Assembly: GCA_043812955.1 (NCBI GenBank)
Contig: JBDRLN010000061.1
Span: 7,231 to 71,230 of the forward strand
Length of the DNA stretch: 64,000 nucleotides
Source: Candidatus Omnitrophota bacterium
GTDB taxonomy: Bacteria; Omnitrophota; Gorgyraeia; Gygaellales; Profunditerraquicolaceae
Direction: 5' to 3'
Made by a program: the position numbers and the translations under genes. Under the pieces are notes generated by a model. That model had not been told where the DNA came from. It saw only the letters and a program-made list of their open reading frames with translations, and made no database searches. Below are positions 1 to 64,000 of the stretch, piece after piece (positions within the stretch are counted from its first letter, which is position 1; the number at the start of each line of letters is the position of its first letter).

Positions 1-1630
<1,630 letters not shown>

Positions 1631-1669
1631 TCAATTTTCTCCCACATATATGTGGAAAATTGATTCCGA

Positions 1670-1686
1670 GTCCGCCAAAGGCGGAC
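1670..1686 (-). other. GC hairpin (GTCCGCC-aaa-GGCGGAC) in the groES-groEL intercistronic spacer.
   Basis: Perfect 7-bp inverted repeat with a 3-nt loop at 1670-1686, inside the 84-nt spacer. The palindrome cacatatatgtg is nearby at 1642-1653. Confidence 0.5.
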
Positions 1687-1702
1687 GAAGAACCTTTGCT
1701 TA

Positions 1703-1993
1703 TTATTTGATAATTGCTAAAATGTCTTCTTCGCGCATAATTAATAATTCTTCGCCTTCTTTGGTAGTGATCTCACTACCTGAATATTTACCATACAAAA
1801 CTTTATCTCCAACTTTTACTTCCAATACCTGCACCGCCCCGCTGTCTAATACCTTACCCTTGCCTACAGCTACTACTTCACCCTGCTGGGGTTTTTCTTT
1901 AGCTGTATCAGGTATAACTATCCCGCCCTTGGTTTTGGTTTCAGCTTCCAAAGGCTTTACTACTATCCTGTCACCTAATGGTTGCATCTTCAT
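1703..1993 (-). CDS. groS: Co-chaperonin GroES
   Basis: ORF-track protein [18 protein letters not shown]...; AGGAGG at 2001-2006 lies 7 nt upstream of the ATG at 1991-1993. The track's GTG at 1999 is too close to the SD. Confidence 0.9.
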
Positions 1994-2024
1994 TCTCACA
2001 CCTCCTATTGAGTATTAGGTTTAA

Positions 2025-2051
2025 TTGGCACTCTTTACCGTAGAGTGCTAA
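2025..2051 (-). promoter_or_regulatory. CIRCE element (HrcA operator), TTGGCACTC-N9-GAGTGCTAA
   Basis: Near-perfect match to the CIRCE consensus TTAGCACTC-N9-GAGTGCTAA. It sits immediately downstream of the -10 box and upstream of groES. Confidence 0.85.
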
Positions 2052-2079
2052 TTATAAATAAATAATAAATTTTGTCAAG
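2051..2079 (-). promoter_or_regulatory. sigma70-type promoter of groESL (TTGACA-17-TATAAT)
   Basis: Minus-strand read: TTGACA (rc of 2074-2079), a 17-nt spacer, TATAAT (rc of 2051-2056), then CIRCE. Confidence 0.7.
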
Positions 2080-2103
2080 TACTTTTTTAAATCGCCAGGA
2101 ATA

Positions 2104-2157
2104 GGGTTAGAATTATTTTTTCTATTTTCTACTCTGGTAAAAAATAATTCTGACCCC
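2104..2157. repeat. Family-A long palindromic element, copy 1 (GGGTTAGAATTATTTTTT ... AAAAAATAATTCTGACCCC)
   Basis: 18/19-bp inverted arms around a 17-nt loop. It shares arms with copies at 4409-4463 and 6133-6186. It lies between the lpd stop and the groES promoter. Confidence 0.8.
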
Positions 2158-2160
2158 ATT

Positions 2161-3456
2161 TTAATCGACAATAGTTTCGGGTATTAATTCCGCTAACGTG
2201 GGATGAGGAAAGATCTTTCCCCGTAGCTGGTTAAGGGTCAGTCCGCTATCTATTGCCATCACCAGGATACTAATCAATTCAGTTGCCCGCGGCCCGATGA
2301 TTGACCCGCCTAAAATCCTATTAGACATTTTATCTGATATTAACTTAACAAAACCATCTGTTTCGGCCATTATCCTGGCCATACCTGAACTTAAAAAATC
2401 ACGCTTATAAACTTGTACATCAAATCCTGCTTTCTGCGCCTGATCCTCGCTTAATCCAACGCTGCCTATTTCCGGGTCAGTAAAAACGCAACTTGGGATA
2501 TTATTACTGTCAGCTTTTTTTAAATCCTGGGTAGAGGCAAGATTAACAGCTATACATTTTCCTTGATATGCGGCATAATGGGCCAGCATTACCCCCGCGA
2601 TGCAGTCTCCGGCAGCGTATATATTAGGTATATTGGTTTTCAGGTATTGATCTACTACGATCCTCCCCTTTTCCACAGCGACCCCCGCCTTTTCCAGGCC
2701 TAAGCCTTCGACCCGGGGAATTCTACCCACGCACACCAGGGCCAGATCGTACTTTTGAATATCTGCCATAGAAGCATTAACCGAGGTCTTTATATCCACT
2801 CCCTTCTTCTCAAGACAATTCTTAATTTTATTGGAAACATCTAAATCATATCCGGGAAGGATCTGAGACGTCAATTCCAACATTGCCACCCTTACCCCTA
2901 AGCCGGAAAATAAACTCGCGAACTCGCACCCAATAACGCCTGCGCCAATAATTAAAATTGATCTGGGTAATTCCTTTAAATTTAAAACCTCATTGCTGGA
3001 AACTATTTTTTTATTATCGAATTTTAAACCGCTTAATTCCTGCGGCTCTGAGCCTGAGGCAATAAGAATACGCTTGGCCTGGATCTTATCGCCATTGACC
3101 TTTAGGGTATCCGCAGAAATAAATTCAGCTGAGGCATTAATGATATTTATCCCCTTAAGCATAAATTCCAGTCCCTGGCGCAACTGTTGGATTATTTTTT
3201 CTTTACGGGATTGGATATCGGCAAAGTTAATAGATAAGGTCCCATTATTTTCAATGCCAAAGGTGCGGGATTTCTGAAGCAGGACATATGTTTTCGCGGA
3301 CTGAATCAGTGATTTTGTGGGTATGCAGCCTTGGTTAAGACAAGTGCCTCCGAGCACAGATTTCTCGATGATAACCGGTTCTAAACCAAGTTCCCTGGCT
3401 TTTAACGCGGCATTGAGCCCGGCCCAACCAGAGCCGATTATAGCTAAATCATACAT
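2161..3456 (-). CDS. lpd: Dihydrolipoyl dehydrogenase-like E3 (pyridine nucleotide-disulfide oxidoreductase)
   Basis: 431 aa. N-terminal FAD fold IIGSGWAG, redox-active GGTCLNQGCIPTK, NAD fold IIGAGVIGCEF, C-terminal HPTLAE dimerisation motif. Confidence 0.8.
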   Translation of the reverse strand: MYDLAIIGSGWAGLNAALKARELGLEPVIIEKSVLGGTCLNQGCIPTKSLIQSAKTYVLLQKSRTFGIENNGTLSINFADIQSRKEKIIQQLRQGLEFMLKGINIINASAEFISADTLKVNGDKIQAKRILIASGSEPQELSGLKFDNKKIVSSNEVLNLKELPRSILIIGAGVIGCEFASLFSGLGVRVAMLELTSQILPGYDLDVSNKIKNCLEKKGVDIKTSVNASMADIQKYDLALVCVGRIPRVEGLGLEKAGVAVEKGRIVVDQYLKTNIPNIYAAGDCIAGVMLAHYAAYQGKCIAVNLASTQDLKKADSNNIPSCVFTDPEIGSVGLSEDQAQKAGFDVQVYKRDFLSSGMARIMAETDGFVKLISDKMSNRILGGSIIGPRATELISILVMAIDSGLTLNQLRGKIFPHPTLAELIPETIVD

Positions 3457-3457
3457 A

Positions 3458-4381
3458 TTACTGAATATTTACTTGAGCTATCAGCTGACGGATAGATTCT
3501 GCGGATTCCTGAAATTTGTTTTTTTCTTCCGGGCTTAAACTTAATACCACTATATCTTCTATGCCTTTTTTACCGATAACACAAGGGACTCCGATAGTAA
3601 TATCTTTGCAGCCATATTCTCCGTTTAGATAGGCGCAAACACCTCGGGTGCGTTTTTCATTTGCAATAATCCCCTCTATCAGTTCGACAATTGCCGCTGA
3701 AGGGGCAAAAAAAGCGCTTCCGCTTCCCAATAAAGATATGATCTCTAAACCCCTGCTTTTTGTTTTATTTACCAGATCTTCCATGGTTTTTTCGTCGACA
3801 ATCTCGGAAATCGGTTTTCCCTTAATATAGCTAAACCTGGGCAATGGTATCATCGCTTCGCCATGGCTGCCAATAACCATACTTTCGACATCTTTGGCCG
3901 GAACCTTTAATTCTTTACTGATTATATTATTAAACCTGGCAGCGTCAAGACTTGAACCCATGCCCAAGACTTTGCTGGGATTAAAACCAGTGGTTTTTAA
4001 TGCCAGGTAGGTCATCACATCTAAAGGATTAGTAACTACAATTAAAATCGCTTTAGGAGAGAGTGTTTTTATATTAATGCATACTTCTTTGATTATTTGG
4101 GCATTTTTACTGATTAAATCTTCGCGGGTCATTCCTGGCTTACGGGTGAGGCCGGCTGTTATCACCACTATATCCGAATCCCGGATCTGATTAATATCCT
4201 CGCTCCCGGCTATTTTGTAATCGGATTTGCTCAACGATTTGGAGTCTTCTAAGTCATACGCCTTGCCGCAGGCCAGACCCTTGGCAACATCAACTAGGAG
4301 AACTTCTCCTAAGCCTTTTTGGACGATGCGCAGGGCCGTAAGGCTTCCTACATTACCAGCGCCTATTATTGATATCTTCAT
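3458..4381 (-). CDS. mdh: Malate/lactate dehydrogenase family (likely malate dehydrogenase)
   Basis: 307 aa. MKISIIGAGNVGS Rossmann start. LDH/MDH family layout, and the gene sits with other TCA-type genes. Confidence 0.75.
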   Translation of the reverse strand: MKISIIGAGNVGSLTALRIVQKGLGEVLLVDVAKGLACGKAYDLEDSKSLSKSDYKIAGSEDINQIRDSDIVVITAGLTRKPGMTREDLISKNAQIIKEVCINIKTLSPKAILIVVTNPLDVMTYLALKTTGFNPSKVLGMGSSLDAARFNNIISKELKVPAKDVESMVIGSHGEAMIPLPRFSYIKGKPISEIVDEKTMEDLVNKTKSRGLEIISLLGSGSAFFAPSAAIVELIEGIIANEKRTRGVCAYLNGEYGCKDITIGVPCVIGKKGIEDIVVLSLSPEEKNKFQESAESIRQLIAQVNIQ

Positions 4382-4408
4382 AATTCTCTACCTATACCTG
4401 TAAGATAT

Positions 4409-4463
4409 GGGGTCAGAATTATTTTTTACTTACATTTAGAATAAAAAAAATAATTCTGACCCC
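4409..4463. repeat. Family-A palindromic element, copy 2 (perfect 19-bp arms)
   Basis: GGGGTCAGAATTATTTTTT (4409-4427), a 17-nt loop, AAAAAATAATTCTGACCCC (4445-4463). It lies between the icd-like stop and the mdh start. Confidence 0.85.
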
Positions 4464-4470
4464 ATTATTT

Positions 4471-5553
4471 TTATTTAAGTTTCTTGATGATGGCGTCAGC
4501 CATTTCTTTTGTTCCTACTGCAGCAGGGTCTTTCGGAGATGGCCTTAAATCATAGGTTACGGATTTACCTTCAAACAATACTTCCTTAACCGCTGTTTCC
4601 AATCTATCTGCTGCCTTATCTTCTTTGATGTATCTTAACATTAAAACTCCGGAAAGAATCATAGCGGTAGGATTAACCTTATTCAAACCTTTATATTTAG
4701 GCGCTGAACCGTGGACCGGCTCAAACACTGCTATTTCCTGGCCGATATTCGCTCCCGGGGCAACCCCTAAACCTCCAACTAACCCAGCGCAAAGATCAGA
4801 TAGAATATCACCGTAAAGATTAGGCAAAACCAACAGATCGAAATTTAAAGGTTTTTGAACCAACTGCATAGCCATATTATCGACCAGCGCTTCCTCAAAG
4901 GCTATCCTGCCCTGATAGGAAACAGCTACTTCCCGAACAGTCTTTAAGAATAGTCCGTCGGTAAATTTCATTATATTGGCCTTAGTTACACAGGTTACTT
5001 TTTTACGCTTATTCTTCAGGGCATATTCAAAAGCAAACCTGGCTATTCTGTCGCTGGCAAACCTGGATATCGGTTTAATCGAGATTCCGGAATCAGGACT
5101 GATCTTTTTCTGGGAATAATCTTCTATCTGTTTGATGATTTTACGGGTATAGGGCTCGCCTTCCTCAAATTCAATCCCCGCGTAAAGGTCTTCGCTATTC
5201 TCCCTGATTATTACCAGGTCAACATCCTTATAGAATGACTTAACCCCGGGATAGTATTTCGCCGGACGCACACAAGCATATAAATCTAGCACCTGGCGCA
5301 AGGCCACATTTACCGAACGAAAACCGCCGGCGATAGGAGTAGTAATCGGCCCCTTAATGCAAATTTTATTCTTCTTTATTGACGCGATTGTTTCTTCAGG
5401 TAAAAGACAACCATGCTTTTCTTGTGCAACTTCTCCGGCATATCTTACTTCCCATTCGATTTTTACGCCCGTAGCCTCAATACAGCGCCGGGAGGCCTCG
5501 GTTATTTCCGGACCTGTTCCATCACCAGGTATTATTGTTATTTTATATGCCAT
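4471..5553 (-). CDS. Beta-decarboxylating dehydrogenase; best resembles NAD-dependent isocitrate dehydrogenase (homoisocitrate / isopropylmalate DH family)
   Basis: 360 aa. Motifs [41 protein letters not shown] and HGSAP, as in IDH3-type IDH/LeuB. Confidence 0.7.
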
Positions 5554-5566
5554 CTTTAACCTGCTC

Positions 5567-5597
5567 CACCCCGTAGGTGTATTACACCTACGGGGTG
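5567..5597. repeat. Family-B hairpin, copy 1 (CACCCCGTAGGTGT-att-ACACCTACGGGGTG)
   Basis: Perfect 14-bp stem with a 3-nt loop, 14 nt upstream of the icd-like ATG. A twin lies at 18387-18417. Confidence 0.85.
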
Positions 5598-5619
5598 TAA
5601 ATTAGACTTCTAAATATAC

Positions 5620-6123
5620 TTATACTTTAGGCAGATTTCCATGCCTCTTGATGTATTTCACAATGCCGCCTTCTTTTAATAATTCTTGCATAAATCCCGG
5701 CAACGGTTTAATCTCCAGATAGATATTTTTGGTAGTATTCCAGACTTTTCCGGCATCCAGGTCTAATTCAATAATATCCCCTGGGCTTATCTTGTCGGTA
5801 TCAGTCTCCACTAAAAGCAGGCCTATGTTAAAACTGTTCCGGAAGAATATCCGGGCAAATGATTTTGCCAATATCGCGATAATTCCCGACTCTTTTATAA
5901 CTAAAGGCGCCTGCTCGCGACTTGAACCCATTCCGAAATTATTTCCCGCTACCAGTATAGACTGGCCGGGAATTATCTTTTTTGGAAAATCCGGGTCAAT
6001 ATCCTCCATTATATGTTTGGCTAATTCTTTTAGGTCGGTAATAGAGAATTTATACCTTCCCGAGATAATAACATCAGTATTAATATTGTCGCCTATTTTA
6101 ATTGTCTTGCCTTTGATAATCAT
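5620..6123 (-). CDS. leuD: 3-isopropylmalate dehydratase small subunit (LeuD / aconitase-family swivel domain, short archaeal type)
   Basis: 167 aa, MIIKGKTIKIGDNINTDVIISGRY..., typical LeuD type 2. Confidence 0.8.
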   Translation of the reverse strand: MIIKGKTIKIGDNINTDVIISGRYKFSITDLKELAKHIMEDIDPDFPKKIIPGQSILVAGNNFGMGSSREQAPLVIKESGIIAILAKSFARIFFRNSFNIGLLLVETDTDKISPGDIIELDLDAGKVWNTTKNIYLEIKPLPGFMQELLKEGGIVKYIKRHGNLPKV

Positions 6124-6132
6124 AACTTTATT

Positions 6133-6186
6133 GGGGTCAGAATTATTTCTTCTTTATTATACTTAGAAAAAAATAATTCTGACCCC
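6133..6186. repeat. Family-A palindromic element, copy 3
   Basis: GGGGTCAGAATTATTTCTTC ... GAAAAAAATAATTCTGACCCC, with one mismatch. It lies between the pilT stop and the leuD start. Confidence 0.8.
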
Positions 6187-6193
6187 AATTCCC

Positions 6194-7240
6194 TTATAGT
6201 TGCCTAAACTCTTCAATATTCTTGGCCTTGGACATAGCCATTTCCAAAGTAATAATTCCGCTCTGGTACATCTCTTTTAAACATTTATCCATTGTCCTCA
6301 TCCCGTATTGGCTCCCAGTCTGCATCAAAGTAGGGATTTGCTCGATCTTTTGCTCACGGATAAGGTTTCTTATGCCTGAGGTGGCAATCATTATCTCAGT
6401 GGCTAAAACCCTCCCCCTTCCTGAGGCTTGCGGAAGTAGCAATTGAGAAATTACACCCTGCAAACAATCGGATAACTGTAATTTAACCTGAGCCTGCTGG
6501 TGCGGCGGAAATACATCTATTATCCTTTCTATAGTCTGCGGCGCGTCAGGCGTATGCAAAGTTGCTAAAACAAGATGTCCGGTCTCCGCGGCTGTAAGAG
6601 TAGTGGCGATAGTCTCAAGGTCGCGCATTTCTCCTACTACTATAACATTAGGATCCTGCCGCAACGCATGACGCAAGGAATCAGCAAAAGAGCGGGTATC
6701 AGCATAAATCTCTCTCTGTTTAATAACGGCCTTCTTATTCGAATGAATAAATTCAATCGGATCTTCAATACACATTATTAAGCATTCCCTCTCTTTATTA
6801 ATAAGATCGATCATTGCTGCTAAAGTAGTAGTCTTGCCTACTCCGGTAGGCCCGGTTACTAAAACCAGGCCATTAGGCTTACGGGCTAATTCAATAGCTA
6901 TAGGAGGCAAGCCTACATCTGCCATGATCGGAATTTTAATGGGGATTCGCCTAAAAGCAGCCTCTACTGAATTTTTCTGCATATGTACATTTACCCTGAA
7001 CCTGTCTAAACCCGGTAAGGCCAGAGAAAAATCCAGCTCCAGGTCCCGTTCAAATACTTCTTTCTGGACGTCACTTAAAACACTATAAATTACTTTCTTA
7101 AGGATCTCCTTGTTAAAAACCGGCAGGATTGTCCTTTGCAGTTTTCCGTCAATACGTAATATTGGCGGCTCATTATCGGTGAAATGCAAGTCAGAAGCTT
7201 GTTTTTCTATACATAATTCCAGCAAATCCCGTATTTCCAT
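6194..7240 (-). CDS. pilT: Type IV pilus retraction ATPase PilT/PilU family
   Basis: 348 aa. MEIRDLLELCIEKQASDLHF start, Walker A GPTGVGKTTT, PilT-like C-terminal region. Confidence 0.85.
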   Translation of the reverse strand: MEIRDLLELCIEKQASDLHFTDNEPPILRIDGKLQRTILPVFNKEILKKVIYSVLSDVQKEVFERDLELDFSLALPGLDRFRVNVHMQKNSVEAAFRRIPIKIPIMADVGLPPIAIELARKPNGLVLVTGPTGVGKTTTLAAMIDLINKERECLIMCIEDPIEFIHSNKKAVIKQREIYADTRSFADSLRHALRQDPNVIVVGEMRDLETIATTLTAAETGHLVLATLHTPDAPQTIERIIDVFPPHQQAQVKLQLSDCLQGVISQLLLPQASGRGRVLATEIMIATSGIRNLIREQKIEQIPTLMQTGSQYGMRTMDKCLKEMYQSGIITLEMAMSKAKNIEEFRQL

Positions 7241-7252
7241 TTTTTATCCTCC

Positions 7253-8509
7253 CTATTTAAGATACTTTCGGGGATCAGCTATTCTGCCTTCAATAGCTGA
7301 CGAGGCAACAGTTGCCGGAGAAGCCAGGTAGATATAAGCGTTTGGGTTACCCATTCTTCCCTTAAAATTACGATTAGCGGTAGATATGACTACTTCTGCG
7401 TCTGCCGGCACGCCGTTATGAGTCCCTACACATGGCCCGCAACCCGGGGCAACTACTACTGCTCCGGATTTAACCAATATATCTATAATCCCGGTTTTTA
7501 AGGCTTCCAGGAATATACTCCTGGAAGCCGGAGCGACAATAAATTTAACCCTGGAAGAGACTTTTCGGGATTTTAATATTAAGGCGGCAATTTTTAAATC
7601 AGCCAGCCGGCCATTAGTGCAAGTTCCCAAGAATGCCTCATTTATCTGTATATTTTTTAATTTGTCTACATCCGCAGTTGTATCTACGTTGTGGGGTATA
7701 CAGACTTGGGGTTTAAGTTTAGAGATATCCAACTCTATTGTATGACAATATTCAGCGTCCCGATCAGGAGTAATTATACTGATCGTTTTTTTATTTTTCA
7801 AACGCGGCCTTAACCAGGCAATAGTTTTTTTATCCTGGGGCATAAAACCCGCCTTAGCCCCCATCTCAACCACCATATTACAGAATGTAAAACGGCCATC
7901 AATATCTAATTTAGCGATAACCGGGCCAGAGAATTCCACAGCCTTGTAAGTAGCCCCATTAGCCCCTATTTTGGCGATAATATGAAGAATGATATCCTTA
8001 GCAAAGATACCCCTGGGTATTTTACCTTTAACGATAATTTTTATGGTCTGGGGCACTTTAAACCAATTTTTTCCGGTTGCTAAAGCTACGGCCAAATCCG
8101 TAGACCCTACCCCGGTTGAAAAAACACCTAACGCTCCGTAAGTACAGGTATGCGAATCCGCTCCCAGAACTAAGTCGCCGGGCAATATATTACCGGATTC
8201 AGGTATTACCTGATGGCATACTCCGCAGCCTACATCATAAAGATCGGACTTAAAATCAACAGCAAAAGCGCGCATCTTCTTATGCACCCTGGATACGCCC
8301 GCGTTAGGAGAAGGGGCGCTATGATCAATAACCATACAAAACCTTACTTTTAATTTATTTATTCCCAGTTCTTTTACCCGGTCAATTATGATTGAAGTTG
8401 TGCCATCCTGGCCAAAGGTAAAATCAACTTTGCATACGGCAAAATCCCCCGCCTTTAAATCCCGGCCGGAATGCTTACTTAATATTTTTTCGGCAATGGT
8501 TTTTCCCAT
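7253..8509 (-). CDS. leuC: 3-isopropylmalate dehydratase large subunit (LeuC / homoaconitase-type aconitase family)
   Basis: 418 aa, MGKTIAEKILSKHSG... Fe-S ligand cysteines in CGPCVGTHNG-type motifs. Confidence 0.8.
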   Translation of the reverse strand: MGKTIAEKILSKHSGRDLKAGDFAVCKVDFTFGQDGTTSIIIDRVKELGINKLKVRFCMVIDHSAPSPNAGVSRVHKKMRAFAVDFKSDLYDVGCGVCHQVIPESGNILPGDLVLGADSHTCTYGALGVFSTGVGSTDLAVALATGKNWFKVPQTIKIIVKGKIPRGIFAKDIILHIIAKIGANGATYKAVEFSGPVIAKLDIDGRFTFCNMVVEMGAKAGFMPQDKKTIAWLRPRLKNKKTISIITPDRDAEYCHTIELDISKLKPQVCIPHNVDTTADVDKLKNIQINEAFLGTCTNGRLADLKIAALILKSRKVSSRVKFIVAPASRSIFLEALKTGIIDILVKSGAVVVAPGCGPCVGTHNGVPADAEVVISTANRNFKGRMGNPNAYIYLASPATVASSAIEGRIADPRKYLK

Positions 8510-9684
8510 TATAGACTATTCACCCACTTTTCAATCCGGTTCAGGCCTTCCTCAATCTCTTTGAGTGAGGCGGCAAAACTCAGACGGACATAATCGTTCC
8601 TGCCGAATGAATCACCGGGGATAACAGCTACCAGCATTTCATCCAATAAACGCGCCGAGAAAGTAACCGAATCCAATCCAGTCTTAGAAATATCGCAAAA
8701 GACATAAAACGCACCCGTTGGCTTACAATAACCTATCTTTTTAATTTTGTCCAGCCTGTTGGATAGGTAATCCCTTTTTTTAAGAAACTCTAATCTCATA
8801 GCCTCAGAGAATTCAGCATTCATATTTAAAGCCGCTATTGCCGCTTTTTGAGATATTGAAACAGGACAAGATGTTGAGTGGTCTTGAAATCTGGATACAG
8901 CTTCCACAATATCAGCCGGGCCAGCCAAGTATCCGATACGCCATCCGGTCATAGAATAGCTTTTGGATAATCCGTTAACAGTAATAGTATAATCGTAGAT
9001 ATCTTTTCCCAGCGAGGCTATGGATGTATGTTTTAAATTATCGAAGATGATTTTTTCGTATATCTCATCGCTAATTACAAATATTTTTCTCTCAACGCAG
9101 ATCCGGGCGATCTCTTTAAGCTCATCCTTGGTATATACGCAACCCGCAGGATTAGAAGGTGAGTTTAAAATTAAACATTTGGTTTTGGAACTGATGTGTT
9201 TTTCCAGGTCTTCTAATTTAATCTTAAAATTATTAACCGGGCTGGTATTGATAAACCGCGGGATGCCTCCACAGAGATTAACCATCTGCGGATAGCTGAC
9301 CCAATAAGGGGAAGGGATCAAAACCTCATCCCCGCGGTCAATCATAACAAATAGGCTGTTAAAAATGCTGTGTTTTGCCCCACAGGAGACAACCACCTGA
9401 TTAGGAAAATACTCTAATAAATTATCTTTTTTGAATTTTTCGCAGATTAATTTCTTTAATTCCGGGATTCCGGTGGTAGGCGTATATTTAGTAAAGCCCG
9501 AACGGATAGCCAAAATAGCTTCTTCTTTAATGGGCTCCGGAGTATCAAAATCCGGTTCGCCCGCGGCCAATGTAACTACATCCCTACCTTCACCCTTGAG
9601 CTTTTTGGCTTTAGAGGTGATGGCCAGGGTAGAAGAAGGTTTTACTTTTGATAAGCGTTCAGATAACCGGCTGTCAATACGCAT
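8509..9684 (-). CDS. Class I/II pyridoxal-phosphate aminotransferase (aspartate aminotransferase-like)
   Basis: 391 aa. LAAGEPDFDTP start region and the SKSYSMTGWRIGY PLP-lysine motif. Confidence 0.75.
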   Translation of the reverse strand: MRIDSRLSERLSKVKPSSTLAITSKAKKLKGEGRDVVTLAAGEPDFDTPEPIKEEAILAIRSGFTKYTPTTGIPELKKLICEKFKKDNLLEYFPNQVVVSCGAKHSIFNSLFVMIDRGDEVLIPSPYWVSYPQMVNLCGGIPRFINTSPVNNFKIKLEDLEKHISSKTKCLILNSPSNPAGCVYTKDELKEIARICVERKIFVISDEIYEKIIFDNLKHTSIASLGKDIYDYTITVNGLSKSYSMTGWRIGYLAGPADIVEAVSRFQDHSTSCPVSISQKAAIAALNMNAEFSEAMRLEFLKKRDYLSNRLDKIKKIGYCKPTGAFYVFCDISKTGLDSVTFSARLLDEMLVAVIPGDSFGRNDYVRLSFAASLKEIEEGLNRIEKWVNSL

Positions 9685-9689
9685 CGGTA

Positions 9690-10274
9690 TTAAAGAGAGT
9701 CGCTCTTTTTCTTAAAAATATTCTTAATACCGCTGAAGAATTTCTTGGCAGGTTTTTTGGTAACAGGAGGCCTCTCCTTAACCGCCGTTTCAGCCTTGGA
9801 TTTTTCATCAACCAACTTTTCCGGCATAGATTCGGTCTTTTCCGTAATTTCGCCAGATATTGACGTCTTCGGTTTGGCTTCTTTCACTTTATTCTTCTTG
9901 ACTTTTTTGGCCTTTTCTTTTACCTCAGTCAATTCTAAAATAGCCATCTGGGCGTCATCGCCCCGCCTTTTTCCCAGTAAAAGCAGGCGGGTATACCCGC
10001 CCTGCCTCTGATTAAAACGCGGCGCTATATCATTAAAAAGGATACTGACTAATTTATGGTCGCCTAATAATTTAAAGGCCTGCCTTTTTTTAGCCAGGGT
10101 ATTCTTTTTACCCATGGTTATAAGTTTATCTATTTGAGATCTGGCTGCTTTAGCCCTGGCTAAAGTAGTCGAGATCCGCTGATAGATAAACAGGCTCCTG
10201 ACCAGGCTTAAGATAGTTGCCTTACGCCAGCTGGTAAACCGGTTTAGCTGATTTTTTGCTTTATTATGTCTCAT
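9690..10274 (-). CDS. rplQ: Ribosomal protein L17 with ~70-aa Lys-rich C-terminal extension
   Basis: The conserved L17 core ends at ...LLLLGKRRGDD. The remaining ~70 residues (EVKEKAKKVKKNKVKEAKPK...) are lysine-rich. Confidence 0.85.
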   Translation of the reverse strand: MRHNKAKNQLNRFTSWRKATILSLVRSLFIYQRISTTLARAKAARSQIDKLITMGKKNTLAKKRQAFKLLGDHKLVSILFNDIAPRFNQRQGGYTRLLLLGKRRGDDAQMAILELTEVKEKAKKVKKNKVKEAKPKTSISGEITEKTESMPEKLVDEKSKAETAVKERPPVTKKPAKKFFSGIKNIFKKKSDSL

Positions 10275-10295
10275 TGTTGCATCCTTATCTTGGTA

Positions 10296-11285
10296 TTAGC
10301 TTGTCTTGAGTTTCTTGGAGTCTATCTGCATCCCCAAGTTTAAATTCATCCCGGTCAAAAGCTCTTTGATTTCGGTTAAAGACTTCTTGCCGAAATTCTT
10401 AAAACCCAGCATCTCATCTTCAGCCCTTTTTACCAGGTCCGCTATAGTCTTAATATTCGCCTCTCTTAAGCAATTAGAACTCCTTACTGATAATTCTAGT
10501 TCGGAAATCGGCAACCTGAGTTTTTCATAAAGGGCGATTTCTTCTTTAGTCATCTCCGGTTCATCCTCTTCTTCATCAGGTAACTGCCCGAAGTTAACAA
10601 AAATATCCAGGTGCCTCTGCAGTATATTGGAACCATATAAAAGCGCGTCCTTTGGGTTTACTGCGCCATTGGTCCAGATTTCAAGGATTAGTTTATCATA
10701 ATCTGTTTTCTGGCCTACACGGGTATTTTCAACGCAGAAATTCACTTTTTTCACGGGTGAGAATATGGAATCAATAGGGATAGTCCCGATAACCTGGTCA
10801 TCCCTTTTATTCGCTTCCTGAGGCACATAGCCCCTTCCCTTAGCAACCTCAATCTCCATATTGAATTTAATATCTTCGGTAATAGTAGCGATATGCAGGT
10901 CCGGATTGATTACTTCTACACTCTCGTCAGTCTGAATATCCTTAGCCTTAACTTCGCCCTTGGTATTCTTCTTTATATAAAGCGTCTTCGGTACTTTGGA
11001 ATGCGACTTTAAGATCAGTCCCTTAAGATTTAAGATTATCTCCGGGACATCTTCCATTACTCCGGGAATGACGGAAAATTCATGCTGTACTCCGGATAAC
11101 TTTACTGATGTCACGGCGCTACCCTCAACGGAAGTCAAAAGCAATCTTCTCAAGGCATTGCCTAAAGTAACGCCATAGCCCCTTTCAAAAGGAGCGGCAA
11201 AAAACTTTCCATATTTTCCGTTATAGCTTGACTCTTCGCACTCCAATTTCTTTGGTAGCTGAAAATCTCTCCACTTTATACCCAT
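10296..11285 (-). CDS. rpoA: DNA-directed RNA polymerase alpha subunit
   Basis: 329 aa. NALRRLLL motif and the alpha-operon position. Confidence 0.9.
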   Translation of the reverse strand: MGIKWRDFQLPKKLECEESSYNGKYGKFFAAPFERGYGVTLGNALRRLLLTSVEGSAVTSVKLSGVQHEFSVIPGVMEDVPEIILNLKGLILKSHSKVPKTLYIKKNTKGEVKAKDIQTDESVEVINPDLHIATITEDIKFNMEIEVAKGRGYVPQEANKRDDQVIGTIPIDSIFSPVKKVNFCVENTRVGQKTDYDKLILEIWTNGAVNPKDALLYGSNILQRHLDIFVNFGQLPDEEEDEPEMTKEEIALYEKLRLPISELELSVRSSNCLREANIKTIADLVKRAEDEMLGFKNFGKKSLTEIKELLTGMNLNLGMQIDSKKLKTS

Positions 11286-11367
11286 TTTCTTAGCTCCTTT
11301 ATTTTGAATAGGCTCTCACTAAAACCGTTCCAGCCTAATGATTACATATCAATTTTTTGTATTACTT

Positions 11368-12000
11368 TTATTTTGAATATAACTCGACTATCAACTGTTC
11401 CTGGATCGGCTGCTGGATATCGTCCTTCTCCGGCAAGCGTAAAACCTTAGCCTGATGAAGGTTAATATTAAATTCCAACCACGCAGGTACTGTCCTGTCT
11501 TTGGTAAGTTCAAGATTATCCTTGATCTTAACCATTGCTTTATCCTTGGCTTTTAATTGGACGCTGTCGTCTTTGGCGATCAAATAAGAAGGTATGTTTA
11601 CCCGTTTAGAATTAACCCAAATGAAATTATGCCGGACTATCTGCCTGGCCTGAGCCCGAGAAGAAGCCAATCCTAAACGAAAAACTACATTATCCAGCCT
11701 TCTCTCCAAAAGCTGCAACAATACCTTACCGGTTACGCCTTTGGATTTAGAGGCGATTTTAAAATAACGGCGGAACTGTTTTTCAAAAAGACCGTACATT
11801 CTTTTTACTTTTTGTTTCTCTCTTAACTGCAAGCCGTAATTTGAAAGTTTGATCCGGGCCTTGGCTTCTCCATGCTGTCCCGGGACATAACCCCTTTTAG
11901 CCAGCCCGCATTTTTCAGTATTGCACCTGGTGCCTTTAAGAAATAGTTTTTGTTGATCTCTCCTGCATAACCGGCATACCGGTCCTGTATACCTTCCCAT
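11368..12000 (-). CDS. rpsD: Ribosomal protein S4
   Basis: S4 homology begins at MGRYTGPVCRLCRR (Zn-ribbon CRLC...C..C). The 12-aa track extension is probably not translated. Confidence 0.8.
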   Translation of the reverse strand: MGRYTGPVCRLCRRDQQKLFLKGTRCNTEKCGLAKRGYVPGQHGEAKARIKLSNYGLQLREKQKVKRMYGLFEKQFRRYFKIASKSKGVTGKVLLQLLERRLDNVVFRLGLASSRAQARQIVRHNFIWVNSKRVNIPSYLIAKDDSVQLKAKDKAMVKIKDNLELTKDRTVPAWLEFNINLHQAKVLRLPEKDDIQQPIQEQLIVELYSK

Positions 12001-12005
12001 ATATA

Positions 12006-12449
12006 CTATACTCTCCTTTTCTTTTTCGGACGACAACCATTGTGCGGAATAGGAGTAACGTCTTTAATCGCGGTTATTACTAAACCGGTGGCTTGTAACG
12101 CCCTGATTGCTGATTCTCTACCTGGTCCAGGGCCTTTTACCCATACTTCAACTTCCTGCAAGCCCAGATCCTTTGCCTTTTTAGCCGCGTCACCAGCAGC
12201 TGTTTGAGCGGCAAAAGGCGTAGACCTCTTAGAACCACTATAACCTACAATCCCCGGAGATGACCAGGCAATAGTATTACCCTGTTTATCGGTAATAGTA
12301 ATTACAGTATTATTGAAACTCGCCTGGATATGAGCAATCCCGGAAGTTATACCTTTAAGACCCTTCTTTTTTTTACTGGTTGTTGAGGTTGGAGTTGCAG
12401 TTGTAGTTGATGTAGTTGGTGTAGCTGGTGTTGTTGGTTTTTCGGTCAT
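12006..12449 (-). CDS. rpsK: Ribosomal protein S11 with a Thr/Pro-rich low-complexity N-terminal extension
   Basis: Core [18 protein letters not shown]...[15 protein letters not shown]. The only upstream start is the ATG at 12449, with AAGGA 8 nt upstream. The extension is [29 protein letters not shown]. Confidence 0.8.
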
Positions 12450-12451
12450 TT

Positions 12452-12835
12452 TTATTCCTTTTTAGCTTTAGCTATGGCAATATTGCCTTTACGCGGGCCT
12501 TTTCTGGTCCGGGCATTGGTCCGGGTTCTTTGCCCGCGGCAAGGTAGCCCTCTTTTATGGCGCATACCGCGATATGAGCCTATATCCATTAATCTCTTAA
12601 TATTTTGCGATATATCCCGACGCAAATCCCCCTCTACCTTATAATTGCCTTTCTGGATTATATTGACGATGCGCGATATCTCCTCTTCAGTCAAATCCTT
12701 GGCCCGCTTATCCGGGCTTATCTGGGCTTCTTTGAGTATCTGATTAGCCAGGAATCTACCAATGCCGTAAATATAACATAAAGATATCTCTATTCTTTTC
12801 TCCTTGGGTATATCTATACCTAAAAGCCTGGGCAC
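12452..12835 (-). CDS. rpsM: Ribosomal protein S13
   Basis: GTG start with AAGGAGG 7 nt upstream. Protein [19 protein letters not shown]... Confidence 0.9.
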
Positions 12836-12853
12836 TTTATTTCCTCCTTATAT

Positions 12854-12920
12854 CGGTTTTCGGTTTACGGTTTTCAGTTTACGGTATTGGCCGCTAACCG
12901 ATAACCGCTAACCGATAACC
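12854..12920. repeat. Family-D element, copy 1: tandem CGGTTTACGG-type units followed by complementary CCGATAACCG-type units
   Basis: cggttttcggtttacggttttcagtttacgg ... ccgctaaccgataaccgctaaccgataacc. Left and right halves are imperfect reverse complements. It sits just upstream of the rpsM SD. Confidence 0.75.
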
Positions 12921-12924
12921 TTAG

Positions 12925-13038
12925 CTATCCTTGTCTTTGTTTGTGTTTAGGATTAGAACATATAACCCTAACAATACCTCTACGCTTAATAATCTTACAC
13001 TTATCGCATATCTTCCTGATTGATGCTTTTACTTTCAC
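12925..13038 (-). CDS. rpmJ: Ribosomal protein L36 (GTG start)
   Basis: Not in the ORF track (37 aa). Translates to [43 protein letters not shown] lies upstream of the GTG. Confidence 0.85.
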
Positions 13039-13085
13039 TTGAGTTTTCTCTCCATTCTTTACTATAATCTATACCTCTACCTATT

Positions 13086-13304
13086 TTATTTTACTCTAAA
13101 CGTAATCCTCCCCCGGCCTAAATCATAAGGAGAAAGTTCAAGTTTTACTTTATCTCCCGGTAATATCCTTATAAAATTCATTCTCATTTTTCCGGATACA
13201 TGCGCGGTAACTATATGCCCGTTTTCTAATTCTACCTTAAACACCGCGTTGGGTAACGCCTCTACAACCTTACCCTCAGTTTCTATTAACTCTTCCTTAC
13301 CCAT
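13086..13304 (-). CDS. infA: Translation initiation factor IF-1
   Basis: IF-1 homology from [41 protein letters not shown]... The track's 12-aa extension lies in a perfect palindrome, ATGCGTCTACGACGCAT. Confidence 0.8.
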
Positions 13305-13417
13305 ACTCTCCTCGAACACAATTATGCGTCGTAGACGCATTCAGTGAGATGCCGCTTGCGGCGCGAGCACTATTATGCATCGTAAAACGCATCTAACGAG
13401 ATCCCGCCGTAGCGGGA
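13305..13417 (-). other. GC-rich multi-hairpin leader between map and infA
   Basis: Four consecutive small palindromes: ATGCGTCGTAGACGCAT, GCCGCttgCGGCG, ATGCATCG/CGCATC and CCCGCcgtaGCGGG. The surrounding genome is AT-rich. Confidence 0.5.
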
Positions 13418-14164
13418 CTATAAACAGGTTAAAATTTCAGCTTCTTTTTCAGTAACTGCTACCGTATGCTCGAAATGCGCGGAAGGCATTCCATCAACTG
13501 CAACTGCTGTCCACCCGTCGCTCAAAACCCGGCAATCCAATTTGCCCATATTCACCATTGGCTCAATCGCTAAAACCATCCCGGGTTTTAAAATATCTCC
13601 CCGGTTAGGCTGGCCAAAATTAGGTATTTCCGGTTCTTCGTGAAGCTGCCTGCCTATGCCATGGCCGACAAACTGCCTGACTATTGAAAATCCGTTCTTT
13701 TCCACATATTGCTGAATAGCATAAGATATATCCGAAAGATTATTATTTGTCCTAGCCTGTTTTATGCCGAAAATTAAAGATTTTCTGGTTACATCTATGA
13801 GCTTTTTTGCCTGAGAGCTAATTTTACCTACTCCTACCGTAACCGCCATATCTGAGAAATAACCTTTATACTTTATGCCTACATCTAGGCTTACGATATC
13901 GCCATCTTTTATTTGCCTGTCTTTAGGGATACCGTGAACAATTTCTTCGTTTATTGATATACAAATATCTTCCGGATAACCCCGGTAACCTTTAAACGCT
14001 GAAGCTACCCCTTGTGCTTCTATATACCTGCCGGCTAAATCATTGATCTGTCTTGTGGTTATCCCCGGCTTTACGCTCTCTCGCAATCTATTAACTATCC
14101 CCGCTATTATCCTGCCTGCCTCGCGCATGGCTTGCAAATCTTGAACGGATTTTATCGGGATCAT
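13418..14164 (-). CDS. map: Methionine aminopeptidase type I
   Basis: 248 aa, MetAP-I fold with the metal-ligand D/D/H/E/E pattern. Confidence 0.9.
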   Translation of the reverse strand: MIPIKSVQDLQAMREAGRIIAGIVNRLRESVKPGITTRQINDLAGRYIEAQGVASAFKGYRGYPEDICISINEEIVHGIPKDRQIKDGDIVSLDVGIKYKGYFSDMAVTVGVGKISSQAKKLIDVTRKSLIFGIKQARTNNNLSDISYAIQQYVEKNGFSIVRQFVGHGIGRQLHEEPEIPNFGQPNRGDILKPGMVLAIEPMVNMGKLDCRVLSDGWTAVAVDGMPSAHFEHTVAVTEKEAEILTCL

Positions 14165-14169
14165 TGCTA

Positions 14170-14811
14170 TTATCTTATAACCTTGAAGATCTCATTTAAG
14201 ACCGGCTCTGCCTCAGCATCAGCCTTAATCTTAATTAATCTATCCGTGATGCTATAATAATCAATAAGACAAGTCACCTCCTGGCGATAAACCTCTAAGC
14301 GTTTCTTGATAGTCTCTTCTTTATCATCGCTTCTTTGATAGAGCTCGCCCCCGCAATGGTCGCAAACCATACTTTTTTTGGGAGGCATATTCTTAACGTG
14401 AAAATTAGCTGAGCAAAACCTACAGACCAGCCTTCCGGTAATACGCTGGATTATTACCGGTTCACTAGCATCCAAGTAAATAACTTTATTGATGCTGCTT
14501 CTCTTATCCTCCAACACCTCGTCCAGCCTTTTAGCCTGAGTAAGATTACGAGGATATCCGTCTAATATAAACCCTTTTTCGATATCCGGCTGATCCAATC
14601 TATCAATCAACATTTGAGTAACCAACTCATCCGGTACCAGCGCCCCCTTATTCATAAAATCTTTGGCTTGCGTACCTAAGGAAGTATTATTCGCCACATT
14701 CTGCCTTAATAGGTCTCCGGTAGAGATATGGGGCGATTTAATTTTTTCAGCGACTCTTTTTGCCTGTGTCCCCTTGCCCGCCCCCGGAGGCCCCAGCATG
14801 ATAATATTCAT
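14170..14811 (-). CDS. adk: Adenylate kinase (Zn-finger lid type)
   Basis: MNIIMLGPPGAGKGTQ P-loop. Lid motifs CRFC...CDHCGG. Confidence 0.9.
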   Translation of the reverse strand: MNIIMLGPPGAGKGTQAKRVAEKIKSPHISTGDLLRQNVANNTSLGTQAKDFMNKGALVPDELVTQMLIDRLDQPDIEKGFILDGYPRNLTQAKRLDEVLEDKRSSINKVIYLDASEPVIIQRITGRLVCRFCSANFHVKNMPPKKSMVCDHCGGELYQRSDDKEETIKKRLEVYRQEVTCLIDYYSITDRLIKIKADAEAEPVLNEIFKVIR

Positions 14812-14857
14812 ATATATTAATTGTTTGATTTAAATCTTCAATCTACAATCTGCACTG

Positions 14858-16204
14858 CTATCTTCTACCCTTGATTCTAGCGCCCTTAATAAAACCTTCA
14901 TAGTTGTGCATAACTAAGTGTGATTCAATCTGCTTTACCGTATCCAGCATTACCCCTACCACAATTAATACACTGGTTCCTCCGGCAAAAGAAGCAACTA
15001 AATATGGCACCTTTAGCCAAGCCATAATAAAATCCGGCAGGATCGCTATGATTGCTATAAAAATAGCACCGGCTAAGGTAATTCGGGTCATTACAAAATC
15101 CAGGTATTCCGAGGTTGGATTACCCGGCCGGATGCCCGGGATAAACCCCCCGTATTTTTTCATATTCTCGGAAATATCTATCGGATTAAAGACAATCGCG
15201 GTATAAAAATAACAGAAAAAAATAATTAAAAGCGAAAAAACTACAGTATATAGCAAATGACCCCTAACTAAATTCTGGGCCCACATCTGAAATGCCGGAT
15301 TAGGTATAAATGACGCCAAGGTTGCCGGAAAAAGTATTATTGACTGGGCAAAAATAATGGCGATTACTCCTGAAGTATCTACTTTTAAAGGAATATAAGT
15401 GGATTGACCGCCGTAAATCTTTCTGCCTACCACGCGGCGGGCATATTGAACCGGTATTTTTCTCTGGCCTTGAGTAATCATAATGACCGAGAAAACTACC
15501 GCGCATAATAAAACTGCCATCACCAGAATAGTTAAAGGCTGGATCTGCCTGCGGGCGGGTGAAAAAGGAGAAATTAAAACCCATAACTGAGCGATTGCCG
15601 CCGGGATACGTGAGATTATGCCGGCAGTAATTACTAATGATATGCCGTTACCAATACCTCTCTCCTGTATCTGCTCGCCTAACCACATGATAAAAATAGT
15701 GCCGGTGGTTAAAGTAAATACCGTCAATATCCGAAACCCGATCCCTGGCTGCATCACTATTTTTAATCCTTCAAACCGAGCCGGATTCTCCAACCACATA
15801 GCAATAAAAAAAGACTGAATCAACGCCAGTACCACTGTGCCGCAACGGGTAAACTGGTTTATCTTTTCATAACCAGCTTTGCCTTCTTTGGCAATTTTTT
15901 CCAATTGAGGAATAACTGCCGTCAAAAGCTGCATAATGATTGAAGCTGAAATATAAGGCATGATCCCTAAAGCAAAAATAGTCAGCCTCTCCATAGCGCC
16001 GCCGGAGAACATATTCATTATGCCAAAGAGCGTACCACCCTGGGTCTTAGCTATACGGTTAAAGAATTCACCCAGAGCCACCCCATCAATTCCGGGGGTA
16101 GGAACATAACAACCAACGCGGTAAACCGCGATCAAGATTCCGGTAATAATCAGCCTGCGCTTTAAATCCGGTATTTTAAAAGAATTGACTAACGCGCTAA
16201 GCAT
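14858..16204 (-). CDS. secY: Preprotein translocase SecY
   Basis: 448 aa, ten predicted TM segments. It sits in the spc-operon position. Confidence 0.9.
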   Translation of the reverse strand: MLSALVNSFKIPDLKRRLIITGILIAVYRVGCYVPTPGIDGVALGEFFNRIAKTQGGTLFGIMNMFSGGAMERLTIFALGIMPYISASIIMQLLTAVIPQLEKIAKEGKAGYEKINQFTRCGTVVLALIQSFFIAMWLENPARFEGLKIVMQPGIGFRILTVFTLTTGTIFIMWLGEQIQERGIGNGISLVITAGIISRIPAAIAQLWVLISPFSPARRQIQPLTILVMAVLLCAVVFSVIMITQGQRKIPVQYARRVVGRKIYGGQSTYIPLKVDTSGVIAIIFAQSIILFPATLASFIPNPAFQMWAQNLVRGHLLYTVVFSLLIIFFCYFYTAIVFNPIDISENMKKYGGFIPGIRPGNPTSEYLDFVMTRITLAGAIFIAIIAILPDFIMAWLKVPYLVASFAGGTSVLIVVGVMLDTVKQIESHLVMHNYEGFIKGARIKGRR

Positions 16205-16467
16205 TAATAACCTCTGGTATAATCTTCAGGTATAAATCTTAGGGATTATACCTGATTACTGAGATTAATAAAGATTACTGCGATTAAACCATTAATCGCC
16301 TTATTAGACAACTTTGTTACTAAAGTTTAGTAATAACCCTATCGGTTATAGAGTCTCTATTTTTAATCTCTGTAATCTCACTTTTCCCGCTAGTCGCGGG
16401 ATCCCGCCAGATAAGAGATTATTGAGCGGGATAATCATTGTAATCAGACATCCTTACTTCTTTCTCA
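16205..16467 (-). repeat. Family-C structured spacer (263 nt) between rplO and secY
   Basis: It shares its whole architecture with the rpsL-rpsG spacer at 29797-29961 (8-bp GACATCCT...AGGATGTC hairpin, then AGATTACAGAGAT, then an ~85-nt block). A 100-nt insert with overlapping GC palindromes is unique to this copy. Confidence 0.8.
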
Positions 16468-16980
16468 TTATAGGATGTCTATTTTACCGCCTGTATTTTT
16501 TATCTTCTCCTGAGCCTTTTTAGAAAAGGCATGGGCATAAATTATCTTCGCTGCCTTAAGCTCGCCATTGCCCAGTATCTTTACAGGCAAAGATTTACTT
16601 TTGATAAAGCCTTTTTCCAGCATTAACGCCGGATTGATCATATCTTCTTTGACCTTGGTTAAAACCTCCAGATTAACTACCTGATATACTTTCGGGGATC
16701 TGCTATGGAACCCGCGTTTGGGCATCTTACGGATAAGTGGAGACTGGCCTCCTTCGAATCCCAGATAAGTACCAGGGCCTGAACGCGAAGTCGCGCCTTT
16801 ACTTCCCCGGGTTGAAGTCTTTCCATGCCCCGAGCCTGCTCCCCGGCCTAAAAGCTTTCTCTTCTTATGGGAACCATGAGGCGCTTTTAGGTTATGCAGC
16901 CCGATTTTTTTCAGATCCACATTTGTTTTTTGTTTTATTTCAGGTTGTTGAACCGCTATTGTTCTTTTAGTCTTGAGCAT
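16468..16980 (-). CDS. rplO: Ribosomal protein L15
   Basis: L15 core GRGAGSGHGKTSTRGSKG. The ATG follows the rpsE stop directly (aagggaaaaaaaTAAATG). A ~20-aa N-terminal extension makes the start uncertain. Confidence 0.8.
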   Translation of the reverse strand: MLKTKRTIAVQQPEIKQKTNVDLKKIGLHNLKAPHGSHKKRKLLGRGAGSGHGKTSTRGSKGATSRSGPGTYLGFEGGQSPLIRKMPKRGFHSRSPKVYQVVNLEVLTKVKEDMINPALMLEKGFIKSKSLPVKILGNGELKAAKIIYAHAFSKKAQEKIKNTGGKIDIL

Positions 16981-17439
16981 TTATTTTTTTCCCTTTAAAT
17001 CTCCTAAAGCTACCATAGTAGCCTTGATTACGTTAATAGGATTATTAGATTTTAAAGATTTAGTCAGGATATCCTTGATTCCACAAGCCTCGCATACTGC
17101 CCTGACCGGGCCGCAGGCGATTACTCCTGTTCCTTCGGAAGCCGGCTTTAAAAGAACCAAGGCCCCGCCATACTTACCCAGAACTTCGTGAGGGATACTT
17201 GAGTTTTCCACTCCAATCTTAACTAAATCTTTTTTAGCCCGGCCCAGCCCTTTACGTATGGCATCGGCAACCTCGTTTGCCTTACCTAAAGCAAAGCCCA
17301 CCCGGCCGTTCCTATCCCCGACAACCACCAGGGCGCTGAAAGACATATTCTTCCCGCCCTTAGTTACCTTGGTAACCCTGTTGATCGAAACTATCTTCTC
17401 GCTTAACTCTGATTGCTGTTGAATATTCATTTCGCGCAT
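16981..17439 (-). CDS. rpsE: Ribosomal protein S5
   Basis: 152 aa, S5 dsRBD and C-terminal domain. Confidence 0.9.
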
Positions 17440-17802
17440 TTAAAACTCCAATCCTGCTTTTCTTAAGGAATCGGCAAAAGCCTTGACCCTTCCGTGATAT
17501 AAATAACCAGCCCGGTCAAAAACAATTTTTTTTATCCCCTTTTCAACTGCCCGCCTGGCAAACACTTCCCCGAAAAACTCCGCGGCCTTAATGTTTCCCG
17601 GAGCGGGAAATTTTGCCTTTATTTCTTTATCCAGAGTCGATAAAGAGAATACCGTATTATTTGATGTATCATCGACCAACTGGGCAAATAAATTCTTCAA
17701 ACCCCGGTTTAGCACTAAACGAGGGCGTTCGCTATTGCCTTTTATACGCACGCGAATTCGCTTATGCCTTCCTATTTGTTTTATCAATTTTTTATTTTTC
17801 AT
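17440..17802 (-). CDS. rplR: Ribosomal protein L18
   Basis: 120 aa, ...FDRAGYLYHGRVKAFADSLRKAGLEF. Confidence 0.9.
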   Translation of the reverse strand: MKNKKLIKQIGRHKRIRVRIKGNSERPRLVLNRGLKNLFAQLVDDTSNNTVFSLSTLDKEIKAKFPAPGNIKAAEFFGEVFARRAVEKGIKKIVFDRAGYLYHGRVKAFADSLRKAGLEF

Positions 17803-17803
17803 A

Positions 17804-18352
17804 TTACTTTCCGCCAGATGCCTGGGCCTTTCCTACTTTTTTCTTTACGTATTCTCCCAAATAACGCACGCCTTTGCCCTTATAGGGTTCAGGCGGGTAT
17901 ACCGAACGTATCTCAGCAGCCAGCTCGCCGACTTTTTCCTTGTCAATCCCCCAAATCACAATCTGAGTTAGCTTAGGGGCCTCTAACTTTATCCCCTCAG
18001 GTATATTAAAAATTACCGGATGAGAAAATCCCAAATTCATAGTCAGGGTATTCCCCTGAACTACGGCTTTAAAACCCACACCGTTTATCTCCAGCTCCTT
18101 GACATAGCCTTCAGTCACACCCTTAAGCATGTTCCCAACCAGAGCCCTGACTAAGCCCTGCTGGGCCTTATCCAGTTTTGTATTCCCCGCGCGGGTAACG
18201 AAAACCTGATTATCCTTGACTTCCAGGCCAATCCTATCGCTAAAGGTCCGGGCCAATTTACCTTTTGGGCCTTCAATAGAAATAAAACTCCCTTTTATCT
18301 CTACCTTAGTATCTTTAGGTAGGCTTACTGGCTTTCTTCCGATTCTTGACAT
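17804..18352 (-). CDS. rplF: Ribosomal protein L6
   Basis: 182 aa, MSRIGRKPVSLPKDTKVEIKG... Confidence 0.9.
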   Translation of the reverse strand: MSRIGRKPVSLPKDTKVEIKGSFISIEGPKGKLARTFSDRIGLEVKDNQVFVTRAGNTKLDKAQQGLVRALVGNMLKGVTEGYVKELEINGVGFKAVVQGNTLTMNLGFSHPVIFNIPEGIKLEAPKLTQIVIWGIDKEKVGELAAEIRSVYPPEPYKGKGVRYLGEYVKKKVGKAQASGGK

Positions 18353-18386
18353 GAAGCTTACTCCTTTACCTTTTTATTGAACACTA

Positions 18387-18417
18387 CACCCCGTAGGTGG
18401 AGTCCACCTACGGGGTG
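18387..18417. repeat. Family-B hairpin, copy 2 (CACCCCGTAGGTGG-agt-CCACCTACGGGGTG)
   Basis: Perfect 14-bp stem between rpsH and rplF. It differs from copy 1 by a compensatory T:A to G:C change at the loop-closing pair. Confidence 0.85.
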
Positions 18418-18426
18418 GAAATGGTA

Positions 18427-18822
18427 TTACCAGATATACCCAATGACCTCGCCGCCGGCCCTTTGTTCCCGGGCTTCCTTATCCGTCAAAATACCTTTAG
18501 ATGTCGAAATAATCGCCAAACCTCTGCCCCGCAAAACATACGGAATTTTATCATGGGTAACATATTTACGCAACCCCGGCCTGGATACGCGTTTTATACC
18601 GCTGATTACGCATTTCTTACCGCTGTATTTTAGATAGACCCTTAAAGAACCCTGTTTTTTATCCTCGATTAATTTAAAATTGTCTATGTATTCTTCTCTC
18701 TTTAATATCTCCAGAATACATTTAACAACCTTACAAGCAGGAATATCCAAATTCTCTTTTTTAGCCATCATCGCGTTTCTTATGATAGTAAAAGCATCAG
18801 CTATAGAATCTGTCCTAGACAT
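18427..18822 (-). CDS. rpsH: Ribosomal protein S8
   Basis: 131 aa, [17 protein letters not shown]... Confidence 0.9.
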
Positions 18823-18848
18823 TTATCTTATTTCTCCTTTAGTTTTAC

Positions 18849-19034
18849 TTACCAACTGGATTTCTTGATGCCAGGGATCAAACCCTGCCAGGCTAATTCC
18901 CTGAAACATATCCGGCAGAGCGCAAATCTCCTTAAGTACCCGCCTGAGCGGCCGCAGATGCGGCAACGGTTATATTCCCGGGTAGAAAACTTCTTTTTTC
19001 CCTTCCATCTGTTTATCTGCGATGTCTTAGCCAT
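18849..19034 (-). CDS. rpsN: Ribosomal protein S14 type Z (zinc-binding, 61 aa)
   Basis: [20 protein letters not shown] Zn ribbon. Confidence 0.9.
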
Positions 19035-19112
19035 ATCTTTAAATCATTCTCCTTATTGTTCCTTGCCTTTTCCCGACCCTGACTTTGAATAGTCGGGATC
19101 CCGCTTAATTTT

Positions 19113-19667
19113 TTATTGATCCTTGCGGGAAAAAGGCATTCCAAATAATCTCAAGAATTCTCTGGCCTCTTCTTCGGTCCTGGCATTTTTAATTACAAAG
19201 GTTATATCCATTCCCTGGACCCGGGAAATCCGATCATAATCTATTTCCGGAAAAATACCCTGTTCCGAAAGCCCCAGGGTATAATTACCCGCTTTATCAA
19301 AAGACCTGCTTGGCACCCCCCGGAAATCCCGGATACGCGGAAGAGCTACATTTATCAGCCTATCCATAAATTCATACATCATTGTCTTCCTTAAAGTAAC
19401 TTTACAGCCTATAGGTTGCCCATCCCTAATCTTAAAATTAGCAATAGCCTTCTTGGCCCGGAGCATAATCGGCTTTTGCCCGGTAATAGTGGCTAATTCG
19501 TCCATCGCCTTCTCTAATATTTTAATATCCCCGAGCGCCTCGCCTACGCCCATATTTACCACAATCTTCTCAATCTTGGGGCACGCGTTCTTATTTTTAA
19601 ACTTAAAGGTCTCCATCATCTTCGGAATTATTTCATTGCGATACTTTTCTAGCAATCTCGGCGTCAT
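19113..19667 (-). CDS. rplE: Ribosomal protein L5
   Basis: 184 aa, L5 family. AAGGAGAA lies upstream. Confidence 0.9.
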
Positions 19668-19681
19668 AATATAAGTCCTTA

Positions 19682-19993
19682 TTATATGGTTTCTTTACAA
19701 TTTTTACAAAATCTTATCTTGGTCTTATCTTCTAGGAACTTAAAACCTACGCGGGCCGCCCGACTGCAACCTTTGCAGAAATACATAACATTAGCTATAT
19801 TTAACGGCCTCTCTATAGAAACAATCCCCCCCTGTTGATTGGTCTGAGTCTTACGCATTGCCTTTTTGGCCAGGTTTATGCCCTCAACAATAACCCGGCC
19901 TTCGCCAGCCAATACGCTTAATACCTTGCCTTTTTTGCCTTTGTCCTTGCCTTTAACTACCTGAACAATATCGCCTTTTTTAATCTTTAACAT
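19682..19993 (-). CDS. rplX: Ribosomal protein L24
   Basis: 103 aa, [24 protein letters not shown] (KOW). Confidence 0.9.
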
Positions 19994-20147
19994 GTCTTTT
20001 CCTTATATAGTTATTGCTGAAAAACCCAGCAATAACTTTATTTTGGAGATTTTTAAAAAGATTACAGAGATTTATCCGAGGATGTTTAATCTTGTAATCT
20101 GTATTTTAATCGCTGAAATCAAGTTAACACTGCTTTTTCAGTGTTAA
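19994..20147 (-). repeat. Structured rplN-rplX spacer: twin 10-bp hairpins (GTTAACACTG/CAGTGTTAAC and GTTATTGCTG/CAGCAATAAC) flanking family-C-like GATTACAG motifs
   Basis: Seen directly. The first hairpin follows the rplN stop and is followed by UUGAUUU. The second ends 16 nt before the rplX ATG. Confidence 0.7.
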
Positions 20148-20516
20148 CTATATGACTTCCGGGGCCAGGGAAATAATCTTAGTAAAATTCTTCTCGCGCA
20201 ATTCTTTGGCTACCGGGCCAAACACCCTTGTCCCCCTGGGATTCAACTGGGCGTCAATAATCACAATAGCATTACGGTCAAATCGTAGTATCGAACCATC
20301 AGCGCGCCGAATTGCCTCTTTAGTTCTGACTACTACCGCTTTAGCCACCTCTCCCTTTTTAACCACCGCGTCAGGAGATGATTCCTTAACACTGACATTA
20401 ATAATATCGCCGACCACGGCATTCATTGCGTTCTTTTTTCCCAATACTCCTATAAGGGAAGCCCTTTTTGCTCCGGTATTATCCGCTACGTCTAAAATAC
20501 TGCGCAATTGAATCAT
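20148..20516 (-). CDS. rplN: Ribosomal protein L14
   Basis: 122 aa, [17 protein letters not shown]... Confidence 0.9.
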
Positions 20517-20794
20517 TTTACCTCATCCTTTAATTCAACATTGGGTATCTTGAATTTTTTCAAGATCTCCAGGACCCGGAAACGTTTATCTTTAGATATA
20601 GGCCTGGTCTCTTCGATCTTAACCGTATCGCCTACCTTAGCCATATTATGCTCATCATGGGCCTTAAATTTATTAAACCGTTTCATGATCTTGCCGTACT
20701 TGGGATGCTTACTAAGATGCATAATCTTCACTATAACCGTTTTCATCATTTTGTCGCTGATAACCGTGCCTGTAAATTCTTTGCGCTTACCCAT
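20513..20794 (-). CDS. rpsQ: Ribosomal protein S17
   Basis: 93 aa, S17 OB fold, overlaps rplN by 4 nt. Confidence 0.9.
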
Positions 20795-20828
20795 TTATTT
20801 TCTCTTTCTTTCTTTTGAATAATCCGTA

Positions 20829-21014
20829 TTATTTCTTTTCGCTTAAAATTGTTTTTATCCTGACAATATCCCTTTTAATTAATGAGAACCTGTGCGGTTT
20901 TTCTACCTGGCCGCCGTAACGCTGTAGGTTCATCTTATACAAATCCTCTTTAAGGGTTTTTTCTTTATTTATTAATTCTTCTCTGGATAGATTACGCAGC
21001 TCTTGTATCTTCAC
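20829..21014 (-). CDS. rpmC: Ribosomal protein L29 (GTG start)
   Basis: MKIQELRNLSREEL... The start codon GTG is at rc 21012-21014, embedded in the family-E hairpin arm. Confidence 0.85.
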   Translation of the reverse strand: MKIQELRNLSREELINKEKTLKEDLYKMNLQRYGGQVEKPHRFSLIKRDIVRIKTILSEKK

Positions 21015-21110
21015 CCCGCACCTTCCTTTTTTTCATAATTCTAAAACAGTTTGCCTTAAGGAATCTAATCTTTTGGAAGGTGCGGGGTTCATCCAGCACC
21101 TTCCTACTTA
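21014..21110 (-). repeat. Family-E element, copy 1: 13-bp GC hairpin (CCCCGCACCTTCC / GGAAGGTGCGGGG) plus a third CACCTTCC copy
   Basis: Plus 21014-21026 is the reverse complement of 21075-21087, and the motif recurs at 21097-21104. The mRNA 3' arm contains the rpmC SD and the first base of its GUG. Confidence 0.8.
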
Positions 21111-21518
21111 TTATTTATGCGCCCTGGTTACAAATTTAGTTTTAAATGGTAATTTATAAGCTATTAACCTGAAACACCTGCGGGCATACTCTTCCGGAAT
21201 ACCGCTTAACTCAAATAGTATTCTGCCTCTTTTAATAACACATACCCAATGATCAATATCGCCTTTGCCTTTACCCATACGTACTTCTGCCGGTTTTTTG
21301 GTTATAGATTTATCCGGAAAAACCCTAATCCATAGCCTCCCGCCTTTATGTAATTGCCTGGTCAGAACTACCCGACAGGCCTCAATCGTATTGTTCTTAA
21401 GCCAGCCGTTAACTAAAACCTTTAATCCAAACTCACCAAATGCCAGCTCCGCACCCCTGGTGGCTATTCCCCGGCGCTGTCCTTTTTGCAACTTCCTATA
21501 TTTTACTCTTTTGGGCAT
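21111..21518 (-). CDS. rplP: Ribosomal protein L16
   Basis: L16 homology from [17 protein letters not shown]. The track start at 21527 (MAL...) is also possible. Confidence 0.85.
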
Positions 21519-21556
21519 TAAAGCCATATCAATCTCGCTTTTGGTTTGTTTTTATT

Positions 21557-22252
21557 TTAAATACTCGTTTTTTTATTTATTGCTGTATCGGCCGATATAC
21601 GCAAATCTCTGGCTGCCGCCTCTTTACCCAGAATATCGCCTTTATAAAGCCAAACCTTCACTCCGATCAAACCATAAGTAGTAAAGGCCTCGGAAAATCC
21701 ATAATCAATATCCGCGCGTAAAGTATGCAGGGGAACCTTGCCCTGCTTATAAGTCTCAGTCCGGCACATCTCAGCGCCGTTTAACCTTCCGGCAGTGGAT
21801 ATCTTTACGCCTTTAGCCCCCGCGGACATGGTTTGTTCAATCGCCCTTTTTACCGCCCTGCGGAAAGCCACCCTTTTCTCTAGCTGCATTGTAATATTCT
21901 CAGATACCAGCTGGGCATCCATAGCCGCATTTTTGATCTCCTCTATATCTATAGAGATCTCGCGTTTAACCATACTGTTAATATCTTCCCTTAATTTTTC
22001 AATATCTGCGCCATGGCGGCCGATGATTATACCCGGCCTGGCTGACTGAATCCTAATCTTAACCTTTTCAGTCAACCTCTCAATTATTACTCTGGCAACT
22101 GCCGCTTGTTTAAACTTAGTTTTAATGAATTTACGGATGTTAAAATCCTCAAACACAAACTTAGCATAATCCTTTTTTCCGGCGAACCAGCGGCTATGCC
22201 AATTTTTAGTGAAACCTATCCTTAATAACAGCGGGCTGCATTTCCTTCCCAT
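21557..22252 (-). CDS. rpsC: Ribosomal protein S3
   Basis: 231 aa, KH domain ...[17 protein letters not shown]... Confidence 0.9.
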
Positions 22253-22256
22253 TATT

Positions 22257-22589
22257 TTATCCTTTCAAATCCAGCTCAATTTTAACGTGACAAGTTCTTC
22301 TCTTTATCGGTGTAGCCCTGCCGAATGCCGCGGCCTTATACCTCTTCCAAGCCGGCCCGACATTACAAATAATCATGGATATATATAATTGCCGCGCCTC
22401 GAAACCCTTTATTTTTGCATTAGCGATAGCGCTACGCAATACTTTTATTAAACTTTCTTTAGGTCTTTTATTTAAATTAACCAAGATCGCCTCCGCTTCC
22501 TGAACATCCTTATTCCGGATTAAATTCATGACTTCGCGCATCTTGGGTGGCGAAATTTTTATATGCTTATTTTCAGCTTTTACAATCAT
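22257..22589 (-). CDS. rplV: Ribosomal protein L22
   Basis: 110 aa, L22 family. Confidence 0.9.
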
Positions 22590-22598
22590 TTGATTATT

Positions 22599-22725
22599 AG
22601 ATAGTAGTTAGTAGGCAATATGTAGGAATAACCTAATCCCTTTTTTGCTACTTACATTGTTATTTATTTTTTTTAGTAGGCTTCTTTGGGATACCCTAAT
22701 CCCTACCTACTACATGCTACATACT
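22599..22725. repeat. Family-F element, copy 1 (CCCTAAT...CCTACCTACTACAT[G/A]CTA core with GTAG/CTAC-rich inverted arms)
   Basis: A 140-bp spacer between rpsS and rplV, which are normally adjacent genes. The arms are agtagttagtaggcaatatgtagg ... cctacctactacatgctacatact, and ccctaatccc appears twice. Confidence 0.75.
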
Positions 22726-22729
22726 GTTT

Positions 22730-23017
22730 TTAGGTCTTTTCGGCCGCCTTCTTGGCCTTGACACCGCCGTGCTTTCTGAATATCCGGCTGAAAGAAAACT
22801 CCCCTAATTTATGCCCAACCATATTCTCAGTCACAAATACCGGGATATGTTTTCTCCCGTCATATACCGCAAAGGTAAATCCCACAAAATCCGGTATGAT
22901 CGTTGAACGCCTGGACCAGGTCTTAATTGCCTGGCGTCCGCCGGAAATACGCATCCGGTCAACTTTTTTAATCAACTTCTCTTCTACAAACGGTCCTTTT
23001 TTTAATGAGCGCGGCAT
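22730..23017 (-). CDS. rpsS: Ribosomal protein S19
   Basis: 95 aa, [15 protein letters not shown]... Confidence 0.9.
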
Positions 23018-23023
23018 AGGCCT

Positions 23024-23857
23024 TTATCCTCTCCTTTTAATAATAAATTTATTGGAATATTTAGTCCGGTTGCGCGTCCGGTAACCTTTGGTCGGTTTGC
23101 CCCAAGGAGTTACGGGATGAGGATTACCCTGTCCCGACTTTCCTTCACCGCCGCCGTGCGGATGGTCTACCGGGTTCATCGCTAAACCTCTTACCCTAGG
23201 CATAAAACCTAACCAGCGGTTCCTTCCGGCCTTGCCGATATTAATCGCTCCATTTTCAATATTGCCTAACTGGCCTATTGTGGCATGGCAATCCAAATAA
23301 ATTAATCTTACCTCTCCTGAAGGAAGCTTTAAATGGGCACACGCGCCTTCTTTAGCCATAATCTGAGCGGATGTTCCCGCGCTTCTAACAATCTGCCCGC
23401 CCTTACCAGCAGTTAATTCGATATTATGGATCATTGTTCCTTGAGGAATATGCCTTAAGATCAGACAATTACCCACCTTGATTTCAGCCGACTTCTGATT
23501 AGAAGTAATAACTTCATCCCCGACTTTTAAACCAATAGGCGCCAGTATATATCTCTTTTCTTTATTCGGATATTCAACTAAAGCGATCCTGGCTGTCCGG
23601 TTAGGGTCATATTCAATAGCCAAAACCTTGGCCGGTGTATCCAGTATATTCCTTTTAAAATCAATTAACCTAAGCATCCGCTTATGCCCGCCGCCGCGCC
23701 ATCTGGCGGTAACCCGACCGTAATTATTCCTGCCACCGGTTTTCTTGATCGGCGTGATTAGGGATTTTTCCGGCTCGGTCTTGGTAATATCAGAAAAATC
23801 ATGGCCGTTCATAAAACGTCTTGAAGGTGTGGTTGGTCTGTATTTTTTTATTCCCAT
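23024..23857 (-). CDS. rplB: Ribosomal protein L2
   Basis: L2 homology from [14 protein letters not shown]. The 26-aa track extension overlaps the family-D repeat and is probably untranslated. Confidence 0.85.
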
Positions 23858-23866
23858 GTTTTGTCT

Positions 23867-23933
23867 CGGTTTGCGGTTTGCGGCTTTCGGGTTTCGGCCT
23901 AAAACTTTTCCCGTACACCGAACACCGATAACC
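23867..23933. repeat. Family-D element, copy 2
   Basis: cggtttgcggtttgcggctttcgggtttcgg ... cccgtacaccgaacaccgataacc. It sits between rplW and rplB. Confidence 0.75.
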
Positions 23934-23939
23934 AATTGT

Positions 23940-24218
23940 CTATGCGATTTCTATCTTTTGGCCCTTCTTTAGGGTAACTATCGCTTTTTTAAAATCAGGC
24001 TTCTTCCCATACTGATGCCTGACCCGGGTCAACTTTCCCGGGGATATAATCGTATTTACGCATTTAACTTTTACTTTATAAATCTCTTCTACCGCGTGTT
24101 TAATCTGAATCTTATTACCCGCTTTATCCACCAGAAAGAGGTATTTTCCGCCGGGTTCCTGCAAACTTGATTTTTCAGTCCTGATCAAAGCCTTGATTAT
24201 ATCATAAGAAGATATCAT
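23940..24218 (-). CDS. rplW: Ribosomal protein L23
   Basis: 92 aa. Confidence 0.9.
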
Positions 24219-24850
24219 TTATTGACCCTCTCTATTAATTCCTTAAGACCCTCCCTAGTAATGATTATTTTATCGGCATTCAGGATCTGATAAGTATTGG
24301 TGTTCCTGATCAAATCCAAAATCAAAGAATCTATATTATTAAACGCCATCTTTAATTCTTTATCTATTTTGTTTAATAAAATCAGAATTTTTACATCCGC
24401 TGATTTTAGCTTTAAATTCGTCAAAATCTTTGCTGCTTCCTTAGTCTTGGGCCCCTTAATTTTTAAATCATCCAGCAGCACTAAGCTATTTTCTTTAATC
24501 TTAGCTCCCACTACCGATTTTAAAGCGACTCTCCTAATTTTATCCGGAAGGGTATAAGAAAAATCCCTCGGGTGGGGCCCAAACACTACGCCGCCGTGAC
24601 GCCAGAGAGGCGAACGTATCGAACCTACCCTGGCCCGGCCGGTTCCTTTTTGTTTCCAGGGTTTCCTTCCGCCGCCGGAAACTTCACCTCTGGTTTTAGT
24701 CGAAGCCAGACCCTTGCGTTGATTTGCCAGGTAGCACTTAACCACCTGATGAATAGCGCCTTCGCTATTGCCTTCATTAAAAATTGAATCGTCCAAAGTA
24801 AACGTTTCAATTTCTTTTCCTTCAACATTATATACGGGTAGATTCATCAT
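24215..24850 (-). CDS. rplD: Ribosomal protein L4
   Basis: 211 aa. Confidence 0.9.
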   Translation of the reverse strand: MMNLPVYNVEGKEIETFTLDDSIFNEGNSEGAIHQVVKCYLANQRKGLASTKTRGEVSGGGRKPWKQKGTGRARVGSIRSPLWRHGGVVFGPHPRDFSYTLPDKIRRVALKSVVGAKIKENSLVLLDDLKIKGPKTKEAAKILTNLKLKSADVKILILLNKIDKELKMAFNNIDSLILDLIRNTNTYQILNADKIIITREGLKELIERVNK

Positions 24851-25524
24851 TTCTTTTTAGCTAGTTGTTTTGCTGTTTTTAAAGGAACTACAGGCGTAAC
24901 TTTTACCTTCTTCTTTATGGCGGTTTTGATTAACAAATAATTATCGTTATTCCCCGGCACAGCCCCTTTTATCGCCAATATATTGTTTTGCGCATCTACC
25001 TTGATTATCTCCAGGTTCTGGACTGTAGCCTTACGCATACCCATATGGCCGGGAAGATGATGGCCTTTCCATACCCTTCCCGGAGTAGTCGAAGAGCCCA
25101 TTGATCCTACCCGGCGATGAGAAGTTGAACCATGAGTCATCGGTCCTCCTTGCCAATGCCAGCGTTTCATTCCACCCTGAAAACCCTTGCCAATGCTAAT
25201 TCCAGACACATCCACAAAATCACCCGGCTTAAATATGTCTGCTTTTAATTCGTCTCCGACTTTATATTCTTTACCCGAATCCTTTTTAATATCGCGGATT
25301 AGCTTTTGGCAGACGATATTTAATTTCTTAAAATATCCGGATTGGGGTTTCTTAAGTTTTTTTTCGTTGATGACATCAAAACCCACCTGCAGGGATTTAT
25401 CCCTAACCGCTAAAACTGGACATGGCCCCGCTTCCACAACCGTGACCGGAACCATTACTCCCTCTTCGGTATAGATGTGCGTCATTCCAACTTTTTTTCC
25501 TAGTATGCTAATCATTTTATCCAA
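24847..25524 (-). CDS. rplC: Ribosomal protein L3
   Basis: 225 aa. Confidence 0.9.
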   Translation of the reverse strand: MDKMISILGKKVGMTHIYTEEGVMVPVTVVEAGPCPVLAVRDKSLQVGFDVINEKKLKKPQSGYFKKLNIVCQKLIRDIKKDSGKEYKVGDELKADIFKPGDFVDVSGISIGKGFQGGMKRWHWQGGPMTHGSTSHRRVGSMGSSTTPGRVWKGHHLPGHMGMRKATVQNLEIIKVDAQNNILAIKGAVPGNNDNYLLIKTAIKKKVKVTPVVPLKTAKQLAKKK

Positions 25525-25588
25525 TCAGTATAGGGAAAGAGTAATTGGTGATCTTTTATATTATCACTTAACTCTTATCCCTTAACAC

Positions 25589-25888
25589 TTACTTTATTTC
25601 TACATCCACTCCAGCCGGAAGATTCAACTTCCTCAAGGCATCAATGGTCTTGGATGTCGGTTCATAGATATCGATAAGCCGTTTGTGCGTGGATATCTGA
25701 AATTGCTCCCGCGACTTCTTATCAATAACCGGCCCACGCAAAACCGTATAAACCTCCCTTTTAGTAGGAAGCGGCAAAGGCCCGCAGATAGAAGCCCCTG
25801 TACGTTTTACAGTATCCACTATCTCCTCTGTCGCCTGATCTAATAGGCGGTGGTCATAAGCCTTTAATTTTATCCTGATTTTCTGCAT
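25589..25888 (-). CDS. rpsJ: Ribosomal protein S10
   Basis: 99 aa, [17 protein letters not shown]... Confidence 0.9.
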
Positions 25889-25902
25889 ATTAATTTAGTC
25901 AG

Positions 25903-27108
25903 TTATGCTATAACCTCAATAACAACACCCGCTCCAACTGTACGCCCGCCTTCACGGATTGCAAAACGGGATTCCTTTTCCATAGCAACAGGCTGAATCA
26001 GCTCGACCTCCAAAACCACATTATCCCCGGGCATAACCATCTCCACTCCCTCAGGAAGTTTTGACGATCCGGTGACATCGGTGGTTCGGAAATAAAACTG
26101 CGGCCGGTATCCCGAGAAAAAAGGAGTATGCCTTCCGCCTTCTTCTTTGGTTAAAACGTAAACCTGGGACTTAAATTTGGTATGGGGAGTAATGGATTTG
26201 GGGGCAGCAATAACCATACCGCGCTCAATATCATTCTTATCCACACCTCTTAAAAGCAGGCCTACATTATCCCCGGCCTGGCCTTCTTCCAGAAGCTTAC
26301 GAAACATTTCAATACCCGTAACCACTGTTTTCTTGATCTCTGGTTTTAACCCGATTATCTCTACTTCATCATTGAGTTTGACTTTACCGCGTTCGATCCT
26401 GCCGGTGCCTACTGTCCCTCTTCCTTCGATAGTAAATACATCTTCAACCGCCATCAAAAGGGGCTTATCCAGCTCTCTAACCGGTAAAGGTATAAACTCA
26501 TCACAAGCCTTCAACAAATCCATAATCGGTTTAATATCCGGGCTATTCGGATCGCCGGCTGCCTGCATTGCCTTTAATGAACTACCTCTGATGATCGGAG
26601 TTTTATCCCCTGGATAACCGTACTTGGTCAGAAGGTCTCTTACCTCCATCTCCACCAGGTCAACTAATTCCGGATCAGTAACCAAATCTACTTTATTTAA
26701 AAACACTACCATTGACGGCACATTGACCTGACGGGCCAAAAGGATATGCTCCCTGGTCTGAGGCATCGGGCCATCAACGGCTGAAACTACCAGTATCGCC
26801 CCGTCCATCTGGGCGGCTCCGGTAATCATATTCTTGATATAATCAGCATGGCCTGGGCAGTCAATATGGGCATAGTGGCGATTGTCGGTTTCATATTCCA
26901 CGTGGGCAACCGAAATAGTAACTACCTTGGTCTCATCTCTTACTGTGCCACCCTTAGCGATATCCGCGTAATCACGGGCAGTAGCCTTACCTAACTTGGC
27001 CAATACATGGGTAATAGCCGCAGTCAGAGTAGTCTTGCCGTGATCGATGTGGCCGATTGTTCCAATGTTTGCGTGAGGTTTATTCCTTACAAATTTTTCT
27101 TTAGCCAT
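25903..27108 (-). CDS. tuf: Elongation factor Tu
   Basis: 401 aa. [18 protein letters not shown] and NKVD motifs. Confidence 0.95.
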
Positions 27109-27135
27109 TACGTCACCTCCTGATTTTAATAAGGC

Positions 27136-29232
27136 TTAACGTTGTTTTTGTCCTGAAGAGGCAAAACCCGATATAATTTTTTCAGATATATATAAAGGCA
27201 CCTCAGTGTAGTATGAGGGCTCCATTGTATAAGACGCGCGGCCCTGAGTCAAAGACCTGGATACCGTAGCGTAATTAAATATTTCAGCCAGGGGGACAAA
27301 TGTCTTGATCGCCCGGACATTAGCCCTGGGGTTGATCGAGACTATCTTGGCCCGACGAGAGCTTAAATCACCGATTATCACCCCCATAAATTCTTCAGGA
27401 ACAATTATCTCCATATTCATGATCGGCTCTAATAATACCGGATGGGCCTTGCGCATGCCGTCGGATAAAGCGATACTGGCAGCCATTTTAAAAGCCATTT
27501 CCGAGGAATCTACTTCATGAAACGATCCATCCACTAGTATAACCTTAACATCGGTAACCGGGTAATTAGCTAATACCCCGCTCTTGGCCCGGTCAAAAAT
27601 ACCGTCTTTTACCGAAGGTATAAACTCCTGGGGGATCGCCCCGCCTTTTATTTTATTTTCAAATGTGATTCCGGCGCCCGGTGCCTCCTGAGGCTCTATC
27701 TCAATAACTACATGTCCGTATTGACCCCTGCCGCCGGATTGCTGGATAAATTTTCCGGTAGAGGTAACTTTCTTAGTAATAGTCTCCCGGTAGGCGACTT
27801 CCGGAAACCCGGTCTGGACTTGGACATTAAATTCCCTAAATATCCTATCGGCAATAATCTCCAGATGTAATTGCCCCATTCCTGATATTACAGTCTGCCC
27901 GGTTTCATGGTTATAATTTACCCTGAAAGACGGGTCCTCTTCTACTAATTTATGCAAAGCCATACCCAATTTTTCCTGGTCATTCTTGGTCTTAGGCTCG
28001 ATCGCCTGCTGAATCACTGGCTCAGGAAAACGCATCGCCTCAATTAATATTGGGTTAGACTCTTCACAAAGCGTATCACCGGTTTTAGTGTCTTTTAAAC
28101 CCACGGCAGCTACAATATCGCCGGCAAAAGCCGATTCGATTATCTCTTGGCGGTTAGCGTGCATTCTCAATAATTTAGTAATTCTTTCTTTTTCTCTTTT
28201 GGATGCGTTATAAATATATTTACCTGAATTTAAAGTCCCGGAGTATATCCGGATATAATTGAGTTTACCAACAAAGGGATCAGTAGCGACCTTAAAGCAG
28301 AACGCACAAAAAGGGGCTTTCTCGCTAACCAGGATCTCCTCGAATTCGCCAGTCTTAGGATTGGTCCCTTTGATCGGAGGAACATCCTTAGGAGACGGAA
28401 GGTAATCACCGACGGCATCCAAGAGCATCTGAACGCCTTTATTTCTGAATGAAGAACCACAAAGAACTGGAATAAATTTATTCAAAGACACCGTCCTACG
28501 GATCACTTCTTTAATTTTAAGCGTAGTAATTTCTTGCTGGTGAAGATAAATCTCCAACATCTCGTCATCAACTTCAGCCAACTTCTCAATCAATAGGTTG
28601 CGGTAATGCTGTGCATCTTTCTTCAATTCTTCGGGTATCTCCAAAACCTCAAATTCCTTGCCGGTCTCTTCTTTATAGACTATAAGCTTATTCTCAACCA
28701 GATCGACTAGACCGTTAAAATTCTCTGCCTGGCCAAAGGGAAGCTGAATAGCTGCAGCGTTTGCCCCTAACATTTTATGCATCTGGTTAATTGTTTCTAT
28801 GAAATTCGCGCCGGTTCGGTCCATCTTGTTGACAAATGCGATCCGGGGTACACCGTAACGATCAGCCTGACGCCAGACTGTCTCTGATTGGGGCTCTACC
28901 CCGCCTACTCCGCAAAATACTATAATGGCCCCGTCTAAAACCTTAAGCGACCTCTCCACTTCCACGGTAAAATCAACGTGTCCGGGAGTATCGATAATAC
29001 TGATATAAAAATCCTTCCATAAACAGGTAGTAGCGGCAGCGGTAATAGTGATACCCCTCTCCTGCTCCTGAGCCATCCAATCCATTGTCGCTGTGCCTTC
29101 ATTAACCTCGCCTATCTTATAGGTCCTGCCGGTATAATAAAGGATCCGCTCGGTAGTAGTCGTCTTACCAGCGTCGATATGGGCGATGATCCCGATATTC
29201 CTGATCCTGTCTAATGGTATATGTCTATTCAT
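27136..29232 (-). CDS. fusA: Elongation factor G
   Basis: 698 aa. [13 protein letters not shown] and DTPGHVDF motifs. Confidence 0.95.
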
Positions 29233-29240
29233 ATTTTTCC

Positions 29241-29313
29241 GGGACGGTTCTCAAACCAAAGCTAAAGTGTCCCTTTTTTGGGGACAGTTTAAGATCAGTT
29301 TCAGAACCGTCCC
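29241..29313 (-). repeat. Family-G nested hairpin element, copy 1 (outer GGGACGGTTCT/AGAACCGTCCC, inner TGTCCC-tttttt-GGGACA)
   Basis: It fills the rpsG-fusA spacer (29233-29325) and ends 8 nt before the fusA ATG. Its homologue at 55376-55448 is about 85% identical. Confidence 0.8.
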
Positions 29314-29325
29314 TGCATTTAAAAT

Positions 29326-29796
29326 TTACCACCTAAAATGGGCAAAGGCCTTATTTGAATCTGCCATTTTATGTGTATCATCTCTCTTCTTAATCGCCGA
29401 ACCTTCTCCCTTATACGCTGACATGATCTCGTCGGCCAATTTCTCTTTCATGGTTTTACCTTTTTTATTCTTGGCAAAATCCCTTATCCAGCGTAAAGCG
29501 ATCGATGCCCCGCGGTCCTGCCTTACTTCGATCGGAACCTGATAAGTCGCTCCACCTACCCTACGGGGCTTTACTTCTAAGCGCGGCCGGACATTATCAA
29601 TAGCTTTATTAAAAACCTTTATCACATCTGGTTCATTAAGGTATTTTTTTACGGATTCAAATGCTCCGTAAACTATCCTTTCAGCCACCGATTTTTTACC
29701 TTCCAACATAACCATATTGATAAATTTACCAACTATCTTATTGTTATATTTGGGATCTGATAAAGTTTCTTTCTTGAATACCCTTTTTCTTCTCAT
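29326..29796 (-). CDS. rpsG: Ribosomal protein S7
   Basis: 156 aa. Confidence 0.9.
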   Translation of the reverse strand: MRRKRVFKKETLSDPKYNNKIVGKFINMVMLEGKKSVAERIVYGAFESVKKYLNEPDVIKVFNKAIDNVRPRLEVKPRRVGGATYQVPIEVRQDRGASIALRWIRDFAKNKKGKTMKEKLADEIMSAYKGEGSAIKKRDDTHKMADSNKAFAHFRW

Positions 29797-29961
29797 TTAT
29801 TCTCTTTCCTGGTATAATCATCAGGTATAAATTTTGGGGATTATACCTGATTACTGAGATTAATAAAGATTGCAGCGATTAAACTTCTGTCTTTTATCTC
29901 TGTAATCTGCCTTTTAATCACTGTAATCAGACATCCTCATTACTTCTTATTACAGGATGTC
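29797..29961 (-). repeat. Family-C structured spacer (165 nt) between rpsL and rpsG
   Basis: Homologous to 16205-16467. The last ~85 nt before the rpsG ATG are ~93% identical to the last ~85 nt before the secY ATG. Confidence 0.8.
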
Positions 29962-30339
29962 TTAGGCTGCCTTCGGCATTTTTGCCCCGTATTTTGAACG
30001 GGATTTTTTACGGCTGTTCACTCCTGCCGCGTCCAGGGTCCCTCTAACTATATGATACCTTACCCCGGGAAGATCCTTTACCCTGCCGCCCCTTACTAAG
30101 ACTATAGAATGTTCCTGCAGATTATGCCCTTCTCCTGGTATATACGCAGTTACCTCAATACCTGTAGTCAACCTGACCCTAGCGATCTTTCTTAAGGCAG
30201 AATTGGGCTTCTTAGGAGTCATAGTCTTGACCTGAATACAAACACCTCTGCGCTGCGGACAAGCTTTTAAGGCCATAGATTTGGATTTCTTAATCTTAGA
30301 TCTACGGCTGAACCTGATTAACTGGGAAATTGTAGGCAT
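29962..30339 (-). CDS. rpsL: Ribosomal protein S12
   Basis: 125 aa, ...[10 protein letters not shown]... Confidence 0.95.
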
Positions 30340-30344
30340 AACTT

Positions 30345-33300
30345 TTAATCCTTTTTGGTTTCTTTTGCGGCTACTTTCTCCTTAGTCTCTTTGGACAGCT
30401 TTACTACTTCTATATCTCTATGTATAGGATAGCCTGTGCCCGCAGGAATAAGATGGCCGACAATAATATTTTCTTTTAATCCGAAAAGTTCATCCCGTTT
30501 TCCGGAAGTTGCCGCGTCAGTAAGCATCCGGGTAGTCTCCTGAAAACTAGCGGCAGAAATAAAACTCTCAGTAGTTAATGAGGCCTTGGTTATGCCTAGC
30601 AATAGAGGAGTGGCCTGAGCAGGCTTTCCGCCTTTTTTAATAACCCTGGTATTTTCTTTCTGGAATCTCCACTTATCTACCTGCTGTAAAGCCAAAAACT
30701 CGGTATCGCCTGAATCTTCCACTCTAACCTTTTTCAACATCTGGCGAATGATCAATTCGATATGTTTATCATTTATATGCACGCCCTGGAGCCGGTAAAC
30801 CTCCTGGACTTCATTGACTAAATACTCCTGAAGAACCTTATCGCCGCAGACCCTTAAAATATCCTGTAAAACAACCGGTCCGTCTGTTAACTGCTGTCCG
30901 GCAGTAACCTTATCTCCCTTATAAACATCAGGGTGCTTGCCATGGGGAATAACATATTCTCTTTGCATTCCAGTGGGCGATTTAACCACGATAACCCGCT
31001 GGCCTTTCTTAGTCTCTCCAAATTCGACAAAACCGTCTATTTCACTGATAACCGCCGGATCCTTAGGCCTTCTGGCTTCAAACAATTCCGCGACCCTAGG
31101 CAAACCTCCGGTAATATCCCTGGTCTTTACGGTTAAACGGGGTATCTTAGCCAGAAGATCGCCGGCTTCAATGCCCTGGCCGTCCTTGACTAAGATGTGG
31201 GCGCCTATAGGAATTGGATAAATACCCATAACCTCTTTTTTATTGTCCAGGATAACGATCTGGGGATGATAATCTGCTTTATGCTCTACTACAACTTGTT
31301 CAATTGACTTAGTAACCGGATTAACTTCCTGGACCACCGATACATTTTCCTTTAGATCTTCGAATTTAACAATTCCCGATACTTCGGTAAGTATGGGCGC
31401 GGTATAAGGATCCCAGTGAACAAAAGAAATTCCTTTATTGATTTCTTCTGCGTCTTTAAAACCAATGAATGAGCCCTGAGGTATAAGATATCTTTCTAAT
31501 TCCCGGCCGTCTTTATCGTTAATACTGATTGAGCCGTTACGGTTTAAAACTACAAATTCTTTCTTTTTAGGAGCGGTTCTTAAGTTATGATATTTGATAA
31601 AACCTTTATTCCTGGAACCGATCAAAGATTGCTCAACACTGCGGGAGGCGGTGCCACCGATATGAAAAGTCCTTAAGGTCAGCTGGGTACCTGGCTCGCC
31701 AATGCTCTGGGCAGCTATTACGCCTACAGCCTCTCCTGGCTCAACCAACCTTCCAGTAGCTAAATTCCGTCCGTAGCACTTGATGCATACTCCCCGCTCA
31801 GATTCACAGGTGAGCACGCTGCGAATACGGATTTTCTCAATACCTAATTTATCGATCATATCCGCTTTTTCTTCAGTGATCTGATCGCCCTGTTCAACTA
31901 TAACTTCATCGGTAATAATATCCACTATATTATCCAGGGCTACCCTGCCGACAATACGGTCTTTTAAACTGACCACTAATTCATTGCCTTCGGTAATAGC
32001 CTGGACTGTAATCCCGTTTAAAGTGCCGCAATTATCTTCGGTAATAATTATCTCCTGACAAACATCAACCAGCCTGCGGGTTAGGTAACCAGCATCCGCG
32101 GTTTTAAGGGCTGTATCCGCCAGACCTTTTCTGGCGCCGTGAGTAGAGATAAAATATTCCAAAACCGTAAGCCCTTCCTTAAAATTCGCAGTAATCGGGT
32201 TTTCAATGATCTCACCTGACGGTTTAGCCATTAACCCTCTCATTCCGGCTAACTGCCTTACCTGCATCCGTGAGCCCCTGGCACCGCTATCAGCCATCAT
32301 AAATATAGGATTAAAAGGATCCATTTCTTTAAATAACATATCCGAAACCTTATCCGTCACATGGGTCCAGACATCAATAACCTTATTAAAACGCTCCCGG
32401 TCAGTAATAATGCCTTTGCGGTACTGGTCCTCGATCTTAGCGACGTCTACCCTGGCCTCTTTTAATACTTCTGGCTTAGCTTTAGGTATCACTAAATCAT
32501 CAATACCTATAGATATGCCTCCGATAGTGGCGATTTCAAAACCCAAATCCTTGATATCGTCAAGCAGCTGAATTGCCCTTTCGTGGCCGAACCGTTTATA
32601 ACATTCCGAAACTACTTCTCCTACGTTGCTCTTATTTAATTCCCGGTTTACAAAACCAAAATCCTCGGGTAGAATTTGATTAAATATAACCCTGCCTACA
32701 GTCGTATTTATGATCTGCCTTCCGGAATTAACTTTCTTCTCAGATAAGTCAAACACCGAATATACTCTCAATTTTATCTTAGTATTAAGCTCAACCTCTT
32801 TATCATTATTGGCCACGATAACTTCATCATTATTGGCAAATAGTTTATTTTCACCTTTTGCCCCCGGTTTTTCCTTAGATAGATAAGAAAGCCCTAAAAC
32901 AATATCCTGACTGGGCGTAACTACCGGCCGACCATGAGCAGGAGAAAAAACATTATTAACTGATAACATTAAAACTTTACATTCAGTCTGAGACTCTATA
33001 GACAAAGGCACATGTACCGCCATCTGGTCACCGTCAAAATCAGCGTTAAACCCGGCGCAGACTAAAGGATGGATCTTAATCGCTTTTCCTTCAATCAGAA
33101 CCGGCTGAAAGGCCTGCATACTTAAACGATGCAATGTTGGGGCGCGATTTAATAATACCGGGTGGTCTTTGATTACCTCATCCAGCATATCCCAGACCTC
33201 GATTTTTCCGTGACCGACCATCCTGCGGGCGCCCTTAATAGTATGAACAAAACCTTTTTCTTTTAATTTCTTAATGATAAACGGCTCAAATAATTCCAAG

Positions 33301-34388
33301 GCCATCTGCTTTGGCAGGCCGCATTCATGCAGTTTTAGCTCGGGGCCAACCACGATTACCGAACGGCCGGAATAATCAACCCGCTTTCCTAAGAGGTTCT
33401 GACGGAAACGACCCTGTTTTCCTTTAAGCATATCCGAAAGCGATTTTAAAGGACGGTTATTAGAGCCCACTACCGCCCGGCCATGCCTTCCGTTATCTAA
33501 AAGCGCGTCCACCGCCTCCTGCAGCATACGCTTCTCGTTGCGGACGATTATATCGGGCGCGTTAAGCTCAATTAATTTCTTTAAGCGGTTATTCCGGTTG
33601 ATTACCCTGCGGTATAGATCATTTAAATCAGAAGTAGCAAACCTTCCGCCCTCTAAAGGGACCAATGGCCTTAAATCCGGAGGGATAACCGGCAGGACAT
33701 CCAGGATCATCCATTCCGGTTTGTTAGTGGATTTACGAAAATCCTCAACGATCTTCAAATTCTTTAAAGACTTGCGGTTATTCAGGACTTCTTTGGATTT
33801 TTCCAAGTCCTTGCGTAGCTTCCTACAGGCAACATCAAGATCAACTTCTTTTAGCAGGTCCTGCACTGCTTCGGCTCCCATCTTAGCCTTGAATTTAGAG
33901 CCGTATTTATCAAATGCCTCCTGGTATTTATCTTCGCTAAGCAATTCTCTCTTCTTTAAAGGAGTAGTCCCAGGGTCAATAACCACATACTCTTCGTAAT
34001 ATATCACTTTTTCCAGTTCTCTTAAGTTTATATCCAATAGCGCGGAAAGCCTGCTGGGGACAACTTTAAAAAACCAGATATGCATTACCGCAGCGGCTAA
34101 CTCAATATGGCCCATCCGCTCTCTTCTTATTGAAGAATGATCTACTATAACACCGCAGCGGTCGCAGGTTATCCCTTTGAATTTTATTCCTTTATATTTA
34201 CCGCAGTTACATTCCCAGTCCCGAACAGGCCCAAAAATCTTCTCGCAGAAAAGGCCGTCCTTTTCCGGTTTTAAAGTACGGTAGTTTACGGTTTCCGCTT
34301 TCCGCACTTCTCCCTTAGACCAGGAACGGACAACTGCAGGCGAAGCTAATTTAATGGTTATACTGTCGAATGCTAGATTTTCGCGCAT
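30345..34388 (-). CDS. rpoC: DNA-directed RNA polymerase beta' subunit
   Basis: 1347 aa. NADFDGDQM catalytic motif and Zn-binding CNCGKY...C.RCG. Confidence 0.95.
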
Positions 34389-37300
34389 TATTTGGCTGCT
34401 TTCTCTAAACGGACATCTAATCCCAAACCCTGTAATTCTTTAACTAAAACATTAAAAGATTCAGGCGTGCCGTGAGTTAAATGCTGCTCTCCTTTAACAA
34501 TAGCCTCGTAAATCTTAGTCCTTCCGTTTACGTCATCGCTTTTTACCGTAAGCATCTCCTGCAAGGTAAATGCCGCGCCGTAAGCTTCCAAGGCCCAAAC
34601 TTCCATTTCTCCCAACCTCTGCCCGCCAAACTGGGCCTTGCCGCCTAAAGGCTGCTGGGTTACCAAAGAATACGGCCCTATAGAACGGGCATGTATTTTT
34701 TCATCAACCAAGTGGATCAATTTCATCATATAGATATAACCAACGGTGATCCTCTGGCTAAAAGGCTCCCCCGTATAGCCGTCGAAAAGCGTTGTTTTTC
34801 CGTCTTCAGGAAGACCGGCTTTACTCAACATCTCTTTAACTTCTATTTCTTTAGCTCCGTCAAATACCGGAGTCATAATACTGATCCCTAAAGCCTTGGC
34901 AGCCCAACCTAAATGAGTCTCTAAAATCTGGCCTACATTCATACGTGAAGGCACGCCTAAGGGATTTAAGATCATTTCTACAGGGGTCCCATCAGGCAGA
35001 TAGGGCATACTGTCTTCGGGTAATATCTTGGCTACCACACCCTTGTTTCCGTGACGGCCGGATAATTTATCTCCTACAGCGAGTTTTCTTTTAGTCGCAA
35101 CATAGGCTACAACCCTTTTTAACACTCCCGGGGGCAATTCATCTCCGCGTCTTACCTTATCAATCTCCTGCTGCTGCTCGCTGATTAACTCGCGGATCTG
35201 CTCATCATAAGAATTGGAAACTATTTTTGCTTCTTCATTATCGCTGTCTTCAAAATCTATCTTCTCTGCCTTAGCTTTATCAATGCCTAAAAGATGAGCT
35301 AAACGACTGATCTTCTCGACCTGTAAAAATTCTATCTCCTGTTTATAATAAGCCTTCAGTTCCCGGACCTTGACCAATTCCTTGTTTTTTTCTTCTTTGG
35401 ATTTCCTGCCCCGGTCTTTACGCTGGAATACATGCACATCTACTACTACGCCTTCCACTCCCGGAGGGACTATTAATGAAGTATCCCGGACATCTGAAGC
35501 CTTCTCTCCGAATATAGCCCTGAGCAACCTTTCTTCCGGAGATAATTCGGATTCAGTCTTGGGAGTTACTTTACCTACCAGTATATCTCCAGGCCCTACT
35601 TCCGCTCCGATACGAACTATCCCGTTCTGGTCTAAGTTATTTAAAGAATCCTCACTGACATTAGGAATATCCCGGGTTATCTCTTCATTACCCAGCCGGG
35701 TCTCAATAGCCTCGATCTCAAATTCTTTGACATGAATGGAGGTGAATACATCTTCCTTTACCAATTTCTCGCTAATAACAATAGCATCTTCGAAATTAAA
35801 ACCTCTCCAGGGCATAAAAGCCACAAAAACATTTTTACCTAAAGCCAGTTCGGCGTTTTTGGTACACATACCGTCAGCAATAACCTGGCCCTTTTCCACG
35901 TGTTCGCCCAGTTTAACTATCGGCCTTTGATTTAAACAGGTATCGGCATTGGTGCGCAAGAATTTCGATAACAGATAGGTTCTCTTGCCTACTGTTATCG
36001 CGGCGGCGTCAACTCTAGTAACTTTACCTGATTCCTCGGCAATAACTACAGTGCCTGAATCATAAGCCACCTTTTCTTCCATGCCTGTACCCACAACTGG
36101 AGACTCATTGATCATCAGGGGTACGCCCTGTCTCTGCATGTTTGATCCCATGAGGGCCCGGTTAGCATCATCATGCTCCAAAAAAGGAATTAATGAAGCC
36201 GCAACTGAAACCAGTTGTTTTGGGGAAACATCCATATATTCAACCTGTTTAGGGCTAACTTTGGGAAAATCGCCTTTAAAACGGCAGGATATCTCTTTTT
36301 CAATAAAATAACCCTCGCCATCCAAAGGCACATTAGCCTGGGCAATTATCTTTACTTCCTCAATATCGGCAGTTAGATATTCGATCTTTCTAGTAACCCG
36401 ACCTTCTTCGGTTTTACGATAAGGCGTCTCTAATAAACCTAATGCATTAACCCGGGCATAAGTACTTAAAGAAGCAATCAAGCCGATATTAGGGCCTTCA
36501 GGGGTTTCTATAGGGCAAACCCTTCCGTAATGCGAAGGATGGATATCTCTTACTTCAAAACCAGCCCGTTCGCGGGATAATCCACCGGGGCCTAAAGCGC
36601 TTAACCTGCGTTTATGAGTAATTTCAGCTAACGGATTAACCTGATCCATAAATTGCGACAACTGACTGCGGCCAAAAAAATCATGAAGCTGAGTAGAGAA
36701 TAGCTTGGAATTTATTAGGGTATGCACGTTTAAAGCGTTTAAGTCGCTTAATACGCCGATCTTTTCTCTTATTGAACGCTCTATCCTGCTCATTCCTATC
36801 CTTACCTGATTCTGAACTAATTCACCCACAGTTTTAATCCTACGGTTGCCTAAATGGTCAATATCATCTATCTTTCCAACGCCTTCTTTAAGCTTAATTA
36901 GGTATTCAATAACCCTAATCACGGTAGCAGAATCTAAAATCCGCTTATCCAAAGAAACTTCCATACCCAGTTTACGATTAAGCACAAACCTGCCTGCCCT
37001 TTCCAGATCATAACGGTTAGGATCAAAGAACAAGCGATAAAATAAGCCTTCAGCTGCTTCCTTAGTAACCGGATCAGTCGGCCGCATTTTGCGGTAAAAA
37101 TCTAAATAGGCCTCCTCTTTATTTTTGGTATAATCTTTTTTCAGGGTATTTCGGATTTCGGGGTAATCTTTGGAAAACGCCGATATGATTTCATTATCGG
37201 TAGAATAACCTAATATCCTTAAGATCTGGGTTGCGGGAAAATTCCTACGCCTGTCTACATAAGCTAATATTGTTTCCGAAAGATCATATTTAAACTCCAG

Positions 37301-37804
37301 CCAGGCGCCGCGATAGGGTATGATCCTGCCTTGGTAAACGCTTTTTCCTGTAGGGTGCTCTTCTTCTTCAAACGAAACTCCGGGCGAACGCTGCAATTGA
37401 CTTACTACCACTCGTTCGTCTCCATTAATAATAAAACTTCCAGTATCAGTCATAAGGGGGAGCTCCCCGAAATAAGCATCCTGTTCTTTAATCTCCTGTG
37501 GAGTAGTTAAGCGGAATTTTACTTTAAGCGGAGCGGCATAGGTAAGTGATCGTTTCTTACATTCTCCGACAATATATTTAGGTTTGCCCAGAGTATAATT
37601 GACGAATTCCAAACGGACAGTCCGGTCAACATTCTCAATCGGAAAGGTATCTTCAAAAACCTCCTGCAACCCCTGGGATTTTAAATCCTTGGGCGTTGCA
37701 TTTACCTGAAGAAATTCCCGATAAGATTCAGTCTGGATGTCCAGAAAATTAGGTAGTTCGTATACCTCTTTAAATTTCGCGAAATTTTTACGCTTATTAG
37801 CCAT
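34388..37804 (-). CDS. rpoB: DNA-directed RNA polymerase beta subunit
   Basis: 1138 aa, conserved beta regions. Confidence 0.95.
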
Positions 37805-37835
37805 TTTCTATACTATTATATAGGTAAGGAATCTG

Positions 37836-38225
37836 TTATTTTAATTCTACGGTCGCGCCCGCAGCTTCCAACTTCTTCTTCATATCTTCAGCTTCTTCTT
37901 TGGTAACGCCATCTTTAACCGGCTTCGGGGCAGCATCAACTAAGTCTTTAGCTTCCTTTAATCCTAAACTGGTCATCGCCCTCACCTCTTTAATAACGGC
38001 GATCTTACTTGCGCCAGCGCTGGTCAAGACTACTGTAAATGCAGTTTTTTCTTCCGCAGCTGGAGCTGCTCCACCTGCTGATCCTTGAGCACCTGCCATA
38101 GGAGCTGCCATCATCGGCATATTAGCACAAACCCCAAACTTTTCTTCCAGGGCCTTGACCAAATCTGCCAATTCCAGGACTGTCATCTCTTCGATTGATT
38201 TAATTAATTCCTCTTGCTTTGCCAT
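37836..38225 (-). CDS. rplL: Ribosomal protein L7/L12
   Basis: 129 aa. Ala-rich hinge; AAGGAGG lies upstream. Confidence 0.9.
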
Positions 38226-38241
38226 CTTTACTCCTCCTTAT

Positions 38242-38310
38242 TTACGGTTAGCGGTGTTCGGTTTACGGTTATCGGTGTTCGGTCTAATCGCTCACCCGAT
38301 ACCCGCTAAC
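38242..38310. repeat. Family-D element, copy 3
   Basis: tacggttagcggtgttcggtttacggttatcggtgttcgg ... cacccgatacccgctaacc. It sits between rplJ and rplL. Confidence 0.75.
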
Positions 38311-38320
38311 CTAAAACCTA

Positions 38321-38854
38321 CTAATTATTTTTCTCTTTTTTTTGCTTTATCTGGTCCAGGCAACAGACCAATTTTCTTAAATTCCCATTCAAGACCATGA
38401 CTAATTTTACAATCGGCGCATTTAAAGTCATTACCACCATAGCCCTTAAGACGTTCTTACCCGGAAGTTTAGCCATGGCTTCAATATCTTTTTTTTCCAG
38501 AACCTTATCCTTTAAATACCCGCCTGCTAAAAGCAAATTTTCATAATCCTTAGCAAAATTACACAAAAGTTTAGATACGTTTACCGGCTCATCTTTAATA
38601 AACACCAGGCCGCAGGGCCCTTCTATAAGTTTAATTAAGCTATCCAGTGATTTTTCCTTTAAGGTTCTCTGGGCCACCTTATTCCTGACCACAAAACAAG
38701 ACGCGTTTTCTACTTTTAACGCCTGCCTCAAAGAAGACAAATCGAGCGAGGAGAGCCCGGAATATTTAATCACAAAAAAACTCTCCGAACTTTCCAGGGC
38801 CTTCTTAATACGGTTTGAGGATACTTCTTTAAATATAACCCCTAACTTTTTCAT
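38321..38854 (-). CDS. rplJ: Ribosomal protein L10
   Basis: 177 aa. Confidence 0.85.
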   Translation of the reverse strand: MKKLGVIFKEVSSNRIKKALESSESFFVIKYSGLSSLDLSSLRQALKVENASCFVVRNKVAQRTLKEKSLDSLIKLIEGPCGLVFIKDEPVNVSKLLCNFAKDYENLLLAGGYLKDKVLEKKDIEAMAKLPGKNVLRAMVVMTLNAPIVKLVMVLNGNLRKLVCCLDQIKQKKEKNN

Positions 38855-38856
38855 AA

Positions 38857-39537
38857 TTATATTCCCAATTTAAATCCGGGATTCATGGTTGAGGAAATCG
38901 ATAGCCCTTCGACAAATTTACCTTTTATAGTTGATGGCTTAGCCTCATTGACAGCCGATATTACACAGGAGGCGTTCTCAAATATTTTATCTTCGGAAAA
39001 AGAAACTTTGCCCACTGAAAGATGAATCCCTCCTTGTTTATCCACCCTAAACTCAACTTTCCCTTTTTTTACATCACTGATGGCCTTGACAATATCATTA
39101 GTAACTGTCCCGGTTTTAGGCGATGGCATAAGCCCGCGGGGGCCTAAGACTTTGCCTAATTTACTCAAATCTTTCATCATATCCGGAGTAGCGATAACAC
39201 AATCAAAATCTAAAAATCCTCCAGCAACTTTATCAATTAATTCATTAGAACCTACCAGATCAGCATTGGCTTCCCTGGCCAGCTTTTCAAACTCACCCTT
39301 ACAGAAAACAGCGACCCGGACTTGCTTTCCAGTGCCATGAGGAAGCAGAACAGTGCCCCTGACCATCTGTTCTGATTTTTTGGGATCAATATTAAGCGAA
39401 AAATGCACATCTACTGAAGCGTCAAATTTTGGCGTTGCTACCTTTTTTATACAGGCAATAGCCTCCTTAAGAGAATATACTTGATTTTTATCCACCAATT
39501 TTTGGGATTCTTTAAACCTCTTGCTGCGGGCTTTCAT
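38857..39537 (-). CDS. rplA: Ribosomal protein L1
   Basis: 226 aa. Confidence 0.9.
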   Translation of the reverse strand: MKARSKRFKESQKLVDKNQVYSLKEAIACIKKVATPKFDASVDVHFSLNIDPKKSEQMVRGTVLLPHGTGKQVRVAVFCKGEFEKLAREANADLVGSNELIDKVAGGFLDFDCVIATPDMMKDLSKLGKVLGPRGLMPSPKTGTVTNDIVKAISDVKKGKVEFRVDKQGGIHLSVGKVSFSEDKIFENASCVISAVNEAKPSTIKGKFVEGLSISSTMNPGFKLGI

Positions 39538-39542
39538 AATAG

Positions 39543-39968
39543 TTATCCTTCAACACTTAAGCCCATACTGCGGGCAGTTCCTTTTACAGTCTTTATCGCC
39601 TCATCCAAATCCGAAGTATTTAGATCTTTCATCTTAAGTTTAGCTATTTCTTCCACCTGTTTTAAGGTTACCTTGCCGATCACTTCTTTACCGGCAATCC
39701 CTGAAGCCTTAGCCAGGTTTGCTGAACGCTTTAAAAGCACTGATGAAGGAGGGCTCTTTATAATAAAGGTAAAGGTCCTATCCTCATAAACACTGATCAC
39801 TACAGGCAGGATTAGTCCATCTCTGCCTTTAGTCTGATCATTAAACTGTTTACAGAATTGCATAATATTAACGCCGTGCTGGCCTAAAGCCGGACCTACC
39901 GGAGGAGCGGGATTAGCCTGGGCTGCCGGAACATACAATTTAATCTGAGCGTTAATCTTCTTGGCCAT
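39543..39968 (-). CDS. rplK: Ribosomal protein L11
   Basis: Homology from [30 protein letters not shown]. The ATG at 39966-39968 overlaps the nusG stop (TAATG). The track's TTG-extended start is rejected. Confidence 0.85.
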
Positions 39969-40495
39969 TATATCTTCTCCACCTGCCAATACTCCAATTC
40001 AACCGGAGTTGACCTGCCGAAAATGGAAATACTGACCTTCAATTTCCCCTTTTCAGGGTGGATCTCCTCAATACAGCCGTTAAAATTCATAAACGGACCT
40101 TCCTTGACCCTAACCTGTTCGCCTTTTTCAAAAATTATTCGCGGGGACGGTTTAACCTTAGTCTCTTCTGTTCGTTTTAAAATATTCTCAACTTCTCTGG
40201 GGGGTAAAGGAGTGGGTTTTCGGCCTGAACCAATAAAACCAGTAACTCCGGGAATGCTCTTAATGAAAGAATAAGTCTTATCATCCATTTCCATTTCTAC
40301 CATGACATAACCCGGAAAAAACCTTCTCTCGGAAACTCGGCGCTTTCCAGATCTTACCTCGGATATTTGTTCGGTAGGAATGACTATCTTGGAGATTGAT
40401 TCCTGAAAGCTATTGGAGGCGATCTTTTTCTCCAATACTGTTTTCACTCTATCCTCTAAACCGGTCTGGGTATGAACAACGTACCAATTTTTCAT
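39968..40495 (-). CDS. nusG: Transcription antiterminator NusG
   Basis: 175 aa, NGN and KOW domains. Confidence 0.9.
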
Positions 40496-40686
40496 TTTAA
40501 AATTAAACTTAATCCTTTTGAAAGTAGGACATCAACTATTCCGATAAATATTCCCATTATGGCCGTTATGACTATGACTACTATGGTCGCCCCGATCAAT
40601 TCCTCCCGGGTTGACCAGGCAACCTTGGATAACTCCGCTTTAGCTTCTTTTATAAAATTAATCGGTTTATTAATTATCGCGATCAT
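40492..40686 (-). CDS. secE: Preprotein translocase SecE
   Basis: 64 aa, single TM. Canonical position upstream of nusG. Confidence 0.85.
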   Translation of the reverse strand: MIAIINKPINFIKEAKAELSKVAWSTREELIGATIVVIVITAIMGIFIGIVDVLLSKGLSLILK

Positions 40687-40714
40687 TTTTCCTTTATTTC
40701 CCGGCTATAATTTC

Positions 40715-40785
40715 CAGGAGCGGCAGGAGTCGAACCTGCAGTTACGGTTTTGGAGACCGTTGGTTTGCCATTAACCGACGCTCCT
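40715..40785 (-). tRNA. tRNA-Trp (anticodon CCA)
   Basis: rc read AGGAGCG...GGTCTCCAAAACCG...GGTTCGACTCCTGCCGCTCCTG. Anticodon loop CUCCAAA, T-loop TTCGACT, 7-bp acceptor stem. No encoded CCA. Confidence 0.85.
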
Positions 40786-40805
40786 ATTTACCCGTTTAAA
40801 ATACG

Positions 40806-40955
40806 TTACTTTATCTCCTTGTGCATTGTATGCTTACGGCAACACTTGCAGTATTTCTTGATTTCCAGTTTTTCCTGGTGTTTCTTCTTATTTTTAGTCG
40901 TGGTGTAATTTCTGTTTTTGCAGACCGTACACTCTAAAGTAATAATCTCACGCAT
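40806..40955 (-). CDS. rpmG: Ribosomal protein L33
   Basis: Not in the ORF track (49 aa). [49 protein letters not shown], with paired Zn-ribbon cysteines. Confidence 0.85.
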
Positions 40956-40992
40956 ATTTATTTTCTTCAGTAAACTTCTCTAGAGATCGCTA

Positions 40993-41065
40993 AGCTGGAG
41001 ACGGGAATTGAACCCGTGACCCCGTCCTTACCAAGGACGTGCTCTACCAACTGAGCTACTCCAGC
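40993..41065 (-). tRNA. tRNA-Thr (anticodon GGU)
   Basis: rc read GCTGGAGTAGCTCAGTTGGTAGAGCACGTCCTTGGTAAGGACGGGGTCACGGGTTCAATTCCCGTCTCCAGCT. Anticodon loop UUGGUAA. Confidence 0.85.
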
Positions 41066-41211
41066 ATTATGCTGCACGTAGCCTGAAATAAAAAAAAACC
41101 TCTTCAAGAATTTTAAAAAAATTCTCTTTATATTTACGCCTAGGAATAGCCTGTAGTAAATTGTTTCGCCGACTGTTTGGAAAGGCTACCTATGTTTCAC
41201 GTAGACTAAAG

Positions 41212-41240
41212 AATATACACTATAAATTTAATTTTGTCAA
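41212..41240 (-). promoter_or_regulatory. sigma70-type promoter (TTGACA-17-TATATT) for the tRNA-Thr/rpmG/tRNA-Trp/secE/nusG/rplKAJL unit
   Basis: Minus-strand read: TTGACA, a 17-nt spacer, TATATT. The -35 region overlaps an AT-rich palindrome, CCCTTTTTTTTAAAAAAAGGG (41241-41262), downstream of the coiled-coil gene. Confidence 0.6.
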
Positions 41241-41366
41241 CCCTTTTTTTAAAAAAAGGGCCTGGTTTCAACCTGCCAAACTCAAAGCCTCTTTCTGGGA
41301 CTTAAACTAAAGCTGATTCTTTTTCGTTCTGGACTTTTATCTGGCAGGCCTGCTTATTTAGCTGGC

Positions 41367-42521
41367 TTAATTTTTTCTCTTATTTAAAACCTTAAGCTGT
41401 GTAAATTGAGAGGTCAAATCTTCAAGCTGTTTAAGCAAGCGACTATTATCTTCTTTTATCCGCAGCGATTCCTGTTTTAACTGAGCTATCTCCTGGTCTT
41501 TCAAGAACCTGACAACGCTCAACTCTTCATCTTTTTGATGGTTATAATCTGATAATTGAGCATGTAACTGGACTAACTGGCCGTCTAATAACGTTAATTC
41601 ATCTTCCTTCTGGACCTTAATCGCTTCAATATCTGTATCTTTCTGGGCCTTTAATTCCTTAAACTGAAAAATTAATTCATCTAGCTGTTTCTTTAGCCGG
41701 ACGTTTTCTTCCAAGTCCGAAGCCCTGGACGCCTCAAGCTGGGATGCCTTCTGGGCATCTGCCCGCTTACTCTTTTCAGCCAATAAAGCGTTCTTAAATT
41801 CTAATTCCATAGAAATTTTATTCCTGGCATCCTCGAAAACAGCCAAATCTTTAAGCGCCTGCTGAAGATTGCTATTTAATTCCCTGCCCTGTTTATCCAG
41901 TTCGTCCACTTGAATGATCAGCTTCTGCCTATCCTGATCTGACTGGGATAATTCCTGACTCAATTGTTTTAGTTTCTGGTCGCTTTGAGCAGTTAGGCCC
42001 TGATACCTATCAGTTAATTCGTTCTGCTGCTTTCTGAGTTTGTTTAACTCTTCGCGCTGTTGATCAAGTTGCTTTTGGCTTTCCTGAAGCTGATTGGTAA
42101 AATTATTAGCCTGGTAGGTTTTACCCTGCCCACCTCTAGCATTAGCTAATTGCTCGGAAAGCGCGGCATATTCTTTTTGCAGATTCTTACGCTCTTCTTC
42201 AACCGCCTGTTTATCCTGTTCCAGGGCCAGCCTTAGAGCATGAAGATTTTTTAATTGAGAAAACAACTGCCTCTGCTGATCTTCTAAGGATTCCTGCCCC
42301 CCGATCAACTGACGATTCAATTCCTGCGAAGTCAGCAGGTCTTTTTCTAACTGATTAATTTTAGCCTGAGGGTCATTCTGCTTAGAAGCCTGGCCAGCGA
42401 GTTCAGGCTGAGAAAAAGCCTGCCTGCCGGCAGGCAGGCTAACCTGCTGAAATAATAAACCTATATAAATAAACAACCGGATAAAAATCGGTATGAATAA
42501 ATTGTTTCTTTTTTTATTCAT
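41367..42521 (-). CDS. Signal-anchored Gln/Glu/Lys-rich coiled-coil protein of unknown function
   Basis: 384 aa. N-terminal hydrophobic segment LFIPIFIRLFIYIGLLF. The remainder is a heptad-like Q/E/K/L-rich sequence with no recognisable enzymatic motif. Confidence 0.6.
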   Translation of the reverse strand: MNKKRNNLFIPIFIRLFIYIGLLFQQVSLPAGRQAFSQPELAGQASKQNDPQAKINQLEKDLLTSQELNRQLIGGQESLEDQQRQLFSQLKNLHALRLALEQDKQAVEEERKNLQKEYAALSEQLANARGGQGKTYQANNFTNQLQESQKQLDQQREELNKLRKQQNELTDRYQGLTAQSDQKLKQLSQELSQSDQDRQKLIIQVDELDKQGRELNSNLQQALKDLAVFEDARNKISMELEFKNALLAEKSKRADAQKASQLEASRASDLEENVRLKKQLDELIFQFKELKAQKDTDIEAIKVQKEDELTLLDGQLVQLHAQLSDYNHQKDEELSVVRFLKDQEIAQLKQESLRIKEDNSRLLKQLEDLTSQFTQLKVLNKRKN

Positions 42522-42553
42522 GAATACTCCATTTTTTTAAAAAACTTGCAAAT

Positions 42554-43558
42554 TTAGCTTACCTGCCAGACCTGCCGAATCATGGCCTCTTCTTTCAACT
42601 TCTGGATCCAGGCGCTTAAACCCTCATATTTCTTAAAGATTTGTGCATTTTTATAATACCTATCCCGCACTTTAGTAAAATCATTTTCATCAGCAACTTT
42701 CTTTTTTAAAATACGCAATACCCCATAGCCTTTATATATCGGCGTAGGCGGATAAATAGTATTGTCCTCCATTTTAATCATCCTATACAGATCCTCCGAG
42801 GGAATCTTCCAGGTATCTATAAGGTACTTAAAAGCTACAAACCCCAAGCGCTGGGAAAAATTAGGGTCATCTTTTGCCTTTATTTCCCAGAGCCCGGGGT
42901 CTTTCATTTTAGCGTAAAAATCCTGGGCCCTTTTCAAATCCTCAATCTGGACCAGCTCCAATCCGATAATATTATTCTCGTTGCGAAAATCCTGGCGTAT
43001 CTCATCTTCGCTAATCTCAGGCTTAATACTCTCTACGACCCGCTGACGTAATTTATCCAATTGAATAAAATGGCGCAACTGATTTTCAAATACCTCCACA
43101 GGCTCTTTTAAATTATCCCTGACCCAGATCATATAAGCGTTGCGATTCTGCTTCCAGTTAAAATTAATCTTATAGCCATCCAGAACCTTAGTAATCCGAT
43201 CTTCCAGCTCCTTAGGCTCAACATATATACCCTGTCGAAAAGCCTCAAAAGAAAGCAGTAATTGTTCCCAGATCTGATCCTCCAACTCCTCATCGCTGGC
43301 AACCAAAGAGCTCCGTTTATTAGCGAATGCCAATATGGTGTTTTTAACGAAAATGTAATTGTCAGCCGGGACTTTTATACCCCAGCCTACAAATTCTCCA
43401 GCAAAAATATTATAAAAAATAGGATTCGCTACTAATTTTTTTTTAAGCCCCTGCCCTTGACTGGCCTGAAGAGGTTTGGTTACGTTATCTTGGGCATATA
43501 TTTCGTTACTAATAAAAAATGTCAGAAACATTATAATAAATACGAATTTAATTTTCAT
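42554..43558 (-). CDS. Secreted protein of unknown function (signal peptide; no recognisable catalytic motifs)
   Basis: 334 aa. MKIKFVFIIMFLTFFISNEIYAQD signal peptide. Hydrophilic and Trp/Tyr-rich. No motif I can assign. Confidence 0.5.
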   Translation of the reverse strand: MKIKFVFIIMFLTFFISNEIYAQDNVTKPLQASQGQGLKKKLVANPIFYNIFAGEFVGWGIKVPADNYIFVKNTILAFANKRSSLVASDEELEDQIWEQLLLSFEAFRQGIYVEPKELEDRITKVLDGYKINFNWKQNRNAYMIWVRDNLKEPVEVFENQLRHFIQLDKLRQRVVESIKPEISEDEIRQDFRNENNIIGLELVQIEDLKRAQDFYAKMKDPGLWEIKAKDDPNFSQRLGFVAFKYLIDTWKIPSEDLYRMIKMEDNTIYPPTPIYKGYGVLRILKKKVADENDFTKVRDRYYKNAQIFKKYEGLSAWIQKLKEEAMIRQVWQVS

Positions 43559-43707
43559 TAGTTAAACTCCTAATAATTTTTTTTGATAAGGTCTAAAATC
43601 CTTGCTGGCCACGAAGATTATTACCGGAGGCCTTTTTCTGGCAAGGCCTTCAGCGTAAAACCGAAATTGCTTTTATATTTACCAACCTATCTTAACCGCC
43701 ATAAACT

Positions 43708-43737
43708 AATATATACTAAATATTTTAATTTTGTCAA
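43708..43737 (-). promoter_or_regulatory. sigma70-type promoter (TTGACA-17-ATATAT) for the two unknown secreted proteins
   Basis: Minus-strand read: TTGACA (rc of 43732-43737), then aaattaaaatatttagt, then ATATAT. It lies in a 226-bp spacer downstream of ksgA. Confidence 0.55.
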
Positions 43738-43784
43738 GTCTAGATACTTATTTTCAATAGGATAGGTAAATTCGGACAAAAAAA

Positions 43785-44576
43785 TTAACGGATAAAATCA
43801 GCTAAATACGCGAAATTCTGAAGGCTTAGGTCCTCAGGCCGGATCTTGGGATTAATGCTATATTCACTAAAAAAATCTCTTAATTTATCCTGAGAGGCCA
43901 ATCGTTTAAGTGAATTTCTTAGGGTCTTTCTTCTTTGATTAAAGGCACTGCGGATGACCTTAAAAAACCATCCTTCATCCCTGACTTTTACCGCTGGTAT
44001 CGGCCTTACATCTAACCGCATTAGACAAGAATCAACTTTTGGTATTGGGGAAAAACAAGTCTTCTTTATTTTAAAAACAATTTTCGGGGATGTAAAATAT
44101 TGAACAAAACAACTCCAAGAGCTATAATCCGCCGATCCTTCCGGTGAGACTAACCGTTTAGCGAATTCTTTTTGCACGGTAAGAAAAATTACATCTACCC
44201 TTCCCCGGTTTTCCAATAGATACTCAATGATCGGTGTCGTAATATAATAAGGAATATTTCCAAATGCCTTGATATCAGATTTTACGGATTTAAGGCAATT
44301 TTGTAAATCAAACTTCAGGATATCCTGATTGAATATTTTTATATTGCTGAAGTTTTTTAGGGTTTCTCTGAGCTCGGGTAATAATTCCCGGTCAATCTCC
44401 AAGGCATATACTGAATTCACCCTTTCAGCAATTAAACCGGTCATCTCTCCCCTTCCCGAGCCTATCTCCAGCACAGTATCCGTTGGTAAAAAATTACAGG
44501 CAGCGATTATCTTCCTTTGCACATTCTTATCCACGAGGAAATTTTGCCCTAATCTTTTTTTAGGTTTAAAGCGCAT
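43785..44576 (-). CDS. rsmA: 16S rRNA (adenine1518/1519-N6)-dimethyltransferase
   Basis: 263 aa. GQNFLVD and VLEIGSGRGEMT SAM motif. Confidence 0.9.
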   Translation of the reverse strand: MRFKPKKRLGQNFLVDKNVQRKIIAACNFLPTDTVLEIGSGRGEMTGLIAERVNSVYALEIDRELLPELRETLKNFSNIKIFNQDILKFDLQNCLKSVKSDIKAFGNIPYYITTPIIEYLLENRGRVDVIFLTVQKEFAKRLVSPEGSADYSSWSCFVQYFTSPKIVFKIKKTCFSPIPKVDSCLMRLDVRPIPAVKVRDEGWFFKVIRSAFNQRRKTLRNSLKRLASQDKLRDFFSEYSINPKIRPEDLSLQNFAYLADFIR

Positions 44577-45541
44577 TTTTGGGCTAAGTTAACGGCAGCG
44601 ATCAATGATGCCGGAAAAGCCAGGTTTTTTCCGGCAATATCAAAGGCAGTGCCGTGTAAAGGCGAGGTTCGGACAAAAGGCAAACCTAAGGTTATATTTA
44701 CACCGCTGGAATAACCGGATAATTTCAAGGCGATCAAAGCCTGGTCATGATACATAGCGATAACCGCGTCATATTTACCCTGGAGAGCCTTTAACATTAC
44801 AACATCTGCTGATTCCGGACCAACAACATCAAATTCATCCCGGATTTGATTCAAAACCGGTTTTATAATCGAATTCTCTTCATTGCCGATTATTCCGTTA
44901 TCCGAAGCGTGGGGATTTAATCCGCAGACTGCCAGGCGCGGCTGACTAATTTTAAATAAGCTTTTAAGAGAAGAGGCGCTGATCCGGATAACCCGGCGCA
45001 ATTCCTCTTTATTAGCCATAAAAGAAACTTTCTTAATCGGGATATGCCGGGTAACCAAACTAATCTTTATTTTTTCATTTAAAAGCATCATTACAAAGTC
45101 TTTGGTACCAGTTTTCTTAGTAAGATACTCGGTGTGTCCGCCACAATGAATTCCCGCCAGGTCTATCGACTCCTTAGAGATTGGACAGGTCACCAGGCAA
45201 TCAATTTTTTTATCTCTTATTAATTCCAGGGCTTTATCCAGATATTCAATTGAGGCCCGGCCATATTCCGCCCTGACCTTACCGAATTTGAAATTTTTAT
45301 GATTAACGTTGTTTAGATCAATAAACTCATAACTTGGGTGTCGAATGTCGAATGTCGAATGTCCGTAACGCGCAGCGTTGAATACCTTGCGGTCGCCTAT
45401 AATTACTATATCGGCTTTGATTTTTAGGCGGGAAAGGGCCTTGACGATTATCTCCGGGCCGATACCTGAAGGATCTCCCATAGTTAGACCAATCCTAACC
45501 CTAGAAAATTTTAATGTAGGCCTTTTTGCGCAAACCATCAA
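44549..45541 (-). CDS. pdxA: 4-hydroxythreonine-4-phosphate dehydrogenase
   Basis: GDPSGIGPEI and NITLGLPFVRTSPLHGTAFDIAGK motifs. Confidence 0.85.
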   Translation of the reverse strand: MMVCAKRPTLKFSRVRIGLTMGDPSGIGPEIIVKALSRLKIKADIVIIGDRKVFNAARYGHSTFDIRHPSYEFIDLNNVNHKNFKFGKVRAEYGRASIEYLDKALELIRDKKIDCLVTCPISKESIDLAGIHCGGHTEYLTKKTGTKDFVMMLLNEKIKISLVTRHIPIKKVSFMANKEELRRVIRISASSLKSLFKISQPRLAVCGLNPHASDNGIIGNEENSIIKPVLNQIRDEFDVVGPESADVVMLKALQGKYDAVIAMYHDQALIALKLSGYSSGVNITLGLPFVRTSPLHGTAFDIAGKNLAFPASLIAAVNLAQKCALNLKKD

Positions 45542-46400
45542 TAAATTTAATCATCCCTTCCTGCATCTTTTTATCCCAAAGGACCTTATTTATGCTATCC
45601 TGGACCTCAACTAAACTCTGTTGACGGGACAAAAATATTTCATTTAATTTAAAAATGTAAAAACTTGAGTCTATTCTTAGCGGAGCGGAAATCTCGCCGG
45701 GATTAAGGCTAAATATAACATAATCGATCTCTTTTCTTAATTCGCCGTTCTTCTTACCAGTTAGTCTACTAAGACTATACTGATATTTCTTTGCCGCGAC
45801 TTCCCAATCACTCTCTTGTCTTAATTTAGCATACCCCTCCTTGGCCTGATCTTCATCTGGAAAAATAATATACTCAAACTCACGCTGTTCGGGAAGGTCA
45901 AATTCACCGATATTCTGATGATAAAAATCAGTCACTTCCTCTGGCTGAACAATAACCGAGCTTTTTATTTTAGCTTCCACCAAGGCATACATCAACATCT
46001 GTTCCCTAATCTTGGTCTCTAGATCCGCCTCAACTAAACCCTGTTCTCTTAAAGCAGACTCGTATTCGGCCTGGGTTGCGTAATTCCTCCTGGTAGCGCT
46101 TATTTTATCCTTAATCCTCATTGAATCCACCTTGACGCCTTCTTTTTTAGCCGCCTGAACCAAAAGCCGGTCCTCGATCAATCTATCCAACAGGTCCTTC
46201 TTTATTGTATCCAGCTTCTCTTCTATCTTGGTTTGGTCGTAATTTTCGGTTAGACGCATACGGGTAAAATTTATAAAATCGTTAAGCTCTTTCCGGGTAA
46301 TCGCCTCGTTATTGACGATAGCAATGATCTTATCCTGGGCAAATACAGGAATAGTAGGCAGAATTACAGAAATTAAAAATATTCTAAAAAGTTTAAGCAT
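45501..46400 (-). CDS. surA: SurA-like periplasmic chaperone / parvulin PPIase (single PPIase domain)
   Basis: Signal peptide, then the SurA N-domain DKIIAIVNNEAITRKELN, and a C-terminal parvulin-like region. surA-pdxA-ksgA synteny. Confidence 0.75.
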   Translation of the reverse strand: MLKLFRIFLISVILPTIPVFAQDKIIAIVNNEAITRKELNDFINFTRMRLTENYDQTKIEEKLDTIKKDLLDRLIEDRLLVQAAKKEGVKVDSMRIKDKISATRRNYATQAEYESALREQGLVEADLETKIREQMLMYALVEAKIKSSVIVQPEEVTDFYHQNIGEFDLPEQREFEYIIFPDEDQAKEGYAKLRQESDWEVAAKKYQYSLSRLTGKKNGELRKEIDYVIFSLNPGEISAPLRIDSSFYIFKLNEIFLSRQQSLVEVQDSINKVLWDKKMQEGMIKFIDGLRKKAYIKIF

Positions 46401-48297
46401 TATAACCGGCTCCTATTTTTTTAAAATTAGCAATAGCTTCTTTTAAAAGGCGGCAATATAGATCAAAACCTACCGCATTAATAAACCCGTGTTGCTGGAT
46501 ACCTAAAAGGTTTCCCGCTCCTCTCATCTCCAAATCTTCCATCGCGATCTTAAACCCCGAACCTAAATGGCAGTAATCCTGGATAGCCTTTAGCCTTCTT
46601 TGAGCGTCACTATCCAGGGATTCTTTGCGGGGGACTACAAAATAAGCGTAGGCCGGGCGGTTAAACCTGCCTACCCTGCCCCGCAGCTGGTGTAAATCCG
46701 ACAAACCGAAAGTATGGGCGTTGTTAACAATAATAGTGTTGGCATTGGGGATATCAATACCGGATTCAATGATCATAGTACAGACTAAACAATCGATTTT
46801 TCCCCTTAAGAAATCATACATTACCCGCTCTAACTCTTTCGAGGGCATCTGGCCATGGCCTATGGCTAATCTGGTGCCTGCGGGCAGGCCCTTAGTAATC
46901 TTCTCTTTTATCCTTTCTATATCCTGGACGCGGTTATGCAAAAAAAATACCTGGCCCTTACGGCGGATCTCTCTGAGGATCGCTTGCTGGATTAAATCGC
47001 CATCATATTCTACCACAATGGTCTTGATAGGCAACCTATTTTCCGGCGGAGTATTGATCACTGACAGGTCCCTGGCTCCCATCAGGCTCATATAAAGGGT
47101 CCGGGGTATAGGGGTAGCGGTAAGCGTTATCACATCAATAGTCAATCGTAAAGCCTTTAATTTTTCTTTTGCCCTGACCCCAAAACGCTGCTCTTCGTCA
47201 ATAATTACCAATCCTAAATCCTTAAATTTTACATCATCGGAGAGCAGGCGGTGTGTCCCTATTACTATATCCACCCTACCCCGGCTCAAATCACCGATTA
47301 TCTCTTTTTGTTGGGACAAAGTCTTAAACCTGGAGAGCATCTGAATATTTATGGGAAAACCGGCTAGCCGTAAAGCAAAATTCTGGAAATGCTGTTCAGC
47401 CAGGATGGTGGTCGGCACCAAATAAGCCACCTGTTTATTATTCATCATCGCCTTAAACGCAGCCCGCATCGCCACTTCAGTCTTGCCATAGCCCACGTCA
47501 CCGCAAAGCAGCCTATCCATCGGTTTAGACGATTCCATATCCGATTTTACATCTTCTACAGCCCTTACCTGATCCGGAGTCTCTTGATAGGGAAAGGTCT
47601 TTTCAAATTCTTTCTGCCATTCGCTATCCTTAGAATAATTAAAGCCTGTTGCGCTCAAACGCATAGCCTGTAATGAGAGGAGTTCCCAGGCTAATTTCTG
47701 GATCCCCTTCCTAGCCTTATCTTTGGCCCTAAGCCATTCCTTACTGGATAACCGGTAAAGCTTCGGCCTCCTGGTCTGGAATGAAATATATTTTTGCACC
47801 AAATGCATATCGCTAACCGGCACATAGAGTTTTTCTAGACGGTCATACTCAATGATCAGATGATCTTTGAATCCATCCTTATCTTTTACCTTTTCTAAAC
47901 CTAAAAATCTTCCGATACCATGTAGATTATGAACTACATAATCACCGATATTAACATCCACAAAACTGGACAAAGGAAATTCTTCATTAAAAGACGCGGT
48001 CTTGAAAGTATGGGTTTTTTTTACCGGTAGGATAATTGCTATCTGATGTTCCCAGAGAAGAAATCCGTCAGCGGGAGTAAAAGTCTTTAGGCTAGAAATA
48101 TTATTCTCCAGGCCCAATTCGATTCTTATGGGTAGCTCAAAAGTAAAAGGAAAAATGTCAATAACGTTTCCCCTTAGAGAGAAATCGCCCTCTTCGAGGA
48201 TATTCTCCTGCCTGCGGTATTCAAAATTAATAAGGGTGGTTACGAGGTTTTCCACATCCACATAACCACCCTTATATAGTTTTAAGGATCTAAACAT
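46393..48297 (-). CDS. mfd: Mfd-like transcription-repair coupling factor homologue, short form (RNAP-interacting domain + SF2 translocase; lacks N-terminal UvrA-binding module and C-terminal D7)
   Basis: 634 aa. UvrB-like [13 protein letters not shown]...PIRIELG. Car[28 protein letters not shown]-box helicase [13 protein letters not shown]...DEEQRFG. Helicase-C. It ends right after the translocase. Confidence 0.75.
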
Positions 48298-48458
48298 TCT
48301 GTAAAACTAAAACACCAATAAAACAAATTCCAAACGCCAAATAAGCTCCAATCACAAATAATCAATAACCAGGTCAGTTTGATAAATTGGTTTTGGCCTA
48401 TTGGTTATTATTTGGTCATTGATGCCTGATGTTTTATTTTTCATGGCACACTTATAAT

Positions 48459-50663
48459 TTACGCTTTTGCCCTTTTCTTCTGCCAGGCCAGCACCAGAGG
48501 TGAAGCGATAAAAACAGTAGAGTATATGCCGGAGATGAAACCCGCTATCAGGGTAAACGCGAAATTACTCAATACCTCTCCGCCGTAAAACAAAATGGCT
48601 AAGACCACAAATAATGTCACAACCGAAGTCAGTATGGTCCGAGCTAAAGTCTGGTTTACGCTTAAATTAATCAACTCAGCCAGGCTCATCTTGCGGCTAG
48701 AGCGCATATTCTCCCTGACCCGGTCATAGATGACTATGGTATCGTTAATAGAATAACCGGCGATGGTCAGAAACGCGGTAACGCTTAAAAGGTCTATCTG
48801 GCGTCCGGTCATCACCAAAAACCCTAAAGCCACTAATACGTCATGAATAAGAGCTATAACGCCGGCAACTGCGAAATTAAAATGTTTAAACCTGATAGCC
48901 ACATAAATCAATATACCTATCAAAGACCAGATTATCGCCTGCACAGCCTTACCTTTTAAATGTTGACCTGCGACCGGACCGACATGCTCTATCCTTAACA
49001 TCTGCACGTCTTCCTCAGGAAATACCCCTTTTAATTTAGCCAGCAAAACCTGATTCTTATCAGCTTTAGTGCGGATAAGAATAGTCCTGGGATTATCCCT
49101 GAATTGCTGAATAGAGGCGTCTCCCAAATCTAAATCTTTAAGCAGCTGCCGCACTTTATCAATCTGGGGAGGTTTTTTAAAACTATATTCCTGCAGTTGG
49201 CCTCCGGCAAAATCTATGCCAAAGGCGCTTGAGCCTTTTTTGAAGAAAACAACTAAACCGGCGATAATAACTACCGCAGAAATAACATAAAATATCTTTC
49301 TTTTACCGATAAAATCCAGCTTGGTCTCGCCGATAAACCTAAGCATAGGAAACGATGTAAGCCACCCGAATTTAAGCAAAAGCTCAAAAATGGTACGGGT
49401 GACTACTATAGCGGTAAACATACTGGCCATTAAACCGATAGTCAAAGTTACGGCAAAACCCCTAATAGGTCCGGTGCCAAACTGAAACAAAAGGAAAGCT
49501 GCAATCAGAGAAGTAAAGTTGGAATCAAAAATCGCGCTAAACGCCCGGCTATAGCCATTTGCTATAGCGGCTTTTAAATTCCTGCCCAGGCCCAATTCCT
49601 CCCTTATACGTTCATTAATTAACACGTTGGCATCCACAGCCATACCTAGAGCCAAAGCCATACCCGCAATACCGGGTAGCGTAAGTGTAGCTGATACGCC
49701 GGGAAACAAATAAGGGAGCATTCCCAGGCAACCTGTAATTATCAATAAGTTCAGGACTAAAGCGATATTAGCCACCAACCCGGCAATAAGATAATAAATT
49801 GCCATAAAAATAAAAACCATGGCCCCGCCGATAAGCGTTGCCCTTACTCCCTTATTTATCGAATCCTGGCCTAATAATGGGCCGACAGTCCTCTCTTCTT
49901 CAATAGTCATTGGAGCAGGCAAAGCGCCTATTCTTAAAATCAGGGCCAGGTCCTGAGCTTGCTCAATATCAAACCTGCCGGTTATTATTCCTTCACCTGA
50001 GGGAATAGCGTCTTTTATCCGGGGAGCGGATTGGACTTTCCCGTCTAAAACAATAGCTAAACGCTTCCCGATATTCGCAGCGGTGATCTCGCCGAATTTT
50101 TTTGCGCCCTGGGCATTGAATTTTAGGGACACTACGGGTTCATTGAACGAACTCTGGTCAAAACGCACCTCGGCATCAGAAACAGTATCTCCGGTTAAAA
50201 GGGCCTGTTTCTCAAGAAGTAAAGCTTCATTGTCTTCGCTAGCATACTTTAACTCATGCCCTTCAGGAACCTTGCCGTCGATAGCTTCTTTTAATTTATC
50301 CGGATCCGAGGAGACTAATTTAAATTCCAAGAGCGCGGTTTTTCCGATAATATCAATAGCCCTGTCTCTATCAGTTACCCCGGGTAATTGAACCACTATT
50401 TCATCATGGCCTTGCTTCTGGATTGAAGGCTCCCTGACTCCAAATGAATCTATCCGGTTACGCACCACTTCTAACGCCCTATCCGCTGCATCTGCCTTGG
50501 CTTTATCCGGCAAATGGCTGGTATCTACCTTTAACAATAGATGCATCCCGCCTTTTAGGTCCAGCCCTAGGTTTATCCTTTTATCCAAAGGAAAGGTATA
50601 AAATACGCAGGTACCAAGCACACCCAAAATAAAAACCACCTTGTAAATCAGTTTTCTCTCCAT
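48459..50663 (-). CDS. secDF: Fused protein-export membrane protein SecD-SecF
   Basis: 734 aa. SecD periplasmic domain, then two sets of six TM segments. Confidence 0.9.
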   Translation of the reverse strand: MERKLIYKVVFILGVLGTCVFYTFPLDKRINLGLDLKGGMHLLLKVDTSHLPDKAKADAADRALEVVRNRIDSFGVREPSIQKQGHDEIVVQLPGVTDRDRAIDIIGKTALLEFKLVSSDPDKLKEAIDGKVPEGHELKYASEDNEALLLEKQALLTGDTVSDAEVRFDQSSFNEPVVSLKFNAQGAKKFGEITAANIGKRLAIVLDGKVQSAPRIKDAIPSGEGIITGRFDIEQAQDLALILRIGALPAPMTIEEERTVGPLLGQDSINKGVRATLIGGAMVFIFMAIYYLIAGLVANIALVLNLLIITGCLGMLPYLFPGVSATLTLPGIAGMALALGMAVDANVLINERIREELGLGRNLKAAIANGYSRAFSAIFDSNFTSLIAAFLLFQFGTGPIRGFAVTLTIGLMASMFTAIVVTRTIFELLLKFGWLTSFPMLRFIGETKLDFIGKRKIFYVISAVVIIAGLVVFFKKGSSAFGIDFAGGQLQEYSFKKPPQIDKVRQLLKDLDLGDASIQQFRDNPRTILIRTKADKNQVLLAKLKGVFPEEDVQMLRIEHVGPVAGQHLKGKAVQAIIWSLIGILIYVAIRFKHFNFAVAGVIALIHDVLVALGFLVMTGRQIDLLSVTAFLTIAGYSINDTIVIYDRVRENMRSSRKMSLAELINLSVNQTLARTILTSVVTLFVVLAILFYGGEVLSNFAFTLIAGFISGIYSTVFIASPLVLAWQKKRAKA

Positions 50664-50666
50664 AGT

Positions 50667-50966
50667 TTATTTTCCTTGTTTAGCTGCTTGATCCTTCTTT
50701 ATGTAGGCAACGCAATTCTTCTCCAGCTCAATTTTAACGTTGTCATCGATCCTTAAAGTTATAGTTTTATCTTTTACATTTACAATAGTCCCGTGAATAC
50801 CACTTACAGTCACTACTTCATCGTTTTTCTCTAAACTGTTCAACATTTTTTGTTGTTCTTTCTCCTTGGATTTTTGCGGCCGGATAAGCAAAAAATAGAA
50901 AACAATAAAGATAAAAACTAAGGGTACAAGATTCAATAAAGGATTTACTTGTGCTCCTGTAGGCAT
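50667..50966 (-). CDS. yajC: Preprotein translocase subunit YajC
   Basis: 99 aa, single TM, YajC family. Confidence 0.85.
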   Translation of the reverse strand: MPTGAQVNPLLNLVPLVFIFIVFYFLLIRPQKSKEKEQQKMLNSLEKNDEVVTVSGIHGTIVNVKDKTITLRIDDNVKIELEKNCVAYIKKDQAAKQGK

Positions 50967-51042
50967 TTTTCCTCCCTTTTCATTTTTATTTATAGCCTCT
51001 TAGCTCTTTTGTTGCCAACCACGAACTAATAACTACAAACTC

Positions 51043-51282
51043 TTAAACTGCTTGTTTTTTTACCAGCCTTTTAATTGTTTCGGATACCTGAGCGCCTTTA
51101 CTGACCCAATAATCCAAACGGGCCTTATCGAACTTTACCTGACCATTCACAGGATTATAGAAACCTATCTCCTCAATAAATTTACTATCCCTGCTGCGAT
51201 GGCTGTCAAAAACAGTTATCCTGAAATGCGGTTTTCTCTTAGGATTCTTCCCTATCCGTCTTAACCTGATACGCGCTGACAT
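51043..51282 (-). CDS. rpsP: Ribosomal protein S16
   Basis: 79 aa, MSARIRLRRIGKNPKRKPHFRITVFD...; AGGAGGAAG lies upstream. Confidence 0.9.
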   Translation of the reverse strand: MSARIRLRRIGKNPKRKPHFRITVFDSHRSRDSKFIEEIGFYNPVNGQVKFDKARLDYWVSKGAQVSETIKRLVKKQAV

Positions 51283-51323
51283 AATTACTTCCTCCTTTTG
51301 TTTATTAGCTCACATTCTTCATG

Positions 51324-51352
51324 ATTATAGATTCGACACTATAAACTATGAA
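51324..51352 (-). promoter_or_regulatory. sigma70-type promoter of rpsP (TTCATA-17-TATAAT), its -35 inside a 12-bp direct repeat
   Basis: Minus-strand read: TTCATA, a 17-nt spacer, TATAAT. AACTATGAACTA recurs at 51343-51354 and 51371-51382. Confidence 0.55.
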
Positions 51353-51373
51353 CTATTAACTATTAACAATTAA

Positions 51374-52909
51374 CTATGAACTAATTATTGCCTCAATTAA
51401 GGCTCTTGCCTTATTCTGTGATTCCCGATATTCCCTGTTTGCGACCGAATCTAAAACAATGCCTGCCCCGGCCTGAATATAGGCATATCCGCCTTTGGCA
51501 ATGATTGTCCTAATAGTAATACAAGTATCCAGATTACCGGAAAAGCTAAAATAGCCTACGCACCCGGAATAGGCGCCGCGGCGGGTATTCTCCAGCTCAT
51601 CGATAATCTCCATTGCCCGGATCTTAGGGCTTCCGGAAACAGTCCCTGCAGGGAAACATGCCTTTAGTACATCATAAGAATTGTATTTTTTATCCAGTTC
51701 TGCCGTAACGTCGCTAACCAGATGCATCACATGGGAATACCTCTCTACGTTCATAAATTCGTTTACTTTAACCTTGCCTTTCTGGGAAATCCGGCCTAAA
51801 TCATTCCTGCCTAAATCTACCAGCATCAAATGTTCCGCCCGCTCTTTTTTATCGTTAAAAAGCTCCTGCTCAAGCAATTTGTCTTCTTTTTCATCTTTGC
51901 CCCGCCTCCTCGTGCCGGCAATAGGCCGAGTTTCCACAGCCTGCCCTTCACAGCGGACCAGCATTTCCGGAGATGAACCGATAAGAATAAAATCCTTCAA
52001 TTTTAAGAAAAACATATACGGCGAAGGATTAATGCCCCTTAATCTCCTATAAACATCAAAAGGTGGATTGCGTAAATTTATCCTGAATCTCTGGGACAAT
52101 ACTACCTGGATAATATCCCCCCGCCTGATGTATTCTTTAGCTTTATTTACTATACTGCAAAATCCGGATTTGGTGAAATTAGAGAATACTTTATTTTTAA
52201 GGCTTTTTAAGGTCAAACCCCTGCCCTTATATTTATCAATAACTGATTGATCAAAATCCCGGTGAATCGATTCTATTTTTTTTAAAGCCTCCTGATACAC
52301 CTTATTTTTTTTTAGCCTAGAAACCTTAGAGGTATCATTCGGCAATATTACATTACAGATAATTTTTATGGTATGGTTAATATGGTCAAATGCCAAAACC
52401 GTGTCAGTAAGCATAAATACGCAATCAGGCAGTCCTAGATCATCCGGATTTTTATCCGGTATTCTTTCAAAAAACCTAACCATATCGTAACCCATAAAGC
52501 CGACAAAGCCTCCGTAAAAACGGGGTAGGCCTTTGATTCTGGCAGCTTTAAAATCCGCCATAATATTTTTTAACTCAGCGAGTGGATTTGACCGAGTAGT
52601 AAAACGGCTGACCTTCTTATTTTTATTAAAACATAAATAGTTATAGCCCTGAGATGACGGCTGGTAGATTATCTCGATATTCTTGCCCTTGCTTTTAAAA
52701 ACTAAAGAAGGCTCACTGCCTAAAAAAGAATACCGGGCAACTTTCTCCTGGCCTTCAACAGATTCCAGTAAAAAAGCATAATCATTCTTTTTTACCTTAA
52801 GGAAACTGGAAACCGGAGTATCCAAATCAGCGCTGATCTCCTTGTAAACCGGAATGACATTGCTGGTTTTAGATAACCTTAGAAATTCCTTTAATGATGG
52901 AGTATACAT
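51374..52909 (-). CDS. Chorismate-utilising enzyme: anthranilate synthase component I / aminodeoxychorismate synthase family
   Basis: 511 aa. Chorismate-binding C-terminal motifs PAGTVSGSPK and GAYSGCVGYF. No adjacent dedicated TrpG/PabA. Confidence 0.75.
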   Translation of the reverse strand: MYTPSLKEFLRLSKTSNVIPVYKEISADLDTPVSSFLKVKKNDYAFLLESVEGQEKVARYSFLGSEPSLVFKSKGKNIEIIYQPSSQGYNYLCFNKNKKVSRFTTRSNPLAELKNIMADFKAARIKGLPRFYGGFVGFMGYDMVRFFERIPDKNPDDLGLPDCVFMLTDTVLAFDHINHTIKIICNVILPNDTSKVSRLKKNKVYQEALKKIESIHRDFDQSVIDKYKGRGLTLKSLKNKVFSNFTKSGFCSIVNKAKEYIRRGDIIQVVLSQRFRINLRNPPFDVYRRLRGINPSPYMFFLKLKDFILIGSSPEMLVRCEGQAVETRPIAGTRRRGKDEKEDKLLEQELFNDKKERAEHLMLVDLGRNDLGRISQKGKVKVNEFMNVERYSHVMHLVSDVTAELDKKYNSYDVLKACFPAGTVSGSPKIRAMEIIDELENTRRGAYSGCVGYFSFSGNLDTCITIRTIIAKGGYAYIQAGAGIVLDSVANREYRESQNKARALIEAIISS

Positions 52910-52915
52910 ATTAAT

Positions 52916-53030
52916 CCTAGTAGGTAGTATTTAGGGTTTCCCTAATACCTATCTATTAACTACCCTATACTGAATCAGTAGGTAGTATTTAATAAAAACC
53001 CTAACTCCTACCTACTACATACTAAATACT
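52916..53030. repeat. Family-F element, copy 2
   Basis: agtaggtagtattta repeated directly (52919-52933 and 52977-52991), and it ends with ccctaactcctacctactacatactaaatact. It sits between hisI and the trpE-like gene. Confidence 0.75.
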
Positions 53031-53034
53031 ATCT

Positions 53035-53364
53035 TTATATTGTTCTATAAAAACATGACCTATTGCCGGTGTGACAGGCAACGCCCACCTGCCTGACCTT
53101 GACCAGGAGCGCGTCCATATCGCAATCAAAAGCAATGGATTTTACAAGTTGAAAATTTCCGGAGGTCCCCCCCTTAACCCAATATTCTCTTCTCGAACGC
53201 GACCAAAAACAAGTCTTGCCTAATTTTAAGCTCCGCTGAATCGACTCTTTATTCATATAAGCGACCATCAGCACATCTTTAGTTTTGTAATCCTGGACTA
53301 CCGCCGGTATTAAACCGGTCTTATCAAATTTTAAATCCTTAATCTTAAACTTTTTATCTTTCAT
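53035..53364 (-). CDS. hisI: Phosphoribosyl-AMP cyclohydrolase (HisI domain only)
   Basis: 109 aa. Zn-binding C..C..H..C region ([10 protein letters not shown]...CHTGNRSCF). Confidence 0.85.
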
Positions 53365-53374
53365 TTTTTATGAT

Positions 53375-53420
53375 CCCTAATTTGCCCTACCTACTACATA
53401 CTACCTACTATCTACTAAAT
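53375..53420. repeat. Family-F element, copy 3
   Basis: ccctaatttgccctacctactacatactacctactatctactaaat. It sits between hisF and hisI. Confidence 0.7.
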
Positions 53421-53421
53421 A

Positions 53422-54192
53422 TTATATTCGCATTTCTACTCCCTTACTGCGCAGATATTCTTTAACCTGTTTAATGCTAAATTCTCCGTAATGAAAAAGC
53501 GAAGCGGCCAAACAGGCATCCGCGCCAGCCTTATCTAAAATATCAAAAAAATGCTCCATTTTTCCCGCGCCGCCTGAAGCTATAATCGGGATGTTTACAC
53601 TATCGCTGACTGCCTTGGTTAAATCCAGATCATAGCCTTCCTTAGTGCCGTCATAATCCATACTAGTCAAAAGTATCTCGCCCGCACCTAATTCCGCAGC
53701 CTGTTTAGCCCAATTTACAGCATCCAGGTCAACAGGCGTTCTTCCGCCATTAATAAACACTTCCCACCCAGCCTCTGCGTGCAGGGGCCGGGTCTTTTTA
53801 GCGTCTATAGCGACAACAATACACTGGCTGCCGAATCTATCCGACGCCTCTTTAATCAATCCCGGATATTTAACTGCCGCGCTATTTATCGAAACTTTAT
53901 CCGCTCCGGCATTTAACAGGTCCCGGATATCGTTAATATCCCGTATGCCTCCGCCGACAGTAAAAGGCATAAATATATTTATGGCTATATCTTTCACTAA
54001 ATCAATCAGCGTCTTCCTATTTTCAAAACTGGCGGTAATATCTAGAAAAACCAGTTCATCCGCCTGCTGACAATCATAAACCCTAGCTACTTCTACAGGA
54101 TCACCAGCGTCACGCAGGCCTAAAAATTTTATCCCCTTGACTACCCTGCCATCTTTTATATCCAAACAGGGAATAATACGCTTAGTTAACAT
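53422..54192 (-). CDS. hisF: Imidazole glycerol phosphate synthase cyclase subunit
   Basis: 256 aa, [14 protein letters not shown]... Confidence 0.9.
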
Positions 54193-54625
54193 GCGCCTTT
54201 AACAACTCCCAGGTTTTTTTGCCTACCTTGCCGTCAGCATGCAGATTGTTAGCTTTTTGAAAATTTTTAATCGCCTCTACAGTATTCTTTCCGATCTTCC
54301 CGTCAATATTGCCATTATAAAAATTGGCATTCTTTAAAGCAGTCTGGATCGCCTTAGGGGTGGGGCGAATTTTAATCTTGAGGTCAGCTTTCTCAATAGA
54401 GAAACTTTTGACTGCCACTTCTTTTTCTGCGCTAGCCTTATTCAGGGCTTCTTTTAAATCATAAATCTCTTGATCCTTTTCTTTAAGCCTGGTCTCTAAA
54501 ACCCTAATCTGATTTTTCAAACCCTGTGACTCTAAGCCCGGTTTTCTGCCCATAGTAGCACAGCCACTGATTAAAACTAGAATAAAACCACAGATTAAAA
54601 ACATAACACCTTTCACCCTAAGCAT
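54182..54625 (-). CDS. Small lipoprotein with coiled-coil segment and C-terminal peptidoglycan-binding (PG_binding_1-like) domain
   Basis: 147 aa. LVLISGC lipobox. C-terminal [39 protein letters not shown]. It is embedded between hisA and hisF and overlaps hisF by 11 nt. Confidence 0.7.
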
Positions 54626-54636
54626 ATTCTCACCCC

Positions 54637-55359
54637 CTATTTTAATCTCAAGGCCTGTCTTAAAATAAGCTTCTGCTCATATAAAGCCTTGCCTATTATT
54701 ATTCCGGTCAAACCAAACTTCTCTAGTTTTTTTAAACCAGCTACATCTTTAAGACAGGAAACGCCACCTGAAGCAATAACTCCTATTCTCGATTTTTGCA
54801 TAAGATCTTTTATGCCCCGCGTATTCGGGCCCTTAAGCATACCATCTTTTGATGTATCGGTATAAATAATTTCTTTAAACCGTAAACCTTTTAAATATAC
54901 GGCAAAGGTCAACAGGTCAAATCCCTTACATGTCCCTTTCCACCCCCTAGTTTTTATCCGGCTCCCTTTAGCGTCAATACTAACAATAATCCGGGACCCA
55001 AACTTATTACAAGCTTCTTTTAAGAAATCCCTATCCTCAATTGCCCTGGTCCCTAAAACCACCCGGTATACGCCAAAATTAAGCAATTCTTTTATTGTCT
55101 GAATATTTCTTACTCCGCCGCCAAATTCAACCGGTATATTTACGGAATTTAATATTTTCTTTAATAGCGACTTATTCTTAAGGACGCCGGAAAAAGCTCC
55201 GTCTAAATCCACCACGTGCAATAATTTAGCCCCCTGCCTTTCCCAACCTAAAGCGATCTCACAGGGATCCTGAGAATATTCAACCTTATCTTTAACCTTG
55301 CCCTGGCATAGCCTTACTACACAACCGTCTTTTAAATCTATTGCCGGTATTATTAGCAT
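54637..55359 (-). CDS. hisA: ProFAR isomerase HisA
   Basis: 240 aa, MLIIPAIDLKDGCVVRL... Confidence 0.9.
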   Translation of the reverse strand: MLIIPAIDLKDGCVVRLCQGKVKDKVEYSQDPCEIALGWERQGAKLLHVVDLDGAFSGVLKNKSLLKKILNSVNIPVEFGGGVRNIQTIKELLNFGVYRVVLGTRAIEDRDFLKEACNKFGSRIIVSIDAKGSRIKTRGWKGTCKGFDLLTFAVYLKGLRFKEIIYTDTSKDGMLKGPNTRGIKDLMQKSRIGVIASGGVSCLKDVAGLKKLEKFGLTGIIIGKALYEQKLILRQALRLK

Positions 55360-55375
55360 ATTTCCATATCAGGCA

Positions 55376-55448
55376 GGGACGGTTCTCAAGCCAAAGCTAA
55401 ACTGTCCCCAAAAAAGGGACACTTTAAGATCAAGTTAAGAACCGTCCC
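55376..55448 (-). repeat. Family-G nested hairpin element, copy 2 (central palindrome inverted relative to copy 1)
   Basis: The outer GGGACGGTTCT / AGAACCGTCCC arms match copy 1. The centre reads TGTCCCCAAAAAAGGGACA, against TGTCCCTTTTTTGGGGACA in copy 1. It fills the hisH-hisA spacer. Confidence 0.8.
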
Positions 55449-55454
55449 TGCATT

Positions 55455-56105
55455 TTATAATTCAACGAAGTTTTTCAATATTTTCAGTCCCACAGCCTGG
55501 CTTTTCTCAGGATGAAACTGCACACCGATTATATTATCCTGCCAGACCACAGAAGCAAAATTAATCCCATAATCAGTAGTGGCGGCAACTACGGCTTTAT
55601 CCTCAGGCTGCGGATAATAAGAATGGCAGAAATAAACATAAGGCTTCTCTGACAGCCCCCTTAATAACGGGCATTCCTTTATCCCTGGCCCCTTATCACC
55701 TTCCTGTCGCTGAGGCAGACTTATCCCTGTATTCAACTGGTTCCAACCCATATGCGGGACTTTTAAACCCCTACCAGGAACAAATTTTTTTACCTCTCCT
55801 CTTAATACTCCTAAGCCTTTAACGCCATTAGATTCTTCGCTAGTTTCAAATAACAGCTGCATGCCTAAACATATTCCTAAAAATATCTTCTTATGTTTTA
55901 TAGCATCAATAACAGCTGAAATTAAACCCTGCCTATCCATCTCGGATACAGCGTCAGCAAAAGCCCCCACACCGGGAAGGACTATCTTTTCGCATTTATT
56001 CAATACTTCAGGCTTATTAGTCAATAAAACCTTAGCGCCTAAAGACTTTAGAGCCTTTTGAACGCTATGGATGTTGCCCATTCCATAATCAATTATCCCG
56101 ATCAT
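55455..56105 (-). CDS. hisH: Imidazole glycerol phosphate synthase glutamine amidotransferase subunit
   Basis: 216 aa. GICLGMQLL catalytic Cys and the HPEKS motif. Confidence 0.9.
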   Translation of the reverse strand: MIGIIDYGMGNIHSVQKALKSLGAKVLLTNKPEVLNKCEKIVLPGVGAFADAVSEMDRQGLISAVIDAIKHKKIFLGICLGMQLLFETSEESNGVKGLGVLRGEVKKFVPGRGLKVPHMGWNQLNTGISLPQRQEGDKGPGIKECPLLRGLSEKPYVYFCHSYYPQPEDKAVVAATTDYGINFASVVWQDNIIGVQFHPEKSQAVGLKILKNFVEL

Positions 56106-56130
56106 TTTTTAATTATATTCCACAGATATA

Positions 56131-56200
56131 CACGGATGCAAAGAACGGATAAAAACGGATAATCCGTGGAGATCCGTTAATAAATCAGTGCAAATCCGTG
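56131..56200 (-). promoter_or_regulatory. Nested ACGGAT/ATCCGT palindrome array (3 direct + 3 inverted copies, roughly helically phased) in the hisB-hisH spacer
   Basis: CACGGAT(56131-56137), AACGGAT(56144-56150), ACGGATaATCCGT(56155-56167), ATCCGTT(56172-56178), ATCCGTG(56194-56200). Each 7-mer pairs with its mirror partner. Confidence 0.6.
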
Positions 56201-56210
56201 ACTTAATCAT

Positions 56211-56816
56211 TTAATCAATTATTCCTTTAGTGGAAGGAATACCCTTTCTACGCGGATCAATTTGGGTGGCCTGATCTAAAGCAATGCCCAAAGCCTTAAA
56301 TACTGGTTCTAAAATTGCGTGTAAATCCGGACTCGTGTTCTCTATTTTGATATTAAGATTTGCCCCTAACTGTTGCGCCAGCGATTCAAAAAAATGCTGA
56401 GCATATTCAGCTTTATATTTTTCTTTAATCTGCGCGCCAGTAAGTACGCCCGGAATGTCCGGGGTTAATTCAAGAGAAGACCGACCGCAGATATCAATCG
56501 TAACGTTAGCGGTTATGTTTTCCATCGGCGCCGAAGCAGAACCGATCCTCTTTATACCCTTTTTGTCTCCGAGCGCCCTTTTGAATGCCTGGCCCAAAAC
56601 GATTGCTACATCTTCATTGGTATGGTGTATATCTACTTTTAAATCGCCCTTAGCTTCAATTTCTAAATCAAAAAGCCCCCAAAAGGCAAATAATTCCAAC
56701 ATATGATCCAGAAAACCGATACCGGTATTGATTTTCGATTTCCCTGAGCCGTCGATATTTAACTTTAGGTTTATATCAGTTTCTTTTGTCTTTCTCTTTA
56801 TCCCGGCTTTTCTCAT
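56211..56816 (-). CDS. hisB: Imidazoleglycerol-phosphate dehydratase
   Basis: The start is set at the internal ATG 56814-56816, with AGGAGA 5 nt upstream. The product begins MRKAGIKRKTKETDINLKLNIDG. Motifs HHTNEDVAI and GIGFLDHML. The track's 13-aa extension has no SD. Confidence 0.85.
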   Translation of the reverse strand: MRKAGIKRKTKETDINLKLNIDGSGKSKINTGIGFLDHMLELFAFWGLFDLEIEAKGDLKVDIHHTNEDVAIVLGQAFKRALGDKKGIKRIGSASAPMENITANVTIDICGRSSLELTPDIPGVLTGAQIKEKYKAEYAQHFFESLAQQLGANLNIKIENTSPDLHAILEPVFKALGIALDQATQIDPRRKGIPSTKGIID

Positions 56817-56919
56817 TCTATCTCCTTGAGCACCAATATACGCCGTCAGGCGCATCTAGCGAAATCCTACGAAACCCGTTACATATATAATCCGAATCTT
56901 AGGGCGTAGTAGGATCATA

Positions 56920-58146
56920 TTACTCAAACCTGGCTTTAACCGATTCCAAATGCTGACCTAATCCTTCAATACTGGCAATTTTCTCCAGAGGCTCTCTTAA
57001 TTTCTCTAAATATTTTTTAGAATAGCCAATGACATGACTGCTTTTTACAAAATCCACGGCTGATAAACCGGAGAAAAATCTGGCAGTCCCTCCGGTTGGC
57101 AATACATGGCTTGGGCCGGCAACATAATCACCGATAGCTGTCGGGCTATATGGCCCCAGAAAAATTGCTCCGGCATTACGGATACCTTTTAATAAACGCT
57201 GGTAATTCTTTACTAGGATCTCTAAATGTTCCGGGGCAATCCTATTAGAAATCTCTACTGCTTCATCCAAATTTTTAGTTAAGATTATAAACCCGTTTAC
57301 ATCAACAGCCTTTGCTTTTATCTCCTTAGCTAAACCTTTAGAATTTGTAACCAGTATAGCCAGGCCATTAACGTGCTCGGCCTGGGCTTTTAAGTCAGCG
57401 ATAATGAATTTCGGGTCGCTGGAACGATTAGCGATTATTACCAGCTCAGTTGGTCCGGCGATCATATCAATATCCACCTGGCCAAAAACCTGCCGCTTTG
57501 CTTCATTAACATAAACATTACCAGGGCCGACGATTTTATCTACCCTGGGTATCGTCTTGGTCCCGTAAGCTAAAGCGGCTATCCCCTGAGCCCCGCCTAT
57601 CCGGTAGATCTCATCAACTTTTAAAAGATTAGCTACTACTAAAATATGAGGATTAATAAACCCTTGTTTATTCGGAGGGCTGATTAACACTATTTTTTTA
57701 ACTCCTGCGATTTTAGCCGGAAGCACAGTCATATAAACCGTAGAGACCAAAGGCGCCGTGCCTGCCGGTATATAAACCCCTAATTTATCGATTGGCTGGT
57801 AATTCTCCCCCAGGATTAAGCCTTCGCTGTCTTTTATCCTCCAAGATTTTTTCAGGGTCCTGCGGTAAAAACGATTGATATTATCAATGATTATTTTGAG
57901 GCTAGAGACAAAATTCGGGCTGATATTCTGGTAGGCGCCACTGACTTCGATAGCTGAAACCTTAATCTGACGGCCGGTTAACTTCACCTTGTCAAATTTA
58001 CGGGTATATTTTAAAACCGCTTCATCGCCCAGCAGGCGAACGTCATCGATTATCTGCCTAACCTTGTCTTCTACCCTCCTGGAACGGATTAGCCCCCGGT
58101 TATAAATCTTTTCTAATTTTTGGGAGTTCGAGCGGATTATCTTCAC
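56920..58146 (-). CDS. hisD: Histidinol dehydrogenase (GTG start)
   Basis: 408 aa. Start GTGAAGATA, preceded by GAAGGTGCGGG, the same module as rpmC. Confidence 0.85.
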   Translation of the reverse strand: MKIIRSNSQKLEKIYNRGLIRSRRVEDKVRQIIDDVRLLGDEAVLKYTRKFDKVKLTGRQIKVSAIEVSGAYQNISPNFVSSLKIIIDNINRFYRRTLKKSWRIKDSEGLILGENYQPIDKLGVYIPAGTAPLVSTVYMTVLPAKIAGVKKIVLISPPNKQGFINPHILVVANLLKVDEIYRIGGAQGIAALAYGTKTIPRVDKIVGPGNVYVNEAKRQVFGQVDIDMIAGPTELVIIANRSSDPKFIIADLKAQAEHVNGLAILVTNSKGLAKEIKAKAVDVNGFIILTKNLDEAVEISNRIAPEHLEILVKNYQRLLKGIRNAGAIFLGPYSPTAIGDYVAGPSHVLPTGGTARFFSGLSAVDFVKSSHVIGYSKKYLEKLREPLEKIASIEGLGQHLESVKARFE

Positions 58147-58225
58147 CCCGCACCTTCTTTCTTGATAAGAATTCCAGCACCATTTATCTTATAATCATTT
58201 AATTTTCTAGACGGTGCGATATTCA
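58141..58225 (-). repeat. Family-E element, copy 2 (cttcaccccgcaccttc spanning the hisD start; ttccagcacc; partial complement acggtgcg)
   Basis: An 18-mer identical to 21009-21026, and ggtgctgga also shared with copy 1. The upstream complementary arm is degenerate (6 bp: CGCACC/GGUGCG). Confidence 0.65.
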
Positions 58226-60895
58226 TTATAGCGCCTCAATAATCTTAATTAATTCCGCAAATGCTTGTGAAAAATTTTCAGGCCTAGTTCCGCCAGCCTG
58301 GGCAAAATCACTCCGTCCTCCGCCGCTTCCACCTAATACCGATGCTACCTGTTGCACGAATTTACCGGCGCTTAAACCCTGGTCAACTAAATCTTTAGTT
58401 AAACCGATAACTAGTATTGCCTTGTTATCTCTGACTGACCCTAAAGCAATGATCGCGTTATCAGTCTTTTGCTTGATCAGATCTACGGTTTTCCTCAGTA
58501 TATCCATCGATGAATCCTCGATAACTTTAGTGATGACTTTTTTTCCCTTTATTAACATTGCCTCCTGAACCAAACTGTCAACCCCAGAGGTTGCCACGGT
58601 TAATTTCTGAGAACTAAGCTGTTTCTCCATATCCCTGGCGCTAGAGAGCCTTTTTTGGACTTCCGAAACGATTTTTTCCATAGGCGCAGTTAAAATCGAA
58701 ACCAGCGATTCAATCACCTCTTCCTGTTTTTTAATCTCCTGATATGCCCCTAAACCCGTACGCGCCTCTATCCTTCTTACTCCGCTGGCAACCGAACCCT
58801 CGCTGATTATTTTAAATAAACCGATTGAGCCGGTATTATCCAAATGCGTCCCCGCGCAAAGCTCCTTAGAAACACCCTCAACTGAAACCACCCTGACTTT
58901 ATCATCATATTTCTCGCCAAAAAAAGCCAGGGCCCCAAGTTTTTTAGCCTGGATTAAAGACATCTCTTTCTTTTGCACTGGATGATTCTGGAGAATAAAA
59001 TCATTTACTAATTTCTCAATCCTATCCAACTCTCCTTTATCTATATTTTTAAAATGCGTAAAATCAAAACGCATCCTCTCCTGAGCAACCAATGAACCCT
59101 GTTGCTGCACATGAGGGCCTAAAACTTTTCTTAAAACTGCCTGCAAAAGATGGGTGGCGGTGTGATTCCTGGCTACCGACATCCGAAAATCATTATTCAG
59201 CTGCGCTAAAACTTCGTCGCCTTTTTTAAATTTACCCTGCTTAACTTTACCAAGATGGGCTGTCACTTCGCCTAATTTAACGCTGTTTGAGACTGCGAAT
59301 ATATTTTTACCCTTTACTATTTCACCGATATCTCCGACCTGCCCTCCGGACTCGCCATAAAAAACAGTCTGATCCAGAATAATAACTGCTTCTTCACCAG
59401 GCAATACCTGATTTTTCTCAATATATTCATTATCTAATATAATCAGTATCGAGGCATCAGTTAAATCTTTTGTATACCCCAAGAATTTAGTATTCTTAAC
59501 TCTGAGGGTAACTTGGCCACCAGAAAAAACATCGCCTTTCATTTTACTAAATGATTTTGAAAGGTTCTTCTGTTTATCAAGCTCATTTTGAAAAGATGCT
59601 TCAAAATTTTCGTTTACCTTGATATGCTTTTTATATAGCTCATCCTTGGTTATTTCCAAAGGGATGCCGTTAGTATCATATAATCTATAGCCGGAAATAC
59701 CTAAAGCCCCAGAGGTAGTTGAGCTAGCGCAAATATATCCTTCTATGTTTGGATCATTTTCTAGCCCTGTTTTAACTTTCTTAATTTCACTATCTACTAA
59801 AGCGCTACTCAAACGCAAGGTATTTATAAAATTATTTTCTTCGGCCAGAATAACCTCAGCAATATCTTCCCGGCGTTTATCCAGATCCGGATATGGATTC
59901 TTCATCACCGCTGATAATACCGGCACCAGGGTATAAAGAAATGCGGATTTTAAACCCATACCCCTTAAATGCATAATTGATTTACGGATCAATTTCCTGA
60001 CCACATAACCCCTGCCTTCATTTGAAGGCATGACGCCGTCGTATATAGCAAAAACTATTGCCCGTAAATGATCAGAAATAGCGTATAAATCTTTAGCGCC
60101 GGGTGATTTCTTTGCTGAGTTGCGGATTTCGTTGATTATCGGTTGAAACAAATCAGTCTCAAAATTATTACTTTTACCTTGCATAATCCGGGCTAACCTC
60201 TCTAATCCCATTCCGGTATCAATATTTTTTTTAGGCAAAGGTTCCAGCAGGCCGCCATCTTTACGGTTAAACTGAGTAAACACTAAGTTCCAAACCTCAA
60301 CAAATCTTCCACAGCTGCAAGCAGGCGAACATTCGGTCTTTTTACAGCCAATATCAGGGCCAAAATCCAGGAATATCTCCGAGCAGGGACCGCACGGCCC
60401 GTTAGGCCCTTTTTGTTTAGCCTCTGCCGGCCAAAAATTATCTTTATCCCCAAGTTTAACTATTTTTTTTCCCGGAATCTTAATTTTATCTCTCCAGATC
60501 TTATAGGCTTCATCATCATCCTGGTAAACCGAAACCCAAAGGTCTCCTTCTTTAATATTTAGCTCTTTAGTTAGAAACTCCCAGGCCCAGACAATCGCGT
60601 CTTCTTTAAAATAATCTCCGAAAGAAAAATTTCCCAGCATTTCAAAAAATGTATGGTGAGAATCAGTCTTGCCCACTTTATCCAAATCATCGGTGCGCAG
60701 GCAACGCTGGGAGCTAGCTGCCCGGGTAAAACCCGTAAGCTGACCCAGAAACTGTTTTTTAAACTGGTTCATCCCCGCCGGCGTAAATAAAACAGTCGGG
60801 TCATCCTTAGGCACTAAAGAGTCGCTTTCAACTAGCTTATGCTTTTTGGATTTAAAAAAGGTTAAAAATTTTTCTCTTAATATATCTGTCTTCAT
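58226..60895 (-). CDS. alaS: Alanine--tRNA ligase
   Basis: 889 aa. Class II core, editing domain HxxxH...CxxxH, C-terminal DHHA1. Confidence 0.9.
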   Translation of the reverse strand: MKTDILREKFLTFFKSKKHKLVESDSLVPKDDPTVLFTPAGMNQFKKQFLGQLTGFTRAASSQRCLRTDDLDKVGKTDSHHTFFEMLGNFSFGDYFKEDAIVWAWEFLTKELNIKEGDLWVSVYQDDDEAYKIWRDKIKIPGKKIVKLGDKDNFWPAEAKQKGPNGPCGPCSEIFLDFGPDIGCKKTECSPACSCGRFVEVWNLVFTQFNRKDGGLLEPLPKKNIDTGMGLERLARIMQGKSNNFETDLFQPIINEIRNSAKKSPGAKDLYAISDHLRAIVFAIYDGVMPSNEGRGYVVRKLIRKSIMHLRGMGLKSAFLYTLVPVLSAVMKNPYPDLDKRREDIAEVILAEENNFINTLRLSSALVDSEIKKVKTGLENDPNIEGYICASSTTSGALGISGYRLYDTNGIPLEITKDELYKKHIKVNENFEASFQNELDKQKNLSKSFSKMKGDVFSGGQVTLRVKNTKFLGYTKDLTDASILIILDNEYIEKNQVLPGEEAVIILDQTVFYGESGGQVGDIGEIVKGKNIFAVSNSVKLGEVTAHLGKVKQGKFKKGDEVLAQLNNDFRMSVARNHTATHLLQAVLRKVLGPHVQQQGSLVAQERMRFDFTHFKNIDKGELDRIEKLVNDFILQNHPVQKKEMSLIQAKKLGALAFFGEKYDDKVRVVSVEGVSKELCAGTHLDNTGSIGLFKIISEGSVASGVRRIEARTGLGAYQEIKKQEEVIESLVSILTAPMEKIVSEVQKRLSSARDMEKQLSSQKLTVATSGVDSLVQEAMLIKGKKVITKVIEDSSMDILRKTVDLIKQKTDNAIIALGSVRDNKAILVIGLTKDLVDQGLSAGKFVQQVASVLGGSGGGRSDFAQAGGTRPENFSQAFAELIKIIEAL

Positions 60896-61061
60896 CTCAT
60901 AGACTGGGGACCAGGTCCCTTCGCTCTAACGTTATACACTACAGTAATTTCCAGCAAGTCAGTATTAACTTTTTCAAAGTTATACTTATATTAAAAAAAT
61001 GCAAAGTGACTATCTGTAACTAGTATATGCTGCAATTGGTTATATTGAATGGACCAGTCCC

Positions 61062-61541
61062 CTAGTTCCTCTTAAATTTATTTAAAACATCAATTACCAC
61101 ATCCGGCGAAAAGCCCCGGCGGATCAGAAATCCGTAAACCCGAGCCAGGGCTTTTTGTGGTTCTATTGACCTTAACTTACTTAACTTTGTCTTTGCCAGC
61201 TCAAGGGCTATTTTATCTTGCGGATAATCTTTTTTAACCCGTTCAATCTGTTCATTGATAATATCTTCTTTTATGCCTTTAATTTTTAGCTCGGTTTTAA
61301 GCCTGCGGCAGCCTATTGGTTTTTTTACCCGGCTATCAACCCAAGCCTTAGCAAAAAAAATATCATTAATAAAATCTTTGCTTTTTAAAAAGGTTATAAC
61401 CTTTTGTATATTTTCTTGCGAAAAATCTTTCTTTTTAAGCCGCTGGTAAATCTCTTTCTCGCTGCGCAAGCGGAATTTAAGCAGAAAAAAAGCGTATCTT
61501 TTAGCCTTTTCTAAAGAACTAAGGTTTTTATTTTCCGCCAT
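61062..61541 (-). CDS. recX: Regulatory protein RecX
   Basis: 159 aa, helical-repeat RecX family. It sits downstream of recA with htrA between. Confidence 0.75.
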   Translation of the reverse strand: MAENKNLSSLEKAKRYAFFLLKFRLRSEKEIYQRLKKKDFSQENIQKVITFLKSKDFINDIFFAKAWVDSRVKKPIGCRRLKTELKIKGIKEDIINEQIERVKKDYPQDKIALELAKTKLSKLRSIEPQKALARVYGFLIRRGFSPDVVIDVLNKFKRN

Positions 61542-63075
61542 CTTCTTTAACCAAGAAATAGCCCCTGGCAGTCTTTATTAAACAATTGCCTCTGGCCAGC
61601 TTGGTTATCCGGCTGTAATCCGCGTAATTCTTAATCGACTGCCGGTTTATCTCTATGATCACATCTCCGGAGATAATGCCCGCGTTATCTGCCGAGCTAT
61701 TCGGTTCAACCGAAACCACAACTACCCCTTCTTTTTCCGCTGAATGCATGCGCCGCTTAGATTCAGGACTTAATTCTTCGGCCCTGATACCCCTCCAGGA
61801 GCCAGCTTCGGATATACCTATTTCTTCTTCGGTTTTTTCTACATCCTGAGGCCGCTCTCCGATATCTGCGTTTAAAATTATTTCTTTCTTATCCCTAATC
61901 ACAACAACCTTTATCTTTTTACCTACTTCGGCCTTACCGACATTGCTCAATAACTCCTTAACATTTGCGATCGGCTTGGAATCAAATTGCTTGATTATAT
62001 CGCTTTCTTTCATTCCGGATTTTTCCGCTGGACTGCCTTTTAAAACCTTGGCTACTAAAACCCCGATTTTATCGCTTACACCAAAATACTTAGCCAGGTC
62101 CTCGGTTAGATCCTGAACTGTAATACCCAACCATCCATAAGCTATCTTTTTCCCCTCGATAAGCCTAGAGATTATACTTTTTGCGGTATTAGAAGGAATT
62201 GCAAAACCCACCCCTTGGTATCCGCCGGTTGTAGAAAATATTACTACATTAATTCCGACAATCTCCCCTTTTAAATTTACTAAAGGCCCTCCGGAATTAC
62301 CGGGATTTATCGCCGCGTCAGTCTGAATAAGATCGTTAAAATCCTTATCTCGGGAGAGCGCCCGGCCTAAACTCCTATGCAAGGCGCTGATTACACCCGC
62401 GGTCACTGTTGGCTCAGGATTCTGCATGGCAAATCCAAAAGGATTACCTATGGCTACTACCCATTGTCCTATCCTTAAACTATCCGAATCCCCTAAACTT
62501 GCCACCGGCAAATTCTTAGGAGCCTCAATTTTAATAACTGCCAAATCTGAACGAGAATCTTTTCCTTTTACTTGAGCCTTAAACTCGCGGCCATCAGATA
62601 AAGTTACGGTTATTTTATCCGCATTATCGACTACATGCTCATTGGTTAAAATATAACCGGCATCATCAATTATCACCCCGGACCCTAAAGCTGTCTGCCT
62701 GAATTCCCTCTCCGGAATATCGCCAAAAAACTCATTGAAGAAACGCCGGAATAGTTCATCATTTCCAAAAGGCATCTCTTCGCCTCCACCAAACGGAGAA
62801 TAGCGGTAATATCTTCTCTGGCTACCCCCTATTTTAGTCAACTGCTCAGTGCTAATAGAAACAACAGCCTTTCCCGATGTATCGGCCACTCGGATAATCG
62901 CATCCTCCATATTAAAACCTTCTAATGAAGTAGGCTCGGAATAATTTTTAATTTTTGGCTTGGTCTCCTGACTAATAGCTGTAACCGGAAAATTTAAACT
63001 TCCTGCCACTAGCAAGCCAATGATTAAACCGGACAGCGTAAAAAAAACAGCAAAAAATAATGTTCCTTTCTTCAT
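61528..63075 (-). CDS. htrA: Periplasmic serine endoprotease HtrA/DegP family (trypsin domain + 2 PDZ)
   Basis: 515 aa. Signal peptide. Catalytic triad contexts TNEHVV (His), DLAVIK (Asp), GNSGGPL (Ser). Two PDZ-like regions. Confidence 0.9.
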   Translation of the reverse strand: MKKGTLFFAVFFTLSGLIIGLLVAGSLNFPVTAISQETKPKIKNYSEPTSLEGFNMEDAIIRVADTSGKAVVSISTEQLTKIGGSQRRYYRYSPFGGGEEMPFGNDELFRRFFNEFFGDIPEREFRQTALGSGVIIDDAGYILTNEHVVDNADKITVTLSDGREFKAQVKGKDSRSDLAVIKIEAPKNLPVASLGDSDSLRIGQWVVAIGNPFGFAMQNPEPTVTAGVISALHRSLGRALSRDKDFNDLIQTDAAINPGNSGGPLVNLKGEIVGINVVIFSTTGGYQGVGFAIPSNTAKSIISRLIEGKKIAYGWLGITVQDLTEDLAKYFGVSDKIGVLVAKVLKGSPAEKSGMKESDIIKQFDSKPIANVKELLSNVGKAEVGKKIKVVVIRDKKEIILNADIGERPQDVEKTEEEIGISEAGSWRGIRAEELSPESKRRMHSAEKEGVVVVSVEPNSSADNAGIISGDVIIEINRQSIKNYADYSRITKLARGNCLIKTARGYFLVKEDGGK

Positions 63076-63092
63076 TGCTAACTACCTCCCCT

Positions 63093-64000
63093 TTATAACA
63101 TCACGATCTTTTTCCTGACTTCTTTCTCAATATTATCCTGTAATTTAGGATTTTCTTTCAAGGATTTTATTGCGGCATCCCTGCCCTGCCCGATCTTCTC
63201 GCCTTCAAAAGAAAACCAAGTCCCGGATTTGGTTAATACTTCCAGGTTTGCCGCGGCATCGATCACGCTTCCTGCCCTGGCAATGCCTTCGTCATGAAGT
63301 ATTTCAAATTCACCCTCTTTAAAAGGCGGAGCAATTTTATTTTTAACTACCCTGGCCCTGATCCGGCTTCCGATCACGCTATCACCCGATTTTATAGCGG
63401 CTATCCGGCGCAGGTCTAGCCTTACCGAAGAATAAAACTTCAATGCCCGTCCCCCGGGAGTAGTCTCCGGATTTCCGAACATAACTCCGATCTTCTCCCT
63501 GATCTGATTGATAAAAATAACGCAGGTGCGGGATTTACTGATAGCCGCGGTAAGCTTACGCAAGGCCTGAGACATCAGTCTGGCTTGCAAACCCATATGT
63601 GAATCCCCCATCTCACCTTCTATTTCAGCCCGAGGAGTAAGCGCAGCTACTGAATCCACTACCACTAAATCTACGGCGTTGGAACGAACCAGGGTCTCGG
63701 TGATCTCCAGGGCTTGTTCGCCGGTATCCGGCTGAGACATTAAAAGCTCCTCTAGATTAACCCCTATCTTCTGGGCATAATATGAATCAAAAGCATGCTC
63801 AGCATCGATAAAAGCCGCAACCCCGCCTTTTTTCTGGATTTCCCTGATCACACTTAAGGTAAGCGAGGTTTTGCCAGAAGCCTCAGGCCCGAATATCTCA
63901 ATAACCCTACCCTTAGGTAAACCCCCTATCCCTAAAGCGCAATCCAGCGTAAGTATACCGGTAGAAATGGCTTCAACATCCACCCTGATCTTACCTCCTA
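63093..64000 (-). CDS. recA: Recombinase RecA, N-terminus beyond the window's right edge
   Basis: [12 protein letters not shown] Walker A. The reading frame stays open to position 64000 (…[14 protein letters not shown]…). Confidence 0.9.

Follow-up and report, generated by a model that had tools for sequence, protein, structure and literature searches.

Two Perfect Hairpins in Operon Spacers of an Uncultivated Omnitrophota Bacterium Are Probably Copies of a Small Dispersed Palindromic DNA Repeat

Introduction

REP and REPIN sequences of Proteobacteria are short (~30–50 nt), GC-rich hairpin repeats in transcribed operon spacers, spread in many copies through the extragenic DNA of a genome. They are mobilized by RAYT (TnpA_REP), a Y1 HUH transposase whose gene typically has REPs on its flanks. 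The REP stem-loop itself measures ~20–40 nt, its stem is imperfect, and its 5′-foot is an unpaired GT[AG]G. Domesticated REPs act as functional mRNA elements in E. coli. MITEs, such as the Correia/NEMIS elements of Neisseria, RUP, ERIC/IRU and Nezha, are non-autonomous sequences of 100–300 bp with terminal inverted repeats. Rickettsia palindromic elements (RPEs) measure 100–150 bp, are found in Rickettsiales only, and can lie in frame within genes, adding a short peptide while the ORF stays intact. Hairpins between the genes of an operon may also be intrinsic terminators, in which a GC-rich stem is followed by a U-tract, or conserved, operon-specific autoregulatory sites. In E. coli, S8 is known to repress translation of the spc mRNA.

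Here, we describe two hairpins from a 64,000-nt stretch of DNA (the window) of a Candidatus Omnitrophota bacterium, and the dispersed family to which they would belong. With REP/REPIN this family shares the short GC-rich hairpin (31-nt palindromes with a 14-bp stem in the window), the location in transcribed operon spacers, compensated stem variation, insertion polymorphism, a GTAG/CTAC tetranucleotide, occasional inverted doublets and a possible secondary role as mRNA stabilizer. It differs from REP/REPIN in its perfect stems, its seemingly low copy number, the presence of some copies inside ORFs, and the phylum. Furthermore, GTAG occupies stem positions 7–10, where it is paired with CTAC instead of forming an unpaired foot, and a RAYT gene was not found in the available sequence. 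The likeness to MITEs lies in a putatively non-autonomous character, two inverted arms (reaching AACCTTTTCC...GGAAAAGGTT in long forms) around a variable short center, co-transcription with flanking genes, presence/absence polymorphism at orthologous sites, and T/TA-rich junctions with a possible TA target duplication; the long forms, with 20–23 bp, would be RNase III-size duplexes as in Correia elements. In contrast to MITEs, the core is 31 nt and the insertion ~60 nt long, a parent IS is not known, there is only a candidate target-site duplication, and variable positions are always compensated, which simple decay of terminal inverted repeats would not give. As with RPEs, some family members add a short peptide in frame, although the intergenic window copies do not; the core is shorter (31–48 nt), its sequence is unrelated, and it matches no Rfam or otherwise known family. 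The hairpins lack the T-run of an intrinsic terminator and were not called by a terminator scan. They also differ from a conserved, operon-specific S8/spc element, being absent in relatives and present in non-ribosomal operons. These comparisons would place the element in the general kind of small dispersed palindromic repeats; membership of the REP/RAYT or MITE groups is not established, and size and sequence speak against the RPE group.

Results

The window has a GC content of 0.42 and carries housekeeping genes, almost all on the minus strand: the str/S10/spc/alpha ribosomal operons, rpoB/C-size genes, his genes, secDF, alaS and others. Homologues of its L6 and Icd proteins assign it to Candidatus Omnitrophota. 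An earlier, sequence-only reading of this DNA had described two 14-bp perfect hairpins that differ by a double change from T:A to G:C. The sequence bears out the hairpins at both sites, and the pairing-preserving change is indeed found at the loop-closing pair. Its wording of the second site needs amending: all the genes here lie on the minus strand, so copy 2 follows rpsH and precedes rplF. The features of the two sites are as follows.

5567–5597, minus-strand transcript of the leuD-like/icd-like operon: palindrome copy 1, CACCCCGTAGGTGT-ATT-ACACCTACGGGGTG, 14-bp perfect stem, ATT loop
5620–6123, minus strand: Aconitase_C/LeuD-like small-subunit gene, upstream of copy 1
5554–5619, minus strand: leuD-like/icd-like spacer, 66 nt, from the leuD-like stop (5620–5622) to the icd-like ATG
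5554–5566, minus strand: one-sided family tail at copy 1, GAGCAGGTTAAAG, which with the last stem bases reads TGGAGCAGGTTA; family consensus TGGAAnAGGTTA
4471–5553, minus strand: isocitrate/isopropylmalate dehydrogenase (Iso_dh)-family, Icd-like gene, downstream of copy 1, ATG at 5553
18387–18417, minus-strand transcript in the spc ribosomal-protein operon: palindrome copy 2, CACCCCGTAGGTGG-AGT-CCACCTACGGGGTG, 14-bp perfect stem, AGT loop
18427–18822, minus strand: rpsH (S8), upstream of copy 2, assigned by synteny with the Pfam-annotated contig L064
17804–18352, minus strand: rplF (L6), downstream of copy 2

Copy 1 lies 22 nt past the leuD-like stop and 13 nt ahead of the icd-like ATG. Its tail contains an SD-like GGAG/AGG and abuts this start codon (5553), and we infer that it may serve as the Shine–Dalgarno sequence. 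Copy 2 occupies the 74-nt rpsH–rplF spacer, 9 nt past the rpsH stop and 34 nt ahead of the rplF ATG; rplF's own SD, AAGGAG, falls outside the hairpin. The arms themselves hold an SD-like AGGUG and an anti-SD-like CACCU, a post-hoc resemblance on which we build no argument. As a further observation on the neighborhood of copy 1, a PilT-like T2SSE ATPase gene (6194–7240) lies between the aconitase-type large (7253–8509) and small (5620–6123) subunit genes, an arrangement kept in the relative L073 (4370–5416).

The two copies have 13 of 14 arm bases in common, the sole stem difference being the loop-closing pair (T:A vs G:C), and a repeat finder reports both formally as 15+1+15 palindromes. Within the window the 13-nt arm occurs in these two hairpins only, even with 2–3 mismatches permitted. 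All its other perfect short-loop hairpins are shorter, and when the window was simulated with a first-order Markov model (n = 30), stems reached at most 12 bp and usually none had 10 bp or more. The predicted RNA stability is ~−27 to −29 kcal/mol on either strand (z ~−4 to −5 vs shuffles), and no shuffled sequence folds as stably as either copy. A pair of perfect hairpins of this kind is far beyond chance.

Searches for known elements gave little. There is no T/U run on either strand beside either hairpin, and a terminator/promoter scan calls neither site. At the gathering threshold, Rfam finds two tRNAs only in the whole window, with no match to a ribosomal-protein leader; a permissive Rfam search of both sites returned chance-level matches to eukaryotic miRNA/lncRNA models only. 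Scanning viral contigs for the hairpin produced 0 matches.

The same junctions in close relatives are informative. The rpsH–rplF spacer, 74 nt long in the window, measures 15 nt in six contigs from the closest relative (GCA_018825985.1; L6 92% identical in amino acids; rpsH and rplF ~81–86% identical in nucleotides) and 9 nt in a more distant Omnitrophota contig (L070). In alignment A1 the coding flanks are near-identical, and one clean gap of ~60 nt holds the copy 2 hairpin:

18365–18426, minus strand: ~60-nt insertion relative to the closest relatives, TACCATTTC-hairpin-TAGTGTTCAATAAAAAGGTAAA

The insertion begins with a 5′ part, TACCATTTCC, that is complementary to the family tail, TGGAAATGGTA. 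When the empty site (L064) is compared with the filled one, GGTAA/TAA/TA appears at both edges, a possible target-site duplication, every reading of which needs a 1-nt indel. At the copy 1 site, the leuD-like and icd genes overlap (TAATG) in L073–L076, where Icd is 84–90% identical in amino acids, vs a 66-nt spacer in the window. In L077 (Icd 88%) this junction holds another insert, 96 nt long (862–957), made of AGAGC/AAAGC-type short units. Similar quasi-repetitive palindromes, composed of CGGTTTT/CGGTTAG-type units, occur in the window at 12851–12917 and 38241–38316. The 132 kb of syntenic relatives, which include ~30 kb syntenic to both window sites, contained no copy of the family. Both sites being empty in the closest relatives, the comparison shows the two copies as probable insertions gained after the split from the nearest sampled relatives; assignment of the gain to the window lineage follows from parsimony over few relatives. 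A view of the hairpins as conserved regulatory structures does not survive this comparison: both sites look like lineage-specific insertions of dispersed repeat copies.

Related hairpins were collected by scanning genomes for CACCCCGTAG-N9-15-CTACGGGGTG and metagenomes for CCCCGTAGGTG-N3-11-CACCTACGGGG, which together returned 63 loci (numbered here with the prefix L). Most matches on genome contigs of other phyla (Muribaculaceae, Oscillospiraceae and others) are ordinary terminator-like hairpins whose 10-nt stem agrees with the pattern by chance, and these were set aside. The relevant set comprises ~19 distinct copies in low-GC DNA (0.36–0.48), mostly on Omnitrophota contigs, several of them from Omnitrophica GWA2_41_15 and from Hainich groundwater assemblies. 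They have the core CCACCCCGTAGGTGG in common; this core of 13–15 nt is identical across unrelated loci and different genomes. A fuller consensus reads ~AACCTTTTCCACCCCGTAGGTGG(CC)-loop-(GG)CCACCTACGGGGTGGAAAAGGTT. Apices of 3–11 nt vary and are mostly self-complementary (GCC-GAA-GGC, GCC-TGC-GGC, GAC-GTAT-GTC, GAAAGCTTTC, GCCAATTGGC, T-CTT-A), and the extensions at the base are likewise variable yet complementary, giving total stems of up to 20–23 bp. A tail, TGGAAnAGGT(TA), accompanies most copies on at least one side, with T or TA after it in most of them; both window copies keep one side only. With this common asymmetric tail, the element extends beyond the hairpin itself.

The copies lie next to a variety of genes. 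Four of them (L028, L047, L048, L052) occupy an argB–argD spacer, and in L028 and L052, as in window copy 1, a stretch of 12–14 nt with an SD-like tail separates the end of the hairpin from the start codon. Other sites adjoin pyrC-like, ubiA-like, ndk, infB and cobalamin-methylase genes. A diverged variant, TTAACCGCGTAGGTCGCC-GTAG-GCGACCTACGCGGTT, follows argD in L047 (8747–8783), L028 (1375–1409) and L048 (2481–2515); its ~4 arm differences from the main core are all compensated, and a canonical copy precedes argD in the same operon. L046 carries two adjacent copies (2624–2696), 13 nt apart and with inverted loops (TCTTA/TAAGA), the first of which (2624–2654) is decayed, with uncompensated changes and a partly deleted right arm. 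The copies in L046 and L055 (1448–1478) lie amid short, GC-rich repeats (GCTCCGCT..., CTCGCGAAGACGG). The copy number is 2 per 64 kb in the window and ~2 strict matches in the GWA2_41_15 MAG.

Hairpins of a related type were also seen outside the phylum. The Ardenticatenaceae MAG CAYVQP01, a high-GC member of Chloroflexota, contains at least 11 copies of CACCCCGTAGGTCTCGCAGACCTACGGGGTG-type hairpins (L002, L006, L008–L010, L015, L021, L025, L038, L041). They form a REP-like family, have 12 nt of arm and nearly the same outer arm in common with the Omnitrophota family, and are often nested in a second inverted repeat (GACCCCGTAGGTCGCCCAA...TTGGGCGACCTACGGGGTC), which gives them a REPIN-like look. 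The likeness in the arm may reflect convergence or a common mobilizing enzyme.

For covariation, the 19 distinct copies were placed in a gapless alignment consisting of 8 flank nucleotides, the search-fixed 11-nt core, two apex nucleotides and a dummy loop. Pair counts at the variable positions are as follows.

Loop-closing pair, flagged earlier: G:C in 10 copies, U:A in 6, U:G in 2, unpaired in 1
Next apex pair: A:U in 6, C:G in 6, G:U in 1, U:A in 1, unpaired in 5
First pair outside the core (columns 8:38): A:U in 16, U:A in 2, C:G in 1
Second pair outside the core (columns 7:39): C:G in 16, U:A in 2, unpaired in 1

Of the 38 cells in the two pairs beyond the search-fixed core, 37 are Watson–Crick, and three pair types occur. 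With 0.188, the covariation score exceeds that of shuffles (0.088; none of 500 scored as high) and of slid controls (≤0.063), in an alignment that is synthetic, with a core fixed by ascertainment and copies that are related to each other. Variable stem pairs are Watson–Crick throughout except for two U:G cells, which flank loops of 6–11 nt, and thus give no specific sign of RNA. Complementarity at the variable positions is a genuine property of the family, and in this respect the earlier reading is supported. Uncompensated stem changes, which speak against it, occur in the one decayed copy of L046, and almost all other copies are perfect.

What this pattern means is a different matter. The sequence-only reading had taken the double change between two paralogous copies as direct evidence that secondary structure is under selection. 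As evidence of selection on RNA structure it does not hold, since DNA-level causes predict the same double change. A DNA palindrome would keep its pairing if it were read by a transposase recognizing single-stranded DNA hairpins, if one protein read both arms, or if repair proceeded by template switching, so covariation cannot separate RNA-level selection from such causes. The accompanying claim that the primary sequence is not under selection is wrong, given the identical 13–15-nt core. In the orthologous pair L047/L052, which is 90% identical, the loop center is the only change; with ~10% divergence, 34 unchanged stem bases have a probability of roughly 0.03, an observation that weakly fits constraint. 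We also considered symmetry running through the loop as a sign of a DNA palindrome and dropped it, since two of six triloop copies are complementary next to the center and two copies are loop-less, which is chance-like.

Three family copies lie in frame within long ORFs, which encode a PfkB kinase, a DUF362 protein and a CxxCxxCC protein. In the PfkB kinase (L053, 1060–1125) the palindrome encodes HVHPVGGLLPPTGW, and compared to PDB fructokinases the protein has ~10 extra residues exactly at the palindrome, in a β-hairpin before the GAGD motif. The palindrome in the DUF362 protein (L063, 7080–7140) encodes PPRRWPIGHLRGG and corresponds to six additional residues in a hypervariable loop relative to 12 of 12 aligned homologues, including one that is 88% identical. 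In the third protein (L001, 5170–5240; CxxCxxCC and LPG_synthase_C) the copy lies in the interdomain linker and encodes PPRRWPKATYGVE. Since the left arm contains TAG in one of three frames, only two frames are tolerated. These alignments indicate that the copies in the PfkB and DUF362 proteins are additions to the protein.

The window contains other inserts as well. Family A consists of hairpins with ~21-nt arms (GGGGTCAGAATTATTTTTT/AAAAAATAATTCTGACCCC) and a 16–17-nt center in operon spacers, at 2100–2160, 4407–4465 and 6130–6189 of the window and at 5422–5475 of L073. The copy in the pilT-like/leuD-like spacer is common to the relatives L073–L075; only the window has those that follow the lpdA-like gene and occupy the icd/mdh spacer. 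Family A is thus a second palindromic family with presence/absence polymorphism. Family C comprises imperfect inverted repeats of 33–43 nt (GGGACGGTTCTCAAACCAAAGCTAAAGTGTCCC and its inverse) at 29241–29313 and 55366–55458, in the fusA–rpsG spacer (after an EF-G-size gene) and a hisA/hisH-like spacer; no copies were found in the retrieved relatives. An insert of ~255 nt with several small hairpins inside separates rplO (L15) from secY (16205–16467). It takes the place of an overlap between the L15 stop codon and the ATG of secY, as seen in the relative L065. The window has an altered L15 C-terminus and still carries the old junction, GAGGTTATTAATGCTTAGC, where secY begins. Across 13400–27000, several ribosomal-protein spacers differ by 40–130 nt between the window and its closest relative (L064): S10–L3 measures 64 vs 198 nt, S19–L22 140 vs 229 nt, S3–L16 29 vs ~100 nt, and L14–L24 154 vs 116 nt. 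The spacers of both are far longer than those of L070, in which most junctions measure 0–20 nt. The other hairpin families and inserts thus behave like the two hairpins, and the junctions of core operons in this lineage often receive small inserts.

Discussion

The comparisons above make it probable that both hairpins belong to one small palindromic DNA repeat of REP/MITE-like character, a dispersed and non-autonomous element that circulates in Candidatus Omnitrophota. Insertion polymorphism, an identical core in unrelated contexts, additions within ORFs, a common tail, and the doublet with its decayed copy in L046 all point to a mobile repeat, as do the similar behavior of other palindrome families in the window and the lack of terminator features and of matches to known RNAs. 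Perfect stems and a core conserved between species are, however, also what purifying selection would lead one to expect.

As a mobile repeat, the element could have behaved as follows. The window copies would be short versions with a tail on one side only, tolerated at both junctions because of their shortness, the lack of a U-tract for termination, and a ribosome-binding site that they either spare or provide. They would be passively co-transcribed as very stable stem-loops in polycistronic mRNAs. The copying enzyme presumably recognizes a specific hairpin or inverted repeat, and would most plausibly be a transposase acting in trans that reads single-stranded DNA hairpins or terminal inverted repeats. 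Such recognition would explain why the arms stay both identical and complementary: sequence and pairing would be preserved by the copying mechanism, and not primarily by selection on each RNA. A candidate enzyme did not emerge from the sequence covered. Pfam searches of the window ORFs and of ORFs beside the hairpins revealed housekeeping proteins only, with no transposase, RAYT or parent IS, and E. coli RayT, used as a phmmer query on the six-frame ORFs of every retrieved locus (~0.6 Mb, a small part of any carrier genome), gave no match; these loci showed no IS either. Together with a candidate target-site duplication that requires a 1-nt indel, this is the main weakness of the mobile-repeat reading, and the seemingly low copy number also counts against it.

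Individual copies may have acquired effects of their own, which we mention as speculation. Copy 1 might uncouple translation at the formerly overlapping, presumably coupled leuD-like/icd junction, where its tail (GGAGCAGGTTAAAG-ATG) might supply the only SD-like sequence at the new icd spacer. Copy 2 might act as a barrier to 3′-exonucleases after rpsH, protecting the rpsH-proximal mRNA, and long forms of 20–23 bp might be cleaved by RNase III.

The reading that competes most directly takes the hairpin for a functional stem-loop of the RNA, under selection for structure and serving as stabilizer, processing site or translation-uncoupler in polycistronic mRNAs and recruited repeatedly. Several observations agree with it: the fold is very stable (~−27 kcal/mol, z ~−4 to −5), the window copies always lie in transcribed spacers of co-directional operons, stem variation is compensated over 19 copies, the stem is unchanged and the loop alone changed between the L047 and L052 orthologues, and three copies (window copy 1, L028, L052) end 12–14 nt before a start codon with an SD-like tail. 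Nevertheless, the hairpin must be dispensable in the closest relatives, which lack it in the same spacers, and copies inside ORFs make no sense for a role in operon spacers. Its primary sequence is conserved far beyond the needs of a generic stem, the G:U pairs within stems that would mark tolerance at the RNA level are absent, and there is no Rfam family. We therefore rate such a stem-loop as an unlikely primary explanation, bearing in mind that it and the mobile repeat are not mutually exclusive, as the domesticated REPs illustrate.

A duplex DNA site for a dimeric protein (a regulator, a nucleoid protein, or a gyrase- or IHF-type protein, as has been reported for some REPs) would also let the arms co-vary, because identical subunits read the half-sites. 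The perfect two-fold symmetry of both window copies (15+1+15), the strong conservation of the half-site across genomes, and the loop-less copies in L050 and L063, which are palindromic through the center, would suit such a site. It is nonetheless very improbable: the copies sit within operons and ORFs and not at promoters, an apex of 3–11 nt shifts half-site spacing and helical phase in a way that dimeric binders rarely tolerate, four of six triloop copies are non-complementary next to the center and most loops are asymmetric, and the site is missing in relatives.

An intrinsic terminator or attenuator, or an S8 autoregulatory site in the spc operon, would account for a GC-rich stable stem right after the rpsH stop codon, but appears effectively refuted by the sequence: neither strand has a T/U run and the scan calls neither site, termination between rpsH and rplF would remove essential downstream genes, an identical hairpin occurs in a metabolic operon, in the arginine operons of other genomes and in ORFs, the spc operons of relatives do without it, and Rfam holds no matching ribosomal-protein leader.

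Returning to the mobile repeat, a bolder version can be formulated, which as a whole we regard as quite unlikely. It posits an Omnitrophota-wide class of ultra-small (~30–55 nt) mobile palindromes whose asymmetric tail (GGAAnAGGTTA...ATG) delivers a ribosome-binding site, so that insertion turns coupled, overlapping gene pairs (leuD-like/icd; argB/argD in L028 and L052) into independently initiated ones; the class would be tolerated in protein loops and perhaps be moved by a hairpin-specific enzyme other than RAYT. If true, the element would be selfish, rewiring the translation of operons and extending proteins by peptide loops.

Conclusion

Searches of the literature for an earlier Omnitrophota palindromic repeat, or for the motif string, found nothing relevant; as far as this literature goes, the present work documents the first small palindromic repeat family in the phylum. 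The identical "covarying" hairpins that two operons of this uncultivated bacterium carry would be copies of a mobile repeat, as opposed to conserved riboregulators. Structure-based searches for RNAs in MAGs should therefore be read with caution: where the paralogous copies of a DNA palindrome covary, selection at the RNA level does not follow from this alone. Protein-coding loops and even the spc ribosomal-protein operon appear to have been invaded by the family, which could mark strain-level genome dynamics in Omnitrophota and may lead to the enzyme that mobilizes it.

Follow-up and report, generated by a model that had tools for sequence, protein, structure and literature searches.

Organization of the ribosomal super-operon

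The DNA analysed here (the window) is a 64,000-nucleotide stretch of a Candidatus Omnitrophota contig in which every gene lies on the minus strand. ORF mapping placed the super-operon nusG-rplKAJL-rpoBC-rpsLG-fusA-tuf-S10-spc-alpha-rplQ at 40495..9690, and long spacers (74-263 nt) were present at all ten junctions named in the initial annotation:

12836-12924, minus strand: rpmJ/rpsM spacer, 89 nt
16205-16467, minus strand: rplO/secY spacer, 263 nt
18353-18426, minus strand: rpsH/rplF spacer, 74 nt
19994-20147, minus strand: rplN/rplX spacer, 154 nt
21015-21110, minus strand: rplP/rpmC spacer, 96 nt
22590-22729, minus strand: rpsS/rplV spacer, 140 nt
23858-23939, minus strand: rplW/rplB spacer, 82 nt, with the rplB start corrected
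29233-29325, minus strand: rpsG/fusA spacer, 93 nt
29797-29961, minus strand: rpsL/rpsG spacer, 165 nt
38226-38320, minus strand: rplJ/rplL spacer, 95 nt

Reading frames are intact on either side of each spacer and, as that annotation had proposed, the elements adjoin a stop codon on one side and an SD sequence or start codon on the other, and the window encodes no transposase. The ten spacers are hairpin-forming, with fold z-scores of -2.5 to -9.4 against shuffles; the most extreme value among all elements of the window is about -11. Their assignment to recurring families rather than to chance is borne out by 13 inter-spacer BLAST pairs at E<1e-5, against none in 30 shuffles, and 11 spacers are self-inverted, against 0-1 in 30 shuffles. 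Two premises did not stand. The elements had been called GC-richer than their surroundings; however, spacer GC ranges between 0.29 and 0.53, the window mean being about 0.42, and roughly half of the spacers are AT-richer. The usual junction length of 0-30 nt was overstated, since 25% of the junctions analysed in 33 outgroup loci measure at least 60 nt.

Hairpin families in the spacers

For comparison we used 80 loci encoding SecY relatives, about 45 of them from Omnitrophota and the rest outgroup. The closest genomes, L081 (to which locus L206 also belongs) and L084, show a mean r-protein identity of 90-95%. Families A to F have two or three copies each in the window, sometimes with another in one close relative; copies that are 66-93% identical lie 11-26 kb apart. 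The claim that families recur outside the ribosomal cluster was correct, as they are found at his and trp junctions. Families C, D and G and related composites comprise the following elements:

12847..12924, minus strand: C1, 78-nt hairpin with tandem-heptamer arms GGTTAnC / nAAACCG (MFE -35.6, z -5.8; family-listed span 12851-12921)
23858..23939, minus strand: C2, heptamer-arm hairpin filling the rplW/rplB spacer (family-listed span 23864-23934)
38226..38320, minus strand: C3, rplJ/rplL spacer with a heptamer-arm hairpin and the native SD (family-listed span 38249-38319)
16216..16480, minus strand: D1, composite multi-hairpin element within the last rplO codons (family-listed span 16205-16480)
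29811..29961, minus strand: D2, D copy directly after the rpsL stop (family-listed span 29797-29961)
19994..20147, minus strand: rplN/rplX element, three hairpins (z -5.9), the middle one D-like (GATTACA.. arms) with a partial D match
16385..16431, minus strand: G-type double hairpin, TCCCGC..GCGGGA twice with centre GGGATCCC, nested within D1
19035..19130, minus strand: G, rplE/rpsN double hairpin with its first arm (TCCCGC) within the last rplE codons
13305..13417, minus strand: map/infA spacer element, a CCCGC hairpin followed by two ATGCG..CGCAT hairpin units (z -3.2)

C1 is located between the rpmJ stop TAG and the native rpsM SD GAGGAAATAAA (12836-12846); the empty site of L081 reads TAG-GAGGAAATAAC-gtg. 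The rplW stop is TAG with C2 and TAA at the empty sites, and the rplJ/rplL junction of L206 holds an unrelated element. Elements nest in one another: D1, which gives rplO a new C-terminus (IDIL) and a stop codon and has an AGA repeat at either end, consists of D2 plus two nested insertions (93% identity over 76 nt). D2 is followed by the native SD and spacer (29797-29810), and in L206 this junction carries another repeat, with CACGGAT units. The rplN/rplX element shows a new SD (AAGGA) at its 3' end; most relatives have the overlap TAATG here, the D-like part is also present in L081, and L084 carries a different family. The G element at rplE/rpsN is present in L081 and L084 and absent in L001-L011, whose spacer is 2-16 nt; a change on both sides of the stem, CCCGAC/GTCGGG versus CCCGCC/GGCGGG, is seen in two of the three copies.

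Families A, B, E and F contain these copies:

2100..2160, minus strand: A1, hairpin with a 21-bp stem (GGGGTCAGAATTATTTTTT..)
4407-4466: A2, family A copy
6130-6189: A3, family A copy
5564..5619, minus strand: B1, the REP-like palindrome of B2 between leuD-like and icd-like genes (z -6.1)
18353..18426, minus strand: B2, REP-like GC-rich palindrome CACCCCGTAGGTG..CACCTACGGGGTG, core about 18385-18419 (z -4.8; family-listed span 18384-18439)
22590..22729, minus strand: E1, long imperfect hairpin with TAGTAGGTAGG arms between rpsS and rplV
52910..53034, minus strand: E2, family E copy at hisI/trpE (z -8.0)
53365..53421, minus strand: E3, partial family E copy at hisF/hisI
29233..29325, minus strand: F1, hairpin of about 73 nt at rpsG/fusA with inverted termini GCAGGGACGGTTCT..AGAACCGTCCC (MFE -41.8, z -9.4)
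55360..55454, minus strand: F2, family F copy at hisH/hisA, 84% identical to F1 (MFE -48.7, z -6.9)

The three A copies all lie in leu/TCA-type junctions (z -4.5 to -11.3), and L081 has an orthologous family A copy. The B2 insert is flanked by the direct repeat GGTAA, which contains the rpsH stop, with one copy at the rpsH 3' end and the other just before the SD. E1 shows no evident SD behind it at rpsS/rplV; its orthologue in L081 is duplicated (88% identity), while L084 has another family at this junction and most relatives a 1-nt spacer. F1 has an orthologous copy in L206.

A start-codon element upstream of rpmC and hisD

The rplP/rpmC element is the best-resolved of all elements and defines family H, of which the window contains one full copy and one remnant:

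21012..21092, minus strand: H, rplP/rpmC MITE with 13-bp terminal inverted repeats (family-listed span 21015-21110)
58146..58225, minus strand: H remnant upstream of hisD, its right repeat intact and adjoining the hisD GTG start, its left repeat decayed

In the rplP/rpmC copy, the left repeat CCCCGCACCTTC is at 21076-21087 and the right repeat GAAGGTGCGGGG at 21014-21025. ATGAA (21088-21092), the left flank, was formerly the start codon and is now the beginning of a 19-codon leader ORF. The right repeat acts as the SD, and the G that ends this repeat forms, together with TG, the rpmC GTG start (21012-21014). The hisD start of L165 bears an intact orthologous H copy.

A metagenome scan returned family H on at least 120 contigs among the matches listed; these matches comprise at least 126 physical elements, about 13 of them GC-rich chance matches, and in at least 84 the element adjoins a GTG that opens a real ORF. 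The target duplication is 4 nt, TGA(A/G), which corresponds to bases 2-5 of an ORF. ATGAA..GTGAA flanks the element in 62 cases among the matches listed, and in others the two sides co-vary (ATGAG..GTGAG, TTGA..TTGA). An SD is supplied by the right repeat AGAAGGTGCGGGG, whose final G joins the duplicated TG to give a new GTG start; a short leader ORF (MNPAPS..) now begins at the old SD-ATG, and often its stop is a TGA overlapping that GTG. Element lengths are phased by 3 nt, 42 of 74 falling in the frame that leads to a stop at GTGA (p = 3e-5), and the leader ORF ends exactly at GTGA in 31 of the 74. Translation of this leader would open the stem formed by the repeats, in which the SD and GTG are otherwise sequestered. 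Conservation is confined to the terminal-repeat stem and does not extend to the interior. Orthologous starts lacking H are ATG (rplR in L002-L008 and L010-L011; rpmC in L084, where a 41-nt spacer of another repeat family is found instead), and L009 rplR and L011 rpmC, which keep a right-repeat remnant alone, start with GTG.

Presence and absence in related genomes

Orthologous junctions are mostly -8 to +20 nt, long spacers are scattered and differ by genome, and the relatives carry their own insertions at junctions that are compact in the window. Spacer lengths in the window, L081 and L084, respectively, were:

rplW/rplB: 82, 1 and 1 nt (TAA C ATG in both relatives)
rplO/secY: 263, -8 and -8 nt (empty site in which the genes overlap by 8 nt, as in most relatives)
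rpmJ/rpsM: 89, 11 and 71 nt (71 nt, different family)
rpsH/rplF: 74, 15 and 95 nt (15 nt, empty; 95 nt, different family)
map/infA: 113, 11 and 98 nt (11 nt, empty; 98 nt, 3' half orthologous)

Elements are present or absent at orthologous junctions between genomes with 90-97% identical proteins; junctions filled in the window are, in such relatives, mostly either compact (-8 to +15 nt) or occupied by another element. They are lineage-specific insertions into otherwise compact, often overlapping junctions, and their turnover is quick, with sister genomes hit at the same junction by different families.

The long spacers of this metagenome-assembled genome could be suspected of being artefacts of assembly or binning, as the lineage is uncultivated and the exact window proteins are absent from the contig index. 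Against this, L081-L083, three independent assemblies of one lineage, have identical spacer lengths wherever each covers a junction, orthologous E, F, A and G copies occur in independently assembled relatives, and the frames flanking each spacer are intact; we consider the probability of an artefact negligible.

Gap-placement ambiguity was mostly 0-2 nt across 41 insertion events, and target duplications were not uniform; boundary duplications of about 20 nt flank some inserts, for example at rplB/rpsS in L084 among several junctions. This lack of uniformity would also suit spacers, especially those with heptamer arms, that expanded locally through replication slippage and template switching (inverted duplication) and did not arise by transposition. 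The arms built of 7-10-nt units and the 2-unit seeds in L084 point the same way, as does L015, where one unit is arrayed purely in tandem at one junction and forms a hairpin at another; since heptamer arrays occur there as pure tandem repeats, some growth may be in place. As a general explanation we find it rather improbable, however, given the similar copies far apart in the window, the precise insertions with intact flanks, the classical terminal repeats and target duplication of family H, and AACCGAT inverted arrays (three units per arm) that are also found in viral contigs, about 70-90 nt apart.

Regulatory RNAs or tolerated mobile repeats

The initial annotation had considered the spacers MITE/REP-like or cis-regulatory RNA modules, and had raised their restriction to translation and amino-acid operons. 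The first description fits multi-copy, palindromic, non-coding elements with presence/absence variation and the H termini; the second does not, as orthologous positions are not conserved and no Rfam family matches the elements. Nor were terminator-like sites enriched (26 found versus 19.3 +/- 4.5 expected). The restriction also failed: elements are no less dense in leu/TCA, his and trp junctions than in ribosomal ones, the alaS junction too carries these families or sister families, and H precedes 76 functionally unrelated genes, so that elements are spread over many kinds of operon beyond ribosomal and histidine ones. Because of this density the ribosome-histidine link has no functional meaning, and the co-occurrence reflects genome-wide colonisation of gene boundaries.

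Conserved modules (r-protein autoregulation, attenuators) co-ordinating translation and amino-acid biosynthesis operons would account for hairpins that are intercistronic, strongly structured and on the transcribed strand, and two of the positions, rpsL/rpsG and upstream of rpsM, carry regulatory sites in E. coli. G-U pairs are also slightly more frequent on the sense strand (50 versus 31), a bias that can be explained by the G excess of this strand. However, the same sequences recur in unrelated operons, and elements are absent or replaced at orthologous junctions of close relatives; such lineage-specific presence/absence means that they are not conserved regulatory RNAs. The regulatory reading, already largely refuted by these data, is thus highly improbable.

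The spacers are most probably occupied by small mobile repeats (MITE/REP-like), non-coding and palindromic, which belong to several unrelated families and repeatedly inserted at intra-operon gene boundaries in this Omnitrophota lineage. On this reading the elements are parasites that the host tolerates; they either leave the stop, ribosome-binding and start signals in place or rebuild them, and do not constitute a shared regulatory system. Surviving insertions would be those placed between the stop and the native SD, those bringing their own stop, or those rebuilding SD and start, and the loss of all but such signal-preserving insertions may explain why elements persist in operons that are essential and highly expressed. 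As RNA, the insert is predicted to form a hairpin over nearly the whole spacer, leaving 0-24 nt unpaired at the 5' side and 0-29 nt at the 3' side; the stop and next start would therefore stay close and translational coupling be kept. No transposase or autonomous parent element was detected in the window or the fetched loci, and the mobilising transposases are presumably encoded elsewhere in the genome.

Some mobile repeats might, in addition, have been co-opted to stabilise mRNA, to serve as RNase III/E processing sites or to tune translational coupling and so set r-protein stoichiometry, as has been shown for some REP, ERIC and Correia elements. To judge from sequence, this is a possibility we hold only tentatively. 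The long, near-perfect stems (20-33 bp) of A and F could plausibly serve as substrates of RNase III, some insertions are kept across the three closest genomes (G, and shared F, E and A copies), two G copies differ by the both-sided stem change, and the H leader ORF is under reading-frame constraint. On the other hand, turnover between close relatives is rapid, different families occupy one site, element interiors are not conserved, and arm-to-arm conversion within a palindrome can yield matching changes without selection.

Comparison with known systems

This kind of element is already known (MITE/REP/MIRU-like), while the families and their boundary-specific behaviour appear undescribed. Among the RAYT-mobilised REP/BIME/REPIN elements of Enterobacteria and Pseudomonas, REP resembles family B, a 31-nt GC-rich extragenic palindrome, and BIME resembles the side-by-side pair of short hairpins of family G; B and G likewise follow stop codons within operons. 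The stems here are lineage-specific, however, and C, D, E and F are much longer than REP. Rickettsia palindromic elements (RPE) are also palindromic mobile repeats that enter coding sequence without destroying the gene. Here D1 and G take the place of the final codons in rplO and rplE and bring a stop codon with them; RPE are found in frame inside ORFs and are translated into protein, whereas the elements here lie at extreme gene ends. The STRR heptamer repeats and small dispersed repeats of heterocystous cyanobacteria share tandem 7-nt unit arms, an intergenic location and the nesting of small repeats in larger ones. Their unit sequences differ, the units here are hairpin-forming inverted arrays, and the host is not a cyanobacterium, because its rpoC is unsplit.

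The mycobacterial interspersed repetitive units (MIRU) likewise occupy intercistronic operon spacers, and the resemblance extends to H, whose small ORF reads in the same direction as the genes on either side, begins at the former start codon and often overlaps the next start (GTGA), an overlap that would preserve translational coupling. MIRU consist of tandem minisatellite units and lack terminal inverted repeats; H, in contrast, is a single-copy insert with inverted repeats, a target duplication and the SD sequestered in a stem. MITEs co-transcribed with their neighbours, among them Correia/NEMIS of Neisseria and ERIC/IRU of enterobacteria, are, like the elements described here, small (about 70-260 nt), non-coding and multi-copy. 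They also share terminal inverted repeats or whole-length hairpins, a location in transcribed intergenic DNA, presence or absence between close relatives and the lack of a transposase of their own. Their sequences are unrelated to those found here, where elements occupy at least 13 junctions of the S10-spc-alpha-str-L10 super-operon; furthermore, Correia duplicates TA, whereas H duplicates TGA(A/G), targets the start codon and rebuilds both SD and start.

Structured spacers of the ribosomal super-operon

The super-operon runs on the minus strand from 40495 to 9690 in the order nusG-rplK-rplA-rplJ-rplL-rpoB-rpoC-rpsL-rpsG-fusA-tuf-rpsJ ... rplO-secY-adk-map-infA-rpmJ-rpsM-rpsK-rpsD-rpoA-rplQ, contains no L30 gene and, according to its SecY relatives, comes from a Candidatus Omnitrophota. 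It is flanked by groES/groEL (1-2000), leu/TCA-type genes (2161-9684) and a his/trp/alaS block (51374-60895). After correction of the rplB, infA and rpsD starts, 14 of its 40 intercistronic junctions measure at least 60 nt, and these include all ten spacers named by the initial annotation, each found where it had been placed. The strong structure and the recurring families described there were also borne out: fold z-scores against shuffled sequence lie between -2.5 and -9.4 within the cluster and are as low as -11.3 elsewhere in the window, and the spacers show 13 inter-spacer BLAST pairs and 11 self-inverted members versus no pairs and 0-1 self-inverted members in 30 shuffles. The elements range between 57 and 265 nt. 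A GC content above that of the genome is not general (0.29-0.53 versus a window mean of about 0.42), nor are long junctions as rare in bacteria as had been supposed, since 25% of the analysed junctions in 33 outgroup loci are at least 60 nt long. Distinctive of Omnitrophota is a very compact baseline, with a median of 11 nt and stop and start codons frequently overlapping, which is broken by discrete structured inserts; z is below -3 in 49% of the long Omnitrophota spacers versus 29% in the outgroup.

The spacer repeats were sorted into eight families, all lying between minus-strand genes:

Family A: three copies in the leu/TCA block; whole-length hairpins.
Family B: rpsH/rplF and the leuD-like/icd-like junction; REP-like palindrome with core CACCCCGTAGGTG-N5-CACCTACGGGGTG.
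Family C: rpmJ/rpsM, rplW/rplB and rplJ/rplL; three whole-length hairpins with heptamer arms, CGGTTAn arrays and 7-nt periodicity.
Family D: rplO/secY (D1, 16216-16480) and rpsL/rpsG (D2, 29811-29961); composite, 93% identity over 76 nt, about 165 nt alignable.
Family E: rpsS/rplV, hisI/trpE and hisF/hisI.
Family F: rpsG/fusA and hisH/hisA; inverted termini GCAGGGACGGTTCT / AGAACCGTCCCTGC.
Family G: rplE/rpsN, with a second copy nested in D1; double hairpin of TCCCGC..GCGGGA units.
Family H: rplP/rpmC (21012-21092), with a remnant upstream of hisD.

Family D has no clear terminal repeats; D1 corresponds to D2 plus two nested inserts, and the rplN/rplX spacer is a partial family D match. Each family has just 2-3 copies within the 64-kb window. 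Elements are at least as frequent outside the ribosomal junctions (of 11 non-ribosomal spacers at least 57 nt long, 8 show z <= -3.6), which removes the special connection between ribosomal and histidine genes that had been suggested. As initially annotated, the window holds no transposase: every ORF is a housekeeping gene on one strand, and plus-strand ORFs are spurious.

Several genes of the window show features of their own. S11 (rpsK, 12006-12449) has a Thr/Pro/Ala-rich low-complexity N-terminal extension of about 35 residues, its Pfam domain starting at residue 37; L15 (rplO, 16468-16980) is extended at its N-terminus by about 24 residues, the extension beginning directly after rpsE; and L17 (rplQ, 9690-10274; 194 aa) extends about 80 residues C-terminally past its Pfam domain. 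A pilT-like ATPase gene (6194-7240) lies between the genes of the large and small aconitase-family (leuC/leuD-like) subunits, and a gene for a predicted peptidoglycan-binding protein of 147 aa (54182-54625) separates hisA from hisF and shares 11 nt with the latter.

Comparison with related genomes

Across about 45 Omnitrophota loci, orthologous junctions mostly measure -8 to +20 nt, and long spacers occupy different junctions from genome to genome. SecY and S7 homologues led to two much closer genomes, GCA_018825985.1 (loci L081 and L206) and GCA_041643395.1 (L084), whose ribosomal proteins share on average 90 and 95% identity with those of the window, respectively. Exact-match queries with the window L22, and with an S7 100% identical to that of the window, led to no contig.

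Spacer length (nt) at orthologous junctions in the window, L081 and L084
rplW/rplB: 82, 1, 1
rplO/secY: 263, -8, -8
rpmJ/rpsM: 89, 11, 71 (another heptamer family in L084)
rpsH/rplF: 74, 15, 95 (another element in L084)
map/infA: 113, 11, 98 (only the 3' half shared)
rpsS/rplV: 140, 229, 88 (E common to window and L081; another family in L084)

L206 carries elements unrelated to those of the window at rpsL/rpsG and rplJ/rplL, and an orthologous F at rpsG/fusA; family F falls outside the L081 and L084 loci. Conversely, rplB/rpsS, rpmC/rpsQ, rplX/rplE, rplF/rplR and rpoA/rplQ are compact in the window but hold insertions in relatives. An assembly artefact is excluded, because L081-L083, which are three separately assembled versions of a single lineage, show identical spacer lengths wherever a junction is covered. 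Families A, D and E are common to the window and L081, and G and H are present in both L081 and L084, while C and B were not found in these loci. Among 80 SecY loci the window families gave no matches except a weak one to H, and among metagenome loci only H, plus a trace of E and D, was found.

The elements show insertion polymorphism at orthologous sites, as MITEs do. That the spacers are ribosomal-protein autoregulatory leaders or other conserved cis-regulatory RNAs is suggested by their structure; however, their position is not conserved, most being absent or replaced at orthologous junctions. No covariance-model match was obtained for the Rfam L10, S10/L4, S4/alpha, S7 and S8 leader sites; at the gathering threshold Rfam returned only two tRNAs, and at E <= 5 on 12000-41500 it gave chance-level matches and no family for any spacer. 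The regulatory half of the initial claim is not supported, and the MITE/REP-like half is supported by the polymorphism and the families. A role as intrinsic terminators or attenuators was also rejected: terminator-like sites number 26 versus 19.3 +/- 4.5 in shuffles, a promoter scan was likewise unenriched, and on the sense strand no T run comes after any of the elements' main stems, the cases listed being short sub-stems in four spacers. Folding of sense versus antisense strands, compared for RNA- or DNA-level constraint, showed a weak difference confounded by G skew.

The 82-nt rpsD/rpoA spacer (11286-11367) is 94% conserved in L084 and belongs to none of the repeat families, and its hairpin is weak (z -1.2), so that it may represent a true internal promoter or regulatory sequence and not an insert. 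In L081 this junction holds a D-like element of 152 nt. An element since lost appears to have left the 34-nt rpmC/rpsQ spacer (20795-20828) as its scar: the spacer holds TACGGATTATTC, similar to the ACGCGGAT units that occupy the 135-nt spacer of L084 at this junction, and then a duplicate of the 3' end of rpmC (AAAGAAAGAGAAAATAA). The L081 genes overlap here by 8 nt.

Insertion sites and retained translation signals

Alignments of filled and empty sites showed that at several junctions the order is stop codon, insert and native Shine-Dalgarno (SD) sequence, with the SD still adjoining the start. At rpmJ/rpsM the sequence is TAG-GAGGAAATAAC-gtg when empty and TAG-78 nt-GAGGAAATAAA-gtg when filled; rpsH/rplF, and in L084 rpsN/rpsH, show the same order. 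Where genes formerly overlapped, the insert lies in the last codons and brings a new tail and stop codon, such as D1 in rplO (..GGKIEVINA* to ..GGKIDIL*), where an AGA repeat at each end also restores the secY SD, and the G insert in the end of rplE. At rplB/rpsS of L084, about 20 nt with stop codon and SD are duplicated on either side of the insert. Flanking repeats are AGA for D1 and GGTAA for the B2 copy, and the 41 insertion events compared within the phylum showed no uniform target duplication.

TAG precedes all three family C copies, the empty rplW/rplB sites have TAA, and two of the copies (C1 and C3) are flanked by TA..TA. These three copies weakly suggest an element starting with G that would insert after the TA of a TAA stop codon, regenerating the stop as TAG; D and G would instead supply a new stop. 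In predicted folds the hairpin covers nearly the whole insert, leaving 0-24 nt unpaired at the 5' side and 0-29 nt at the 3' side, which holds the SD. Looping out of the whole insert would keep the stop near the next start and so preserve translational coupling, in which case selection, beyond targeting alone, would explain the insert positions.

Behind the E1 copy at rpsS/rplV (22590-22729), the 20 nt upstream of the rplV ATG (..CTACTATCTAATAATCAA-ATG) contain no recognisable SD; in empty sites the two genes are 1 nt apart and the SD lies inside rpsS. The 116-nt rplP/rpmC spacer of L006, another of the compared loci, contains a non-H element flanked by ATGA..ATGA at the rpmC start (taaataat-ATGACCCGTTCG...GTCGAAGG-atgaag), which suggests that start-codon insertion is not confined to family H.

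Two further kinds of repeat were seen outside the window. Heptamer arrays of the family C type occur in 34 IMG/VR viral contigs versus roughly 1-2 expected by a rough estimate (e.g., L213:4829-4967, L229:2007-2129 and 13918-14040, L218:6340-6520), some as inverted (AACCGAT)x3 ... (ATCGGTT)x3 arms about 70-90 nt apart and others as long tandem or inverted runs. A cross-species element absent from the window was found in L001, L003, L005, L009, L017, L018, L019 and L036 (e.g., L003:8321-8373, L009:13161-13211). It consists of a variable CCCGC..GCGGGA hairpin, TAAATTCGCGC, a co-varying stem nnAACTTAC..GTAAGTTnn and GCTCATTAA right before the SD/ATG, and lies in gene orientation in 11 of 12 copies; in long forms the left end bears another, similar hairpin, and three copies lie in tandem at rplO/secY of L003.

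Family H at start codons

The window H at rplP/rpmC reads ATGAA-CCCCGCACCTTCC ... GGAAGGTGCGGG-GTGAA, with termini CCCCGCACCTTCT; its terminal inverted repeat has 13 invariant bp and extends to about 25 bp. A scan of metagenomes with these termini found at least 120 contigs. The matches listed comprise 126 physical elements, about 13 of them GC-rich chance matches; at least 84 adjoin the GTG of an ORF of 50 codons or more, and about 10 further ones adjoin ATG, TTG, a shifted GTG or the 37-codon rpmJ. The single match in viral contigs was discarded as a GC-rich chance match in coding sequence. Flanks among the matches listed are ATGAA..GTGAA in 62 cases and the co-varying ATGAG..GTGAG in four and TTGA..TTGA in three, and this co-variation indicates a true 4-nt target duplication, TGA(A/G) or TTGA, at ORF bases 2-5. 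The new GTG start is composed of the last G of the right repeat and the duplicated TG, and the right repeat AGAAGGTG is an SD located 4 nt upstream. H-free orthologous starts are ATG (rplR in L002-L008 and L010-L011, rpmC in L084); rplR of L009 and rpmC of L011, where no more of H than a remnant of the right repeat is left, have GTG starts.

The downstream genes are 76 distinct, functionally unrelated genes, all starting M-K/N/R, which include those for L29, L15, L5 and L18 as well as hisG, hisD, alaS, mdh, metG, radA and panC; L001 has at least four copies within 16 kb. The former ATG opens a leader ORF, MNPAPS... Element length is phased in threes (42/74 in frame ending at GTGA, p = 3e-5), and the leader stop overlaps the GTG, as TGA, in 31/74 and falls within 35 nt of it in 76%. 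In the window copy it has 19 codons and stops 20 nt upstream of the rpmC GTG. Only the 14-bp repeat stem, which pairs the SD and the first two start bases, is conserved in structure, and the interior drifts.

On these data, the integration site of H would be the TGA(A/G) behind a start codon's first base; the terminal repeat would then supply both an SD (AGAAGGTG) and the G needed for a new GTG start. The leader ORF, kept in frame to end at the TGA overlapping the new start, would be driven by the displaced SD-ATG, and we propose that the insert is thereby bypassed by termination-reinitiation; the stem could sequester the SD.

Nature of the elements and relation to known repeats

The elements are small and non-coding and carry no transposase of their own, as MITEs do; terminal inverted repeats are present in H and F, and A and C are whole-length hairpins. 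No cognate autonomous insertion sequence with H termini was found in the fetched loci, where termini paired 0.3-4 kb apart enclose no transposase-sized unit and belong to separate small H elements. The family B core and the G units are imperfect extragenic palindromes of 20-40 nt, as are REPs, and no RAYT (Y1 transposase) gene lies within the window. On the best-supported reading, the spacers hold MITE/REP-like mobile repeats that have colonised gene boundaries throughout the genome. Heptamer arrays have probably also grown in place, and some of the older copies shared between genomes (G, F, E, A) may by now affect mRNA stability, processing or coupling.

Few bacterial loci are as compact and conserved as the ribosomal-protein operons, which serve as phylogenetic markers, and here junction content differs even between genomes with about 95% identical proteins. 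Essential, highly expressed operons are open to small mobile repeats that preserve translation signals, which is relevant to gene calling (start codons, C-termini), marker-gene alignments, the binning of Omnitrophota MAGs and the reading of 'structured intergenic RNAs' in uncultivated phyla. In a phylum without a genetic system, H allows a test of termination-reinitiation, as it supplies more than 100 natural variants in which a leader ORF is coupled to a stem that can sequester the SD.

No prior description was found in the literature on Omnitrophota repeats, ribosomal-operon intercistronic REPs, STRR and stop-codon MITEs, nor does the H repeat sequence occur in the searchable literature. Whether MITEs specialised for gene boundaries by signal rebuilding form an undescribed class of adaptation, able to colonise the ribosomal super-operon, is close to an even call, and we advance it tentatively. 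The kind of element is already known from Correia, ERIC, REP/BIME, MIRU, RPE and STRR; the families themselves, their density in the ribosomal super-operon and the start-codon-specific signal rebuilding by H appear undescribed. Family C shares the 7-nt periodicity of cyanobacterial STRR but differs in its units and in its host, an Omnitrophota. A small MIRU-like ORF that overlaps the next start is seen in the 31 of 74 H leaders ending at the GTG and not in the window copy, and the tandem minisatellite structure of MIRU is absent.

What the first reader, a model, noticed from the sequence alone, without database searches (positions are those of the whole stretch)
16205..16467. Family C: homologous long spacers in front of secY and rpsG, each starting with an 8-bp hairpin over the upstream stop and containing a tiny MSDY-ORF
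The 263-nt rplO-secY spacer and the 165-nt rpsL-rpsG spacer (29797-29961) are collinear.

Shared layout:
- A hairpin, GACAUCCU-N16-AGGAUGUC. In the rplO case it overlaps the last codons and stop.
- Then UGAUUACA(A/G)UGAUUA.
- Then AGAUUACAGAGAU.
- Finally an ~85-nt block, ~93% identical, ending at the start codon. This block contains three GGTATAAT/ATTATACC motifs and an 11-bp hairpin (CAGGTATAAAT/ATTTATACCTG).

Mini-ORFs:
- The 3' arm of the first hairpin carries an SD-like AGG and an AUG. This opens a 10-codon ORF, MSDYNDYPAQ, at 16419-16451.
- In the other copy it opens a 7-codon ORF, M(R)MSDYSD, at 29914-29940.

The secY copy carries a ~100-nt insert with mutually exclusive GC palindromes (cccgc-tagt-cgcggg, GCGGGATCCCGC, atcccgc...gcgggat). 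This is attenuator-like.

A related fragment lies in the rplN-rplX spacer.
Basis: seen in the sequence. Interest (0 to 1): 0.6.

Follow-up and report, generated by a model that had tools for sequence, protein, structure and literature searches.

The report
Mobile hairpin repeat splitting ribosomal genes
The two look-alike spacers in front of secY and rpsG are not conserved regulatory leaders; they are two recent insertions of a previously undescribed, hairpin-forming intergenic repeat found across the uncultivated phylum Omnitrophota, always wedged between one gene's stop codon and the next gene's ribosome-binding site.

Summary
The rplO-secY spacer and the rpsL-rpsG spacer share a collinear element: a 9-bp 5' hairpin, GATTAC-rich arms, and a 76-nt 3' block that is 93% identical.

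- All six relatives examined (SecY 87-97% identical) have rplO overlapping secY by 8 nt.
- A relative with 97%-identical S7 has a 15-nt rpsL-rpsG spacer.
- Both copies are therefore lineage-specific insertions placed exactly between the stop codon and the native Shine-Dalgarno (SD) sequence.

The same element is dispersed. A 23-base pattern hit 60 loci, about 50 of them in Omnitrophota genomes of many species.

Its architecture is a variable hairpin, then a conserved palindrome of GATTACAnnGATT units, then a second hairpin. In the window's subfamily the second hairpin has an invariant AGGTATAAT stem. In 17 of 17 copies it ends 10-17 nt before the start codon of unrelated genes.

The "attenuator-like" GC palindromes are a nested copy of a second repeat family. 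The MSDY mini-ORF is a by-product of one hairpin variant.

Best reading: a REP/ERIC/BOX-like mosaic mobile repeat, co-transcribed as intercistronic stem-loops. How it moves and what it does remain unproven.

The parts
16216..16480 (-). secY copy of the element, long form, 265 nt (AGACATCCT...GATTATACC). It is inserted into the former rplO/secY overlap.
   Evidence: The empty site ggtaaaatagaggttattaATG is found in six relatives, against the filled site in the window. The copy is collinear over its whole length with L050 from another species.
16446..16480 (-). Module M1: the 5' hairpin AGACAUCCU-17 nt purine-rich loop-AGGAUGUCU. The new rplO stop TAA (16468-16470) lies in the loop.
   Evidence: Other copies show compensatory stem variants.
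16432..16445 (-). Outer GATTAC unit of the 5' arm (GATTACAATGATTA).
   Evidence: Arm consensus from 112 arms.
16386..16431 (-). Nested copy of a second repeat family (TCCCGC..GGCGGGATCCCGC..GCGGG, two adjacent GC hairpins).
   Evidence: There is a clean 47-column gap against L050. CGGGATCCCG has 2 matches in the window against 0.03 expected, and copies occur in other spacers of L001, L004 and L010.
16361..16385 (-). A-rich linker plus the inner GATTAC unit of the 5' arm (AAAAGTGAGATTACAGAGATTAAAA).
16286..16360 (-). Central module of the long form, made of small hairpins. It is absent from the rpsG copy but present in L050, L052, L014, L055 and L047.
   Evidence: The stem TTACTA/TAGTAA in the window corresponds to TTGTTA/TAACAA in L050, which is two compensatory pairs read directly from the alignment.
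16254..16285 (-). 3' arm (AATCGCAGTAATCTTTATTAATCTCAGTAATC). It pairs with the 5' arm to form the long imperfect stem.
16216..16253 (-). Module M3: AGGTATAATC..GATTTATACCTG..GATTATACC. One 5' arm can pair with either of two 3' arms.
   Evidence: AGGTATAAT is invariant in 17 copies. Fold.
16205..16215 (-). Native secY ribosome-binding region (AGAGG TTATTA), retained from the ancestral rplO coding sequence and left unpaired in the predicted fold.
   Evidence: The same sequence is present in the empty sites of relatives. It is unpaired in the fold.
29811..29962 (-). rpsG copy of the element, short form, 152 nt: M1 29929-29962, GATTAC stem 29849-29928, M3 29811-29848. Its first A is shared with the rpsL stop codon TAA.
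   Evidence: The empty site in L152 reads gcagcTTAAaaggaaagagaataaATG. Fold. nhmmer E = 1e-34.
29797..29810 (-). Native rpsG ribosome-binding region (AGGAAAGAGAATAA).
   Evidence: The same sequence is present in the empty site of L152.
20010..20149 (-). Degenerate third copy in the rplN-rplX spacer: hairpin AGTTAACACTG/CAGTGTTAACT, decayed GATTAC arms, then hairpin GTTATTGCTG/CAGCAATAAC.
   Evidence: nhmmer E = 6e-8. L001 has a clean core in the same spacer.
16419..16451 (-). Mini-ORF MSDYNDYPAQ*. It is judged a by-product of the M1 3' arm (..GGATG..) joined to GATTAC/GATTAA and is not counted as a functional part.
   Evidence: The companion ORF MRMSDYSD* lies at 29914-29940.

Best explanation
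Both spacers are copies of a dispersed, non-coding, modular repeat element of Candidatus Omnitrophota. The short form is about 130-150 nt and the long form about 185-220 nt.

Shown:
- The unit that moved runs from AGACATCCT to GATTATACC.
- It was inserted, in this lineage only, exactly between the end of the upstream gene and the pre-existing Shine-Dalgarno sequence of the downstream gene.
- At rplO-secY this split an ancestral 8-nt gene overlap. It replaced the last five L15 residues (EVINA) with DIL and a stop codon in the hairpin loop.
- The element consists of a 5' hairpin whose sequence varies but whose pairing is kept, a long imperfect palindrome built from conserved GATTACAnnGATT units, and a 3' hairpin with an invariant GGTATAATC/GATTATACC stem.
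- It can carry nested copies of other repeats.

Inferred:
- The element is (or recently was) mobilised in trans by an unidentified enzyme or by recombination. It behaves like REP/BIME, ERIC, BOX or Correia elements.
- These stem-loops break translational coupling between the neighbouring cistrons. They probably also act as processing or stability determinants: a 3' protective hairpin for the upstream message, a long double-stranded stem, and a 5' hairpin directly in front of an unpaired SD.
- The strict orientation and SD-abutting position reflect either a targeted insertion mechanism or strong selection for harmless or useful placements.
- It is not an attenuator and does not encode a functional peptide.
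For: Insertion:
- Six relatives (L001-L006, L153, L154; SecY 87-97% identical) all have rplO overlapping secY with the sequence ...aaaatagaggttattaATGCTTAG. The window has ...aaaat[AGACATCC...TTATACC]agaggttattaATG.
- L152 (S7 97% identical) has a 15-nt rpsL-rpsG spacer that matches the window's flanks.
- Coding DNA is 81-89% identical between these genomes, yet the alignments break at spacers.

Dispersal:
- One degenerate 23-base pattern hit 60 loci in species-representative genomes. About 50 are labelled Omnitrophota, with up to 7 hits per genome on different contigs.
- A profile search gave 125 hits in those loci and exactly 3 loci in the window.
- The family is essentially absent from viral contigs.

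Architecture:
- 53 of 112 arm ends abut a perfect hairpin of at least 7 bp, against 1.0% of random positions. There are 41 different stems.
- Arm units are spaced 9-11/12-9 nt.
- Consensus folds show M1 with both-sides changes at 5 of 6 pairs.
- L050, in a genome only ~81.5% identical in coding DNA, is collinear with the secY copy over its whole length. L010 is 97% identical over the 3' block.

Placement:
- In 17 of 17 composite copies from 12 or more genomes, M3 faces a same-strand ORF start 10-17 nt away, after an A(A)GGAGG-type SD. A sign test gives p = 1.5e-5.
- The downstream genes are unrelated: secY, rpsG, prs, rny, grx, xseB, rodZ, ompH, PilZ, a response regulator and others.

Structure:
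- MFE is -43.6 kcal/mol (z = -5.2) for the rpsG copy and -90.6 kcal/mol (z = -6.1) for the secY copy.
- The SD and AUG are left unpaired.

Against the leader reading:
- No Rfam family matches at gathering or permissive thresholds.
- The mini-ORF is not conserved.
- The GC palindromes are a nested second family.
Against: - No transposase, RAYT or autonomous parent element was found or could be searched for. No copy has arms enclosing a gene.
- The moved unit has no terminal inverted repeats.
- A target-site duplication is at best 2 nt (AG) and is ambiguous with microhomology.
- The core and M3 stems are nearly invariant, so there is no covariation to prove they act as RNA structures. The variable triplets in the two arms do not covary. 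This points to sequence-specific recognition (a protein, or a promoter -10) rather than pairing alone.
- Counts of G-U versus A-C mismatches give no clear strand signal.
- Placement between co-directional genes (46 of 52) equals the genomic baseline of 88.7% and is therefore uninformative.
- Transcription, processing and any effect on secY or rpsG expression are untested.
- Cross-species identity higher than that of coding DNA could mean function or recent horizontal spread. The two cannot be separated here.
Confidence: 0.65

Rival explanations
1. Portable promoter cassette. The invariant AGGTATAAT of M3 is a -10 box, so each insertion gives the downstream gene (secY-adk-map..., rpsG-fusA-tuf) its own transcription start 25-40 nt before the ATG. 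This would not exclude the element being a mobile repeat.
For: - AGGTATAAT is invariant in 17 of 17 copies and always lies just upstream of an SD and ATG.
- The organism uses TATAAT-type -10 boxes: TTGACA-17-TATATT sits upstream of the tRNA cluster.
- The stems show sequence invariance without covariation.
- Correia elements are known to create promoters at their ends (PMC2649163 abstract).
Against: - The consensus scan finds no sense-strand promoter in either copy.
- The best -35 candidate is TTTATT (3 of 6) by direct reading.
- No TGn extension exists on the sense strand. The perfect extended -10 TGGTATAAT lies on the antisense strand, as a consequence of the palindrome.
- The variable spacing (6-30 nt) of the two TATAAT-bearing arms fits a hairpin.
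- Two composites keep only a minimal hairpin (L020, L061).
Confidence: 0.15
2. One reading: conserved cis-regulatory leaders of secY and rpsG, acting as a leader-peptide attenuator or a ribosomal-protein autoregulatory site. Translation of the MSDY mini-ORF and alternative GC hairpins would control downstream expression.
For: - An SD-like purine-rich loop and an AUG in the 3' arm of M1 open short ORFs in both copies.
- Alternative pairings exist in M3 and in the GC palindromes.
- The rpsL-rpsG spacer is the S7 autoregulation site in E. coli (own knowledge).
Against: - The element is absent from the orthologous junctions of the closest relatives and from 78 S7-anchored loci.
- The same element sits upstream of 15 unrelated genes in other species.
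- Only 8 of 53 flanking hairpins carry an ATG, and the frames differ (MS*, MSRLQRL...).
- The GC palindromes are a nested foreign repeat, absent from the otherwise collinear L050 copy.
- No terminator with a U-tract follows the hairpins.
- No Rfam leader family matches.
Confidence: 0.03
3. DNA-level protein-binding array. The eight phased GATTA(C) motifs (spacing 9-11/12-9 per arm) would be iteron-like sites for a conserved Omnitrophota DNA-binding protein, such as a nucleoid-associated, segregation or replication-related factor, or the cognate transposase. The hairpins would be incidental.
For: - The arm motifs are conserved as sequence across species, while the triplets between them vary without compensation.
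- Conservation exceeds that of coding DNA.
- REP/BIME elements bind gyrase and IHF, and Correia elements bind IHF (own knowledge; PMC2649163 abstract).
Against: - The strict orientation of the composite relative to transcription and its abutment to the SD (17 of 17) are not expected for a symmetric DNA site.
- Flanking hairpins are maintained by compensatory change. This needs single-stranded folding of RNA or ssDNA.
- No candidate protein is known.
Confidence: 0.1
4. Independent small RNA or antisense RNA genes. The perfect extended -10 (TGGTATAAT) on the antisense strand would drive a structured ~150-250-nt antisense transcript across the element and into the 3' end of the upstream gene.
For: - TGGTATAAT is present on the antisense strand in all 17 composites, as the reverse complement of ATTATACCA.
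- The rpsG copy scores 10 of 12 with TG as an antisense promoter.
Against: - The -35 of that hit lies in rpsG flanking sequence that is not part of the element.
- The secY copy gives no hit.
- No terminator follows on that strand.
- The motif is an automatic consequence of the palindromic stem.
Confidence: 0.05

Closest known systems
ERIC / IRU elements of enterobacteria
   Same: - Both are imperfect palindromes of ~130 nt lying in transcribed intergenic regions.
- Both are conserved across genera rather than within one species.
- Both have shorter and longer variants through internal deletions or insertions.
- Both are co-transcribed with the flanking genes.
- ERIC effects on mRNA stability depend on orientation (PMC2229807, section on ERIC).
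- The mobilising enzyme is unknown in both cases.
   Different: - There is no sequence similarity, and the phylum is different.
- ERIC has short terminal inverted repeats with TA ends and a TSD (PMC2229807, Table 1). Here the moved unit has no terminal inverted repeat, and the palindrome is internal, flanked by two unrelated hairpins.
- The SD-abutting, single-orientation placement (17 of 17) is not an ERIC feature to my knowledge.
BOX elements of streptococci (boxA-boxB-boxC)
   Same: - Both are modular mosaics with fixed module order and optional or repeated internal modules.
- Sizes range from tens to hundreds of nt.
- Both are predicted to form stem-loops when transcribed and to affect co-transcribed genes.
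- Both generate spurious small ORFs (PMC3049150).
   Different: - The modules are unrelated in sequence.
- BOX has terminal inverted repeats and a TSD (PMC3049150).
- BOX is not reported to dock at the SD.
Correia repeat enclosed elements (CREE/NEMIS) of Neisseria
   Same: - Both are small, abundant inverted-repeat elements inside operons.
- The transcripts form long stems that RNase III can bind and cut.
- Both carry TATAAT-like sequences at the ends that can act as promoters.
- Both show presence/absence differences between close strains (PMC2649163).
   Different: - CREE has 24-26-bp terminal inverted repeats and a TA duplication (PMC2229807, Table 1).
- Here no promoter or RNase III activity has been tested.
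- Conservation here spans a phylum.
REP / BIME / REPIN elements with RAYT transposases
   Same: - Both are extragenic hairpins, often between genes of one operon.
- REPINs are inverted doublets that form a long hairpin.
- BIMEs are mosaics of several motifs.
- Both persist over long periods (PMC3116915, PMC3337134; BIME from own knowledge).
   Different: - In REPs the small palindrome itself is the conserved, enzyme-recognised part. Here the small flanking hairpins vary freely (41 stems) and the linear GATTAC units are conserved.
- No RAYT gene has been linked to this family.
- REP families are usually specific to a species or genus.
IS200/IS605-derived palindrome-associated elements (PATEs)
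   Same: - Both have subterminal hairpins at both ends and no terminal inverted repeats.
- Both show no clear TSD and strand-specific insertion next to a short sequence. Here the bottom strand reads ...YCT|GGTATAAT, and the element itself ends ...TCT (own knowledge of the family; sequence reading).
   Different: - The two end hairpins here are unrelated in sequence, whereas IS200/IS605 left and right hairpins are alike.
- No Y1 transposase was found.
- The large internal palindrome has no counterpart in PATEs.

Membership tests
MITE (miniature inverted-repeat transposable element) | Small, non-coding and multi-copy | tested here: met
   The element is 129-265 nt. There are 60 pattern-matched loci, up to 7 per genome, and 125 profile hits. 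The mini-ORF is not conserved.
MITE (miniature inverted-repeat transposable element) | Terminal inverted repeats at the ends of the mobilised unit | tested here: not met
   Two filled/empty comparisons define the unit as AGACATCCT...GATTATACC. Its two ends are not reverse complements of each other. The inverted repeat (the GATTAC arms) is internal.
MITE (miniature inverted-repeat transposable element) | Target-site duplication | tested here: inconclusive
   Both window insertions are compatible with a 2-nt AG duplication, or equally with no duplication plus microhomology. Other copies (L020, L030, L066) do not show a consistent dinucleotide.
MITE (miniature inverted-repeat transposable element) | A related autonomous element encoding the transposase | tested here: inconclusive
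   No pair of arms encloses a gene in ~0.5 Mb of loci. Whole genomes could not be scanned.
REP / REPIN | A conserved short palindrome recognised by a RAYT, arranged as inverted doublets | tested here: not met
   The flanking palindromes have 41 different stem sequences. The conserved parts are the linear GATTACAnnGATT units.
REP / REPIN | A RAYT (Y1 transposase) gene in the same genome, typically flanked by the repeats | not tested
   Only a 64-kb window of the source genome and 8-kb loci of the others are held.
ERIC | Sequence similarity to the 127-bp enterobacterial consensus | not tested
   No ERIC model was run. The GATTAC consensus read here bears no resemblance to ERIC as I recall it (own knowledge).
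Ribosomal-protein autoregulatory leader (for example the S7 site in rpsL-rpsG) | Conserved at the orthologous junction; mimics the rRNA binding site; matches a curated RNA family | tested here: not met
   The element is absent from the orthologous junctions of relatives. No Rfam family reaches even 40% of its gathering score.
Leader-peptide transcription attenuator | A conserved translated leader ORF plus alternative terminator and antiterminator hairpins with a U-tract | tested here: not met
   The ORF is present in only 8 of 53 hairpin variants, with inconsistent frames. The GC hairpins are a nested foreign repeat. No U-tract terminator is found on the sense strand inside the elements, apart from a weak GCGATTAA hairpin hit.
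IS200/IS605-type ssDNA element (PATE) | Similar subterminal hairpins at both ends; insertion 3' of a fixed tetra- or pentanucleotide; a Y1 HUH transposase | tested here: inconclusive
   Hairpins sit at both ends, but they are unrelated in sequence. The bottom-strand target ends in CT in 14 of 17 copies and TT in 3 of 17 (read). The transposase was not searched for.

The most novel reading that the evidence does not exclude
The element is an orientation-locked 'intercistronic cassette' that homes to the stop-codon/Shine-Dalgarno junction. Its insertion machinery (ssDNA-based or RNA-based) would recognise the purine-rich SD edge. Its invariant GGUAUAAUC hairpin and phased GAUUAC arrays would be read by a conserved, Omnitrophota-specific protein that sets translation initiation or mRNA processing of whatever gene lies downstream. 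This would be a phylum-wide, transposable post-transcriptional control module, and the other hairpin families with tandem-repeat arms in these genomes would be sister systems.
Probability: 0.15. Interest if true: 0.8.

Novelty: new variant of a known kind. Interest (0 to 1): 0.55.

Why it matters
- It replaces a tempting but wrong regulatory story with a documented insertion. A repeat element has split one of the most conserved gene overlaps in bacteria (rplO/secY) and rewritten the C-terminus of L15 without destroying either gene.
- It brings to light an undescribed repeat family in a phylum with no cultured, genetically tractable members.
- The family has three unusual properties: sequence conservation across species that exceeds that of coding DNA, flanking hairpins kept only as structures, and a 17-of-17 docking of one end onto the ribosome-binding site of unrelated genes.
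- If the docking reflects a mechanism rather than selection, it would be a new kind of target choice for a bacterial mobile element.
- If it reflects function, it would be a portable module for uncoupling genes within operons.
- Practically, the family is a marker for Omnitrophota genomes. It is also a likely cause of assembly breaks, spurious small-ORF calls and false 'riboswitch-like' candidates there.

Tried and rejected
- Exact-sequence look-ups of the window's SecY, S12 and S7, and of the 100%-identical S7 protein P0121, found no contig. The source genome could not be enlarged or censused.
- Rfam at gathering score and at E <= 10 gave only tRNAs and far-sub-threshold generic hairpin hits.
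- Literature searches for Omnitrophota or Omnitrophica together with repeat, intergenic or palindromic found nothing relevant.
- Enrichment between co-directional genes was rejected. The 46 of 52 figure equals the 88.7% baseline (p = 0.62).
- G-U versus A-C mismatch counts, used to tell an RNA (sense-strand) structure from a DNA one, came out roughly 26 against 14 by hand count. Several A-C cells come from misaligned stretches, so this is inconclusive.
- A search for an autonomous parent (arms enclosing a gene) found none.
- Viral contigs as a vehicle gave one hit for the core pattern and none for the composite pattern.
- An IS3-like reading of the TG...CA core ends with a 3-4-bp TSD was rejected, because the flanks do not match (read).
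- A CsrA-site reading of AAGGAUGU in M1 was rejected. The motif lies in the stem, and other copies replace it with unrelated stems.
- Integron attC and dif-like readings of the palindromes were rejected on sequence and variable spacing (own knowledge).
Full report
**1. What is in the window**

The window carries a ribosomal super-operon on the minus strand, running rpoB-rpoC-rpsL-rpsG-fusA-tuf-rpsJ...rplO-secY-adk-map...rpoA-rplQ (gene identities from the orthologous loci).

- Both begin with the hairpin AGACAUCCU-loop-AGGAUGUCU.
- UGAUUACA(A/G)UGAUUA follows, and further on AGAUUACAGAGAU.
- Both end with a 76-nt block that is 93% identical (family D2).
- That block contains the GGTATAAT/ATTATACC motifs.

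The similarity is far beyond chance. The 28-nt hairpin pattern gives 2 matches against 0.00 expected. Both stretches fold much better than shuffled sequence: -43.6 kcal/mol with z = -5.2, and -90.6 kcal/mol with z = -6.1.

- The stem is 9 bp.
- The loops are 17 nt and 16 nt.
- The conserved block stops at ...GATTATACC, 11-14 nt before the ATG.

**2. The organism and the orthologous junctions**

SecY places the window in Candidatus Omnitrophota. I fetched the rplO-secY region from every close relative available, with SecY 97, 96, 96, 95 and 87% identical.

In all of them rplO overlaps secY by 8 nt.
- The relatives read ...ggcggtaaaatagaggttattaATGCTTAG.
- The window reads ...ggcggtaaaat[AGACATCC...265 nt...GATTATACC]agaggttattaATGCTTAG.

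The overlap is also present in the more distant L006, so it is ancestral and the window carries an insertion. The insertion changed the L15 C-terminus from ...GGKIEVINA* to ...GGKIDIL*, with the new stop in the hairpin loop. It left the original secY SD (AGAGG) and start untouched.

The rpsL-rpsG junction gives the same picture.
- L152 (S7 97% identical) reads ...gcagcTTAAaaggaaagagaataaATG.
- The window reads ...gcagccTA[AGACATCC...GATTATACC]AGGAAAGAGAATAAATG.
- Another relative (L147) has a different, unrelated hairpin repeat at this junction.
- 78 S7-anchored metagenome loci have either a tight junction or other repeats, and never this element.

Coding DNA of these genomes is 81-89% identical to the window, while the alignments break at nearly every spacer. 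The spacers therefore turn over rapidly by insertion and loss.

**3. The element is a dispersed family**

I scanned one genome per species for a degenerate 23-base pattern of the 3' arm. It hit 60 loci. About 50 are labelled Omnitrophota, they come from many species, and there are up to seven hits per genome on different contigs.
- A profile built from six copies finds 125 hits in those loci.
- In the window it finds exactly three places: the two spacers and a decayed copy in the rplN-rplX spacer.
- The family is practically absent from viral contigs.
- I found no description of it in the searchable literature or in Rfam.

**4. Anatomy**

The conserved heart is a long imperfect palindrome. Each arm holds two GATTACAnnGATT units separated by an A-rich linker, with GATT spacing of 9-11/12-9 nt in 93 of 112 arms.
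- The loop is usually 0-18 nt, but it can hold inserts.
- The variable triplets of the two arms do not compensate each other, so the units are conserved as sequence and not only for pairing.

Each end of the palindrome abuts a perfect hairpin of 7-12 bp, joined as stem-(T)GATTAC.
- This holds for 53 of 112 arm ends, against 1.0% of random positions.
- The stems have 41 different sequences.
- These hairpins are therefore kept as structures.
- In the consensus fold the 5' hairpin shows changes on both sides at 5 of its 6 scored pairs.

The window's copies belong to a subfamily found in at least 12 genomes.
- The 5' hairpin (M1) is usually AGACATCCT/AGGATGTCT with a purine-rich loop.
- The 3' hairpin (M3) is AGGTATAATC...GATTATACC.
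- AGGTATAAT is invariant in all 17 copies, and ATTATACCA nearly so.

The secY copy is the long form.
- It is collinear over its whole length with L050, which lies upstream of a rodZ-like gene in a genome whose coding DNA is only ~81.5% identical.
- The one exception is a clean gap that corresponds to 16386-16431.
- The second family also sits in the rplE-rpsN spacer of the window, L001 and L004, and in other spacers of relatives.

The rpsG copy is a short form lacking the central module.

The 3' block of the secY copy is 97% identical to L010 from the other species, more than to its sibling in the same genome (93%). The element is thus either strongly constrained or recently exchanged.

**5. 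Placement**

In all 17 composite copies the M3 end faces a same-strand ORF that starts 10-17 nt away, after an A(A)GGAGG-type SD. The opposite orientation never occurs (p = 1.5e-5).
- The downstream genes are unrelated. They include secY, rpsG, ribose-phosphate pyrophosphokinase, RNase Y, glutaredoxin, XseB, RodZ, OmpH/Skp, PilZ proteins, a response regulator and AsmA.
- The M1 end typically touches or overlaps the stop codon of the upstream gene.
- The two empty sites show that the SD belongs to the target and not to the element.
- The element therefore lands, or only survives, exactly between stop codon and SD.
- Location between co-directional genes (46 of 52) is not informative, because 88.7% of all neighbouring gene pairs in these loci are co-directional.

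**6. What it most likely does**

Shown: the insertion, the dispersal, the modular anatomy, the structural conservation of M1, and the strict orientation.

Inferred: the element is transcribed with the operon and forms three adjacent stem-loops, while the SD and AUG stay unpaired.
- At rplO-secY this must have replaced translational coupling through an overlap with independent initiation.
- By analogy with ERIC, BOX, REP and Correia elements, such stems can protect the upstream message from 3' exonucleases, offer a double-stranded cleavage site, and cap the downstream message (PMC2229807; PMC3049150; PMC2649163).

I could not identify the mobilising activity.
- The moved unit has no terminal inverted repeats.
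- It has an ambiguous 2-nt AG at both junctions.
- It has hairpins at both ends.
- This is reminiscent of single-strand (HUH-type) elements, but the two hairpins are unrelated in sequence.

**7. Rivals**

A promoter role for the invariant TATAAT cannot be excluded.
- The organism does use TTGACA-17-TATATT upstream of its tRNAs.
- However, no sense-strand -35 or TGn extension is present.
- The perfect extended -10 lies on the antisense strand as a by-product of the palindrome.

The leader-peptide/attenuator reading is rejected.
- Only 8 of 53 flanking hairpins contain an ATG.
- The peptide MSD(Y/C)xD* arises because ATG-TCT is followed by GAT-TAC-nnn-GAT-TAA of the arm.
- Other copies read MS* or run on without a stop.

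A DNA-binding-array reading fits the uncompensated, phased GATTA motifs. It does not fit the orientation rule or the compensatory hairpins.

**8. Verdict**

The spacers are two recent insertions of an undescribed, phylum-wide, modular hairpin repeat. It resembles REP/BIME, ERIC, BOX and Correia elements in kind, but it meets the defining features of none of them. It adds an unusual SD-docking, single-orientation placement.

Noticed in passing
window 12851-12921, 23864-23934, 38249-38319; 22693-22732, 52998-53037, 53377-53416; 5564-5619, 18384-18439; 2102-2160, 4408-4466, 6132-6189, 61867-61892: At least four further hairpin-repeat families occupy intergenic spacers of the window: CGGTTTT../..AACCG, CTACCTACTAC.., the CACCCCGTAGGTG palindrome, and TGGGGTCAGAATTATTTT/AAAATAATTCTGACCCCA. 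Like Family C, their arms are often short tandem repeats.
   Followed up: no
window 29230-29327 (rpsG-fusA spacer) and 55365-55462: A two-part GGGACGGTTCT...GTCCC / GGGACA...CCGTCCC hairpin pair is repeated 26 kb apart. The rpsG-fusA copy is shared with L147 but absent from L152, which has a 6-nt spacer there. It is therefore another inserted family.
   Followed up: partly
window 19094 (rplE-rpsN spacer); L001 7399; L004 7226; L001 873; L004 11397; L010 3854 and 3946: The CCCGn..nCGGGATCCCGn..nCGGG double-hairpin family nested in the secY element also occurs on its own. The rplE-rpsN copy is kept in three species.
   Followed up: partly
L004 spacers 3585-3690, 5145-5520, 6155-6250, 6550-6670; L147 2904-3000; L068, L071, L076, L087 rpsL-rpsG spacers: Relatives fill the same operon junctions with other families whose hairpin arms are tandem repeats of a short motif: ACGCGGAT, CACGGAT, CTCGTT/AACGAG, GCCAGTT/AACCGGC and GTTCTnA. 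This looks like a general and unexplained Omnitrophota trait.
   Followed up: no
window 16468-17439: There is no rpmD (L30) gene between rpsE and rplO. L15 is 170 aa, with its last residues rewritten by the insertion.
   Followed up: partly
window 41212-41240 (-): A canonical TTGACA-17-TATATT promoter lies directly upstream of the tRNA cluster (tRNAs at 40993-41065 and 40715-40785). This shows that the organism uses standard sigma-70 signals.
   Followed up: no
L007, L016, L031, L048, L065, L023, L062, L063: The core pattern also hits MAGs labelled Schekmanbacteria, Thermodesulfovibrionales, WOR-3, Stahlbacteria and Planctomycetia. This could be horizontal spread, binning contamination or taxonomy noise.
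   Followed up: no
window 16446-16480 and 29929-29962 (M1): Read from the element's first base, all three frames hit a stop codon within M1 or the first GATTAA of the basic element. Whatever the frame, an upstream ORF running into the element would be closed quickly. This was not tested against chance, and AT-rich sequence has many stops.
   Followed up: no
protein P0121: An S7 protein 100% identical to the window's is recorded on a 71,774-nt NCBI contig of an Omnitrophota MAG, but it could not be retrieved. It may be the source genome or a very close strain, and would allow a genome-wide census.
   Followed up: partly

What the first reader, a model, noticed from the sequence alone, without database searches (positions are those of the whole stretch)
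21012..21110. Family E: perfect 13-bp GC hairpin that buries the SD and GUG start of rpmC (L29)
Plus 21014-21026 (ccccgcaccttcc) and 21075-21087 (ggaaggtgcgggg) are exact reverse complements with a 48-nt loop. A third CACCTTCC copy lies at 21097-21104.

On the mRNA the 3' arm reads GGAAGGUGCGGGG followed by UG. It therefore contains the only SD-like run and the first base of the GUG start codon of L29. The 5' arm begins 23 nt after the rplP stop.

This is a classic architecture for a translational operator, thermosensor or coupling device. It is not a feature I know from described r-protein operons.
Basis: partly seen in the sequence, partly recalled or inferred. Interest (0 to 1): 0.66.

Follow-up and report, generated by a model that had tools for sequence, protein, structure and literature searches.

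The report
Mobile hairpin cassette at L29 start
The perfect hairpin that covers the ribosome-binding site of ribosomal protein L29 is real. It is the pair of inverted ends of a small repeated, apparently mobile DNA cassette that sits on gene start codons in these uncultured bacteria, not a regulator built for L29.

Summary
A perfect 14-bp inverted repeat (21013-21026 / 21075-21088, 48-nt loop) covers the SD and the G of the rpmC GUG (MFE -39 kcal/mol, z = -5.2).

The L29-operator reading is only partly supported. The hairpin is the terminal inverted repeat of a ~76-nt cassette. The cassette also lies at alaS-hisD in this window (58146-58221). In relatives (Ca. Omnitrophota) it lies at hisF-hisI, upstream of a P-II gene and at rplN-rplX.

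Start-site copies are all written A|TGAA|[YCCCGCACCTTCY...RGAAGGTGCGGGR]|TGAA. More distant relatives show the empty sites as plain ATGA start/stop overlaps. The cassette supplies the SD and the first base of the new start codon. The old ATG survives as the start of a mini-ORF that runs through the 5' arm. In intact copies this ORF ends in a UGA overlapping the new start.

The three closest relatives with data lack the cassette at rplP-rpmC. Copy A is more like a hisD copy in another genome (86%) than the rpmC copy in L001 (70%).

Best reading: a young copy of a MITE-like element. L29 translation probably depends on ribosomes melting the stem from upstream. That step is inferred, not shown.

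The parts
21111..21527 (-). rplP (L16) coding sequence; stop TAA at 21113-21111
   Evidence: ORF list; 93% identical to L16 of L001
21092..21112 (-). Remnant of the right end of an older cassette copy (AATAAGTAGGAAGGTGCTGGA). It carries SD1 (GGAAGGTG, 21104-21097) for the relic ATG.
   Evidence: 27-nt direct repeat of the rpmC SD/start (D1). It matches the right ends of the cassette (AATAAGAAGGAAGGTGCGGGG in L167) and the L29 RBS of L092 (GAGAAGGTGCTGGATGAA).
21088..21091 (-). Left TGAA flank (putative target-site duplication). With A21092 it forms the relic start ATGAA.
   Evidence: The same flank is present in all 8 start-site copies. Empty sites carry a single ATGAA.
21033..21092 (-). Mini-ORF A, MNPAPSKRLDSLRQTVLEL*. 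Codons 2-6 are the 5' arm. The stop TGA (21035-21033) is in frame with rpmC and 18 nt before its GUG.
   Evidence: Translation. It is shortened relative to the 27-codon ORF of other copies by two 1-nt deletions.
21014..21087 (-). Cassette copy A, 74 nt, from CCCCGCACCTTCC to GGAAGGTGCGGGG. Its last base, G21014, is the first base of the rpmC GUG.
   Evidence: nhmmer E = 1e-21; covariance model 92.6 bits; alignments A2 and A5
21075..21088 (-). 5' arm on the mRNA (ACCCCGCACCUUCC), which is complementary to the SD
21013..21026 (-). 3' arm on the mRNA (GGAAGGUGCGGGGU), covering the SD of rpmC and the G and U of its GUG
21010..21013 (-). Right TGAA flank. It holds the TG of the GUG start and the first two bases of codon 2.
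20829..21014 (-). rpmC (L29) coding sequence with a GTG start
   Evidence: ORF list; N-terminus aligns with relatives
58146..58221 (-). Cassette copy B (76 nt) between alaS and hisD. The right arm (SD) is intact and the left arm is decayed (TATCGCACCGTCT). G58146 is the first base of the hisD GTG.
   Evidence: E = 1e-22; 95 bits. In the fold the SD is not masked.
58143..58226 (-). Mini-ORF B, 27 codons (MNIAPSRKLNDYKINGAGILIKKEGAG*). Its ATG overlaps the alaS stop (TAATG) and its TGA overlaps the hisD GTG (GTGA).

Best explanation
Shown. The hairpin is the pair of 13-nt terminal inverted repeats, plus one flanking A-U pair, of a roughly 76-nt non-coding repeat cassette of MITE type. The family occurs in a narrow clade of Ca. 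Omnitrophota.

Start-site copies are written A|TGAA|[YCCCGCACCTTCY ... RGAAGGTGCGGGR]|TGAA. They sit exactly where more distant relatives have a plain ATGA(A) start or start/stop overlap.

The right repeat is an SD (GGAAGGUG). The last base of the element (G or A) plus the TG of the right TGAA makes the new start codon. This is why rpmC and hisD start with GTG here. The left TGAA keeps the old ATG, which now opens a mini-ORF running into the element. Because the ends are inverted repeats, the left end is necessarily complementary to the SD, so the transcript folds into a stem that masks the new SD and start.

Copy A at rplP-rpmC is a young copy, with perfect arms, and is closest to a hisD copy in another genome. 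It lies next to the remnant of an older copy.

Inferred. The insertion is tolerated because ribosomes starting at the relic ATG, or arriving from the upstream gene, translate through the 5' arm. This melts the stem and exposes the SD and GUG. In intact copies these ribosomes terminate on a UGA overlapping the new start. In copy A they terminate 18 nt before it. L29 synthesis would therefore be coupled to upstream translation.

The stem is a by-product of the element's ends, not a regulator evolved for L29.
For: Repeat family.
- There are two copies in the window (nhmmer E = 1e-21 and 1e-22).
- Further copies lie at hisF-hisI in L161 and L163, upstream of a P-II gene in L178, and at rplN-rplX in L120.
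- Related short hairpins lie in rpsC-rplP spacers and in L010.

Empty versus filled sites.
- In the hisD-81% relatives L176 and L177, alaS/hisD read CTAAAATGAAAATC and TTAATATGAAAATC, and hisF/hisI reads TTTATGAAAAAA.
- Filled sites carry TGAA on both sides.
- Most relatives have a 0-15 nt rplP-rpmC gap.

Mobility or turnover.
- The cassette is absent from rplP-rpmC in L168, L179 and L180 (rplP nt identity to the window 91.6, 86.3 and 88.7%). It is present in the more distant L001 (83.2%).
- Copy A is 86% identical to the hisD copy of L167 and only 70% identical to the rpmC copy of L001.

Pairing is kept.
- 92.7% of cells are paired, against 46-56% when the partner is slid.
- Three pairs show changes on both sides. 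One of them is the first base of the start codon (G with C; A with U).
- Copies with good arms fold at z = -4.8 to -6.7.

The ORF is kept open.
- Five of seven SD-type copies are open to a UGA overlapping the start. The chance value is 0.04-0.18 per copy.
- These five element lengths, and that of the shorter L120 copy (also open), are 76, 97 and 46 nt, all 1 mod 3.
- The other two frames carry 2-5 stops.

Selection pattern.
- Right arms (the SD) are intact in every copy.
- Left arms decay (copy B) or re-pair with a middle arm (L161 and L163 at hisD), which frees the SD.

Cost of opening. Opening the rpmC initiation site costs 13.5 kcal/mol, against a median of about 6.5 for 30 starts in the window.
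Against: - No transposase or autonomous element with these ends was seen, and whole genomes could not be scanned. Only about 9 distinct copies at 5-7 loci are known.
- The short rpsC-rplP hairpin and the L010 copy lack TGAA flanks.
- TGAA on the right is partly forced by a start codon followed by a Lys or Asn codon.
- The right end closely resembles L29 ribosome-binding sites in several more distant relatives (L003, L092, L102, L106, L122). The family may therefore have been born at this locus and spread by recombination rather than by transposition.
- In copy A the rplP stop is 22 nt from the stem, out of reach of a terminating ribosome. The mini-ORF start itself costs 19.8 kcal/mol to open. 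The relay is therefore least convincing for the very copy in the finding.
- pN/pS of the mini-ORF is 0.2-0.7 on very few sites, so there is no firm evidence that it is translated.
- No expression data exist.
Confidence: 0.62

Rival explanations
1. Selfish or neutral insertion with no working relay. The cassette landed on the rpmC start, and the stem simply lowers L29 translation or is opened by breathing. The cell tolerates this. With time the left arm decays.
For: - Older copies lose the anti-SD arm while keeping the SD (copy B; L092; L161 and L163 at hisD).
- The cassette is absent in the closest relatives.
- The mini-ORF of copy A is frameshifted.
- Both starts are costly to open.
- From my own knowledge, L29 is dispensable in E. 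coli.
Against: - The frame is kept open to a UGA overlapping the start in five of seven copies, and element lengths are held at 1 mod 3 across 46, 76 and 97 nt variants.
- All copies have the same orientation.
- Insertions into essential operons would be removed if they were strongly polar.
Confidence: 0.22
2. A dedicated translational operator, thermosensor or feedback site that controls L29.
For: - The stem masks the SD and GUG.
- The stem is kept, with a C-G to U-A change, in L001 at the same locus.
- A three-way competition between SD1, the anti-SD arm and SD2 is possible. The local hairpin with SD1 folds at -20.1 kcal/mol.
Against: - The same cassette precedes unrelated genes: hisD, hisI, a P-II gene and rplX.
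- It is absent at this locus in L168, L179 and L180.
- There is no Rfam match.
- The stem is perfect and GC-rich, unlike known thermometers.
- Decayed copies serve as a plain RBS.
Confidence: 0.05
3. The family is not a transposon. It arose by an inverted duplication of the rpmC RBS and spread to other Met-Lys gene starts by recombination or gene conversion between similar start regions.
For: - L29 ribosome-binding sites like GAAGGTGC are widespread at this locus in relatives at 72-82% L16 protein identity.
- Copies at hisD and rpmC share GTGAAGATA beyond the element.
- No cognate IS has been seen.
Against: - Empty sites at hisD and hisI are clean ATGA overlaps with no similarity to the cassette beyond TGAA.
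- TGAA lies on both sides.
- Copies at different loci in different genomes are 83-86% alike.
Confidence: 0.08
4. An RNA processing or stability element. The long duplex would be an RNase III site, or a 3'-protective hairpin, that splits or stabilises the operon transcript.
For: - It is a stable 14-bp duplex inside a polycistronic mRNA.
- Other repeat hairpins fill many spacers of this operon.
- Correia and ERIC elements are processed in this way, from my own knowledge and from Delihas 2011 (PMC3184786).
Against: - 14 bp is short for RNase III.
- Cleavage would remove the SD from rpmC.
- No terminator-like site is present.
- This reading does not explain the TGAA flanks, the start-codon base or the open frame.
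Confidence: 0.03

Closest known systems
Bacterial MITEs (for example Correia/NEMIS, Nezha, MITEAba12); Delihas 2011, PMC3184786
   Same: - Under 100-nt non-coding unit with terminal inverted repeats.
- Short direct repeats at the flanks.
- Several dispersed copies, with filled and empty sites among relatives.
- Folds into a long stem in RNA.
- Some carry ORFs fused to host frames or carry expression signals.
   Different: - All well-formed copies sit on a start codon, in one orientation.
- The right repeat is itself the SD, and the last base of the element is the first base of the new start codon.
- Length is held at 1 mod 3, so an internal ORF bridges the old start to a stop overlapping the new one.
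- No partner transposase is known.
Neisseria REP2 repeats and Borrelia IR sequences (Delihas 2011, PMC3184786)
   Same: Dispersed repeats lying immediately upstream of genes. They supply the ribosome-binding site and the start codon, and they have internal stem-loops.
   Different: - REP2 has no terminal inverted repeats and carries a promoter. Here no promoter-like site lies on the mRNA strand.
- Here the stem masks the supplied SD.
- Here copies lie inside operons at start/stop overlaps.
Translational coupling through a masked RBS (MS2 coat-replicase, rpmI-rplT in E. coli) and leader-peptide attenuation (ermC); from my own knowledge
   Same: A downstream SD and start are locked in a stem whose other strand lies inside an upstream reading frame. 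Ribosomes translating that frame unmask the site.
   Different: - Those are fixed, locus-specific structures. This one is carried by a repeat element and recurs before unrelated genes.
- No stalling signal or effector is evident.
- Nothing here has been tested experimentally.
Ribosomal-protein autoregulatory leaders (S10/L4, L20, L10 and others in Rfam)
   Same: A structured RNA in an r-protein operon that touches a translation start.
   Different: There is no Rfam match, no conservation at the locus among the nearest relatives, and no rRNA mimicry was examined.

Membership tests
MITE (miniature inverted-repeat transposable element) | Terminal inverted repeats at both ends of a short unit that lacks a transposase | tested here: met
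   The ends are 13-nt repeats (YCCCGCACCTTCY / RGAAGGTGCGGGR). Units are 46-97 nt, too short to encode a transposase.
MITE (miniature inverted-repeat transposable element) | Direct duplication of the target at both flanks | tested here: inconclusive
   TGAA lies on both sides of all 8 start-site copies, and once in the empty sites. However, it is partly forced by a start codon followed by AA. It is absent from the short rpsC-rplP hairpin and from the L010 copy.
MITE (miniature inverted-repeat transposable element) | Multiple dispersed copies, with filled and empty sites in related genomes | tested here: met
   - Start-site copies occur at five loci (rplP-rpmC, alaS-hisD, hisF-hisI, upstream of a P-II gene, rplN-rplX); short hairpins with the same arms lie in two further spacers (rpsC-rplP; rpsH-rplF in L010).
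- Empty alaS/hisD and hisF/hisI junctions occur in L176 and L177.
- At rplP-rpmC the cassette is present in the window and L001 but absent in L168, L179 and L180.
- Non-orthologous copies are more alike than orthologous ones.
MITE (miniature inverted-repeat transposable element) | A cognate autonomous IS with the same ends | not tested
   About 1 Mb of fetched loci contains no such pair at IS-like spacing.
Ribosomal-protein autoregulatory leader or operator | Conservation of the structure at the same locus across related genomes | tested here: not met
   It is absent in L168, L179 and L180. Most of about 130 relatives with a detectable L29 have a 0-15 nt spacer.
Ribosomal-protein autoregulatory leader or operator | Match to a curated leader family | tested here: not met
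   Rfam 15 gave no match at gathering score. The best hits at E <= 10 scored 15-20 bits, against gathering scores of 42-65.
RNA thermometer (ROSE, fourU type) | SD masked by a weak, imperfect stem that melts within the physiological range | tested here: not met
   The stem is 14 perfect pairs, 9 of them G-C. The hairpin folds at -34.9 kcal/mol at 37 C. There is no Rfam thermometer match.
Neisseria REP2-type repeat | The repeat supplies the RBS and start codon to the gene downstream | tested here: met
   The right end is GGAAGGTGCGGG followed by G/A-TG in every start-site copy, and the downstream protein N-termini align with relatives.
Neisseria REP2-type repeat | The repeat carries a promoter and has no terminal inverted repeats | tested here: not met
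   No sigma-70-like site lies on the mRNA strand inside the element. Terminal inverted repeats are present.
Leader-peptide translational attenuator (ermC type) | A leader ORF overlapping one strand of a stem that masks the downstream SD | tested here: met
   Mini-ORF codons 2-6 are the 5' arm in all copies.
Leader-peptide translational attenuator (ermC type) | A programmed stall or effector that switches between alternative pairings | not testable with these tools
   Alternative partners for the 5' arm exist: SD1 in copy A, and a middle arm in L001 and copy B. No stalling motif or ligand can be assessed in silico.

The most novel reading that the evidence does not exclude
The cassette would be a transposable 'translational-coupling adaptor'. 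It would be a MITE lineage adapted to, or targeted at, ATGA(A) start/stop junctions of compact operons. It would survive there because it brings its own SD and the first base of a new start codon. It would also bring a frame-preserving bridge ORF that hands ribosomes from the old start to the new one while melting its own terminal hairpin. Insertion would convert ATG starts into GTG starts and could tune the stoichiometry of operon products, including L29.
Probability: 0.3. Interest if true: 0.7.

Novelty: new variant of a known kind. Interest (0 to 1): 0.5.

Why it matters
If the reading holds, small mobile repeats can colonise the tightest places in a compact genome: the overlapping stop/start junctions inside essential operons. 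They would do so by rebuilding the ribosome-binding site and start codon they destroy.

This would explain odd GTG starts and expanded spacers in Omnitrophota r-protein operons. It is also a warning for annotation. A striking SD-masking hairpin in front of one gene can be the footprint of a repeat element rather than a dedicated regulator.

The cassette also offers a natural, compact module (anti-SD arm, bridge ORF, SD, start) for testing how strictly translation of a downstream gene can be tied to that of an upstream one.

Tried and rejected
Searches that led nowhere.
- Rfam on the window and on 20700-21400 gave only two tRNAs and sub-threshold noise.
- Exact-protein look-ups of the window's L16 and L29 found nothing on record.
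A doubled-peptide profile then found one called ORF, P0247, which gave the P-II locus.
- Extra arm-like 9-mers in the window are at chance level: 16 found against 11 expected.
- Literature searches for rplP/rpmC spacers, for MITE plus translational coupling, and for Omnitrophota repeats found nothing describing this.

Readings considered and rejected.
- Intrinsic terminator or internal promoter: no terminator-like site, and no promoter-like site on the mRNA strand within the cassette.
- GGAAGGTGC as the general SD of this organism: it occurs only at the two cassette loci in 64 kb, and other genes use GGAGG-type sites.
- N-terminal extension of L29: an in-frame TGA lies six codons upstream of the GUG.
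- A conserved functional peptide: pN/pS is 0.2-0.7 on about 9-17 synonymous sites, so only the openness of the frame looks constrained.
- The single compensatory change between the window and L001 as proof of in-situ selection: the two copies belong to different subfamilies (70% identity, against 86% to a hisD copy). The double change may therefore have been inherited from different master copies.

Full report
**Setting**

The window carries the S10/spc ribosomal-protein operon on the minus strand. The organism is an uncultured member of Ca. Omnitrophota; the best L16 matches are Omnitrophota MAGs, at up to 93% identity. rplP ends with TAA at 21113-21111, and rpmC (L29) starts with GTG at 21014.

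**1.

- The arms 21013-21026 and 21075-21088 are 14 nt long, 100% complementary and 48 nt apart.
- On the mRNA the 3' arm is GGAAGGUGCGGGG(U). Its last G is the first base of the GUG.
- Region 21000-21125 folds at -39.1 kcal/mol, against -22.5 +/- 3.2 for shuffles (z = -5.2). The hairpin alone folds at -34.9 (z = -6.7).
- The GUG is the true start. Relatives read ATG AAA ACA CAA GAG CTG at the aligned position, and an in-frame TGA lies six codons upstream.
- The third copy (GGAAGGTGCTGGATGAA, 21104-21088) is real. It precedes an ATG that opens a 19-codon mini-ORF whose codons 2-6 are the 5' arm.

**2. It is a repeat, not a one-off**

- The motif search turned up AGAAGGTGCGGGG at 58146-58158.
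- Reading that region showed an 85-90 nt stretch between alaS and hisD that aligns end to end with the rplP-rpmC spacer (nhmmer E = 1e-22 and 1e-21).
- Both stretches end in GAAGGTGCGGGGTGAAGATA, which is the SD, the GTG and the next two codons of the downstream gene.
- GAAGGTGC occurs nowhere else in the 64 kb.
- Fetching relatives through hisD, S3 and the mini-ORF peptide gave more copies:
  - alaS-hisD in L167, with perfect arms;
  - two variant hairpins at alaS-hisD in L161 and L163;
  - hisF-hisI in L161 and L163;
  - upstream of a P-II gene in L178;
  - a 46-nt member at rplN-rplX in the distant L120;
  - short hairpins with the same arms in rpsC-rplP spacers and in L010.

**3. Anatomy of the cassette**

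- Every start-site copy reads A|TGAA|[YCCCGCACCTTCY ... RGAAGGTGCGGGR]|TGAA.
- In relatives with 81% hisD identity, the same junctions are plain four-base overlaps or near-abutting junctions. alaS/hisD reads CTAAAATGAAAATC and TTAATATGAAAATC; hisF/hisI overlaps in L177 (TTTATGAAAAAA) and is separated by a 2-nt gap in L176.
- The rplP-rpmC junction of most relatives is TAA(N0-15)ATGAAR.
- Filled sites therefore look like an insertion with a TGAA duplication.
- The left TGAA keeps the old ATG and, at the his loci, the upstream stop.
- The last base of the element plus the TG of the right TGAA is the new start. Copies ending in G have GTG starts and C at the first position. Copies ending in A have ATG starts and T at the first position.
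- Five of seven SD-type copies carry an open frame from the relic ATG to a TGA overlapping the new start (GTGA or ATGA).
- Those five, together with the shorter open L120 copy, have element lengths of 76, 97 and 46 nt, all 1 mod 3. Shuffled loops stay open in only 4-18% of trials. The other two frames hold 2-5 stops.
- The peptide itself is weakly constrained (pN/pS 0.2-0.7 on few sites).

**4. Turnover**

- rplP nucleotide identity to the window is 91.6% for L168, 88.7% for L180, 86.3% for L179 and 83.2% for L001.
- The cassette sits at rplP-rpmC only in the window and in L001. The three intermediate genomes carry unrelated ACRCGGAT repeats there, with an ATG start.
- Copy A is 86% identical to the hisD copy of L167 and 83% of L167's copy matches the hisI copy of L161. 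Copy A is only 70% identical to the rpmC copy of L001.
- The three similar copies all have perfect 14-bp arms, which fits a recently active subfamily.
- The 21 nt between the rplP stop and the relic ATG (AATAAGTAGGAAGGTGCTGGA) match the cassette's right end and the L29 RBS of L092. L092's spacer is a decayed copy (nhmmer E = 1.5e-4). An older insertion therefore preceded this one.

**5. What is selected**

- Across eight copies the stem is paired in 92.7% of cells, against 46-56% for slid partners. Three pairs changed on both sides.
- This shows the ends are kept complementary. It cannot tell an RNA requirement from a DNA requirement for matching transposon ends. The double changes may also have been inherited from different master copies.
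- Right arms (the SD) are intact everywhere.
- Left arms decay (copy B has 4 of 13 mismatches, and its SD is free in the fold; z = -0.4) or pair with a middle arm instead (L161 and L163 at hisD).
- L092 uses the right end as an unmasked RBS.
- The masking stem therefore looks like a by-product that is tolerated when young and lost with age.

**6. Likely working (inferred)**

- In clean insertions the upstream stop abuts or overlaps the relic ATG. A ribosome finishing the upstream gene, or restarting at the relic ATG, reads through the 5' arm. It unwinds the stem and stops on the UGA that overlaps the new start. This is classical coupling by termination and reinitiation on an unmasked site.
- In copy A the chain is looser:
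  - the rplP stop is 22 nt from the stem;
  - restart needs SD1 and the ATG at 21092;
  - the mini-ORF stops 18 nt before the GUG.
- Computed costs to open the -18..+10 region are 13.5 kcal/mol for rpmC and 19.8 for the mini-ORF start. The median over 30 starts in the window is about 6.5. fusA, rplC and hisB, two of which follow other repeat hairpins (shown directly for fusA), are as high or higher.
- With the 5' arm held single-stranded, the rpmC cost falls to 9.2.
- L29 output is therefore predicted to depend on upstream translation, or simply to be reduced. I cannot separate these two outcomes in silico.

**7. Comparison and novelty**

- The unit meets the structural criteria of a MITE: inverted ends, flanking direct repeats, dispersed copies, and filled versus empty sites. 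No partner IS is known.
- It works like Neisseria REP2 or Borrelia IR repeats in donating an RBS and a start codon (Delihas 2011, PMC3184786). Unlike REP2 it has inverted ends and no promoter.
- Repeat-borne ORFs at operon ends are also known for pneumococcal BOX elements (PMC3049150).
- I found no description of this particular combination: a start-codon site, an SD built into the repeat, donation of the start-codon base, and a frame-preserving bridge ORF.
- I rate it a new variant of a known kind. I rate the original operator reading as only partly supported.

Noticed in passing
window 29241-29313 and 55366-55458: A second hairpin repeat family (GGGACGGTTCTCAAACCAAAGCTAAAGTGTCCC and its inverse). 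One copy fills the rpsG-fusA spacer directly before the fusA start. That start has the highest computed opening cost of 30 starts (23 kcal/mol).
   Followed up: partly
window 2100-2160, 4407-4465, 6130-6189: Three copies of a 21-22 bp near-perfect palindrome, ATGGGGTCAGAATTATTTTTT / AAAAAATAATTCTGACCCCAT, with a 16-17 nt loop.
   Followed up: no
window 5567-5597 and 18387-18417: Two 15-bp perfect palindromes, CACCCCGTAGGTG(T/G)A / T(A/C)CACCTACGGGGTG. The second lies in the rpsH-rplF spacer.
   Followed up: no
window 29797-29961, 19994-20147, 16205-16467: The rpsL-rpsG, rplN-rplX and rplO-secY spacers are expanded to 154-263 nt. They share modules (gattacag / agattaaaa runs, and in the rpsL-rpsG and rplO-secY spacers ggtataatcc...ttatacctga). 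The r-protein operon is heavily colonised by repeats.
   Followed up: no
window 22590-22729, 53385-53425, 52918-53017: Runs of tagtaggtag-type repeats lie in the rpsS-rplV spacer and around hisI. The hisF-hisI junction holds this repeat in the window, whereas relatives L161 and L163 hold the cassette there.
   Followed up: partly
L168 7137-7179; L179 1888-1996; L180 1412-1517: The closest relatives carry ACRCGGAT direct and inverted repeats in the rplP-rpmC spacer. This junction is therefore a hot spot for several unrelated repeat families. L004, L010, L088 and L089 hold yet other hairpin repeats there.
   Followed up: partly
L170 10701-10751; L180 about 930-975: A short hairpin of about 40 nt has the same arms (A[C/T]CCCGCACCTTCC ... 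GGGAAGGTG[A/C]GGGAT). It lies in the rpsC-rplP spacer, 25 nt before the rplP start, and is absent from the window. It has no TGAA flanks and is not used as an SD.
   Followed up: partly
L161 9920-10009; L163 2949-3042; L088 rplP-rpmC spacer: A related hairpin subfamily, CCCCGC(T/A/C)CTTTTGG / CCAAAAGGGCGGGG. At alaS-hisD it pairs the 5' arm with a middle arm and leaves the hisD SD free. L163 still keeps a 28-codon bridge ORF ending in ATGA.
   Followed up: partly
window 12836-13085: The 250-nt stretch between infA and rpsM holds rpmJ (L36), apparently with a GTG start ([21 protein letters not shown]...). It is followed by cggttagcggttatcggttagcgg and ccgtaaac repeats.
   Followed up: no
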